Source: Chrysomallon squamiferum (Eukaryota; Animalia; Mollusca). From it: 64,000 nucleotides of DNA. The stretch lies in the NCBI GenBank assembly GCA_012295275.1, contig CM022665.1:32240001-32304000 (forward strand), read 5' to 3'. Both the position numbers and the translations under genes were made by a program. Under the pieces are notes generated by a model. It saw only the letters and a list, made by a program, of their open reading frames with translations, ran no database searches and was not told the DNA's origin. Below, piece by piece: positions 1 through 64,000 of the stretch (position 1 is its first letter; the number at the start of each line of letters is the position of its first letter).

Positions 1-83
1 TTACCTATGTATAAGTCGACCCCCAAAATATTACCTTAATATAGTCTCCCAAAAATTCGACTTATACACAAGTATATATGGTA
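1..83. mobile_element. Right end of a Tc1/mariner-pogo (Tc2-like) MITE, truncated by the window edge
   Basis: Ends CGACTTATACACAAGTATATATGG followed by TA. Internal GTATAAGTCG (9-18) is the reverse complement of CGACTTATAC (58-67). The family call is from recalled resemblance of the terminus only. Confidence 0.45.
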
Positions 84-400
84 TATTGAACAGAATTCTT
101 TTGTGAATACCTGTTGTGTATAACTATAAGGATAACCTTGAGGTCTATTCAGTTAATGCCTATTACTATTAGTTTCAAATTAATGATGTGTCATGATTGC
201 CTGACAAATTTGAGATGACAATAATTGGTTGCCCAATGATTAGCTTTGTTAATACATTTATTTGTTGACAAATTTGAAAAATTGGCAGATGCTCTAAATA
301 AATGTATTCATCTGTTGAGAAACTGGGAAAATAGAGAATCAGCAGGTAACACTATTTGTTTCATGATTCATAAGATGTTTTGCATAGGAGAAACAATATA

Positions 401-804
401 CAGATACTGGACCAATTATCTGGTGTTCTGAAATCAGGAAGGACCAGAAAACTGGAAGTTTTTTCCAATGCTGTTTTCATAGTTCATGCACATGGGTGTT
501 GTCTTCACCAGACCAGAACTACTCTTTCAAGCCATGTGGCGTTCATTGACTCATCACATTGTTTATGTGTCAAGTCGCCACAGTTGTGTATCGTCAATTT
601 TCTTTATGTTTTTAATTTTAAAATGTTTATGCTTAATTATTTACGTATTTAGATGCCTTGGTACCAGAAAACCAGAAAATCCGGAATACCTCAGGCCCCA
701 AGGAGTCCAGATAATTTGTCTGATACCTGTAGTTAGTTTAAAAAAATGGCCTGTTTTCTGTATTTTCTCAATTTAGGTAAGCCAGATAAATGGTTCAGTA
801 CCTG
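401..804. mobile_element. Non-autonomous Tc1/mariner-type MITE in a VTA1 intron
   Basis: Left TIR CAGATACTGGACCAATTATCTGG (401-423) matches the reverse complement of 782-804 at 20/23 positions. TA flanks both ends (399-400, 805-806). A further TIR-like copy lies at 707-729. Confidence 0.65.
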
Positions 805-920
805 TATTATTATTAAAATCTGAACCATTTAACTGGACATATAGTACTTTTTCCTTCAAATGTAAATGCAGTCATAACAAATATATTAATCTTATTAATA
901 ATTATGTATTTATTAAACAG

Positions 921-3470
921 GTTAAAAGTTCTACAACAGAGGAGGCTATACAGAATGAGGTGGTGGGTCAAGCCCATGTTGAAGATTATGCACTTAAAGT
1001 GTTTCTCTTTGCTGACAATGAAGACAGAGCTGCCAGATTTAACAAGTAATATCTCTTTTTAAATAAAATTTATGCAAAAGAAACTGGAAAAATTAAAGTA
1101 AATTTTTATAATAAAAAAACTTCAGAGCAGTGCTTCTTAAATTTGTGAATGGTTCACATAAAGGTGAGTGAAATTATTTTGGCATGAGTGAATACAGAGG
1201 GAGCGTAAGATGAAACTTAATAAATTACATGTGGAAATTTAGTTGTGGTTGTGAATGAATGAAATTTTGTGATAAAGACTTGATTGTGTATGACACTGAA
1301 GTAGTTTATTTACTTAGAACATTGTTGAATTAGTGACTAGGAAGCTGAATATAATATTTAATAGAATGAATCTGTTGTTGATAGTAAAATTTTATTATTG
1401 CAAAAAACCCAAAATGTGATAAGAAAGATTTAATATTGTCATACATATTATTATGTTATATTTTCAGGAATGTTGTGAAGTCATTTTATACAGCAGGAAT
1501 GTTGTTTGATGTGTTGACTGTGTTTGGAGATCTGTCAGAAGATGTTAGTATTTAATTAATAATATGTGCTTAAATTACCTTTTAAATAGCTTTAAAACTT
1601 ATTAATATATATAATTTGTAAATTAGATTTTTTATGAGAAATCAAACAATAATTAAGCTGGTGAAGTTTAGATATTTGTAATTTTCTAATCCTGTCTTTA
1701 ACATCTTAAGACTAGTATTTTAAATTCATCTTCAAAATATGTATTGCATAAATGTGTTATTTATAATAACACCTTATTAATTCGAAAAATATGAATGTAA
1801 ATATAAAAAACAGTTTACATCTGTGAAATAAAGAAAATAATTATATGCATTTATTTCTGTAGCTAGAGAAGAGTAGAAAATATGCTAAGTGGAAAGCAGC
1901 TTATATACACAGGTGTTTGAAGAATGGTGAAACACCAGTTCCTGGTCCTCTACCTGAAGGAACAGAAGCAGGTTTTTATCCTTTGATCTGTATAATTTTA
2001 ATAGTAATTTGGTTCTATAAAACTGTAGTATCCATCTATGAAGAAACCAGTGTTAAAGCAAAATTTATTAAAGTTATGATATTTTTAAAATGAAAAATAT
2101 ATTTTTTAAAATCCAAATCCACATCTTACACTAAGAATCTTCTTGTAATAAATTCCTAATAGATAACCAAAATATTAAAGATATTGTAATCTTCTGAAGA
2201 TAAGGTATAAAAGCTCATTTGAATAAAAATACTACAAAGTTAAAAATAAAGTACATACTGTCATTTAGCTCTATTTTCTTATATATGTTGTTTTTTGTGT
2301 TTTTGTCTTCAAAATTGTGTCTGATAGCCAGTAGATTAATTCCACCTTCATGCTCCAGTTGGCTGCCTTAATTGTACAAAATATAATGGATTATATGTTT
2401 TTTGTTTTATGGTAAGGTTGTTTGGAAATATAACTGAAAAAACAATAGCCTGTTATTTAGTAGCCACAACTTTCTTTTCTCAATAACTAGGTTGTCCTTA
2501 ATCATATAACCAGAGATGAACAAATGTACAACAATAAGTAGATACATTTTTTTTTTCTTATTAGTCAGAGTTTTGTTTTCTGAGGTTTTACTGAAAACTG
2601 TTGTAAATAACTTGCAGGTGGTGATGAAGGTGCATTTGATGGAGCGAATCAGCCTGGTCCTTCAGTAACCAATTTTCCTACACCACAGTTTACAAATGAC
2701 ACCGATACTTTGAATCCTCCTTCAGCAGGAGTGCATGCTCCTCCTACAACTCCTCAAGACCCACCATTCAAACCTGTCCCCCAGGAACCTGCTCAGCCAC
2801 CAACCCAACAACCTACTGCACCTGCTGCTTCAACTACTTGGACTCCACCCCCTAACCCAAGTAAGTCTGGAAACAGTTCATCTCTTATTACTTTTTGTTT
2901 TGAATGTAAATTTAAAAAATGCATATTTATTTACACATGTATTTATTTTGCTTGAATAGAAGTCTGTTCTTGTTAGATGTTTTACACTGGAATATTTTAA
3001 AATTTAATATTTAAAAATTAGTAGGTGCTTTATGTTCGATATTACATATAAAAATTACCCGTGTTATGGTGATTAATTTCATTAATCAGTATTTCAAATA
3101 TCATATTTGCAACAGCTAACGAGAATTGTTCAGATAGTTAACATATATCATTGATGTATATCAGTCTAGTGCTATTCTTGTCAGACAGTGATTCTTATTA
3201 TTTTTATCATTCATCTGTCAGATATGCATGACCATCAGTCCAGTGGTAAATAGTTAGAAAAAGATTTTAAACACTTTATGTAATGTAACTGGAACTTACA
3301 AAGACATTATTTTTTTTATAATAGCTGGAGTGACTTTGACTCCACAAGAATACCAGAAAGCGATGAAGTTCTGTAAATATGCCAGCAGTGCCCTGCAGTA
3401 TGAGGACTCCCAGACAGCCATTGTCAATCTGCAGAAAGCTTTACAGTTGCTGACCACAGGAAAAGTCTGA
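921..3470 (+). CDS. VTA1: Vacuolar protein sorting-associated protein VTA1 (LIP5) homolog, 5'-partial; last five coding exons
   Basis: GT-AG exons 921-1045, 1468-1543, 1863-1971, 2618-2860, 3325-3470 splice in frame. They give ...EEAIQNEVVGQAHVEDYALKVFLFADNEDRAARFNK-NVVKSFYTAGMLFDVLTVFGDLSED-LEKSRKYAKWKAAYIHRCLKNGETPVPGP (MIT region), a Pro-rich linker, and LTPQEYQKAMKFCKYASSALQYEDSQTAIVNLQKALQLLTTGKV* (VSL/Vps4-binding domain). Upstream exons lie outside the window. Confidence 0.96.
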
Positions 3471-6466
3471 TGGTGCCTCTGGTTTATAATCAAAATCTCG
3501 TTTTCATTCACTTATGTTGAAATGTCTTCACACTTACAGATCGTATAATCTTCAGCTACTATTCAGTCATATTTTTCTTGATAATGATATTTAAAGCTAA
3601 ATCTTTGATAATGAACACAATGATTATTATTAAAGATATGAAATAAAAAATCATTTTATGATTTATACAATTAGAAAGGTTCTAGACTGAATTAGTTGAA
3701 GACATTTGTAAACAATGGGTTGTTTTTAACATGCAGCCTAAATTAAGTATGTTGCTAAAGACAGTTTTAGTATTTATTTTTTGAAATTGTTTTGTTGTTA
3801 GGGAATACATTTTTAATGTAATACCTCTAGGTCTACATAGTTTTTGTTAGCAAGAGGTTTACATGAAATAGTTAATGCTGATTGAAATCTCAAAACAAAC
3901 TTATAAAATTAAGTAAATTTATAAAAACACTGAAGAAAAATAAAATACATACATACATACATACATACATACATAAATGACACAGCTTTATAAAAACTTT
4001 TTTATTTCTGTGTAACAAATTGTCAGATTCTTGTATTGTTAGAAGCTTGTTATACTGTTGTTGTAATTTTTTATTAGAAAGTCCAGGAAATAAATAAAAA
4101 TATGGAAGCATATAGAATGTCTTTAGGCCTTTTCACCTCCATCTGTGTCATTCTTATAGAATGACATAATTAATTTATTGATTTTTTTTTAAATGTCAAG
4201 TATTCTCAGTGCTGGGAGCCGGTAATATGGCTCTGTAAGAATGAAAAACTATTTAAATACTTTCTATTAATATGTCGATGTTAGATTTCTTTTTGATTTC
4301 AACCTGTGTAAAAGAATTTTTATCATCACTGTAGAGTGCACTTTTGTCTGTAATATACATTTGACTGTGCATTGACATATTACTGTAAAAATGTACTGAA
4401 TTTATTTTCCATTGTTAAATACCAGCACTTATTGAACATATCATTTGTCCATTTTTATTTTTAAAGTCATATTTAGTTTGGTTTCAAGTTTGTTTATATT
4501 AAACACAAATATTCTATATAATTATTGCTGTAAAATTTTCACCTGGATGACTTTATTGAAAGTTTTACTGATTTATTCAGGATGGTAGTATAGATGATAG
4601 TATAGTAAAGGAAACAACCTTTAAAATAATAATAATAATAAATAAAAATTAAAGAATTAAAAATTAATAAATAAAATAAAATAATAATAAGAATTAAAAT
4701 AATAAGAAGAAGAAGAAGAAGAAAAAACAAAACAAAATTTAAAATTAATAAAGTAAAAAATAAAAGAAGAAGAAAATATATGATTCAACAATATTAAAAG
4801 ATTGATAAAACCTTTGAAGGTGAAACAAAAAGTATTGGTAATAATAATTTAAAAAAGCAATTGTAGTTCTAGCTTTAAAAGTGGTTGTCTCCCTTAAAAT
4901 ATGCGTCATTTGAATGCAAACTTTTAAAGAAAAATGACCATAGTATAGTAATTAGGCTTAAAGAAAATTGCCACTCGAATCAGAGAGGGTTAACAGGGAT
5001 GTGTTATTTTCACATTTAAAATAATATGATTTTATTATATTTACTCATGATTTTTTTTCACTGCGATATAACTTATAACTCACAAGATTGTAATTACTAA
5101 TGTTGAATTCGTGTATTAAAAAGTCTGTTGTGATTTCATTTTGTATATATGGCATCTGTATTCATGAATTTTTTTTCTGCTTAATTTATTTATAGGCTCT
5201 TTCTGTTTAAAAAGAAATAAAAAGAGACGTAAACAAGTGAATAATTTAATTATAGATTTTGTTTCCATGTTTTTCTTTGTGTGTGTGTGTGTATGTATGT
5301 AAATAAGTTTTCATCATCAAGAGTTAAGATGTTGAAATTGTTTTACTGACATTGAAATGCACATTAAACATAATTTAGACTGGATATTGTGAACAAAACA
5401 AAACAATAAAATGAAAAATATATATATATATATATATATATACATACATATATATATATATAAAATAAAAATAAAAAAAACAAAAAACAATGTAGATCAT
5501 ATCAAGTTTGATTGTGGTCTCAGGCGATAATACAAAGATTTTAATTTTGTTTTATTAATTTATTTATTTTTCTGTAACATCTGAGACATCGATTACTAAA
5601 ATACAATTAAATAAGACTTGAACCTTGGCTAAATGATTGAATTAATTCATGGAATACCTACTTTATGGCTATAGAAAAAATATTACTGGGATTATTTGTA
5701 TAAATCTGATAACTATAATTTCCAAATTTATTATTGACAAACACTTTTTCAACAGATCTGTGTAATGATCAGGATGAATGTGTAGTGTTTTACAGCTAGC
5801 AGTGATTGATAAAGTTTTTTTTTGTTTTTTTTTTCCCATGCATTAACATAGTTCCATAAAATCATGTAGATTCAAATAAACCTTTGATTGAAATTAAATT
5901 AATCTTTATTCAATTCAAAATAAGCCTTTGATGAGCATGTAAAATATATAAAAGAAGTTAGACAGAGTATTTCTAAATAAGCCGGTGATTTAGGTCCTTG
6001 TTATAGGGGCCTAATTACTGGGTCCAAAATGGTAGAATAACAAAGCTGTCCCTATAGCAAAGATTTAAACTTGATCTGGTATAATGAATGAGATCTGTGA
6101 TGAATTTTTTTCTCTAGGTCTGGTTTTGATTCCTAATGGAATCTGTTCCTGACGCTCTGTATTTTTATTTTTCATTTGATTGTTCATTCATCTGTAAAAA
6201 AGAAAGAAAAGAAAAGAAAGAAAGAAAGAAAGAAAAGAAAGGGCTAGGTAATAATAAAAGAAGGTTGCAGATGTGGTCAGAGTACAGTCGACAGAATGAA
6301 GATGAACATCAGCCATTTAACCCGAGGCTTGTTTCAACATCAGTAGAAAGCCAGACGAAACAGGTTAAATATTTCAAACTGTTTGACGTTTTGCATCTGT
6401 TTTTATTGACAAAGGAGGGGACATGTCTGAAAACTTCGTGATGGACATTTAAATGTGAATACTATA

Positions 6467-6497
<31 letters not shown>

Positions 6498-7028
6498 TAT
6501 CTCGAGGGGTTTTAAGTGCATTTATTTTGCGAAATTTTACCACCAGTACATGTACAGTAGTATATTCTGTCATATAGCAAAGAATCAAGTCAGTAGCATA
6601 ATAACTTTTTGAGATATCAGTCAGAACCACATAGTTGTAAGTGATTACGGACAGTAAGTGGTCATGCCAGTAGGTCGTAAGTGTATATTTCTTATTGCCA
6701 AAAAAGTCGTAACTGCACTTACGACATTTTAGTTCCAGTGAAATTAGTACATTCACATATTACATTGTTTTTGCCAGTATGTAGTAATGACACTAACGCC
6801 ATTATGGTCATGATTGTTTGATAAATATATCAAAACCAATAAAATAAAATAAAATAAAATAAAAAAAAAAATAACTCGGATATAAAGCAAAACGAAATGG
6901 TGATATCAATGAGCAAGACGTTTCTGTGTAGTTCAGCGACAGTGTATGTACAAATTAAAGAAAAACGCTTCTTCATTAAATTATAATTCTTAAGTATAAT
7001 TTTGTCAGAAAACAATCAGTGCTTATTA

Positions 7029-7075
<47 letters not shown>

Positions 7076-9999
7076 GGTCGATGATGATAAAAGGCATTGT
7101 GAAATATTTTCCTGTATTATATAATAATATGAACTAAGAATGAATATCTAACTTTAACGCATTGATTTTAGGTGCTGAAGTAAGGTTTATTGTAGTATTA
7201 TTAATTGTTTCTTTTTAAGTGTGTATTCTGATTGTTTGTATATTCCTACTTAATTTTATTTCTTTTTCAAAAATACTTTTAAACCTCGTATGTAAATGCT
7301 AATCATAAGGTAATAATAATAATAAATAGAAAAATAATATATATATATTTTAGTGTCGAGTTAGTTTTGTGTGCTTGTGTATCACTGAACTGAATTGAAT
7401 TGCATTTACACTCAGGCCATGGTCTACGGCATATGAGGATACATTATACAAAAGTTAACATAAATGTAACAAGTCTCTTAATGATAGAATAATTCCAAAT
7501 TAAATTAAAACAAAATCTGCCATAATCCCTTTTCTATTCACCGCGGAAATTAGAAAATAAGCAATAACATCCCCCTACCACCCCTAACTTCTCTTATCAA
7601 ATCACAAGCGAATGAGAAAAAGAAATAAGACTATTTATCAGTCACTGCATTAGGATAATGTTAATAACCGTACTTGATATGTGAATTTCTTTCGCGTACT
7701 TATTTTAAGTCTTGAGCATTCAGTTTATGCATTTCTGAAGCATAACACATTACAATACATATTTCTGTTTCTTGTGCGTGTTTCTGCATACGATTTATCC
7801 ACTGAGACACTAATCCCTTTTTCTTTTCGTGCATTTTAACTAGGTGGAAATATTATTTAAATCGCCAAGACATCTTTGTGATTTTCCGAATGATATCAAA
7901 TTACGAAATAATTATATCCTTTCTGGTTTTTTCTTTAAAATAAAAATATAATACAGGAAACACTAAGCCTTACATTCTTGGGTGTGGAGAGTAAAACCGA
8001 AGACGTGATCATGACTTTTAAAAACAGACGTGTAACTAATCAGCAAATGATACAAATGGCGGGAAGGGGAAACTGCCCCCTGTACCCGAGGAAGTAAAGT
8101 CATTTTTGCAAAAAGGCCCGAGTTTGGATCAAGATGTATTTCCACCGTACCTTTCACAATATATAATTATGAGCGTAAACAGCAGCACCATTTGAATATA
8201 AAAAGTACATTGTGGCAGTTTTGCTGTAATTAAAATGTTAGTAAAAACAATAATGTCCTTATTGTGATTCTCAGTCTTTCTTTACAAAAATGACATTATT
8301 TTAATGGCAAATTAACACTTTGATTTTTCTAAAGTTATCTTTGATGGCAAAATTAACTTTTAATACTGAAATGTTATATGGCTAAGACATTTAAGAGTAA
8401 CGTCCTTATTAGGATAAAAATTAATAGACATGGTAAACATAAATTTATATAAAAGATTAGAGCATACAAATGAAAAAACATAATATATACACACACGTAT
8501 AATACATATATATAAATCAGTGCCTCAACCACTATTTCAGTATAAGGAGCTGGCATCATCCTTTGGTGGTGAAATTAATTTTATTTTAAAAGTCTGTTAG
8601 ACAAAGGTAATTCGGCGGGCGCTTTGGGCACCACCTAGTTTCATGCACAAACATTTCATTATTAACTGTCTCTGATTAACCTAAAGGTTACGTAAGTTAG
8701 GGATTTCCCAGTCTTAATGATTGCCATTCATCGGTTTTTCCATATTGTATATATTTATATGTAATCTTTAACCGTCTGTTTAATGCAGTTAATACATGAG
8801 TTTAAGGTTTATATAATACAAACCAGTATTTATATTAAATCTATAATTGTAGAGAAACCCTGCAGCTTAGAGGTTTATTGCATTTGTCTCTACTGCACAA
8901 ACTCTCGTATTAGTTTCACATCCCAGAGTGAAGTCTGTAAATACATTCTGCAATTAGTAAAAGTGTTTTATAGCCTCTCATGTATTTAATTAAATAATCG
9001 TCGTGCTTCACAACAGCTTGCTCTGATTAGCACGTTATTTTTTTTCCATTCCAATCAAATAAACGAGTCAACACAGGTTTAAAACAAAACACATAACTCG
9101 ATTAACAAGTCAAACAGAGTTGACATGTTCAAGAGATAAGGCAAATATTAGTTTAGAAGTTGGTGAGGCGAAGTTTGATTTATATAGATAACAGAAATAA
9201 CTTTATTAAATAACTTTAATTGATGTGTTAAATGTTTTGAAAATGTTACTGATGTTAACTGTTTTATTTATTTCTTGACACAGACAAACGAACGAGCATA
9301 TAACTGTGTGTTACACCCACACATATGTTCATAAAACATACAAGCGAAAAACACAAACTCACACACACTAGTATATACTTTTTTTCTATAGTAATATATA
9401 CATTTAATAAGCATTTACTTAAGGAAATTAGGAAAAGAAACGAAAGAAAGCTCAAAAGAGGGAAAATAATAATATTTTTTTAATGTGTTTTTTTCAACAC
9501 TTCAAATTCATTCACCCCTCCCAGATATATTCACCACCAAAAATAAACACAGGATAATATCTAGACCGTACACGCCTTTCTATAACACAGATTCTCATAC
9601 TAGCGGTGTTAAAGCGAAACCGAACTAAATCGAGAAGACGATGTCACACAAAGATTTAGTTTGAGATTGGGAAAACCAATGCAGTCGTTATAATTACCTC
9701 AGGCCAAACCGGTTTTTCTCAATGCAAGACGGGTTGCCCATTCATCCAGGACTGTTGCAGTTACATTACTGAATATATATTTATTACTTGTTTCGGCAAA
9801 AAGAAGAAATAATATCGCCAATAAATTCGAGTTATACTACAGTTGTATATCTTATCCTGATTATCCGACCATGTCACCGTTTCTATGTTTGTTTGGTTAA
9901 TCTCCATTGCTTTACAGCTCTGGAATTCGCTAATTCGCTGATACCTGGGTGGAAATAGTATACCTGTTAGAAAGGTATTTTTGTCGACTTTTCGACTCT

Positions 10000-10549
10000 A
10001 TCTTTTCTTTGGAATTTTTCACGTGCTGGGTATAAGAACACTATAGTCTGGGGATAAAAAGACTCCCCCCCAAAAGAAAAAGAAATAACAAAGGATTAGC
10101 AGTCAGGGAAAAATAATACCCCCCAAAACTAAGAGTTTCTGGGCGGGTAAAGACAATACATAAGAGTTTTGTGGGCGATAATGTTTAAATGTTTATCGCC
10201 TCTCACCTGTAAGTAGATAAGCATCGTACGGCTTGTCCCACGCAGGACTTTTGTTTCCTTGTAAATGTGACATTTTAAATACTAGGTGACAGCGGTACAC
10301 AGAATTTAAGTTCATACTTACATAGGACGTCAGTCTGTTGATGGTTTTATGTAAACAGAAATGATTTGAAAACAGAAATGATTTGAAAACAGAGGCAGAA
10401 GTTTAACACTGCAGTCACTGGATCGTTGATTTAACAGGAATCATTCGAAGACTGAGACAAGGGCTATACATTTAATTTACTGGATTGCTTTATACAACCA
10501 AGAATTTGCTGAAAATTTAGAAAGACGTTCTACTCAGAGCTAGGTAAGT
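10000..10549 (+). promoter_or_regulatory. Candidate promoter and non-coding first exon of adhesion GPCR gene A
   Basis: Strong donor AG|GTAAGT after 10543 with no coding frame upstream. GC-box GGGCGGG at 10141, E-box CACGTG at 10020, FOX-like GTAAACA at 10351. Candidate downstream acceptors end at 17332 and 17987, before the ATG at 18074. Inference only. Confidence 0.3.
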
Positions 10550-11530
10550 GTTTTTAATATACGTGTGTGTTTCTCTACATTTTCTATTTTAACGTATTCA
10601 TTATTGTTAAGAAAACATATATTTATATGAAATGTATTTAATAACTCATTCAGTGGTCTGATCTTTTAATATTTCTTATGTCTGACAAATAAAACAACAC
10701 AAAAAACAACAACAGCAGCAGCAGCAGCAACAACAACAACAACAACAACAATGAAGACAATTTGAAAATGATGTATTAGCCATAACAAAATTAATTTGAA
10801 CAAAACAACAACCAAAAATAAAAATAAAATAATGTAAAAATAAATAAAGTAATCAAAATACTTTAAAATAATTAAAAAAGGCGGAGAAGAAAAATATTAA
10901 CTAATAGCTAAAATTAGAAGAACTTTCTCCATGTATTTATTAAATAAATATATCGTGTAAAATATAACTGACAATAAACTATTACCATTTATCGACAAAA
11001 TTCTTAGGTATGAATCATTTTGAGATTTCGACACACCTCTGGTATGGATTGTATTCAAGCTGCAAGATATCATAAGATATATTGTTCATATTAATTACAT
11101 ATGTAATTGGCAGCTGAAAGTTTAAGAAACACGTACAACTGTCTAAGGAAATAACTGATAATTATAAATTTTCTATTTATTATTATTATTATTAGTAGTA
11201 GTATAGTTTTGTTTGTTTACACTATGTACTACACTTACAGATATAACCGTCATATTATAACGTTGTGGTTTATTTAACGGCTTACTGGGTGTGGCATTTC
11301 TCTTTAGTGTTTTCTTTTCGGTTGGATTATTTGGAAATATAAACACGTATGCTCAAACATTTGCCGAAATTACTTTTCGAGTCATTTCAAACAAACATGC
11401 TTTAGAAATATCGTTTTTTCCAAATTCTGTTTTATATTTTCATTCAAATAGCACGTTACATATATTTATTTGTGTATGACTTACCTACATTCAGACACAC
11501 ATACAAACGTATATACATACATACATACAT

Positions 11531-11595
<65 letters not shown>

Positions 11596-12569
11596 GGTAT
11601 TTTTATATTGAATTTTAAACTGATTATTAATTATTTTATAAAATTAATTTTCACATTAATAAAAACAAAATATTTAAACAAAAGACAGTCTCCTTTTTAA
11701 ACATAACAATAATAATGATAATAATAATAATAATAATAATAGTAATAATAACAACAACAATAAAAATAATAATAGCAATAACAACAGCATATAAAAAAAT
11801 ATAATTTATTTTTTATTTTTATAAAATTAATGAATAAATTCTACTACAGACTGATAAGAAAGTGTAATAGGCTGACAACAGAGGCTGTTCTTTCTCTTTG
11901 TTAATTATGTATCTGCGGTCAACGTGCGGGAACTGGAAACAAAAACTTTTCAGACACTGAACATTTTATCACAAGCTCATTCGAGAGTACTGTTTTTGAG
12001 TTGACGGCTCAGTATTTATAATTTAAGACTTGGGACATACATAAATTCTACAGATCTTTGACAAGAAATGTATATTAATATATGTGTATTTTTTTTTAAT
12101 TTATTTTTTTATTTTTTTTAAAAGGAAAAAAGAAAAATGCATATTTAAATACTTTTGCCTGCAGGGTGACAAATGTCTTATTTCGTAACAATCCACAGTG
12201 AATTTTTTTATTATGTAAATGAAGCTCTAACATCGTTATATGATATTTATTTATAATATATCCCCTGGCAGGTTTTTCAAACAATCTTGTGTACCCATCA
12301 GCAGGACAGACCTAATCGTGAAAAAAGTTATATGTTTAAACATGCTCGAAGCAGAGATTCTTTCGTTGCATTTTATTTTTTCTTATTTAAAATAATGTTG
12401 TTTTGATTACATTCAATAAAATGTCAGATATTTTGGTAAACATCTCTCCTCAGGGAGCTGTAATATAAAATGGATATTTTAAAGATTATTTTTTTCCTAA
12501 ACCATTACGTATTTATATTAAATATGTAGGCAACATGTTTATGGTTCAGTTAATAAAACGTAATTGTTA

Positions 12570-12892
12570 TGCATTAACTCGTTCAAAACATTTCAGAAAC
12601 CCATGAAAATATACTAACTCGTATAAACACAAACACACGAAAGTACACTAAACTGTTTAAAACCTTTCAGAAAACCATAAAAATGAATTAATTTGTATAA
12701 AATATTACACAAACCCATGAAAATACATTTAGTCGTATAAAACGTTACAGAAACCCACCGCAATAAATGATCTCGTTACAGAAACCAGTTAAAGCATTTC
12801 ACAAACCCACGAAAATACATGAACTCGTTCAAAACGTTACAGAAACCAATGAAAATACATTAACTCGTATAAAACATTACACAAACCCATCA
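12570..12892. repeat. Degenerate minisatellite, ~40-bp unit, ~8 copies
   Basis: Unit approximately AACTCGTTCAAAACATTTCAGAAACCCATGAAAATATACT repeated head-to-tail with substitutions and indels, without unique spacers. Confidence 0.8.
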
Positions 12893-13280
12893 ACTCTAAA
12901 CTTGTTTTTGTTAAGCTGCTTATGACACACCCTTGAGATGCGCCACTAAATTACCGAGGCAGCTGAGGCGACACGTTCGCGTGAACAGTCAGTCGGTTAT
13001 ACCCGTCAGTTTTCACTTACCAGAGCAAAGTAACAGAATAACGACGTATCTCACACCCATGCGACGACATGGGAAATGTAAACGCCAAAGTTAACTTGAC
13101 GTCACGAGGATTGTAAAAAATATATATATTTACTCCAAACGCAAGGCTTACAAACAAAACAAAAATTTAAAAAAAAAAAAAAAAAAAAAATAATAAAAAA
13201 TAAAAATAAAAAAGAAGAAGAAGAAAAACCAAAAACGAAAGAACACCGACAATAATTTAATGCATTATTAGGTGCCAAAA

Positions 13281-13334
<54 letters not shown>

Positions 13335-13545
13335 TCATTATTTTGTATATTAACTATACGAAGAGGGGAAATTGTGTGGAATATTTCTTATTGACAGAAA
13401 CATAATCAGCTAGTAGTATTAAATATGGCAGTGCCAGTAACAGCAATAAAAACACTTATTTAAATTTATTTACATTTTGTGACTGTTTCTGTGAATTTGA
13501 TTGTGTATTTATCAGACTATGTTAAATACAATACTTTGTTACATA

Positions 13546-13577
<32 letters not shown>

Positions 13578-14668
13578 CACACACATATATTCATTATGTC
13601 TTAGTACAGTGCGATGGTTTCTATTTGTAAAACATTTCAGAAACAGCTGATAAATTAGGATCCCATTTTAGCTCTAACAACACAGTTATTACAGCCATCG
13701 TGTCTGTTATATATTACTTCCACGCGTATGCGTCACTGGAAATTTCTGTGTGACGTCACAGCCGTACTAAGTGGGTTACGTCCTGTATGTGCCTTGTGGC
13801 GATGTAAAATCTGACGTAATACGGCCCTCTATGTTTCAAAAGATGAGAGTTAAAAAATGATACTCGGAAGTAACTCTTTCTGTAGGTGTGATTTAAGCTG
13901 GCATATTTCCTGGTTATAAAACATTTTGTTGGTAATAAAAATAAAAAAGTGTATGGAAGTTGAAAAAGAAAAATGTTAGCAAAGGAACGATAATGTCAGC
14001 ATTATCATCATTATCATGATAATCATCATACCATACCATTACAACTACTACTACTTCTACTACAACTACTACAAAGACTTCTAATAATAAACTCTTACAA
14101 ACCATACACATACGTTGAAACAATGTCTAGGTGAATGAATTCAAGATCATAATCAATTTATAGTCTTTTTAAAAAATGTCAGTTTATAAAATAAGGACGT
14201 ATTAAACAAATAGTCAATGATACATGTTGTAAAATAGCAGAAAAAAGATAATACTATATTAATTAATGAAGTATATAAATTTATTCTTTGTTTTTTTTAA
14301 ATATTCTCTCACATAGGGACACACACACACGCACACACACACAGACAAAACTCCAACACACCTCAGTTACACATACTTTCTAGTTTATTGTAGATACAAA
14401 ACAATCGCCTAGAAATTCATACAAGCTGTACATTAACAACATTTCTAAAGTGAGAAGACTTTTTTCCTGAGCTAACCGAAATAATATAATTGGTTCGGAT
14501 GGTAAAAATAGCCACACCTCGGGTGTTATTGGGTACACAGAGTCAGTAAAGTATTCAGATACGGATGAATGCTGTCGTGTCGATGTTAAGGTCAAACTGA
14601 ATGACACGTACTTTAAGGAAAGAATGGTCGATTATTAAACTGTAAGGTTGTAAAGGTTTAGTTGTATG

Positions 14669-14671
<3 letters not shown>

Positions 14672-14745
<74 letters not shown>
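14672..14745. repeat. (GA)n microsatellite
   Basis: Pure GA run. Similar simple repeats: 7029-7074 (AAT), 11511-11590 (TACA/CA), 13281-13333 (AAT), 17168-17227 (ACAT), 18318-18403 (CT), 19700-19794 (AAT/AGT), 20157-20240 (GT), 41887-41925 (A), 62476-62516 (CA). Confidence 0.95.
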
Positions 14746-14747
<2 letters not shown>

Positions 14748-17700
14748 ATTTAAACAGAGCATTGTATGCATTGTTCTGCTTTGTGAAAATTCACACAAAA
14801 CATCCCTAAATATTAATGAGTAGTTGAATACGTATGTAGTAACTCACTTGACTCACTTGTACAGACATATTACCATTATGTACATAAATATGATTTATGT
14901 TGATCTTGTATGTCACTAATAACTTGGGACAGTCTTTCACCAAAACACACAAAATGGTTTTAAATTTCGGAAAACTAAAACTTATATCCGACATATTAGA
15001 TAAATGATATTATCTGATTTCTGTCGTATTTTCATGAAGACAGATAGGCTTGTCGTTGCACCTATGTCTGATAATATGTTGTCTATATCTGTCGTTTAAG
15101 AGTTTTATACTGACACTAACGTATTTACACATGCTTGACCTCTAAGTCTTTAGCATTCACTGTCAGTTCTGTGTTTAAGTGTAAGGATTAATTTTCATAT
15201 CACTGCGTCATTAAAGGGACTAAAAACAGTTTATAAATTGATTAGACGTTTTTAGCACTAATAGAAAATAATTAGGAAAAAAATCAATTTAATCAATCAG
15301 ATAAAAAGGTATTTTAGATGTTTTCATGGCCATTGAAGCATATATAATTTCGAAAGTGACTTTTGCTGTATATTTCGATAGGTTATTAATTAATTCATAT
15401 ATCGAAACTGTCATATAAGTAGAAACTCACTTTAAAAGGTTATATTTAAATGTGTATCTGTTCTGCAACTGTTAAATACGATCCAATGCTGCAATAAACC
15501 TGGACCCTCCAACAAGTCTGATCCTTGCCAGTAATAAACTCCACAGAAACCAAACAACAAGAGCGATGCAGTATAAAGGTAACTTTCAAAACAGAAATTT
15601 ATTCACTTTTATCTTTTAATTATTGGCTATCGTTGCCACTTAGCGGAAAACAGCAATCGAACTTTCTGATTACCTCAAAAAGATAAGAATTTTCTCAGTT
15701 ATTTTTCTGAATCGTTTACTGAAAATAGCGTAGTATTAAGTAACATTGTTGATTAGTTGCTTAGTGACAGAGGATTCCACAAAACAATTATTTCTGGATT
15801 AGAGCTAACTTCACCGATGTCAATATCCTAGGTTTAATGCAAAAATTAGAACTCTGTTGACTTTGTAATAATTCCTTACCTGATGTTTCCTGTAAGATTA
15901 AGTGTTGAATTTTATATCACTGGTTATTCTGATTAGGCTATTCCGGAGGATATAGGATGAATTCTACATAGAGATAGACGATTATTAAAATTTATAACGT
16001 GTGTGTCACAGGCAGTAATTCCTGATGGTTATAACTGATAATTATAAATATTTTTGAAGAATAAAAACATTAATTTAACACACACACACACACACACATA
16101 CACACACACACACGATTATTACCATCATTATGTTAACCCAGCAATACCGGTATATAATATATGTAATTATAAACATATGTTATTATTTGACATTCAGCTT
16201 GTCTTTACTGCAGTACAGAAGGTATATAATTATAAAGTAACATTGTTTACTGCTTTCTGTTGCTTGTACCTGCTGAATCACATGACCAAGTTTACATACT
16301 TACTCCAAACTTGTGACCTTTGGGTTGAGGCATTTTAATCATTTGTTCGCGTGTTCGGTAAACATGTCCAACTCTGTTTGTTCGTCCTCGCCAGTGAGAT
16401 TCTAGCAACTGCTCGTCCCAGCGCAGCAGCGGTTTACTTTAAGACAGCCTATATGATTTCTGTAACAGTAACAATAATAATGTCATGGACATAAAAATTT
16501 GGGATTCTGGATTATCTTTCTATGATAGTATTTTACCATTCAGTATGTATATTGTTGAAAAGATGAACTAGTGTACAAAGTAAGCAGTTCGGTGAATCAG
16601 AGTGACAATCACACAGACACACTGAAAGAGAGACATACAGAATATGAGAATCAATCATTCAGTATTACAATGTATACTTATGTCTACTGACGATTCTAGC
16701 ACGGTGTGTTTTGGTTACACGATCCATGAGCATGGAGTATCTTTCCACGTCTGTGTTACTGTGTCACAGAGAAGAAACTAGCTCTTACTGTTTGACCATT
16801 AGCTCTGAAAAAGATGTCATCTCAGTTTGGAGATAAATAACTACAGGCCCGTTGCTGATATTTTGCAGTCACAACTATATACATACAGAAGTACAAACGC
16901 ATAGACAATTGTAATATAAAGATACAATATCCAAATATTTTCATTATTTTTTGGTATAAAAATGGAAGTAATTTTTTTGTTCTAGAATATACGGGTTTAG
17001 AAGTTACAACAAACATTAACGTAGGTAAAAATTAATTAAAGTATTTTAATAAATAAAATTGGCCTTATATGAAATATGTTTTTATACGTAGATGTTTATT
17101 ACACATATACATATATGAATACAACAGAATATAAACAAATGACAATTTAAATATACATATACACGTACATACATACATACATACATACATACATACATAC
17201 ATACATACATACATACATACATACATAAAAATAAATACAAACACAAATGAAAAAACACAAACAATCATACACACACGTACGAATATATATAATGAAATAA
17301 ATATTGAACAGATTTTCTATTCTGTTTTTCAGGTCCAGGCTTGTCTACTTCCGTGAACAAACAGAACTAATGGATTACACACTTGTCGCATTCCTTTTTT
17401 CAGCATAAGTTTGTTAACATCTCCCAGACGTCTGCTACATTTCAGACCTCACCCCAAACCAAAGTCCATAACTCTGGGACAGGCTGTCAGTGAGGACACC
17501 TCGTTAAACCACACACAACTGATTGAATACAAAAGAATATTTACTGGAGAATTCGTTTTTGTATGAAGATGGTTATTGTAACCTTTGCCAGTGTAATCGC
17601 ATTGTAGATGAAGATATTCACAGCGAAAGTCTAATTATATTTTAGAACGGTTTATATCAGCGAATAAGTTGACATTTATATGTATATATGAATTATATTA

Positions 17701-18073
17701 CATTGACGCTTTTGGTTTGAGTCGCTCTCTTTCGCTAATATGTTGTGATTATTTTAAAATTAACATGGGGAAAAAACTATTTTATTGCGAATGAATGGTA
17801 TACCTATTTCAGGTTATAGTGTGGATAATTTGTATATTCAAACATAAATTTGAATTACAAACGTGTTCATTGTTACGAACCAAAAGTTTTAACATGTGTA
17901 CTTACTGAACAGGAAAATAACATTTATAAGCAAATTATTTTTTTATTATTACCGGTAATATAAACATTAAGAATTTATATTCTGCAGAACCGTGACTCAC
18001 AACCTCGAGTTAAGGTCCAGGAAGGTTTTTTGAGGTATCAGGGATTCCGTTTCAGAGTAAAACATTGTTCAAG

Positions 18074-18313
18074 ATGAAGAAAATTCAATGGATTGTATTC
18101 GTTCTGTTTTTAAAAATTTTACAGCTTGCTTCAACGCAGCGAGTAGACGCTTGTAAATCTCACCTGTGTACCTGTCAGAAACGTAATAACAGAATGACTG
18201 TTTCTTGTAGAAAGCAAAACATTACACGGATACCCAAAAATATTCCACCCGATACTAAAGTTTTGTAAGTATTGAAGTTACTTTAATATTGATTTTCTTT
18301 ATATTAGACAACT

Positions 18314-18406
<93 letters not shown>

Positions 18407-19698
18407 ACATATACTTAATAAATACATTTAAAAAGTCATATCCAGTTAATACATATTTTCAGTGTTTTTCGCCTATATGTATGCTTGTGTGTGCGTGTGT
18501 GTTCGTGCGTGGGTGTTTTCATCTTTAATATCCCAAACGTTTTAAATTACCTATAGAAGGAGACTATCGGTTGTTATCTTTATGTGTAGACTTCAACTTT
18601 TTATCTAAGTCAACATTCTGTGTTAGCAAAGCATATCTAAATAAACAGTGTAAGTTAATGCCACAAACATAATTTTCTAATAGAGAAAATAAAATTTATT
18701 GAAGGCTTCTTTATATATGTTTTACGAATTTATTTCTGTTTTATTTACGCTAACTACAAAAATAGTCACTGCAACTACTGTTGTTTATACTACATACTAC
18801 TACTACTACTACTACTACTACTATTACTACTATTACTACTACTACTACTGCAACTACGACTACTGTTACTGATAGAACTTCTATAGCTAATGCTTCTACA
18901 ACAGCAAATCTACCATTACTATTGCAAATACAACAACCACTACTACTACTACTATTCTATTATTACAACGTCTGCTCTAACGTTAACAAGCAATTTGATG
19001 GAGTTATTTGAAAAAATAAAAATAACTAAATCAAATGATTAAAGAAAGAAAGAAAAGAAACATACAAATACATTCCAACAGCAACACTGACCATCATGGG
19101 CAAATTAAGTAACTGGACATTTATTCAAAAAATAATTAGTCTCTAGATAATTATATTAATTAGTTTTTATTTAGGGAAAAAATATTTTATATGAATTTTA
19201 TTATTTTTGTTAGATATCAAATTTTAAAGACTGTATATGTTAATTTCTGTACGAATGATTAAATATGTGTGTATGTGTGCTCGTATATTTTCATAATTTT
19301 AAATTCAATGTTTTGACAAAAACATACATTAAAAACTCAGTTGGCGTCTTCCCGTGAAGTTATTTTCATAACAAGTCTAACCGGACTCCGAATATCCATC
19401 CAGGAAACAAAATAGAATAGAATTAATAATAGTTTTCACTATGTTTTTTTTTTCATACCGTACAAAACATGTCTAACAGTAAATAAGTTGTTAGAACGAA
19501 ACGCTTGAACAAATTTACTTTGACTACAGCACTCTGTCACCCGCGTCTTATATTTACACAGGAATACCCAGTGTAAACGTACACAGTGTTACTTTTTATA
19601 CTATCAACTCACGAAACTTAACAAGTTTTCGTTAAGTCTGGAATTAAAAACAACATCAAGCTACAAAGAGAGAGAGAGACCAGAGAAAATACGTTTTC

Positions 19699-19794
<96 letters not shown>

Positions 19795-19940
19795 TTTGGT
19801 GGTGGACGTGTCGGTGGTGTTGATAGTTTTTATCTTTGTGGTGGTAACAACAGTTTTATACTATACCTATCTTGCTTTCCTCTAATTTGGTAACATGACC
19901 TCACAGAAATAATATTTCCTAATTTTTTTTAAAGTTATTT

Positions 19941-20003
<63 letters not shown>

Positions 20004-20189
20004 TGATAGGAATGTCACAAAATCAATATGATAATTTTGGTCTTGTGTTGTTTTCAGAGAACTGTCATCCAGCAGAATTTCTTCCATATTGGAAAAAGAT
20101 TTACAAAATTTAGAACAGCTGGAAACATTGTGAGTAATTTTAATTGTTTTTTATAATGTGTGTGTGTGTGTTTGTGTTTGTGTGTGTGT

Positions 20190-20238
<49 letters not shown>

Positions 20239-20427
20239 CTTGCGTATATGTGTGCGAGAGAGAAAGAGGGAAAGAGCAGGAGATACGTATACATGTGTGC
20301 ATATGTGCTTGCGTGTGTGTATGTATGTTTGTATGTATGGGTCTTTCATTCTTTCTCAAATTTTATATCATACATATGTGTATAATTTCAAAGGACTAAT
20401 TTCGTGTATTTAAAACACTATATGTGA

Positions 20428-20469
<42 letters not shown>

Positions 20470-22585
20470 CAGAGAGGTGAAAATATTCATGTACAGTGTA
20501 TAATCAGTAATGAAATACATTATTATTATTACTGCATTATTATTATTGTTGCTGTTGTTATTATTATTATTATTACAAATAGCTGATTTAATCGGTCACC
20601 TTCTCAATATAAATATGTTGTTACAAATAGCGTGTACACACGTATAAGTAATCCACGCTCGCACATTTACTTGATATGTTTCAGATTCCTCATGAAAAAC
20701 AGAATCAGTGAAATCCATCCCAAGGCTTTTCGAAACCTATACAGCCTGAAAACACTGTAAGTAATTCATACCTGCGTCAACGCATTTTCAGTTACTGGGT
20801 CGCCGAACTCCGTATAGACAAAGACACTAGATATAACAGACATACAAACACATGGTGTCGATTTCTCTCCATATCGCTGTCATGTACTGGTGTGACACGT
20901 TGAGTATTGTTTTAAATCACGTCAACTATTTATGGAGAAAAAATATAAAATAAAAAATAATTAAAAAAAATATTGTTGCTACACAGGAGATATAGAAACC
21001 AGATGCACGCACCTTTTCACAGAAATATTTTGTCATTTAATATGTTATACATGATGGAAGGCTTTATATCCACGATTTTTTGGAGAAATAAAGTATCACT
21101 CTGTGTATTATTAAAAGATTAAATTATATGTAAATGAAATAAAATAAGTTATTATATTTTATTGTTTGAAGAAAATAAAGAGTTAAGTTTTAATAAATAA
21201 ATAAATAAATAAATAAGTAAGTAAATAAACAAATAAATGAAATAAAGAATATTTTTAAAGCTTTACATTCAAACATTTTGTTATAATAATTAAATATATA
21301 TATATATGTATATTGATTGTTAATTATTAATAATTTTAACGATTATGATAATATTACTGTTATTATTATTATAGTAAACATTATAATAATAATTGTTATT
21401 ACTATTATTATATATGTCATAATGTTTATTATATATAGTTGTTATTAACATTCTTCTTCTACTACTACCACTACTTCTTCTTCTTCTTCTTCTTCTTATT
21501 ATTATATGAAATATAATTTTTGATTATGTTTTTTCATTTTCATTATAAAACAAAAATAAACAATTTTATATTTTTTCCCCCCCTAAGTCAGTTATTTTTA
21601 ATTATTTATACTTGGCTCTTTTTATCTTTCAGGGTATTATCAGAAAACAGACTTACAGAAATAATGGCCGATCATTTCCAGCATTTATCCAGCATTGAAA
21701 TAATGTACGTAAACAACAACGACAACAACAACAACAACAATAATAATATAAAAAAATAATAACTAAAATAAAATACATTCATAATAAATAAAATAAAATA
21801 AAACTAAATACATTTAAATTAAATTAAAGAAAAAAAGTATATGATTAAAAAAGTTTATTTATTCAGATAGAACCCATGACATCACAATATTATTAATATA
21901 TCACATTTTATATTCTTATAAGCAATAGCACAATTGTATATATTTTCCAGTGATCTCCAGAAGAATAACATCACATATGTCTCAAAGTTTGCATTCATAA
22001 CCCTGCCCATGAATAAAAAGGTTGTAGTGTAAGTATATACTTAATACTGACTCTTTAGAAACAGAATTTGACTTTCGTCTTTCGATAGGATATTTAGAGA
22101 AATATATTTTATTTCTTCACATTTGTTCTTTCTTAATAAATAATCATATTAAATCTCTCTAGAATACAGTCTTTAATTTTTTAAATATTAATTTTCGTTA
22201 AAAACAGAATGCATTTTTCTTCATATAAAAAACATATCATTACATGTATTTAAAATATCATTTTTCTTTACAGGTGTTTGGATTAAAGTTCTCAAACGCT
22301 ACCAATATTTTTTTCAAAATCCTAGATAATTTGTGCTTATAACAGAATTAATACAGAATACAATGAATTATTTCCACTTCACAAACATCATGATATACTA
22401 TTTCGTTTTTTCAACCAGCATGTTTGGGGGAAACTCACACATATACTGCGGCTGTTCTCTGAAGGCGATTAAAAAGTCTATGAACACTCACTCCAAGCTC
22501 TACTTGGATAACTTACGCTGCTCAAACGTGCACGACAACCTCCCTCTTTCTGACATGCGTGATAAAGACTTCCCATCGTGTACAG
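18074..22585 (+). other. Gene A signal peptide + LRRNT + LRR exons + LRRCT
   Basis: CKSHLCTC...VSC...ITRIPKNIPPDTKVL (LRRNT). Three 72-nt and one 78-nt phase 2-2 exons each encode one LRR (e.g. LFLMKNRISEIHPKAFRNLYSLKTL). GNSHIYCGCSL...LRC...C forms the LRRCT. Confidence 0.9.
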
Positions 22586-24299
22586 GTAATTTGTTAGAAT
22601 ACGTGTGATTTCTGAGAATATGCGTTGCTTCTGAGGACACAGAATACATTGTTTCTTAGGATATATAATTTATTAGAATACAAATAATTTCTTAGGATAC
22701 TTGTAATTTCTGAGAATAGAAATATTTGAAAAAAATGTTTAATGTATACTTGTATATTCCGTGCACATTTAAGAAAGAAAGAAAATCCACAACGACAACA
22801 AAACAACTTGAAAAACCTGCAACTCTTTAATGTAATAACTCTGTAATTTGTCACTCTGTCTGCTTACATAACTCCCCCTTCTCTCTCTACGTATATTAGT
22901 AACATTAAAATTATAAAATAGATTTGTTTTCTGATTTCAGAAGAGGAAGAGAATATTTTCCCCAACAGACAGTATTGTCGTTACTGTTCATCGTCCAAAA
23001 CAAACGGAAAATGTCTGGAAGCAGACCAGAGTCGAGTTTGCCACGGAGAACTGGTAAATATTAGTACTGATATTTAAAAAAAATATATTAGACTCACAGG
23101 TACTAGAAGTGATACTAAATTACACGGTAGATATTAATAAAAAGAGGTGAGAAATATGTGGAAAATATTTAAATTCTAAAATAAAGAAATATGTCCTTGT
23201 ATTATTCTGTTACAATAATGAAATACATTTTTTAAATGTTTTCGTTACTAAATTAGAATTTGTTATAGTTTTAATTTTGTAATTCTTTAACATTCGAAAT
23301 AGGAAAATCGTGTATAGTAATGTCAAGACGTTTTCTTTTTACTTTTTTTTAATATAAACTTTTTTTCAGTGAATATCTGCCAGTTTTTATTTAAAACACT
23401 TTAAAACATTCGAACAACAATACAATAATATAAACAGAACAGTTACTTTGAATCCATGACGTTCAACATACGTGAGATTTTACTAGTTTATAATCATTAC
23501 ATAATTCTATTAATTTGCAATGATATGTAATGAACAGATGGCGTGTATCAACAGCGTTGACTACACCAGAGGACATCTGAACGTCAGCCGCGGCTGTATT
23601 GAGCTGCAAGACTGTATGGCGTTAGAGGCTGCCAACGCCAAAACGTGTGCCATCCAGAACAGACCCAATATGCGCTGTAACTATTGCTGTGTTGGCAATA
23701 ACTGCAACGTCGATCAGATAGGAGGTAAGAATTCGCTATAAATATAATATGTTGTATGCTATTTTTAGATGGAAAGGGTGGATATATATATATATATATT
23801 TATATACATATAGATAGATAGACAGATATATAGACAGAGAGACAGATAGATAAACAGACAGATAGACTATAAAAGAAATCATATTTTTCAGGACGAACTT
23901 CAGACTTCACGTTTTACGTTTCGTTCGAATTGTATAAAGGGAACTACACACCAGACTTGGCTGATCCACAGTCACAGGAATATATCAATTTGACTCGAAG
24001 ACTTATCAGAGCGGTGAGTTCATTTCCACGCTGTTTTATATACAGTATTGTAGCATTAAACATTTTGTGTTTACTTATTATTATTCTCTAAACTTTAATT
24101 CTGAGGAAAACAGTTGGGTATATTTGTAATATATGAGAACATAAAACATTAAATATTAGCTATAAGCTGTATGTATGGTATGAGACTGTGATTGTGTGTG
24201 ATGAACTCTACTCATTTGTAATATTATTTCTAGATGAACGTCGACATACGGCAGACAGAAGGTGGATACTCAGTTACCCCCCTTGGCTTTACGTAAGTT

Positions 24300-24358
<59 letters not shown>

Positions 24359-25301
24359 TTCATTCACTTTTAAACTTAATTTCCCAATTTTTTTTCATAA
24401 TATTAATTACAATTACTATTCATATCATACTTGATTGCATGGATTATATGCATGTGGGTTTGTGTGTTTAAGTGTGTTTGTGTGAATGTCTTTCTATGTG
24501 CTTGTGTATGTATTTATGTGTATTTGTATGTACTTGTGTGTGAGTTTATGTACGTGATACGTTTTATGTATATACTGACAAAGATGGTTGGTCTATGACT
24601 TTTTATATGTGTCCCGCAATATTTTAACAGTTAATAAAAATAAAGAAATCAGTACTAAGTTAATAATTGTTTTCAGTCCTCCTGACTTGGTGACCTATTT
24701 GAAGATTCACAGTACGAATCTGAACACTCACAATTTTTTTCAAGTGAAGATTCTAATTCGAGAAATTATCCAAAACGGGGCGACAAAAGGAGAATTACGT
24801 CGTCTTAGAGTCAGCACCCGACGTCTGAACATCACCCGAACAGGTGAGAATTAAAACAGTCATTATCAGGGCGGATGAGCGATTTCAGAAAAGGATGGAA
24901 AGTTGATATTATAGAGTATTTGATTTTCACCTTCAAGTGAAATTTATTTTAAAGAAAAACAGAAGCAATGTGTGGACAAAAAACAATACAAAAATTTCTC
25001 TAATGATATATATGGTTTAAAGTTAAATATATATATATATATATTTTTTAGTTTAAACAACTGATAGATTGACAAGTAAATAGTATAAAATACGTGGAAT
25101 ATGTATTTACTGTTTTCTTTACAGAGTTTAAGTTCTGTCCAAGTATGTCTGACAACAACGCGAAGGGTAATTTCACTTGGCCTCGCATGCTGTCAGAAAC
25201 TGTTAGTAAAATGCAATGTTCCTTCCAGCTAGCAGAAGATGATGAAGTCAGAATAGCCTCGAGAAGATGGTAAAATACTATATAACAATATATTGGCACG
25301 A

Positions 25302-25389
<88 letters not shown>

Positions 25390-25416
25390 AGAGGGAGGGA
25401 GAGAGGGGGGGGGAGG

Positions 25417-25486
<70 letters not shown>

Positions 25487-26883
25487 AAGAGTAAATGACA
25501 TATGGAAATAATATTTACCAAAAGCTTGAGTGTAAGATTTACAGAGATGGACAGACAGACAGACACACACACATATATACGGTTCATCAGTTGTAACAGA
25601 TAATTATGTTGTTTTAGCGCTATTGCTCGAAACGGAGAGGCAGTATGGGAAGACGCTGACTACTCCAAGTGTGAATATATTAGTGGAACAACTAGAGAAC
25701 TTCAAGCTTTGGAACAGAGAAGAGTTACATATGGTAAGTAACAGATACAAAATATAAATCAAATTAAAATGAGATCTTCAAGCTTTGGCTTCAAAAGGGC
25801 GTAAGACATGGTTAGAAAAGAAATTTCATAATAAAACGTAGGTAGACACCAGATAAGCACATTCAATGGGACAAACATGCACACACACTTATCTACAAAG
25901 TATGTAGCCAATAGAAGCACTGGAATCGTTTATAATACTGATTAACAAACTTCACTTCTTTGTCTTTTCCTTTTCAGAAAATGTTCTTGATATATCCAAA
26001 CGACTGAAGGATCTTACGAAAAACGTGCACAGTTTTAAGAAGGCTGACGTGGGTTTTGCTGTGGCCATCATGGACAGAATTCTGAATGTTCCAAAGGTAA
26101 TGGGCTCGAGACCGACCATTTTAAACACACTTTCTGCAATCAGCTCACTGATGGGAGTCAGCCAGAGCATCCTTCTTGAGGCAGAACAATTTTCTCAGGC
26201 ATCGACAAGGTAAATATATTGACACATTCAAAATCTTAATGTTATTTTATGATAGTAAGGATTAGAAAACTATGTTTAATACATAAATTTGTAGCCTGAA
26301 ATATTACGGGTCGCAAATTCAGTCATATTTAGTTTCTTAAAGACCGTATTTTGCTGTGCTTCGGAATGGGTTTCCATTCATAACATCACTATTATTAAAA
26401 GGTCCAAGCATATTGCTGTTATTTAAAGTTCTATACATACCTAAGGTGAACAGTCTGTAGATAACACATTTCCAAGTATTAGCCACCGCTAGGTGGAGGA
26501 TCATCACTCACTATCGCCAAGGCCTATGAGAGACGGTGGGTTCAGCCGGTTCTTTGTTCCGGGGCCCAAGAGCTAAGAAAGGCCCCACAGCAACCATGTA
26601 ACATCCACACCCATCGAGAACAAGCTCTTTCTACTACCCTCAGCCCGCCATACACTTACATTCACTTACACAAACATCACTATACTTATCACTAATTAAT
26701 TGATTATGTTTGTTACATTATGTTATATCTCATTATGAAAATAAAGCATTTATGATAGTTTACATGTAGACTTACTGGACATCAAATCCTCAATTTTGAG
26801 AAAAATCTTTGCCTGTCTCGGGGCCCCAAAAGAGCCTTGCACTGCCTTGCAAAATTTCTCTTGGAGGCCATGACTATCACTTC

Positions 26884-26930
<47 letters not shown>

Positions 26931-29900
26931 CATCCTTATATAAATAATTAAACTTAATATGTTTTCTCCTAATATTGTTATATCGGTTGCGAAAAATCGA
27001 ATTAAAATGTCTGTTTCTTTTTCCTATATTAATCTATTAAAAGGAATATAAAGTAGCCGTGCTTAACTTACAGAATCATCTTTTACATCTGAGTTATTTT
27101 AACTCGTTTCAGGCTGCTTAATTCTATCAACAAAATAGCTAACAGTGTGTCTCTTGCTGACAATGATCTCATGGTAGTGGAGGCAAATCTTGCAATGGTT
27201 GCTGTTAAGGTGGACCCAGACAACTTTTCAGGTCTCGCCTTCTCCACATCCGGTGACAGCGACGAAAATTCACCTTTGTCTGAAAAGACGGTAAGAACAA
27301 ACTTTATTATTATCATTATTATTATATGATAGATTCAGAGCCTATAGATCCCTGTCGCATTGTATTATTCCCGTTACTGTTTAAATTAGTACTGTGAAAA
27401 TTAAAATGCAATGAAACTTCTTCAAACTGGACCCTGACTAAGTAGGAATTCCTCCCAAAACGAACAATTACCGCGGTAACGTGATTTATAAAATCAATGT
27501 ATCTAAATGTAAATACTCAGACAGTTTTTTCAAAACAAGATTTTTAGTACTAGCAGAAACAGAAATATAAGAAGTTGTAGTAGTGGTAATATAGTGATGT
27601 TGCTTTCTTATAATGCCTTATTAATTATTATTTACAGGTCAAAATAATAAAAGTAAACGACGTCGTAAACACGGACAGAAGCAAGTCAACTACTATAGCT
27701 CTGCCAGAAAGTATATTTCAGTCACTAGGACAGGGATCAAAAACAGTGGACAGAATCACTTTCAGTCTGTACCAGAGCGACAAACTGTTTTCTGTGAGTC
27801 ACTCATTTATTATAAAAAGTAAACAAAAATATGCAGTCATCTGGTCAAAACAAAACAAACAACAACAAAAATAAACAACAGCAACAAAAAAAACAAAAAA
27901 CAAAAAACTTAAAAATAAAATTAAAATGTCAGAAATATTCCATGTTATGTAAATGTCATTAATCTATTGTCGAAATTCTAAAAGTATCAACAATCAACAT
28001 TTATTTATTTATTTATTTTTATTGTCATAACCATTATTATTATCATTATTATTATTAATATTATTATTATTAATATTATCACTATTATTATTGACATTAT
28101 TATGACTATATCTATGATTATTATTATTATAGCTATTATTTAAAACATTAAATGTATTTTAATTTTAAACGTGAAAAGGAGTAAATCATCATATACCTAT
28201 GACTTATAATTCCAACAAATTTAAAGTGAAATTTTAATTAAAATTCGATTAACAAACAATGGTGCCATTTTGTTAAAGGTTTACAAAGAGGCGAGATCGG
28301 GACCAACAATAAATCCAACAGGAGGGTTTGCCATTGATCATATTAAAAACTCTTCTAAAAATAACAATGTCGGTAACTCTGTTCATATTACAACGACGAC
28401 CACGAAAACAACGGTGGCACCAACAAGCCCTACATCAGTGTTTACGACAAAAGTCAACAGTAGGGTCATTGCAGCCAGTATACCCAATGTAGTCATCAAA
28501 AATCTCGGTGAACCTGTTCTTATTTCATTTTCTCATGCGACGGAGGTATGTTTGAATTTCGTTTTCTCGCATTATTAAAGTATTTAAAAAGGGTTAGTAA
28601 AGATAAGGCTTCTGTAACAGTTTTCAAATGGTTGACTAAAATGTTACTCTCAGGTATACCTATTTTGCTACGCATAGATTTAAAAAACTGAGAAAAGTAA
28701 TTAAGGCAAAATGGGATTTGTCATCAAAATGCTTTTAGGCAAAGAGACAAAGACTGTTAATTTACTACATTTATTTTCAGATATCTTTCTTCAGCAGAGA
28801 ACCCATATCCTCGAAATAAAAAATAAAAATAAAAATAAAAAATAAAAATAAAATATATGAAGTAAATAAATAAATAAATAAAATCGAAAACAAGAAGTGC
28901 TGAGTTTGTGCTGTATGGAAATAAAATACGGCTGATGTTTGAGCGTCCCTGTAATTTTTTCATTTTCATACATTGATTTGTTTTCTTGATAAATCAGAAC
29001 GGTACAAAGCCACGTTGTGTTTTCTGGGATGAAAACAGCGTCACTGGTCAAGACAGGTGGTCGACAAAGGGCTGTGCTGTCAAACAAACTGTAGAGGATT
29101 CTTATACAACCTGTGCTTGCGATCATCTCACAAATTTTGCGCTGTTAATGGTAAGCAGAATCAATAACAAAGATAAATTTATATATAGCTATAGTTTACA
29201 TAATTTCATTCCAGGGATGGATGGATGGAAAAGCCACCTAGCTACATTTACAGTCATTCGAAATTTAAAATTTTCTTCTTTAGAATGAGCAGTTTAAGTA
29301 AAAAAAATGAAAAACTGAAGACAGGTAATACATCTTTACATGTAAAATAAAAATATTTAGTGCTACTTGTGTAAATGCGTTCAGACTTCAGTATATCTGC
29401 ACATAATATTTCCTTATTATATCTGAATATTTTATTTCATTATTTTTTTTTTAACGTTACGTCATTTTTAGAAACCATTTGACAAATCTGTACTGTATTT
29501 CAGGATATATATCCGCACGGGTTCTCGCTGTCTGCAGAGGACAAGACAGCGCTATCTATTATTTCTTACATCGGATGTGGTGTATCTGTACTGGCTCTTA
29601 TTTTCACAATAGCAACCTATCTAATGTTCAGGTGGGTAATAAACTAAAACTTAGTATTTCTATATCAAATACTAAGATACTATGCATATGTCAGGAAATA
29701 TAAGTATTAATAATACGTTTGTAGAATTATTTAATGTGATGTTCATAGAATTATTTAAGGTTACGTTTATAGAATTATTTAGTGTCACGTTTATATAATT
29801 ATTTAATGGTTACATTTATAGAATTATTTATTAGTTACGTTCATATAATCTTATTAACAAACCTCATAATAAGCAACATTTAAGAATAAATAAATTACTT

Positions 29901-32900
29901 GTCTAACATGAAATAGCTATCGACAGAAAATTTTACGAATATGTTCTTCACAATATAACAAAATGTATAGATAATTTAAAATTATAATATTGTTTTAGGA
30001 AACTGCGCCGAGATAACCCATCCAAAATTCTGGTGAATCTGTGCCTTACTCTTGCTGCTGCTAATTTCACGTTTCTCTTTGGAATGCAAGATTATGCTTT
30101 TGCAGATACTATTGCGTGCAAGGTGAGGGAAAAACTTTTATATTTATTTGTATTTATAACTGTTTGGATTTTACTGATCAGCAATTGTGTATTTGATCAG
30201 TAACTGAGGCGATGGATCAAAAGTTTCTACCGAAATTGAAACAACAACTATCAAGACTGCAAATATTAGTTACCTAAAGTTAACTTGTGTCTTATTTATA
30301 TTTGTTTATTTACATCTTATTTCAGTACAAATATCAATTTAAGAAATACTACTACTACTACTACTAACTTCTATTACTACTTCTACTACTACTACTACTA
30401 TTACTACTACTACTACTACTACTAAGAATATTGATAACAAAAACAATAACGACAATAATAACAATAATGATGATGATAATAATAATAATAATTTAATATT
30501 AGCATTATGATATTTCTGTTGTGTGTTTTCAGGTTGTAGCCACGCTGATGCATTTCACTTTGCTGTCGGCGTTGACGTGGATGGCGGTGGAAGCATTCTA
30601 CATGTATCTTGCTCTTGTAGTGGTCTTCAAAACATACTTTGAACACTTTATCCTCAAGTGCAGTCTGATTGGCTGGGGTATGTGTTTAATTTTATAGATA
30701 ATATTGATTTTAAATAATAAAAATTTGTTACAACATTCGTTTAAACACAAGAAAAAATATTTTAATATTGCTATTGTTATTACTAGTAGTATTATTATTG
30801 TTAGTATTATTTATTATTATCGTCGTTATCAGAATAAAGATAATTATAATCTTCATTATATTTATCACTATCATCATAAAAATCATCGTCATCATCATAA
30901 TCTTCATTATTATCATTATTGTTGTTATTTTTATTATTATGGCAAGACAAACATCAAGAAGTTATTTACTCGTGGTTTATGTTACAGGTATACCTTTGGT
31001 CATTGTTGCCATAACTTTGGGTGTTGGTTCTACAGAAAACTATGGATTACTTGGCACTGGAATGTAAGACATTAAAAATATATGTCTATATGTGTACATG
31101 TAAATAATTAGAAAATCGAATTATCTCATGATCCTTGAGTATTTGCTTTGAAAGCAAACGATATAATCTAAATAACTTATTAAATCAAATGGGCTGCATT
31201 AAAAATCAAAATAATCAAAATTGAAAGGGAAGCGATTAATAAAAAAAATGGAACACTTTTCGTTAATTTGGGTACATTGATTAGTTACCGAATATATTAA
31301 GTGATTAACAGGAAGTGTGTTTAATTATTCATTTTTGATACTGTTTACACAGAACGTTCGCTAGTGATAATGCAAACTCTTTTCGATGATGATTAATTTC
31401 AGATGCTGGTTAAACAACCCAGCTTTTTACATAGCATTTCTGGCTCCAGTGGCACTGATCATGGTGATGAATCTTGTAGCATTTTGTCTGGTTTTGCGAC
31501 AGATTCTGGGAATATCTGCCAAAAACCTCAACAAGTCTGACAAAGCCAGCACCATCACGCAGCTCCGTGGAGCCGTCGGCGTTGTCATCCTCCTTGGCCT
31601 CACTTACATTTTCGCCATCTTTGCCATAGGCAAGGCCAGCATCGTCTTCTACTATCTCTTCGCAATATTCAACTCTCTTCAGGGATTGTTCATTTTTGTT
31701 TTTTATTGTGTGTTTAAAAAAGATGCTCTCAATGCCTGGAGAAAAGTTTTACCTTGTTGTGTTGTGCTGGACGAGAAATCTAGTGCTACGACAAGTAGAG
31801 GTAAGTTGTTATTTATTTATTTTTATATTTCCTTCGATATTATAAAATAAAGGAATGTTTAAAAGTATTCACGTACTGTAACTAGTTTTTAACACGTGTA
31901 GTCGTGTCCTGAACCGTTAATCTTAACTGCATGTAATGTACCGTAATTTTTGTTAAAGTTATTATTATATTTAAATTGTTCGAAAACAGGGCAACATTTA
32001 GTCCTAACCGCAGGAAAATTATTTGTTTTCGTATGGGTTTTTAATTTGAAAATCTTATTCAGTTTAAATTTCCTTTGCTAGCTCATATAAATAAATAATT
32101 TCGCATACCTTAGTAAATATAAAATCAGTGTACTCCTTTTGTTACAGATAATTATTAGTGAATTTAATAAATTATAAAGGAAATTAATATAATTATAATT
32201 ACAATATAACTATTAAACAAGGTTCAGTGAACAAGTTCGTAAACAACAGCAATACCAGCACAATTTTCAACATCTGAACGGCAACAGTTTATAACATTTG
32301 ATTTAAAAAATATCACGAATTATAATCATTCTGAACTTACCGTTTTACCGAAAGTCGTGTTACAAAGTATTAATTATAAGGAGCGGATCCGGGTGTTTCA
32401 GAGAAATCCAGAGAATCGTGACTGAGTGATTTATGTCATTCATATAAACAAGTCTCGATAACTAACATGTATATCCGTGTATGTGTAAAGTTTTTCCTTT
32501 TCTTTCTTTCTTATTTGTTGTTGTTGTAAAGTAAAAAAATATATATAGTAAGCGGTGGTAGGCCTGTTCAGAACCTCTCACTCATATATGGACCGGCGCC
32601 TGATTATTTTAGAAAATCATACATATTATTTTAAATATATTGTGATGATTTTAGGAGGTGGTCGAAGCTTCAACGGTGTCATACTCTACGGTAAATTAAA
32701 AACAAAATAATTATAGCTGATTTATTACTAATTACATTTATAGCTGGTAGTTAATTTCAGCAACTGGGATAATTCTGTTAACTGCTAAAGAACACTGACA
32801 GATTTCAAAACATTTATATACAGGATTTATAACACACGATATATCAAAATATAAAACAACTCAGACTAAATGCTTTATTATTTACCTTAATTGTTGTATA

Positions 32901-34623
32901 CTGTATGTAACAAACACAAACATATTTAAGAAAAGAAAATATGCTTTTTCTCGACTTTTTCTAAAGAGTTTATATATATATATATTTTTTATCTATTTAT
33001 TTATTTATCATTATTACATTTTTTTTTTTTTTAAAACCCAATCAGATTGTCTTCGTAAATTCCTCCCTCTGTGTTTGTTATATACAGGCTTCAATGACTC
33101 ATTTTAATTCTAACAGTTGTTCGATACAATCCATATTAAATTTTATTATAGTTTATGATTATACAAGAAATTATAAAATTTTGCATAACATTCTATAATG
33201 CTGCTACATAGTTTTCACCTTCGACAAAGTAAAAAAATATATTTTATATAAGCTACTAATCAAACTAGTGTAGACTGTTTTCACCTAAACATAAAATGAG
33301 CCTGCTTAAACACAAGTGTATACTAGCTGACTGCTAAAATATGCGCACTTTATACCTACAAATAACAACAACTGAAGTTAGTACAGGTTCAACTAAATTC
33401 GTTTTCTACCATTAAAGCATGACTTCTTTGAACTGAACACGTAAAAGTGCCAGTAAGGGGGTGGTTATCTGAACTTAATGGATATGTACAGGTTTCATGT
33501 TATATTTTTCTTCTTGTTTATTATACTTTCATTCTTCTTCTTTTTTCTTTAATATTATTATTTATTTATTTTTTTGATATGACAGAGAATTAGAAAAGTA
33601 AAATAAAATTTAAAAAAAAGAAAAAAAGAAAAAAGGGAAGAAATTATTAAATTTTAGAAAATTCGTTCAGTTATATTTACTTTGTTAACTCATGAAAGCT
33701 AGAATACACATTAAAACCCATACAACAGAGATCTCTAAAAGTATATTTAGGCTATTATATAAAATGCAGTGAAACACATGTGTAATAGATAAAATATAAA
33801 TCAAATCATCTATGGACGTTTTCTCTTACAGGAATCTAGTCACTCGAAAACTATTTAAAAGCTTACACCTCTTTACTGCTAGATATTATAAATTCTAGCC
33901 TTGTAAACCTGCACATACCTACAAATAATAGATAAAAAGAGTACTTGTTTAATGCTTTATTTTTGTGAAGTGTTGTTTTTCTTACACGATTTTCAGCTAC
34001 AAGAAGTAATGTAATACAGAATTACAATGGTCGCGAATATCTTTCCCTGCTTCCTGTTCCTGTGGAAGGTAATTAGTATTGTAAAGAAAAATAATAAATA
34101 AATAAATAAATATATAAAATCAATAAAAAATAATAATAATAATAATAAGAACACTTAGTTGTACGCGTGTTCCATTGTTTGACGAAGTATGCTAGAAAGG
34201 CTATAATAAATGTTACACCCATATAGAAAGGAAGGGGGAAAAAATGTTTTATTTAAACGATGTATTCATCACATTTTTAGTCTACATTTAAATTCCACTG
34301 TTGTATCATGTTTTAAGTAACACAGAGGTAAGGAGAGCTGAAACTCGCTGTCAACAAACGTTAGTTACTCTTTTTCAAATAGTATAAAAAAATAGAGAAA
34401 ACAGCTTGCAATAGACATAAAATTACAGATTACGGATTGAAAATGATCCAAGAGGGACACAGAACAGTACTGATCATCTTATGATGACCTAGGTCTACGT
34501 TCTGACCATTAAGTCAGAGCCCTCTTCTCAATACAGGGGACAACATTTAAGAAAGAAAGAAAATGATTTTCTTTCTTTCTTTTTTATCTCTCTCTTTTTT
34601 TTAAATTCATAATTTAATAAGTT

Positions 34624-34677
<54 letters not shown>

Positions 34678-37096
34678 TGAAATAAATAAATACTCCCTCC
34701 CCCCAAAAAAAACTTCACTAATAATTTCATTGAAAGGAAATAAAAGAGCTCAAAAATGACATGAAATAATAATAATAAATAAATAAATAAATAAATAGCA
34801 ACAACAATAACAATAAAAACAAGTTAATAAATCAAATAAAATTAGAAATTCAATACGCTCAATTTTAAAATGCTGTACATTTATCTTTGTTGTAACTCAC
34901 TGATGAAGACGGAGTTTGGGTCCTAGGCAGGCATGCTTAAGCAATTACCTATTACCGAAAACATTAATATGTTTTTTGTTATTTTGCCTCTGAAAGTCGT
35001 TAGCTAATGTTACACAATAATAATAACTATTATGTAATGATTTATATATACAATATCCCGCCTATTGGTATTATGTTTATTTGTATTAAATGCTACATAA
35101 TATATCGACTGTTTAATTCGGTTACTATTTATTTTTTATTATCACTAGATGTGTATATCAGATTCAGTTTTAAAATAATAATAATATGTGCTTTGTAACA
35201 GTTCTGTTTAAAAATTGTATACTTATTTGTTGCCACGAGCTGGCATACTTCAGTGTATGGCAGATTCTGCTGACTGTATTTATGGAATAAAACTGTTTAT
35301 GTCCCTAGAAATGTCCAATATAAATTTTATATTAATAATCAATATTAAAAAAAAATAAGAATTTTGTTTTGTTATGGCAGCTCGGAACAGACGTACAAAT
35401 GTTTCAAACGGTAAATTAATTTCAAAGTACAACTCTTCACTTTTAACCTGTTTGTTACATAAATGTTGTGAATTGTTTTGTTAATTTCTTTTCTTTATTT
35501 TTTCCTCAGTACGTTTTTACGTTTTAAAATTCATTACCTACACAAATAATGCTTAAATGTCCAATTTTGTTCGTATACGTACTAATTTCAAACAATGGTG
35601 TAGGTTTAACACGTGTCCTAACAGTTTTCAACATTTTAAAAACATTTACTTGAGTTGGGTTTCATATATAATATATTAATTTTATATTAATTTTCTGTTG
35701 TTGTTTTTTTAACCCATACTAATTATTCAGAAATGTTTTTGTTTGTTTCAACTGTTTTATTATGTTTTTGTACAAAGACAAGTTGTACTCTTGATAGAAT
35801 ATTTTAAAAATACATATTATGTATTAATTATTTACACTCTTAAATCATAATTTGTTTTGCTTAAGTTTTACTTTAATCATTATCTTTAATAAATTAATAT
35901 AATTAAATTTGTATTATTAAATATCTTTATTTCAAATTAAGATGCATATATTAAAACCTCGTAACAGCAAATGTATCTGGAAAGTAATAGCAATGTAGGT
36001 TATTTTATTAATAGTAAAAAAATTAAAAATTAAAAATTAAAAATTAAAATATTACAAACAAAATCACATACTTTTTCTTTTTCTTTCATTTCTTTTAAAA
36101 TATAATTTCATTGTTACATAATTCTTTTATCTTTTGTTTAGACTGAAAAATTCATTTGTTATACAATGTTGGTTAAGAAAGAAATTTTAATTTTTTTTTT
36201 TTTTTTTTTAATTGATGCATATGTTGTCATATTAAAATAGTGGTGACTATATTTATTATACATTCGTGATCTTTTTGTTAATTTTCAGGGTACACACCAA
36301 ATTCAAACAATACAGGCAAGAATTCTTTCACAGATTCGGCAACAGCAGCTCAAATAAAACAGAAAGGTATATCTTTTACATTTTTATAAATAAATAAATA
36401 TTGATTTGAGCTGATGTCAGGTATAGATAATCTTGAAATTTAGATTTACACTTTGACATCAGAGGTTTTACTGAATATTTTGCTGTAAGAAGATGATGCA
36501 AAATTGTCCAAGTTTACTTTAATATTTACCTTCTGGTCACATCTTTGCCAACTACGATGAATTACCGGTGTAATCCTTTTTCGTTATTATCTCCAGGGAG
36601 GTAAGTTGCAATGATTCTCTGGAAAAAAAAAAAAAAAAGAAAAAAAAAGAAGAAAAATTAATTCACTCCTTTCAGTAATCATAGTCAAAAACTAATCGTA
36701 ATCAAAACCAAAATTATCCATGTTTATTTTACTTGAAGCAATCCTTAAGGTTCTAGCGCCCGGAATGAATAATGAAGTTATGTCGTACAAAAAACATAGC
36801 GAACACTTCAAAGCAACGTTTTAGAATTTTTAATCCCTGTCGTAGCAGTTCATATTCCTAATTGCATTCACGACACTTTTTAACTAACAAAACTAATGTG
36901 GCTTTTTCAGATAATGAGGAAATTAATTAAATTAGGCGCGGTATAATTAATTTTATTTACGCATTATTATATATATATATATATTTTTTTTTTTTCTTTC
37001 CTCTTTTAAGGGGGCAGATCAGGTGATTACAGTATAGACAGCGGTGTTGGCGGAAGCAGTGGTGTCTGGGATTCCCGAGATTCCACCGTAATCTAA
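18074..37096 (+). CDS. Adhesion GPCR gene A (ADGRG/GPR126-GPR64-like 7TM) with LRR, Ly6/uPAR-like, SEA-like, HormR and GAIN ectodomain; ~1239 aa
   Basis: 28 GT-AG exons with compatible phases totalling 3720 nt: 18074-18264, 20058-20129, 20685-20756, 21633-21704, 21951-22028, 22419-22585, 22941-23053, 23538-23724, 23892-24013, 24234-24292, 24677-24843, 25125-25269, 25618-25733, 25978-26209, 27113-27290, 27638-27793, 28279-28545, 28998-29150, 29504-29631, 29999-30122, 30533-30677, 30988-31063, 31403-31800, 32655-32690, 33997-34068, 35381-35410, 36289-36366, 37011-37096. Motifs: signal peptide MKKIQWIVFVLFLKILQLAST; GPS CVFW...WSTKGC...CACDHL|TNFALLM; 7TM RRDNPSKILVNLC, TWMAVEAFYMYLALV, FNSLQGLFIFVFYC. 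The last five exons are less certain. Confidence 0.92.
22941..23724 (+). other. Gene A Ly6/uPAR (three-finger)-like domain, two exons
   Basis: YCRYC...KC...VC...AC...SRGC...DC...TC...RCNYCCVGNNCN. The N-terminal CxxC, RGC and C-terminal CCxxxxCN are LU-fold signatures. 12 Cys. Confidence 0.8.
23892..24843 (+). other. Gene A SEA-like domain, three exons
   Basis: FYVSFEL...NYTPDLADPQSQEYINLTRRLIRAM...YSVTPLGFTPPDLVTYLKI matches the SEA pattern Y/F-x-x-x-L-x-D-P-x-S-x-E-Y/F-x-x-L. Confidence 0.72.
25304..25482. repeat. Polypurine tract: (GA)n - G-rich core - (GA)n
   Basis: About 180 nt of uninterrupted purines with central G runs, in intron 12 of gene A. Confidence 0.9.
26518..26872. mobile_element. 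hAT-type MITE (355 bp) in gene A intron 14
   Basis: Imperfect 16-bp TIRs: CAAGGCCTATGAGAGA vs reverse complement CATGGCCTCCAAGAGA (12/16). 8-bp target-site duplication ACTATCGC (26510-26517) / ACTATCAC (26873-26880). GGGGCCC subterminal motifs lie near both ends. Confidence 0.75.
29504..31800 (+). other. Gene A seven-transmembrane region (class B2 adhesion)
   Basis: TM1 ISYIGCGVSVLALIFTIATY, TM2 ILVNLC, TM3 CKVVATLMHFTLLSALTWMAVEA, TM4 IGWGIPLVIV, ECL2 CWL, TM5 FLAPVALIMVMN, TM6 LLGLTYIF, TM7 YLFAIFNSLQGLFIFVFYC. Confidence 0.95.
29714..29850. repeat. Minisatellite, ~24-bp unit, ~6 copies
   Basis: Unit approximately GTTACGTTTATAGAATTATTTAAT repeated in gene A intron 19. Confidence 0.8.
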
Positions 37097-38554
37097 GAAG
37101 CACCAGTCCATTTTTAAAATAACATTCTGTGACTTTAAAGAACGAAAATGTGCATAATTTGGTTAACATGTAAATATTTCCGCATTAAAAAAATAACAAC
37201 AGCATAAATACCAAAGACACAGCAGCAACAACAACAAACATACATATATGTGTATATATATATATATTGTGCGTTATAGAAGACGATCTCCATTCTACTG
37301 TTTAAAATACCTGGGATTCAAACTAACATTCATGTTAATTAATTATAAAAAGTGGCATATCGATCAGCAGAAAAAATGTATCTGTTTAGCCTTGTTTATA
37401 TAAATGTGAATAAATAAAGTACAAAATGACATTGTAAATACATCACCAGATATGAAATCATTTTGGTCATTCCGAGTACAAGATATGTTCAACATAATTG
37501 GACAAATAAAATTATTTGTCTGATGGAATTAACACAAAACAGGGTATAAGACAATAATTTGGATAGGTAATCTGTGTAAGACGACAAATAAAAAGAAATA
37601 TATACATAAAAAAGAATAGAATTTATAAAATATAGAATTGTTTTTTAATCCGTCTTAAAAGCAACAGAAATACAAGCATTTTTGCTCTATATAGATACAG
37701 CAACTGGCATTTGATTGAATGTTTATTAATAAACAAAATATTTAATCATTTCAATGCGGACTGAGTATAAATGTGGATCCTTATCCGAGAAATAAAAATT
37801 AATTTCATAGATTTGAAATCAATGTCTGTGGACGGTTATGTATAATTACGATCTGTTAATTCAATGTATGTGTGATACACATCTTTTAAGTAAAGATATG
37901 CTGGATTTGTACCAAATCCAATCACTGTATTCCTTTTTGTAGCCATTAGATGTTATTTTCTTTATAATGAAACTTTATTTCATCTTGAAAATTATATCCA
38001 TCGTGGTAACGAAAACACTCTTTTTTTTTTTCTTTCTTTTCTTTTTTACATTATTTTACCTGATGTTATTATTATTATTTTATATAATGAAACTCATTTT
38101 ATTTCCATAGTAATCACGATACCGTTTTGTGAAATCATGGATTCGCTTTGGGAATATTACATTCATGACAAAAATGTGTTAATTGGCAATTGTCTTAATT
38201 TTCTGAAAGATTTCATACCGGTGAGAAGATATATATAAAGGATAGATTGAAATGCATTTATAACGCATTCAAATTATCCAAACAGTTTAAACAAAAAATC
38301 AGTATAAATAAATATTTCATGAAACATCATTTTCATGAAATAACATTATTTAATCAGTGAAAACTGTAACTAAATAAAAAATAAAAATGTTTAGAAAATT
38401 TCTGTATAATATACTGACAGTCGACAGTGATTTGTATAAAGTTTTGACCTGATAATTGAATCAGTTTATTGAAAACGTGTGACAAACATAACATTTTTAA
38501 AAATGCTCTTTTGTATTCTGAGGCATAATTGATTTAATGATTAACAGATGCTTG

Positions 38555-38586
<32 letters not shown>

Positions 38587-38603
38587 CATTATTGTTATTG
38601 TTA

Positions 38604-38634
<31 letters not shown>

Positions 38635-41600
38635 GTCAGATATTTAATAAATTATATTAAAATTTATTTATACCTTTCTTAAAGAAAGCGTTTCAGAAAA
38701 CAGTTTTAACAACAAGATGTGATACTGAAAAAGACCGTCTCTCAATGCATTTCATTTATAATGTTACATTTAAATACGTAAACAAATTTTGTATTGAAAG
38801 GGTTATGAAATCAATTTTTTCATATGTACTAAACAGCATAAATTACACTATATTAAATGCCGATAAGAATAAATATCATTAAGAAAGCCAAAGAGCATTC
38901 TGTTAAACATTTAGTGTTCACATTTATGAACCTTTTTTGTTATAATATGCCAGTTATTTCTGTGGAGTGGTTAAAAATCCAGAATACCTAGACTCAGTTT
39001 GCTTTCGTTGTGAAAAGTGTCGTTCCAAATTAACTATGCTTTTATGTCTCAAAACAGTATAATAATATTTCCAGCTCTACCAAGGGATACCTACCATGCC
39101 AGCGGAAACGGTGTATCGTGCTATTAACAGAACTTGTGATACTGCGGAATCAGTTTCAGTAAGTCCATAAAACTCCTTCAGGTTGTTTTCGACACTGCCT
39201 GCCACGTGATAAAAATACAGTTATATGTATTTGTGAGAAATATTTTTATTTGTATGTCATTTTGATCGTTTAATCATTTTTATTATGCTTATCGTTTTTA
39301 TAATAAAATATTTTTTGGTCATATTAATTTGTAATCCTTTTCTTATAGTAAGTTTAGAGGTTTCACTATTAATTGGGACGCCACTTTTGGTACTTTATGA
39401 AATTAAGTGTTTGCAGGCTGGCACTACACCCTTTGGATATAGTGAAAATCGCGGGAATGGCTAGACACATTGGTCTGTAATAATGTGCATAAGAAATACG
39501 CTGTCTACTGGGACAATGAGATGAAAAAACAAGTTTTGAAAAGATCATGTTTAGGTTTAGAATTAAGATATTCATTTATATATGAAGATAGCATGTAAGG
39601 CTAACAGGGGATTTTGTCCATATTCAAAAGCTAACACGTGCTTTCAGTGAAAAATATACATACAAAACATTTCAAGTCCGGATGTAAGAAGGGGCTCTTC
39701 CTCACCTGGACCCCACCAGTGGACATCCATGTACAGGAGACTTGTTTAATCATAGTATAGATACATGTACATACATACATTTAAAATACCCAGTTACCGT
39801 AAGCCATTTATGTATTTACATTTTATTAATGTTACTAATTATTTTTTCTTCTTCCAAATTATTTTAATTATGGATTTGATAAATAAAAGATTTCACTTAA
39901 TATTTGTACGTTTTTGTGATGCAGCTATAATAAATCAATAAACGTATGATAATTTGTTTAATGACAATTTCAGAATAATAATATTATGGATATTAGGTAT
40001 TAAACATAATTTTTATTTCGTGTCGTATATAAAACCTGAACTGTGAAAATTCAGTTAAACATTTTTTTACTATCTAAAAAAAACACATTTAAAAACTGGT
40101 GACTGGTTTGATTAATGGTTAATTTGACAAATCCTGCCATCTTCAATCTTCATGAAAGTTATGTAAACACAACTGCTATCTTATGGTGATTTTCACTGTT
40201 CAAAGAGATTTAAACCAAAAATAAAAAAATAAAAAAATTTCAAGCATGAGGGAAAGTTTTCTTATTAATTTAAAGTTTTGAAATTGATTACATGCTTCAC
40301 ATTTGTTTTTGGAATACTTTGTCGAATTCACAAAAACTGCATATAAAATTACAGACATAACCAATTTTCTGGAGAAATTATACAAAAGGTAATAATGGTT
40401 TGTGACATTCAGTTTTATATTTCCGATAGCAGTAGTATGTTAAATTTTATATAAAGAGTATGCCTTGAGCATTCTTTATCTTGTCCTTGAACTTACACAA
40501 ATTATGCACATATAATTGAAAATATTAATTTCGCTAGCTAAAATTGATTGAACTAAAATGTTTGAACTCAGAAAAAGCTTAAAATAAGAATCTAACTAAT
40601 AGCGCGAAATTATCTAAACCGGCAATTAATGTAATGACGTCAGCTAGAACTGATGTCATATCCGGTCGTTAAAAAGATGTCTTTTGTTGTTTTATGAATA
40701 TTTGACGATATATTGATGTTTAAACTAGAATTCAAATTTTATATTAAAATAAATATTCATGGAGCAGTCTTAGAAGATGAATAAATATTATATTACTCAT
40801 CGATTTAAATAAAACAAACAAAAACAAAAAATCATTAAGCTCAGCACGTGAAAAGAAGAAAAATGGTAATGAAGGTAGGATTACGCTGGTAATTAACTTA
40901 AGAAAAGTCAGAAACATTTTTCTTTAATTAACTAATAATAAAAATAAAGCTTTTTAAAATTATCCACTGGCCCTTTTATTTGTTGTTAAACAAGTTTTTT
41001 CGTTTGTGAATCATATGGATTACAATAAAGCGAAAATACTGTAATAATAATGCAGTGTCGTAATTTTGGTGCTGCTTTAATAATTATTCACATTAATTTT
41101 GCATGACCCTATATTTTTTAATTACAGAATAATAATAATAAGTTTGTTTGTTTTTGTACTGTGGTTTATTTTAAAATAAAATTTCTATGATATATTTCTT
41201 ATTTTTCTATTACTCCAATATTTAAATTTTATCGGCATAATTCGAACAATCAGCGTGAAAAATTGCAACAGTATGTTTACATTCAAAGTCTTTTTATTTT
41301 ATTTTATTTTTTAAAAAATGTTTTTCTCCTGAATTATTCATATCGTATATAAAAATTAACTTAACATTTTTTTTTTTTTTTTTTTTTTTTTAAATATATT
41401 ATCTTACGAAGAGACCGGTTGCTGGCTCTGCTTCTAATTTATGTAAATAACTAGCTCTGTTGAACTTTCGAATAGTAGAGGCCGAAATCTAAATACAATG
41501 GTCATTTGGGGAACATAATACATTTATCTTAATTTTCGACTGAGTTAAAAATTAATTGTTTCTGTTTGTAATTGTAAGATTTATTTTTTCGTATATTTTT

Positions 41601-41882
41601 GCCGAGTCAAAACGTAGTGTCCAATATCACGTGTCACATTTTTGGGGTATGATTGGTTGAGAAATCTTAGTTTTTATTAAAAAGAAAGACAAAACAAGAC
41701 AAGACAAGACAAAACAAAACAAAAAAAAAAAAAAAAAAAAAGGAAAGAAAAAAAAAAAAAAGAAAAAGAATTTGATTCGTAATTAGAATAATCTTCGGAC
41801 AAGATTCATTAAATAAGAAATCATTGTACTTTGATATCAAGTGATTTACTTGTGTAATTATAATCGGTTTAAAAGATAATTC

Positions 41883-41928
<46 letters not shown>

Positions 41929-42061
41929 AATTATGACACTATTAGAAAAATAGGGATTTTAGTTTTCATTTTATTTTTTACTTTTTTAAAATCTGTATCC
42001 ATGTTTAGGAGGGCAAAATAACCAGTCTAATTACATCATGCGTAACCTCAGTATCATCTGC

Positions 42062-42097
<36 letters not shown>

Positions 42098-42370
42098 TTC
42101 ATGAAAATAACTCAATTACATTAAATACGCAAGCGCAAATATGTCAGATTTTGTATTAAGATGAAGGTCAAAATAAAGCAATACCTACAAGTTCACTACC
42201 CCGACGTCCATTTAAAGAGTTACAACATGAACATCCATACATACACACTTGGTATATACTACTTATAAAAGGGGATACAGTTTTGACATTTTCTGTTCTC
42301 TGTTGATTTTTCTTCAGGTGGGATCAAACCTTTAAACATTTATATTAACGAAAATCGAAGGAGCTGAAAA

Positions 42371-45300
42371 ATGTATATTAAATGTACATCGAATTGTTTG
42401 AATCTTGTACATCTGATGATCATCTGTTATATGGTTGCAAATCACGTTCACTCGGAGGATGTATGCCAAAAATCCTATTGTTTATGTTCAAGAAATTATG
42501 ATAGAAAAGCTGTTGTATGTCTACCAAAAACAATAATTACAAGTATTCCTCGTGGTGTGCCTGAAGACACAAAAGAACTGTATGTACAACATCAAATACT
42601 TGTTTCAGCGTTAGATTTATTTTAATTTTTAATACTAAATTAATGAGAAATTATTTATTTGTTTAAGTATCAAATGATGATACAAATAATAATTACAATA
42701 ATGATTTAATATATTGTCAACTATCTTAATAAGGTTTATTGGACATGTAATATTTAATTTAATTTTAGTAGCATAATTATTTCATGATATTAGATTTTCC
42801 GACTTTTATGTTAAATAAGAAATGGCCAAAGTCCAAAGAATTCAAATATCATTGTTAAACATGTCAAAATGTGTAATTTTGTCAAATGTAAAGTATTTTA
42901 TTAATATTGCTGCTTGCTGACCATTTAATGTGCTTATCCAAAATTAGTAAAATTAATATAAATATATTTTTAAAATTATTTGTAATTTAATATTTTTACA
43001 TCTTTTCAGAAGTTTTCTATCTAATCATATACAAGCTATAGGAGAAACTGATTTGAAAAGGCTGGAAGATTTGATTGTTTTGTAAGTAATGGTAACGATA
43101 CAACAAAGATTTATCCATCAAGTATTGGTTTCATAATTCAGAAATCAGCATGTTCTTCAGTCATGTTTTTCAGAAAGAAATATCAATTATTTACAATTTA
43201 ACAATCTTTTATTCAAAACTAAGGCTAGAATTATTAATTTTTCAGTAGAGTATGGTAGCACTCTTGCAAAACACATCAACATTTCTGCAGTATACATTAT
43301 GAATACTCATACTGTGTAGGACAAATAAAGACAACAAATAGTATTATAGCTTATTTGTAAGTATTAATTTGGTAAATGAAATAATGGCATAATTATAAAT
43401 TATAAACTAGTAGAGTATAGTTCTGTTTGTATGGAAAACATTTAGTAAAACTTCAAATATACATAACTTATAAAACTTAAAATTGAAATGTAACTGATGC
43501 CACACACCTGCTTGGTTGAATAAGATTTGGCACCATTAGAGTCAGTCTCCACGACAAAGACTTCAGTTTCCAGAGGTTAATGAATAAGATCTGAAACTGA
43601 GAACTGGTATTTAGCTAGATTTATATATATATATATAAATAATTTTAGATAATGATAACATTGCTGAATATTAATGTGTTTACAACTATAATGTACTGAA
43701 ATAGATCTCACTTTTATTAATATCTGATGAAGCAAACACACCAATATTTAATTCACAATTTAAAAGATAGTTACTTAGTCATTAATATTATTATTTTAGT
43801 ATCTGATAAATTAAATGTGTTTAAAGGATTTATATATTTCTATTTAGCATAGTTATACATAATAAAAAGTAACTAGATTCTTAGGATATCCAGCTTATAT
43901 TATGACTTAAAGAAGGTCTTGGGGACATAACCTGACACTGTTCTGTAATGCACTGTAGTTCTAAAGTCAGATGAATAAAAAATCACAGTACTTATATTTC
44001 TCTGATGTTTTAGTGAAACATTAGTTAGTCTTCAACAATCAGTATAATGTTTTTTTTTATTATGATTCAAACTGTAATGTTGAATTATTATTATTATTAT
44101 ACTTAATTATCCAAGTGTTGTAGTAATGTCAGGGTCTGAACCAGTGAGTACAAATAATGCAACATTTTGTTATCAAAATAAAATAGGGGATTGATAGAAA
44201 TGGAAATGCAGCGGAAAGATGGGAAGCAAAAGCTTGAAAAAGAATATAGAAATAGTTTTGAAATTGTATAAAGATTTTTGTAATTAATAAAACTAAAATA
44301 TTGTGTCACTTTTCAGATCTCTTGCAGATAATCAAATAAGTGATATCCATGAAAAAGCTTTTAAAAATATGTACAGTCTTCAAGTGTTGTAAGTATAATA
44401 TTAAAACAAGGGAGATAGATCTGGAACAATTGGATGTATAGATACTTAACTCTATATTTTCTTTAATCTAGATGATACATATGAATGTGTGTGTTTGTGA
44501 ACTTGTATATTTTGTTCTTAGTTTGTGAATTGCAGATTCTGGTGTTTAGCATGCATTTCAAAACATGATTTAAAAATTAAAATGAACAACAACAACAAAC
44601 AAATAAACCAATAAACAAACAAATTGTTTTATTTAATCTGTTGTTAAGTAAGTTTTTTTTGGAATGAACTTTCACAGTACATTTTCATTTTTTTTTCATT
44701 TTTACATTTATGTTATAAATATGGTGACAGATTTATCTCTGACAGACTTTATTAATACAATTTTTATATTTAAAAAAACAACAACATGACTAATGAAAGG
44801 AGCATATAATAAAAAAGAATAAATAGCTCAGTGTGTGAATTTGTGTTGGGGTAGTGGACATCCTGTCTCATTGATGTTATAGAACTTAACAACTGTCATT
44901 ATATCATGTAAGTGTAGATTAAAAAAAGGTAGTGTTCAGCTCATTAAATAAAAGGGTCATTCCGTGTCAAATCACCCCCCAAAAAAGAAATTTAAACCCG
45001 ACCGTCTCAGATTTTTATAAAACTTGGTGTACTTGTTGACTGGGATCCCACAGCACCAAATCTGAAATGTTAGCTCAATCAGACCAGTGGTGTGGGAGAT
45101 ATGGCCCACCGAATTTTGAGATTTTTGCCAAAAATGGGTGTGACCACCAACCTTAGAACCCTCATATCTCAGGAACTACTGGGCCAATCTTCATAAAATT
45201 GGTATTGTTAGAAAGGCAAAATGACAAGGATACCAAATCTGCCATTTTTGTTTAGTTTGGAAAATATTGGAGTACCTTGACCTTTTGACCTTTGCTATGA

Positions 45301-48098
45301 CCTTGAAATTGACCGTGTGGATCACGTGATCTTGAGATGACCTTTATTGAAATTTAATCTCCCACATGTTAACTAAAACATATAAAAGTTTCCTGGGTGT
45401 AATATTTTTTGTTTAGCCACAATATAGATTTAACAAATGCACATACATGAAAATAACACGTTTTCAGCCATTAACATCTGATTAACTAAAACCTGAATGA
45501 TCAATTCTGGATGCTAGGGATCACCATCTCTCTTGATCATCGAGTAAGACATTGTAGACCTACATGTATGCATAAAGTTCACATATAAAAGTTTCCTGGG
45601 TATAATATTTTTTGTTTAGCCATAATAGAGATTTAAAAAAATGCATACCTGCATGGATGATTGATACAATGCATTACAATGTACATTTTCTCTGAGACTA
45701 AAAATTCATCTTTGGAGTTAAAACCCACCTGACATGTCTGAAGGAATGCCTTGCCATTGGTTTTGAACGAGGTTTCAGTCAACAACAGTACAACCCAGTC
45801 TGAAATCAGACGTCATCAAGTGATGTTAGCACTCGATGATCAAGAAAGATGGTGATCCCTAGCATCCAGAATTGATCATTCAGGTTTTAGTTAATCAGAT
45901 GTTAATGGCTGAAAACGTGTTATTTTCATGTATGTGCATTTGTTAAATCTATATTGTGGCTAAACAAAAAATATTACACCCAGGAAACTTTTATATGTTT
46001 TAGTTAACATGTGGGAGATTAAATTTCAATAAAGGTCATCTCAAGATCACGTGATCCACACGGTCAATTTCAAGGTCATAGCAAAGGTCAAAAGGTCAAG
46101 GTACTCCAATATTTTCCAAACTAAACAAAAATGGCAGATTTGGTATCCTTGTCATTTTGCCTTTCTAACAATACCAATTTTATGAAGATTGGCCCAGTAG
46201 TTCCTGAGATATGAGGGTTCTAAGGTTGGTGGTCACACCCATTTTTGGCAAAAATCTCAAAATTCGGTGGGCCATATCTCCCACACCACTGGTCTGATTG
46301 AGCTAACATTTCAGATTTGGTGCTGTGGGATCCCAGTCAACAAGTATACCAAGTTTTATAAAAATCTGAGACGGTCGGGTTTAAACCATTGGGTGATTTG
46401 ACATGGAATGACCCAAAACGTTTATTATCTTTCATTCATTCATTCATACATGTAGGTTATTACAAGGAAATAGGATATCAGTCATTAAAAAGGGTCACTT
46501 CACTGACTTAACAAGTATAAGAGTACTGTAAGTATTTGTTACATTTTTAAAATAGTAAATAAATGCTTTGATAAATGATAAATGAAACAAATAATTTAAT
46601 GACCTATGATAGATATAAATAAAATAAAATTACATTGTTAAAGAACCATTTAAAAAAGTTAAAAACAAATATAGTCATACAAATAATCTTATTATATTTT
46701 GTTAACTTCCAGTTGTTTTTTTAATTAATTGTCAATGATTTACCCACACTTCCTTCTTTATCTTCATCATAACTAATTCATGACTAGCATTTTATGTTTT
46801 AAAAAAAATATAAAAAAAATGAATGCAAAAGAAAAAAGGGGAAAATACCACTTCCATGTTTTCTTGTTATTTGTATTTGTCTATTTATTTTCAGTTTAAG
46901 ACAGCATGTAATATTATTAATGAATAGTGATCTACATGTATTAAATTAAAAGATATTTTGAATTTATGTAGTGTTAGCACTACCAATAATTGAATTTTAA
47001 AAAACTAAAAAGTAAATAAATAAATAAGAAAATAAAATGTAAATATTATTTGTTTAGAGCAGACTAATTTCATACAACTTGTTTTATTTTTTTAATTTTA
47101 AATATGTATTGGGTCTCATTTTTAATATTAATTAAATTAACAAATATTTAAGCCAGTTTATAAAGTTATACACACACATCTTTATTTTTCAACCAGTAAC
47201 CTGTCCAGAAATCCTATTAGACAAATTGCACATTTTGCCTTCAGTACATTTCCTTTGAAATCAAAGGTAAAGGTGTAAGTACATTACTTTGTGCATTTTA
47301 CTTATGTTTGATAAAGATTATCCTTTATGTTTTGTTGTTGTTACAGCTGAGGAAGGACTTTCATACTCAAAAATGATTTTATTATGCTAACAAAAATAAA
47401 AGAATCAAGTTTATTGAGATGATAATTCAGCTTTGTATATTGTAATTACATTGTAAAAAAATATACAGAAAATAAAGTTTTAGATTTTTTTTCCTAAAAC
47501 ATGTAAAAATGTTTTGATTTTATAGCTTCATGATCTAGCTTATTGGATTCATAGATTGAATGGTTTCATTCTGGAATACCTACTTAAAAATTGATCTTGA
47601 TAATACAAGTCATTTGCAAATGTTCCTTGTTTTGATGAAAAATAAATGAATTCTTCACTTAGGTTTTCAAATATCTCTATAAATTGAAAGAAAAAATAAA
47701 AGTATAAAAAATTATTTATTTACAATTAATTGATTTAATGTTTACTATCATTTGAATTTTAGACTATGTAAAAACTTATGTAGGTAAGATACTTCTAACA
47801 AAGGAACATGAAAAGGAGTGAATTGATTTTTAAGAAAGAACATTGCATGTAGTATTGGAGTTAAGAGTTTTCTGAACACTATTTAGTATTATTTATATTT
47901 TAATATGTTTTTTCTTTCTTTTTAAAGAAAGAAATATGTTTGTTTTGGATTTCAGATTGTTGAGCAATAACCTGACATATTGTGGCTGTGCACTATTAAA
48001 ATCTGATTTTTTCAATTCACAAGCACAGCCTGGTCTCTCTTTTAATGGCTGTACATATGTCCCCCAAAAGTCCTCAGCTGCCTCTAGAAAATGTGCAG
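42371..48098 (+). other. Gene B signal peptide + LRRNT + LRR exons + LRRCT
   Basis: CQKSYCLC...VVC...ITSIPRGVPEDTKEL. 72/72/72/78-nt phase 2-2 LRR exons (e.g. LSLADNQISDIHEKAFKNMYSLQVL). NNLTYCGCAL forms the LRRCT start. Confidence 0.9.
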
Positions 48099-48120
48099 GT
48101 ATTCATTTCTCTTTTTTTTC

Positions 48121-48152
<32 letters not shown>

Positions 48153-50374
48153 CTGACTTTATTTTTTTTCACTTCTGTTTTATTTTTTGTTTTTAATTAT
48201 AACATATAAGCAGTTTAAGTACATTGAAATTTATCAAATTGATTCCATATCTTGAAAATTCTCTGTGGTGAAGAATTTAAAATAAAAATAAAAAATAAAA
48301 ATAAATAAATAAAAACTGTTTGTTGAATGATAGAAGAAAATGGAAAATTCAAAACTTTGTGTTCAAAACAGAATGTACACATAAGTCAGTTCCTCAGTTA
48401 ACTGTGTGTACAATTTAATTGATATTAAGGTATAATATACAGGATTATCTGATTTTGCATTATCAAGTCTAAATTAGTTTAGGATGAATAGTTTTAAAAA
48501 ATATTTGGACATGCTACATAATTGCCTTTCTTTTGAGATTTTAGATAAAGATGACCCCATTCGAGGCAGTAACCAATGTTTTAAATGTTTTGGTGAACTT
48601 ACTAATGGTAAATGTGTAGAAGAAGGCACCATTGAAAAGTGTGGAGATGACAGCTTGGTAAAAATGTATTTAAACATTAAAGATTTAGACTCCTTTATGA
48701 GAAATAATTCAAGACAATTACCAAAATGAAATATATTTTTGACTATATTTTTGTTCTGCAATAAAATTTCATATATCAGTAAAAGAGATAAAAAGTAAAA
48801 CGACAAGAAGCTGTATAATTAATGAATAAGAATGCATCTAAGAGTTACAGAAAAACAAGAACTTTGATTGGTGAAGAGGTTATTAGTTTTGTAAATGTAA
48901 CTCCTCTCAGAATAATTTCATAAAGCAGTATTATTATCTATCAGTTTTAGCAGGTTGTTAACATAACTAGAATAATATATACATGTATATGAATTCCTAA
49001 CATTCTAAATATTAACCTGTATTTTGTGGTTGTAATTTGTGTCACAATCATCATCATCTTTTTTTTTTTTTTTTTACTAAAATGGTTGTTTGATGACTAA
49101 ATTCACTTGAGAATGTAATAATTATTTTTTTTTAATGATATTCTAATTACTTACCAGTCCAGTGTAATTTTTTAATTATATGTAGTGCCATGTTTAAATG
49201 TGTATATAATGATGATCATGAGTAAAACAAATTTTACCTTATTAAATGGAATGTTCTGTAGATGAAGCATCCAAATAACTGAAGTTTAAAACTCAATAAT
49301 TATTGATAAAATAAATAAATAAAACTAAATAAATACATTAATTTACATATTAATGAATACATTTTTTTTTTCAACAGATGATGTGTGCAACAGTTTTACG
49401 TTACAGAAGTGGTAATTTCCATATTACCCGAGGTTGCAGAACCTATCACTGGTGCATGGAATATATGCAAAAAAATGCACTGGAGTGTTCTTTGAGATTC
49501 TCTCCTAACAGTATTAACTGCACATATTGTTGTATTGGTGACTTATGTAATGATAGAAAAATAACGTGTAGGTCAACAACACCTAAATTTTACAGAGCCT
49601 ATGTTTAGAAATACCAGATTCAGATCCAAGAGAGTTTTACACTGTGTTCTTTACCAATTTTGACTCACTCATGGTATTTTTGTTATATTCAAACTTCACA
49701 ATAATGATCATGTTCAATTTCTTCAGAAATCCCACATCTAGTTTCACTATGATTGTTTGTAAGAGTTATTTCCATCTGCAATCACTGCCCTATGATTGGT
49801 GATGTAGTTATGACCTTCATTTTCTTGTGATTTTCAGCCAGTGAGAAAGCTCACTGTATTTATATTTGACAGATGCTGTGTGGAGCCATGGGTCTGACAG
49901 CATTTTTATATTTAGTTTCTTATTTTCAAAAGAAAATTAAGAAACAGATGTGTCAGTATTAAAAAAGTGAAGACTTCTCTGCAGTATGTATGTAAGGAAA
50001 TTTGTGTATGTGTGTGTGTACTAATCACTTGCACTTAGTTGCTGTGACAGCTTAATGTGCATGTTTGCGTTATGAAGAAATAAACAGCATAAATACATTT
50101 TGCATACTTTTATCTTTATTATTCACTTCTCATGACAAATCAATTATAATAATGGTATAAGAAAACTTTTAAGGATCGACTGAGGCTGGTTTTTTCTCAC
50201 TTGTATCATGACTTCATTTTATAAAGAAGAAGTAAATTAGGAAATGACAGTTTTGTAATATTTAATTCAGTATATTTCACAAGAAAGCATGTCACCCATA
50301 ATGCATTCTCTTAATATCAATTAGTAGTAAAGTTTATTTATGATTAAAAAAAAAGAAAAAAAAGAAAAGAAATT

Positions 50375-50405
<31 letters not shown>

Positions 50406-53400
50406 TAATAAATCAAAAGAATAAAATAATTTTAAAAAAATAGGCCTTTTTGTACACATAAGTAAAAAAATGAAATTTGTATATTTACAGCAAGAACTCT
50501 TGATGTCAGCTACTATATATCTTTTCAAGTAAATATTTATGAATACAACATCCAGAAACCTGATGAGTACAAAACACTGGCTGAACTGATTAGAGCCAAA
50601 GTAAGTATTAACAATATTTCAGTATTTTGTTTTTCTCTTAGGTTAACAGAACAAATACTGTAGTGGGGTTGGATGGGGAAGAAATAAAGAAGAAAATGCA
50701 TTGTTCATGCATTGCATACAACAAAAATATCAGTTTTTATCCAATTTTTAGACAATGTGCATAATTATGTGAGTTTGTATAAAGCACTTATTTGACAATT
50801 ATATAGACAAATACACATGCATGCATATTTACAAACAATACTAAATATTGCATGTTTAGGCAATAAAACACAATATTCATTAAGTTAATAGATTTTAATA
50901 ATTTTCAGGCAGTACATTCATTCATTCATTCATTGTTTTCTTCCCTACTTTGTTTTCTCTCTAGATAAAAATGGGATTTCCTGGAAGTGAATACTCGGTT
51001 GTGTTCAAAGCTTTCAGGTAATATGAAGAAAGAAATTAATCTAATCAAATTTCACTTACATCAAAGCTGTTGCTTTGCAGATATCTTAGTTAAAAACAAA
51101 ATAAACCAATAAAAAGGTAAAAAGCAGTTACATAATGTGGACATTTATTGCAACTATAGTAGACCATTTAGATGTATAAATTTGTTACAGAGATAAAAAA
51201 AGAAATATTTTTCTTGAAATGAAAGTATTATATAAATCCAAATAAATGTTTATAAATAAAAGTCTTCAAGTATAATATTAAGTTATGATGCCATACTTAC
51301 ACATAATGTGTATTAATAGAAAACATAGGAAATGTAATAAATCTGAAAATTGAGATGTGGAAAAATGTGTTTGGGTTTATTCAAGTAGGCTTAGGATTAT
51401 GCTAAAATGCCACTTTTTATAATTGGAATGTTTTATAATAAAATGACAGAACAGTACATTCATTCCCATTCCTGTTTTTATTCCATGATTACATGAATCA
51501 AAGGCTTTTATATCTGTAGTTCTTAGTCCTCTATCTGTATTTCAGTAATATTCCAGTTAATGTACATTATAATATTATAATTTAATATAATTGTAAAGAA
51601 AACATTTAAAGTTAATATATATATATATATATAAATTAAATAATCCATAATCAAATAAATAATTAAAAATAATAGTAATAAAAATAAAAATAAAAATAAA
51701 AATAAAAATAAAAGTAAAAGTAAATAAATAAATAAAATAAAATACAAGACAATGTCAACAATGCACCCCATAAACTGGATCAGATGAAATTATCAGAAAG
51801 AGTTAAGTGGTGCAGACAAGCATTGTTTACATGATACTTCTTTGATGTATATCATTACATGGGAAATCTGTAGTTATTCTTAGAGACTATACAAAATGCT
51901 CAATAAATGGGTAGACAAACCCCAACAAGATGAATGTTGGTAATTTTGAAACAATTACCACTAGTACACATATCAACAAAATAATCACATGCACACATAC
52001 GCATGCACATTTGCACACACATGCACCCACACACATGCACAAGCACATGCATACACACGTACACACACACGTGTGTGTGTGTCTGTGTATCTGTGTATTA
52101 TGAACATTCCATGTTATTCTAAACATGGTCATGAATGTTTGAAATTGTTTTCAGGTCTCCTGGCCTACAGTTCTACTACACTATTCATGTAACCAAACTG
52201 CAACCATCTTCTCAAGCAGAACTGGATAAAGCTGTACTACCTGAAATAAACAAATCAATACATAGTATTTTCAATACATCTATATTAAACGATTCAGATC
52301 TAAAGATAACACATGATGGTACATATCTCAACTCTTTTTCTCTCTTTCTACTTATTTTCTCAGCCTTTGTCAGGTACCTGCACTCATTTATCAAAAGGTT
52401 CTTGAACTGAATTGCTACTGCTAACAGTTTCATTTGAAGTAGTTTCCGCTGAGCTTTGGTAGAGCACTGCCATAAGTTTGTTAAAGTAGCTTTGAAAAAT
52501 TAAGATGTATGGATTTTTATTTTCTAAGATTTTTATATATGCTTTTGTGTTATATTAAATAAAACATTCACTCATTACGATTTTAATATTAGTTTAACTC
52601 TTTCTTTTACTTGTATTTTAAAACCAGCATTTGCATTTTGTGAAAAAGACGAAACATTGTTCCATGACAGTGTTTTGTTCTGGATGCCAACAATACATAA
52701 CACAAAACTAACAATCAATTGCTCATGGACACCTCCAGGCTTTGGTATAAGAACAACAGCGAGATTTTGGTAGGTTTTAGGAAACAACAAAAATCATCAT
52801 ATGGAGATAATTATTGCTAGTGTTTAAATTGAAGTCTGATTTCCTTATTCTTAACTTTTTTTTATTTTATGTCAATGTTTTTGATTTTTTGCATGTGCAG
52901 ACAAGATAATTTGACAGATATGCAATACCACTGAAATGAAGGCACTGTTGAGGGTCAGATATTTTTTCTGACTTACCAGAATAAGATATTCATTTTTTAA
53001 TTTATTTTTTTCAGTTTAATTTCATAACCGTGAATCAATATTTTGGTATACAAACATTAAATCAGTTTCTACAGATCTATTATTTGCAGTTTGAGTTTTT
53101 GTTTTAGCAGCAGTAGGTGCATTTATTCTTTTAAATTGCAAACATTTAAATTAGTTTACAAATTTTATTTTGAACTGACTAGGGTTTCAATTATTTTCTT
53201 ATAGATAACTATTTGAACATACTGTATTTGCTTTCCTATATGTGGGATAAAAGTTTTAAGAGATTTTTTGCTGCTAACTTATGGTTGTAGTTTAATTAAC
53301 TTATATTATCAATGTTAACATTAAAAGGTTTAGACGTCATTAATCAGATTATGATTTTTGTTTCTCCTTTTATCTTACCAGCCGACTAGTAACTGAAGGC

Positions 53401-55301
53401 ATGGCAAAATGGGATCCACCCGATTTAGACAGCTGTAATGATTCTATAGCTGTTCTGGAGCTTAAAATATTACATAATTCTGAAATCACTGAAAGTATGT
53501 CTGCATTTCTTTTCAATAATACCTTAAATCTTCAAAAATTTCATTTCCAATAATAATGAAAAGAAAATTATATATAATACATGCCCTGTTTTGTTTTGTT
53601 AACTAAGAAAAAATATTTTTATTCAGTTTTAATGGCATTGATAATATTTTGTAAGGATGAATCCTTAATAGATACTGGATTTGACAGACAAAGTTTAATA
53701 TTATTAATAATTCTTTTTATTCTGCTTTTTTCAACTTCACTTTTGTCTGTCTTTTTTGTCGATGTCAGAAAATGCTTTAAATGTGTCACAAGATTTGAAA
53801 AGACTTAGTGTGAAAATGGAAAAACATAATCCTTATCAAGTGAAACTTATAGTGGATATTGCTGAAAACATTTTTAAAATGACAAAGAACACTGATGAGA
53901 AAGCAACAACCAATGTTCTTGATGCAGTTAATACAATGCTTGATTTTACACCAGAAGCAATTGTTGAATCACAGGAAAAGGATAAAACATCATATAGGTA
54001 AGATAAAAATTAAATGTTTAACTAAAAAACCCACTCATTTTGATAATTAATAAAATTTCATACTTATTGCTTAAAAAAGATGCAGAAAATAAAAAATACA
54101 CATACACATGCACATTAAGAGTTAGTATTAGTTGAAGTTCTGCAATGACTCTTTAATTGAGGTGTGTTGTATCTTTGGTTGTTTTTTTTTGAAAATTGTA
54201 AAACCTTTCCTCTGCTGATGCCTCCCTGTCCCAAAACCCCAACTAATAATAAAAATGAACGATGCAAAAATACTAAATTAAATAATAATGTATGTCTTTA
54301 CTACAATTTATTATTATTATTATTCAAAAATACTGTTTTAATACTATACCAGTAATTAGAACTTATGCATCTTAAGTATTTTTCCTTTCTTAATTATTTC
54401 TGTGTGTAATCTAAACAAAATAAGAAACAAAATTAAATATTGTATGTTATGTGTGCAAGTATATGTCAGTATGAATTTGTTTTGTGTGAGAGAGGGAGAG
54501 AATTTTATTAATAAAAACATTAAAAGTTACATGGAATGAAAATTATAATATTATAAATAACCAGGATGAGGAAAATCATTATGAAATCTCTAAATTTCAG
54601 ACTGATTTCTGCAGTTGAATTTATGGTTAAAAATATACCACTAAAAAAAGGCCCTTTCTTAAATCTTGGCAAAAAGCTATCAGTTGCATGTGTTGAACTT
54701 TCAACCGTGGTTGATTCAGGAATTGCCTTTTCATCGAAGGAAGTTTCAAACAAGGTGAGAAAAATATATATTTTATTCAAATACTGCTTACTGATAGGAT
54801 TCCTTATGTGTTTTAACTCTTTGGATCATGTCCTGTTTTTCTGGTACAGCCAAGAAATGTATTCATTACTGTAGTCGTCATTTTATATCCAATAAATGTT
54901 GCACAAGATGTACTGAAGATCACTGTTATTTGTAGGCAGATTTAATGTACAGGCAGGCCTCATGACTTGTGTTAATTTAAAAAGGTTTAATCTTAGTGGT
55001 AATGCTGCAACTCTGATGATTCTTTAAATTTACTGTGTCACATCAGGTTATTAGTCTATATCCATGTAATTATTGTAGGTAAAGGTCACAGGCTTTTCCC
55101 CTCTAATGTTTGGTAGTTTGTGTCTGTAGAAATCTTATGTTGTTTCTGGAAATGGGCAAATCAAAACTCATTACATTAATTAACTGTACTGATGCTTAAT
55201 ATAAAGGTCTTCACAGACAGCATAATTTGTGGAAGTTTACAAATAAAAAAAAGACATATGTGAACAGAATAATAATAGATTAATATATATATTTCAGTCA
55301 C

Positions 55302-55336
<35 letters not shown>

Positions 55337-57741
55337 TTTTTTTATTTATTTATTTATTTATTTTCTGTCTTTGGTATTTACCCATTCTTTGTAGACTTAT
55401 TGGTAGCTTTTCATTCTTTTGCTAAAACTTGACTCACTAGATGCAAGCAGTATTCACACAATGACCATCCATTTTTCAACATTGCAAAACTTGATTTAAT
55501 TTGTTTTTTCTTTGACTGAAAATTTGAAATAGTATTATCAGAGAAAATCATATGTTAGACATAAGGCAATAAAATGTTAATTATCAAATGTGAAGTCATA
55601 GTTTGCATCTGAGAAGAAATGAAAAACTGACAATGCTTGTTCCTATTCATGAAACCTTTCTTCTAAATGAACATAAAATTTGTAAATGAACATACATCTA
55701 CTGTTACACTTTCATGATGGTGTTCATTTAGCAAACATTTAATGTTGTAACTGGAATTTCTCAGATACTGCTTTCTGATTTTGTTAGTTTTACTTTACCC
55801 AAAATGAAGTAAATCAGTTAAGTCTTTTGCAGAATCAAACACAAGTGTGTTTGTAGATAATATAAGCTGACAGGCCATGGTAGCAAATCATACCTGACTA
55901 ATTAGTTAACAGAAAAAATTAGTTAAAAAGCTTTTTGAAATAGGTATAATTATTAATTACTACATTATTTTAGGTAACTAACCTTATATATGTGCATAAA
56001 TTGTATTTGTGACCTGGTAGCATAACACATTCATGCACATGTGCACAGCTTAGATGGAACACTTGTTTGAGGATTATTCCTCTTCAGTGCCATATCCTGT
56101 GAACAGCACTGACTTGTGGGCCCAAAAATATAAAAGATCCATTGCTGCAGCCCATGTAATAGTGCTAGTATTGTTTCTTAAAATGAACATATGTTGTCAT
56201 TTGTTGGTTATCAGTTTTTGTTCTGCATCTTTGTATATTTATATGTATTATATTTATATCAGCATAGACATAGATACTTGTTTTTGGAATTACTATCTGA
56301 ATTATTAATTGTTTGGGAGTTTGTTATATTTAAGTATGGACAAAGTAAAGAAAAATTAACAGTTTGTTTCTTCTTTTTTTTCTTTTAATTTCTGAATAAA
56401 TGAATTTGAATATTAGTCTAATAAATATTTTATAATTAAACATGTATCTGTGGCAGATTGATTTGTTTTAGCATTTATGGATTACAGCTGAGTGAGTTTT
56501 AAGCTGGATTTGTTTTGTTTTTTCTCACTTCAGATTCAGATCACCAATCCTAAAACAACACCTACTGATGATATGTCACTGGCCCTAGTTCTTCCAGACA
56601 AAATGTTTAAATCTTTAAATACAAGTACTAAAAAGAAGATGAAAAGAATTGGATTCACTATTTACCATGATGCTATTCTCTTTGCTGTGAGAATTTTTTT
56701 TATCTTAGCCAAACAAACAGTGAAAAACAAATAAATTGTTACTAAAGAAACTCACAACTGTTAATCATACTACATCAAAGTAAAGATGATCTTGATATAA
56801 ATAAAACTTTGGGAAGGCCAACAAAAAGATCACCAAAATGTTAACTTAAAAGTTCTCTTAGTGTATTTTATTATGTTTTATTACAATTTATTTATTTCAA
56901 TTTATTTATTTATTTATTTATTCTTCAGGATCCAGAGACTCTGAAGCAAAATGATTCAACAAATATAACCACACAGATTAATAGTAGAATTATTTCAGCA
57001 ACCATACCAAACATTAGTCTTGAGAATCTTGAGTATCCCATTGTTATTTCTTTTCCACACCTAAAACAGGTAAATAGAAAGTGAAGCATGCATCATGATA
57101 ACAGATTTAATCAATTTATGCTGATGCATTTAGTGATAAAAACTATCATTTAAAAAGAGTTTTCTTTTATTTTCACATTGATGGGGCATCCAAACCAAAA
57201 ATGTGAAACTTAAATGATGATTAATCGAACTTTATCCCTGCTGTCAAGCAAGGCAAAGATAATGCAATTAAATGAAATTTATCTAATGCTAAAGATATGT
57301 ACTAACTAATCAAATTACAAATTCCTACTGGACAAAATGTTTTTGGTTCTGCTCTTAGAAGATATTAAATAGTGATTTGTCAGGGATTCAGGGTGGTAAG
57401 AAATAGGCTGAAACTTTAATCTGCAAGAGTGAGAAAAACAGGAAGAATATCTGAGGCAATCAGAAAAGGTAACTGTATATCTGAATGACCCTTTACTGGC
57501 TATGTTAATTTTAATACTTTATTCCTTCTGGTGATTGTTTGCAAAAAAAAAAAATTAAAAAAAAAAATTAAAAAACAAATTCTGTTTGAAGCTTTTATAT
57601 AATGTAAAAAAAATTAAATAATAATAAAAAAATCTTAATTATAATTTTTCACTGTTTCTTTTTTTCTCATATTACCATTTTATTTTTTGCTTACATTTTA
57701 AAAATATGTATAAAAAGAATTGAGGTGTTATATTTAGATAA

Positions 57742-57820
<79 letters not shown>

Positions 57821-60800
57821 TTATTTTATTATTGATTGTTTTAAGTTATTTTTAAAATAATATTTTCTTACAAATTTATTTATTTTTAATTAGGATGCTA
57901 GAAATCCTCATTGTATGTTCTGGAAATACAACCCAGAAAATGATGCCTGGGGATGGGCTGATGATGGTTGTACAGTTAACATAACAAAAGCTAACTATAC
58001 CCAGTGTACTTGTGACCATTTGACAAATTTTGCACTCATAATGGTTAGTAAGTTGCCTGTGTTTTTGTCTGCCATTTGGTTTTGTTTTATTACTTAAATA
58101 ATAAAAACAAATAAAAATAAATGGATAAATAAATTAAGTTGTTACTATGTTGTTACTTTAAATTTTATTATTAGTTTTTATTTATTTTATGAATTATTTT
58201 CTTTTTATATATTTATTTATGTATGTAAATGAAATGAAGGGCTTTTTAAAATGGTTTAATGTCAGTAATAAGGAGCTAGATGTAGCTCATTGGATAGTAT
58301 GCAATCTAAGCTCTTGTGAGTTTCAAGATCAGTCCTCCATAGTTCATCACATAAACTGTTTCAAATTTCCATAACCTCCTTAACAGTGGGAGATCCAGGT
58401 AAAAGATCCCTTGCTGCTAATCATCATTATGCAAGAAGCATATAACTTTTAGTATAAACATTGTGAGGGTTTGTTAAAACAAATAATTTTTCATTCATTC
58501 CTTCATACCAGTCTACAAAAATATTAAATATAATTTTATCATCTCTGTAATGACAGACTGAATTTTAAAATTTGTTCTCTGCCTTTTTTTTCTTTTTCTC
58601 CAGGATATCTATCCACACAAACCAGTACTGACTGAATTGGACAAGAAAGCACTTTCAGCCATTTCATACATTGGTTGTGGTCTTTCACTTTCGGCTCTCA
58701 TTTTCACAATATTAACTTACTTAATGTTCAGGTAAATAAAAAATAAAAAACTGCTTCTGTGGATCTTGCAAATGAATCAGACCTTTGAGGCTTACTTTTG
58801 GGCTGTTTTTTCGTTTGACCAGTGGTCAGTAATAGGTTGTTTTTTTTGTCTGAAGAGAGATACACATTACTATAATTGTTGACATTTTAGAGACACTCTA
58901 CAGATAAGAGCATTTAGCATTGAAGTCATGCTGAATTTAAGAAGCAGTTTGTCTTGAAACCACATATTTGAACATTGTACATCCTTTGTAGTACACTGTG
59001 TGAAGGCCAAAATATATATAATATATTTTGTTATTCTAAATAATGAGCAAAGTTAGAGTGAAACTTTTTCCTTCTGCATAATGATTGTGGTTTTTTAAAA
59101 ATATTATTTAAAAACAATAATGACTTTTTAACCTTTTTTCATTTTATTTTTTAGGAGGCTACGTCGAGACATTCCTTCCAAAATTTTAATAAATCTTTGT
59201 TTTGCTCTCTTTAATACAAATCTCATTTTTGTTGCCGGAATGCAGGATTACACATTTCATGACTTAATAGCATGCAAGGTAAGTCATTTAAGTTAAATAA
59301 TTTTCAGTGATGCTTTCCAAAAGTACAAAAATAATTTTGTAAAACTGAATAAAGACAAAATAAAATCAAGCATATTATTTTTTAACCTTTGGTATGACTT
59401 TCAAATGATCTAAAACTCTATTTACAAAATGAAATCAAAATATAGAAAATAACCATTCATACATCTTCTTGGTAAATAATTATATATAGTTCAGTTTATT
59501 ATCAGTAGCTATTGGCCATCAGAAATAAATAAAATCATACTTAAAATCAAACATAAAATTTGTTCAGATTATTTGTTTATAGGTATTGTTTAATACATCT
59601 GACCAGTGTACATATTGTATTTTATTAGGTTGTGGCTGTACTGATGCATTATTTTCTACTCTCATCATTGACATGGATGGCAGTAGAGGCAGTCAATATG
59701 TACCTATCTCTAGTTATTGTTTTTAAATTAGGAACTCAACATTTCTTAGTCAAGTGTATGATTATTGGATGGGGTAGGTATTCCAGTCACATACTATAAT
59801 ATACAAAATCCGTATGGTATGCTTACATGTGCACACATACTTTGTGACACATTAATAAGTAGACAAAAGTAGATGTATATTGCAGAGAGGTCACAATATG
59901 TTGTTTTCTTGTTGGACCATTTAGTCAGTTTTATAAACAATATTTGATATTTTTATTAGATGTGAATTTATAAAAATTAACCAGATATTATATGTAATAA
60001 TAATATAAGCATGGACATCTCTTAATGATTAGCAGCAAGGAATCTTTAATGTGTAATAGCCAGCAAAGTACATACTATTGTCCTTAAGAAGCTGTGATGG
60101 GATATTGGAAATAGCCCACTGAATACATAATGCAGTATTGATCATGGGATCCAACACATCTCACATCAACAGTCTTTATCAGTATTTCCCTGACTCATTT
60201 CTAAAAATGTTTAAAACTAGTGAGATTAACAGTTAAAACATTCTGGCCACGTCTAATGTGATCATTGAAAACCAGTGTATAGCATATCAAAATCTTATCT
60301 GTTACTCACGTCAAATTACTGAGTTCTTATGATTTCAGGTGCACCATTGATAATTGTTTTGATTACATTGTTTAATGGAATTGATAGCTACGGATTTCTT
60401 GGATCAGGAATGTAAGCCAACCTATCAACCTCACAATTTTCTCTATTTCATTCTTTTGATTCACCATGTAATTTGTCATTGCATTATCTTTTACTAAACA
60501 CTTATACAAAGCTAACTGAAACATGGTCAACCAAGGTGTAATTGTTATCATACTCTTAAGATTAGATAATCAGGGTTAACTGGATAGACAACTACTCACT
60601 AATTCCTACAGTTTTATTACAACAATTGCCAGCATGCAGTGATGTGAGAATTCAACAAAATAATAAACAATAATACTCATTAGCTTTACTTAGCATTAAA
60701 AACCAAAAGGTTTCTGACATGCATGTGAGCATGTTTTCATAGCCACTTCAAACATATAGTTATCTACAAGTTGAAGTATTTTTATTATAAGTACAATTCT

Positions 60801-62469
60801 GATATGTCTGTCTTAGTCAATGTGAGAAAAAATTAAAGTTACGGAATTTCACATGTTCCAGAAAATCAAATTCTTTGTCAGTTATTCAGTGTAGATCATT
60901 GCCCCATCTTCGGTGTGGTGTTTCACTAAAGTGTAATATGTTTATGTTGCAACAGACACTTGGCTGCCTATTGTAGAAATGTAAATATTTTGACATATCA
61001 AGGTTATGTACCACAAATTAAATTAAATCATACACAAAACACCCCAAAATAATTTTAATAATATATTTGTTGAGGATAAAATGGACAGTTTTTTACCTCT
61101 CTAACCTATAGCATAGATAATAAAACAGAAATTTATGAACTTGGAAATTATAAATAAATAATTTTTAAATTTTGTATTTTATTTTATATTTTCAGCTGTT
61201 GGTTAGTTAACCCCTTTTTCTACTATTCTTTCCTGGCTCCAGTGGCATTCATCCTTTTGATGAATTGTATTGCTTTTGGTATGGTTCTGCGTGAGCTGTT
61301 TGGAGTGGCTGTTCACAAAAGTACCAATACATCTCTCAAGGTGTCTACATTACAGCGTCTCCGTGGTGCTGTTGTCATTATTGTCCTGCTTGGACTTACC
61401 TATATGTTTGCCATCTTTGCCATTGACCAGGCCAGTGTTGTCTTCTACTACCTTTTTGCCATTTTCAATTCACTTCAGGGTGTGTTCATATTTATATTTT
61501 ATTGTGTACTCAAAAAGGATGCACTGAATGCATGGAAAAGAAAACTAGGGTTTGGTGAACCTGAGGCAGATGAATATTATTATGCAACATCATTTGCTAC
61601 TAAAGGTAATATAATTTACATTTATATTATTATAAAAATAAAAAAGTAAAGGAAAAAAAGGAACACATAAACAGACACACACAAATGAAATGATTTAAAC
61701 TAAAATACAGTGAATAAGTGTACAATAATTAGTTATATAGTATGTCATCTATGACACTAAGCCACAGCTGAGGTGATGGATGCTGCTGACATGGTGGACA
61801 CCACTGACATGGATGTTGTCAGTATAGTGGTCATTGCTGATATAATCCCAGCCAATGTCATATTCACCACTGCTTAACAGTCTTTTATCAGAATATTTTG
61901 AAACATACAGGTAAACACACATTTGCTTTTATTTAGATAGACACATCTGTGTATGAAGAGACCATGTGAATCAAAATTGTGTTAGTGACCTGGGTTATCC
62001 ATCATATTATGAGCAGCCTGGGATTGGAAGGGAGATGTTAGTGATCCTGGGTGGTTGTAGTGTTTGTACTGTCATTAATAGGCATATACAGTCTTTACCA
62101 TTAAAACAAATTCTGCTGATAAAAACAGTGGGACTTGTAAAATGTTGCTAAGTCTCTATTTTATCAACTTTTGAGAGTATGTTAGTTGTACAGTAATTAG
62201 TGAAAAAATTGTTAAATTAAGTCTTATTAATTAACAGTTGGTCATCAAAGCAAAATAAATAGTTAAATGAATAAACATAAAATAAAAAAATTAATATATA
62301 TATTTAAAATAGCAAGTATTGCAGTAATAACAATAGGGTATGTCTGATAGTAAAATAAAGTTAAGACATTTATTGAATTTTGATACTGGATAAAAAATAT
62401 TCTTCTTAGTAATTCATCTGATATTTTCCTGTAAAATAAGTAACAGACACATCTATGTATTGAATCTTA

Positions 62470-62518
<49 letters not shown>

Positions 62519-62806
62519 ATAATATGTATGATTTCATGTGTGTGTGTTTGTGTATGTATGTATGTGTGTGTGTATATATATATACACACACACACATATA
62601 CATATACATACATACATACATACACAGGTAAGACAAAGACAAAACAATCAGATATTGATTTGGACCTAAATAAGAGACCAGTAACATCAACCATGTCAAT
62701 GGATGAAAGTACTAGTAGGAGACCACTATCAGTAGATGAAACTCCTCTTAAGAGGCCAGTGTCATCAATATCAGCACAGCCTTCTATTGATCCAAGTTCA
62801 AAATAA
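42371..62806 (+). CDS. Adhesion GPCR gene B, tandem paralog of gene A with the same domain order; ~1138 aa
   Basis: GT-AG exons in compatible phases totalling 3417 nt: 42371-42579, 43010-43081, 44317-44388, 46456-46527, 47197-47274, 47956-48098, 48545-48657, 49378-49567, 50491-50600, 50965-51017, 52155-52318, 52628-52769, 53382-53494, 53769-53997, 54601-54754, 56534-56686, 56929-57069, 57894-58043, 58604-58731, 59155-59278, 59629-59773, 60339-60411, 61196-61605, 62628-62806. GPS CMFW...WADDGC...CTCDHL|TNFALIM; 7TM RRDIPSKILINLC, FNSLQGVFIFIFYC. The first 23 exons match gene A one-to-one in phase. The terminal exon is uncertain. Confidence 0.9.
44954..46414. mobile_element. Non-autonomous foldback DNA transposon with ~590-bp TIRs (Sola2-like) in gene B intron 3
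   Basis: Left arm 44954-45545 is the reverse complement of right arm 45831-46414, with a 285-bp spacer. Termini GGGTCATTCC...GGAATGACCC; 4-bp flanking duplication AAAA (44950-44953, 46415-46418). GRG...CYC ends, 4-bp TSD and long TIRs are Sola2 characteristics. No transposase ORF. The inverted repeat itself is certain; the superfamily call is inferred. Confidence 0.85.
48545..49567 (+). other. Gene B Ly6/uPAR (three-finger)-like domain
   Basis: QCFKC...KC...KC...MC...TRGC...WC...EC...NCTYCCIGDLCN. All 12 Cys align with gene A. Confidence 0.8.
50491..58043 (+). other. Gene B SEA-like + HormR + GAIN/GPS region
   Basis: YYISFQV...PDEYKTLAELI...YSVVFKAFRSPGLQFYYTI (diverged SEA). FC...FW...C...ARFC...AKWDPPDLDSC (HormR). 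LVLPDKMF, FTIYHDAILF, INSRIISATI, then GPS HL|T at 58017-58025. Confidence 0.82.
57746..57816. repeat. (TA)n microsatellite upstream of the gene B GPS exon
   Basis: About 35 uninterrupted TA units. Confidence 0.95.
58270..58505 (+). mobile_element. Decayed tRNA-derived SINE-like element
   Basis: tRNA A-box-like head GATGTAGCTCATTGGATAG, core AAAGATCCCTTGCTGCTAATCAT and simple TTCA/TTCC tail. The core recurs inverted at 60025-60047. Similar decayed pieces at ~34225-34530 and ~63020-63120. Confidence 0.45.
58604..61605 (+). other. Gene B seven-transmembrane region
   Basis: Exons of 128/124/145/73/410 nt vs 128/124/145/76/398 nt in gene A. Motifs ISYIGCGLS, HYFLLSSLTWMAVEA, IGWGAP, CWL, LLGLTYMF, YLFAIFNSLQG. 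Confidence 0.95.
60015..60195 (-). mobile_element. Decayed SINE-like element, second copy in opposite orientation
   Basis: ATGATTAGCAGCAAGGAATCTTT (60025-60047) is the reverse complement of 58402-58424 at 22/23 positions. Confidence 0.4.
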
Positions 62807-64000
62807 AGGGTTGAATCCTGAAGGTAAGATTTTCCAAGAGAGAAAAAGGTTTCAAAAACCAACAACAGCATTAAAAAAAACACCAAAACAACAACAAAAC
62901 AAACAAAACAAAATAAAATAAAAACAATAATAAATAAATAAGTAGGTTTATACAAACACACAATCAAATGTTGATAAAGCTACAATCAGTGTGTGTGTGT
63001 GTGTGTTTTGAATATAGGTATTTACACATCTCACAGACAGAAAGGTATATATTTTGTGCAAATAACCCAGATGATACTGGGGAGGATTGATCCTGCAACC
63101 AGTTATAACTAACACATTCACTTACAGAATAATTTTTTATTCATCTATTTTATTTTATAATAATAATAATAATAATCAAAATATTATTTTTATATTTTTT
63201 TTTCCCAGTAGAATGAAAAGTGCATGGAGGAAGATACATTAATTGTGAACTGGAATTATGATAAACTGTGATGACTGAAAAATATTACTTGAACTGTAAA
63301 ATTTGATGATGGTTGCTAACGGTTACAGTGCCTGACAGCTTTAATCTGTTAGTTAATATACATACTTCTATTTATGCTTTTCCAGGCATGGTGTTGAAGT
63401 AACAGTGTAGAATGTTAATATCTAAGTCAATTTATATTAGTGGTACCAAGTATTATGTCGGACATAAGCTGGAAGTACCATGTATGTTAATACTAACATC
63501 AAGGTCAAACCTCAGTTGCAGGTACCATGTATATTATTTTCATTTATGTCAAACAAGTTTGAATTACCAGTCCTGAATATTAATGCTTGTATTTATGTCA
63601 AGCATAAGCTGGAAGTGCCAATGCTGGATAATAATACTTAGATCTGTGTAACAATAAATATTAGTTTTTTTATTTATGTCAGATGTACTTTTGTAGTTTA
63701 CTGATATTATAATTTATATTAAAAAAATTAATTGGATGTACTTATGCAATTTATTGATACTTATATTTGTGTGAAACATAAGTTTTAAATATTTTTGCTG
63801 TTACCTTTGAAATTTGTCATCAATGGATGATTTTGAACCATGGAATTATAAAAAAAGAAAAAGAAAAAGAAGAAAAAACAACATGATGATCTCATTAATG
63901 AAAAGTATTGACAACAAAAGATAAAAAGGTTTATCTATGATTAATGTAAATAAAATCCATTGTATTATATGGATTGATGAGCTGGCTCTTTTAATTGTTG

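Follow-up and report, generated by a model that had tools for sequence, protein, structure and literature searches.

A pair of paralogous adhesion GPCR genes in Chrysomallon squamiferum joins an LRR and predicted three-finger head to an ADGRG2/4/6-like stalk and 7TM

The window (the whole 64,000-nucleotide stretch of Chrysomallon squamiferum DNA that was analysed) contains two adhesion GPCR genes, both with all their features on the forward (+) strand. Gene A (18074..37096) has 26 coding exons and encodes 1217 aa, and gene B (42371..62806), a faster-evolving paralogue, has 24 coding exons and encodes 1138 aa. Gene A was delineated by splicing and its Gigantopelta aegis orthologue P0001; gene B, which groups with P0022/P0028, has a structure read from genomic sequence alone. 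The exons were picked by hand and joined by a script (the first 23 of A and all 24 of B). Across these exons, acceptors were AG, donors were GT and no internal stop was present, and the end phase was identical between A and B at every one of the first 23 exons, which bears out the hand-spliced pair, free of stops and frameshifts, of the original prediction. The chance that random stretches of such lengths would all be open was approximately 1e-28 for A and 1e-26 for B, in a control that ignores the hand choice of exons. Exon GC content was 43% in A and 35% in B, and intron GC content was 27%. A tblastn search with the Gigantopelta orthologue added three tail exons to A (33997-34068, 36289-36366 and 37011-37096), which encode the cytoplasmic tail, bring the frame to a stop codon whose last base is 37096 and replace a candidate last exon at 32655-32690. 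The C-terminus of A, STVI, is a class I PDZ-type motif; such a C-terminus was found in A and in 15 of 23 homologues and was missing from B, P0022 and P0028. The tail exon of B lies at 62628-62806, and the predicted end coordinate, 62806, was the end of the B stop codon.

In A, a predicted signal peptide with LRRNT (18074-18264) is followed by four LRR exons (20058-20129, 20685-20756, 21633-21704 and 21951-22028), an LRRCT (22419-22585), a predicted three-finger (LU) domain with 12 cysteines (22941-23053 and 23538-23724), a three-exon SEA domain (23892-24013, 24234-24292 and 24677-24843), a two-exon HormR domain (25125-25269 and 25618-25733), a five-exon GAIN domain (25978..29150) with the GPS HL|TNFALLM in 28998-29150, and a five-exon 7TM (29504..31800). 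In B, the corresponding features are a predicted signal peptide with LRRNT (42371-42579), four LRR exons (43010-43081, 44317-44388, 46456-46527 and 47197-47274), an LRRCT (47956-48098), a 12-cysteine LU domain (exons 48545-48657 and 49378-49567), SEA (50491-50600, 50965-51017 and 52155-52318), HormR (52628-52769 and 53382-53494), a five-exon GAIN (53769..58043) with the GPS HL|TNFALIM in 57894-58043, and a five-exon 7TM (58604 to 61605). Both signal peptides were predicted solely from a hydrophobic N-terminal stretch. The head exons of A up to LRRCT were placed by splicing and Pfam, with the orthologue's LRR_8 match for the repeats; its LU domain by cysteines, profile and predicted fold; its SEA by Pfam SEA, predicted fold and RNA joints; its HormR by the orthologue's HRM match, alignment with the ADGRG6 profile and RNA joints; its GAIN by Pfam and profile alignment; and its 7TM by Pfam and PDB sequence matches. 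In B, splicing placed the head exons up to LRRCT and the tail exon, Pfam and the cysteine count the LU domain, splicing and weak family-profile scores (22 and 23 bits) SEA and HormR, Pfam the GAIN, and splicing with Pfam the 7TM.

Pfam was run exon by exon on 29 exons. GPS (E 2e-18 and 2e-15 in the two genes) and 7tm_2 were above the cut-off in both A and B, and LRRNT, LRR_8, LRRCT_2, SEA (3e-5) and GPR128_GAIN_A were matched below it, as were UPAR_LY6_2 in A (0.049) and Activin_recp in B (0.01); the HormR exons gave no match in this exon-wise run. In the Gigantopelta orthologue, LRR_8 (E 7e-18) and 7tm_2 (E 5e-48) were matched, SEA was above the cut-off for the SEA stretch, and HRM (HormR) was matched at E 0.001, under the cut-off. 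The domain calls of the original prediction were thus upheld, those of the three-finger and SEA domains by predicted folds and those of HormR, GAIN and 7TM by profiles and fold matches.

The Cys-rich segment has 12 cysteines in A and 12 in B, and its framework, ending in CC...C(N), had all 12 cysteines conserved without exception in the 20 aligned rows. The LU family profile matched LYPD6 and LYPD1 at 3-4e-7, and all 12 cysteines were in register with those of LYPD1. Both structure models were of relatives (P0001 and P0047) and not of A or B. In the predicted LU+SEA model of the Gigantopelta orthologue (pLDDT 91, pTM 0.86), the 12-cysteine segment took the proposed three-finger form, resembling LYPD6B (Z 9.5, rmsd 3.8, 87 aligned), GPIHBP1 (Z 8.3), PSCA (8.3) and LYPD1 (8.1), although structural identity to LYPD6/LYPD6B/LYPD1-type domains was 16-21%, largely from the cysteines. 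The top five VIA structural matches of the model were SEA-domain entries (Z 11.2-13.8), the best with rmsd 2.4 over 115 aligned residues (Z 13.8). LU and SEA are predicted to pack together as a single unit. Among 20 rows, the furin-type cleavage site R-x-K/R-R was found in none and the MUC1-type SEA site, as GS[VI], in two, at differing places, and neither occurred in A or B; SEA thus probably acts as a spacer that stays uncut. Gpr126 was absent among the matches listed for the LU+SEA model, which leaves room for kinship. The family SEA agreed with that of Gpr126 in predicted fold and in position, whereas the profile-profile comparison (E 0.53) detected no sequence homology and the family showed no conserved furin motif.

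Pfam and profile alignment placed a class B 7TM, and a GAIN domain with its GPS directly before TM1, in both A and B. The GPS carried H-[LM]-T in all 25 family sequences examined, A and B included, which fits the H-L-S/T cleavage consensus in PMC13197933, and a hydrophobic Stachel-like strand follows the HL|T site in A and B. Against PDB sequences, the best 60 of 336 matches of the orthologue were led by ADGRG6 (6e-81), ADGRG2 (2e-79) and ADGRG4 (1e-64), followed by ADGRL3 (6e-60), and included no ADGRA chains; although these scores vary with construct length, they agree with the predicted likeness of the 7TM to ADGRG2/G4/G6. The alignment of the family profile to vertebrate ADGRG6 spanned 607 columns, from HormR through the entire 7TM, at a probability of 100%. 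In Foldseek, the full-length family model ranked the zebrafish Gpr126 ectodomain first (E 3e-25), with GAIN structures among its matches; the pTM of this model was 0.42, too low to fix the mutual placement of the domains. The SEA-HormR-GAIN-7TM order of the family is the known layout of ADGRG6/GPR126 (PMC6954182), and the two are collinear from HormR to 7TM and share the HL|T site. They differ in the head, which is LRR+LU in A and B and CUB+pentraxin in ADGRG6; a Pfam scan of the orthologue found neither CUB nor pentraxin, and both were detected in ADGRG6. The original prediction held that no human adhesion GPCR has an LU domain; the 44 vertebrate matches examined showed neither LU nor LRR. 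ADGRA2/A3 have the architecture LRR-Ig-HormR-GAIN-7TM and so resemble the pair in carrying an LRR head atop HormR-GAIN-7TM; unlike them, the orthologue had no Ig domain in Pfam scans, and LU and SEA (by predicted fold) fill that position.

A was identical to P0001, annotated as 'ADGRG6-like', at 853 of 1137 aligned residues (75%). In trees, both without an outgroup from adhesion GPCR families other than ADGRG, A grouped with P0001 (support 100/97) and B with Gigantopelta P0022/P0028 (100/99); at least three copies are present in Gigantopelta. Proteins of this layout also occur in gastropods, bivalves, cephalopods, annelids and one brachiopod, and echinoderms have it without SEA. A word-index search seeded with the LU+SEA alignment gave 3 sequences out of 5391 candidates, each of them part of the query; a search with the full-length alignment gave 59 matches, mostly unrelated LRR proteins, with two new family members and no ADGRA or arthropod member; and an ESM Atlas search gave no usable match. 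Because the family is old and wide, the A/B pair goes back to a late duplication rather than to a fresh event of the exon shuffling originally proposed for the subfamily. B arose by duplication in the lineage shared with Gigantopelta and has since diverged, probably to serve a different ligand or site, and A, since it retains the conserved head and the PDZ-type tail, likely keeps the ancestral job.

The pair had been called unfamiliar. LU-bearing adhesion GPCRs have, however, been published for starfish, molluscs and arthropods (PMC9410279, PMC11595613 and PMC13719153), and LRR members and the SEA-HormR-GAIN-7TM arrangement have likewise been published; our literature search found no paper with the full LRR-LU-SEA-HormR-GAIN layout or a subfamily name, and the figures and supplements of PMC13719153 may show more. 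Starfish LyAp2 (XP_022094807.1, the family match P0137) has LRR, a 12-Cys LU, HormR, GAIN and 7TM and shares 37% identity with A across LU and 46% across the 7TM, whereas the three echinoderm proteins have a Ser/Thr/Pro-rich stalk of 54-925 aa in place of SEA. The descriptions of LyAp2/LyAr2, in the available parts of PMC9410279 and PMC11595613, cover just the LU and GPCR part. The 2026 survey PMC13719153 reports GPCRs with LU in molluscs and arthropods, which, like A and B, are GPCR-like proteins carrying LU in their ectodomain; since LRR, GPS and 7TM are named in the legend of its Fig. 2, that figure likely holds a drawing of LRR-LU-GPS-7TM, whereas that legend names neither SEA nor HormR and the available text gives no phylogeny, subfamily name or mechanism. 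Octopus expansion group 3 (PMC6408891) includes A0A0L8GYR2, A0A0L8FLR8 and A0A0L8HDZ7, which are cluster-mates of the LRR-LU-7TM matches P0127, P0145 and P0221. The octopus copies are numerous and long-branched, unlike A and B, and the text of PMC6408891 names LRR (5/22) and a Death domain but neither LU nor SEA.

We consider it probable that A and B are intact paralogous adhesion GPCRs of the self-cleaving, tethered-agonist ADGRG2/4/6 type, whose LRR and predicted three-finger head would engage a protein ligand, presented either by an adjacent cell or by the matrix. By analogy with known ADGRG biology, GAIN would cut itself at HL|T and the halves would remain together; head binding and pull would pass via SEA-HormR to GAIN, freeing or repositioning the tethered peptide, and the 7TM would then activate a G protein; the partner in the ADGRG2/G6 complex structures is Gs. 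Roughly half of the human adhesion GPCRs can, however, signal independently of the tethered peptide, which is conserved nonetheless (PMC13197933).

The pair might instead be an annotation artefact, with a GAIN-7TM gene preceded by a separate LRR-LU gene; alternatively, B might be a decaying copy. RNA evidence came from three runs, all of one study, whose contigs connect A exons 8-9-10-11 and 11-12-13-14 and extend into 15, so that the three-finger, SEA, HormR and GAIN exons of A are chained. The link from the LU exon is marginal, being one contig with a short side of 30 letters against a tool bar of 31. The RNA joints of A start at LU exon 8; the LRR junctions lie outside cover, and none of the four runs covered exons 6 and 7 or the greater part of exon 8, which is neutral evidence. 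An artefact would accord with the lack of transcript cover over the LRR-to-LU junctions of A and the whole of B. However, five Logan proteins (P0004, P0007, P0025, P0047 and P0113) bear LRR, LU, SEA and 7TM in a single frame on contigs of 4.0-6.1 kb, which are too short for such introns and therefore likely transcripts, and in B all 23 introns are canonical, the frame is open, the LU domain keeps its 12 cysteines and the GPS is intact, which makes this explanation highly improbable.

An innate-immune or symbiont-recognition role, in which the LRR-LU head would bind variable microbial or non-self ligands while copy number and head sequence diversify, would suit the divergence of A from B in their heads (38-39% identity, against 67% in the 7TM), the multiple Gigantopelta copies, the longer LRR arrays in several octopus copies, and the expansion, positive selection and gill/skin expression of the octopus copies (PMC6408891). 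We regard it as unlikely, and disfavour the immune candidacy first suggested in the case of A, because its head is better conserved against the orthologue (LRR 79%, LU 81%) than its stalk (SEA 69%, HormR 67%, GAIN 64%; 7TM 89%); most snails and bivalves among the sequences compared share the four-LRR form, and the tree broadly tracks species groups. Quite unlikely, too, is that LU serves as a built-in LYPD6/LYPD1-type co-receptor acting laterally within its own membrane on nicotinic receptors or on Wnt co-receptors, making the protein a scaffold more than a pull sensor. A Lynx2-like role was proposed for starfish LyAr2 in PMC11595613. Among solved LU domains, LYPD6, LYPD6B and LYPD1 are indeed the nearest in both sequence and fold, with LYPD1 in register as above, but the low, mainly cysteine-based structural identity speaks against it. 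LYPD6 uses an N-x-I motif on LRP6, and that motif, judged by eye, was missing at the finger tip in 20 of 20 rows. Moreover, SEA, HormR and GAIN lie between LU and the membrane, to which LYPD proteins are tied by a GPI anchor.

Under the favoured reading of a tethered-agonist receptor, the signalling mechanism is not new and the pair is an ordinary duplication within its family. What A and B define is an unnamed, widespread invertebrate adhesion GPCR subfamily, which databases label 'ADGRG6-like' because Pfam scores LU below the cut-off and mostly misses SEA, and which connects three separate published remarks: the starfish LU receptors, the mollusc LU-GPCRs and the octopus expansion. The AU test did not reject a single clade of all LU-bearing proteins (p 0.281, on a tree with 28 of 58 rows dropped, chosen after the first tree had been viewed), and nesting of vertebrate ADGRG among LU-bearing receptors is therefore not established. 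The comparison points to an old stalk and 7TM of the GPR126 type, on which the ligand-binding head was exchanged. Tentatively, the ancestral bilaterian ADGRG2/4/6 form may have carried an LRR + LYPD6/LYPD1-type head on SEA-HormR-GAIN, kept in lophotrochozoans and partly in echinoderms, with lectin or CUB-pentraxin swaps in hemichordates, amphioxus and vertebrates. If so, a single family would unite GPR126 with starfish LyAp2 and the group 3 expansion of octopus, and their differing heads would form a natural swap series in which to study how the head of an adhesion GPCR governs the tethered agonist.

Genes A and B are a real, intact pair. They represent an invertebrate variant, widespread, unnamed and in part already reported, of adhesion GPCRs that are probably of the ADGRG2/4/6 type. 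The window had the composition of AT-rich animal DNA, and gene structures were obtained by reading its sequence, picking exons by hand and joining them in scripts. Gene A (18074-37096, + strand) was spliced from 26 coding exons (1217 aa), and gene B (42371-62806, + strand) from 24 (1138 aa); the three tail exons of A were located by tblastn with its Gigantopelta aegis orthologue, P0001, as the query. All introns used were GT..AG, the end phase was identical between A and B at each of the first 23 exons, and 428 of 1065 aligned positions over these exons of A were identical in B. The introns, the matching phases and the two open frames bear out the original prediction of two intact genes. GAIN exon 17 of A (28279-28545, + strand) had a Thr/Asn-rich insertion, some 42 aa long, with no equivalent in B. 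Intron 23 of A contained a frame-preserving, AG..GT-flanked 36-nt stretch (32655-32690, + strand), possibly an alternative tail exon, which was not present in the one Gigantopelta orthologue isoform compared.

Exon-wise Pfam analysis of both genes gave strong matches to GPS and 7tm_2 and weak matches to LRR, LU (the predicted three-finger, Ly6/uPAR domain), SEA and GAIN-A. The 12 LU cysteines were invariant in all 20 alignment rows. Against the PDB, the LU+SEA profile matched, in order, LYPD6 (2.7e-7), LYPD1 (4.2e-7), SLURP1, a MUC16-like SEA domain and ADGRF1. An AlphaFold2 model of LU+SEA was made for the orthologue P0001 (pLDDT 91.4, pTM 0.86). Its residues 2-93 resembled LYPD6B, GPIHBP1, PSCA and LYPD1 (Z 9.5-8.1) and residues 94-208 resembled SEA domains (Z up to 13.8), with Foldseek concurring on both; in this model the Cys-rich segment is predicted to take the three-finger-like fold that had been proposed (LYPD6B, Z 9.5). 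The full-length model of another relative, P0047, had the domains in the expected order (pTM 0.42). Its best fold match was the Gpr126 ectodomain (E 3e-25, rmsd 20.5), a match that bears on the single domains and not on how they are arranged. Together, Pfam, the LU+SEA model and the HormR-to-7TM profile alignment indicated that the predicted domain architecture was correct.

RNA joints were checked over 22400-26230, in gene A only, part of which was covered by three runs from a single study and one other run. Contigs contained GT..AG joints for exons 8-9, 9-10, 11-12, 12-13 and 13-14; one had exons 9 and 11 lying 60 letters apart, which fits the 59-nt exon 10, and another continued into exon 15. 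RNA contigs therefore joined the LU-to-GAIN stretch of A as predicted, with the short side of the exon 8-9 joint (the LU-SEA link) at 30 letters, one below the bar of the tool. Five Logan proteins of relatives carried LRR, LU, SEA and 7TM in a single frame, on contigs of 4.0-6.1 kb that we infer to be transcripts.

A search with the last 7TM exon of A returned 101 proteins, headed by the Gigantopelta "ADGRG6-like" P0001 (87%), which aligned collinearly with A at an overall identity of 75%. The LU+SEA profile, built from 20 matches and searched against 1.84 billion representatives, gave 340 matches at E <= 0.001; the best 150 of the 340 were listed, 40 of these were scanned with Pfam and names were retrieved for 20. 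Among 138 scored 7TM-bearing proteins (including isoforms, A, B and 22 profile-building proteins), LRR and LU scored together in 56, and SEA as well in 39 of the 56. Named LRR-LU carriers were gastropods, bivalves, octopods, annelids (Owenia, Capitella, Lamellibrachia), Lingula and three echinoderms. The LU-to-HormR gap was SEA-sized (97-127 aa) in the 12 non-echinoderm sequences measured, and in the three echinoderms was a Ser/Thr/Pro-rich stalk of 54-925 aa. Amphioxus relatives had LRR, either accompanied by a C-type lectin or not; a lectin was frequent among hemichordate relatives, and the vertebrate ADGRG6 ectodomain is CUB-pentraxin-SEA; the LRR, LU and A/B-family SEA profiles scored in none of 44 vertebrate matches. 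Three octopus proteins (P0128, P0145, P0221) had longer LRR arrays ahead of LU (5-7 LRR_8 stretches) and long branches in the tree. Other LU mosaics were seen in Owenia (P0165; Ig, LU, C-type lectin and 7TM) and in the brittle star Amphiura (P0172; LRR, LU, methyltransferase-like, lectin and chitin-binding, with 7TM absent from the best five Pfam matches).

The 7TM had been called ADGRG-like, and the best PDB sequence matches of the orthologue agreed, being ADGRG6, G2 and G4, then L3 and D1. From HormR onward, the family profile and ADGRG6 could be aligned along 607 columns; profile comparison detected no SEA-to-SEA homology. In the main GPS+7TM tree (58 rows, no outgroup), A paired with P0001 (100/97) and B grouped with Gigantopelta P0022 and P0028 (100/99). 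These five formed one group (100/97) with Haliotis as sister (97/86), so that the duplication is common to Gigantopelta and postdates the abalone split. P0001 and P0022/P0028 lay on contigs differing in size. One branch (92/86) placed lophotrochozoans on one side and the LU receptors of echinoderms, together with amphioxus and hemichordate proteins and vertebrate G2/G6, on the other; its SH-aLRT was 96 in a second, 30-row tree, also without outgroup, for which the AU test did not reject grouping all LU-bearing proteins in one clade (p-AU 0.281).

The architecture had been considered unfamiliar, a view weakened by LU-bearing receptors already in print. PMC13719153 reports LU-domain GPCRs in molluscs, arthropods and starfish, its legend listing LRR and GPS and not SEA or HormR, and PMC11595613 gives two starfish cases of LU-bearing receptors. 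PMC9410279 identifies starfish LyAp2 as XP_022094807.1, which is P0137 among our LU+SEA profile matches. PMC6408891 describes a group 3 octopus expansion akin to six human adhesion GPCRs and mentions LRRs; three cluster-mates of our octopus matches are group 3 members. LRR-LU-SEA-HormR-GAIN-7TM was not described in the available portions of PMC6900090, PMC8584163, PMC12716839 and PMC11682238, and neither the complete layout nor a subfamily name was found in searches of the open-access literature.

All 25 sequences examined had H-[LM]-T at the GPS, the self-cleavage consensus according to PMC13197933. By analogy with G2 and G6, the GAIN domain of A and B would self-cleave, and tethered-agonist activation would follow; the same source puts about half of human adhesion GPCRs as not dependent on the tethered agonist. 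The family SEA had no conserved cleavage motifs; in this it resembled zebrafish Gpr126 and differed from human GPR126 (PMC6954182). Between A and its orthologue the LRR-LU head (LRR 79%, LU 81%) was more conserved than the stalk (GAIN 64%). Because of this, a fixed protein ligand would fit A better than a diversifying immune target, and the immune-receptor option of the original prediction is less favored for A. The heads of A and B were about 39% identical. A C-terminal PDZ-type motif was found in A and 15 of 23 homologues, and was absent in B and its partners P0022 and P0028.

Intron 3 of B contained a long inverted repeat (44991-46385) with two 555-nt, 100% complementary arms, 285 nt between them and imperfect outer ends. 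Two ORFs inside it had no Pfam match; the repeat is a foldback/MITE-like insertion. Exons of a gene for the ESCRT factor VTA1 lay at 777-3467 (+ strand; Pfam Vta1, Vta1_C).
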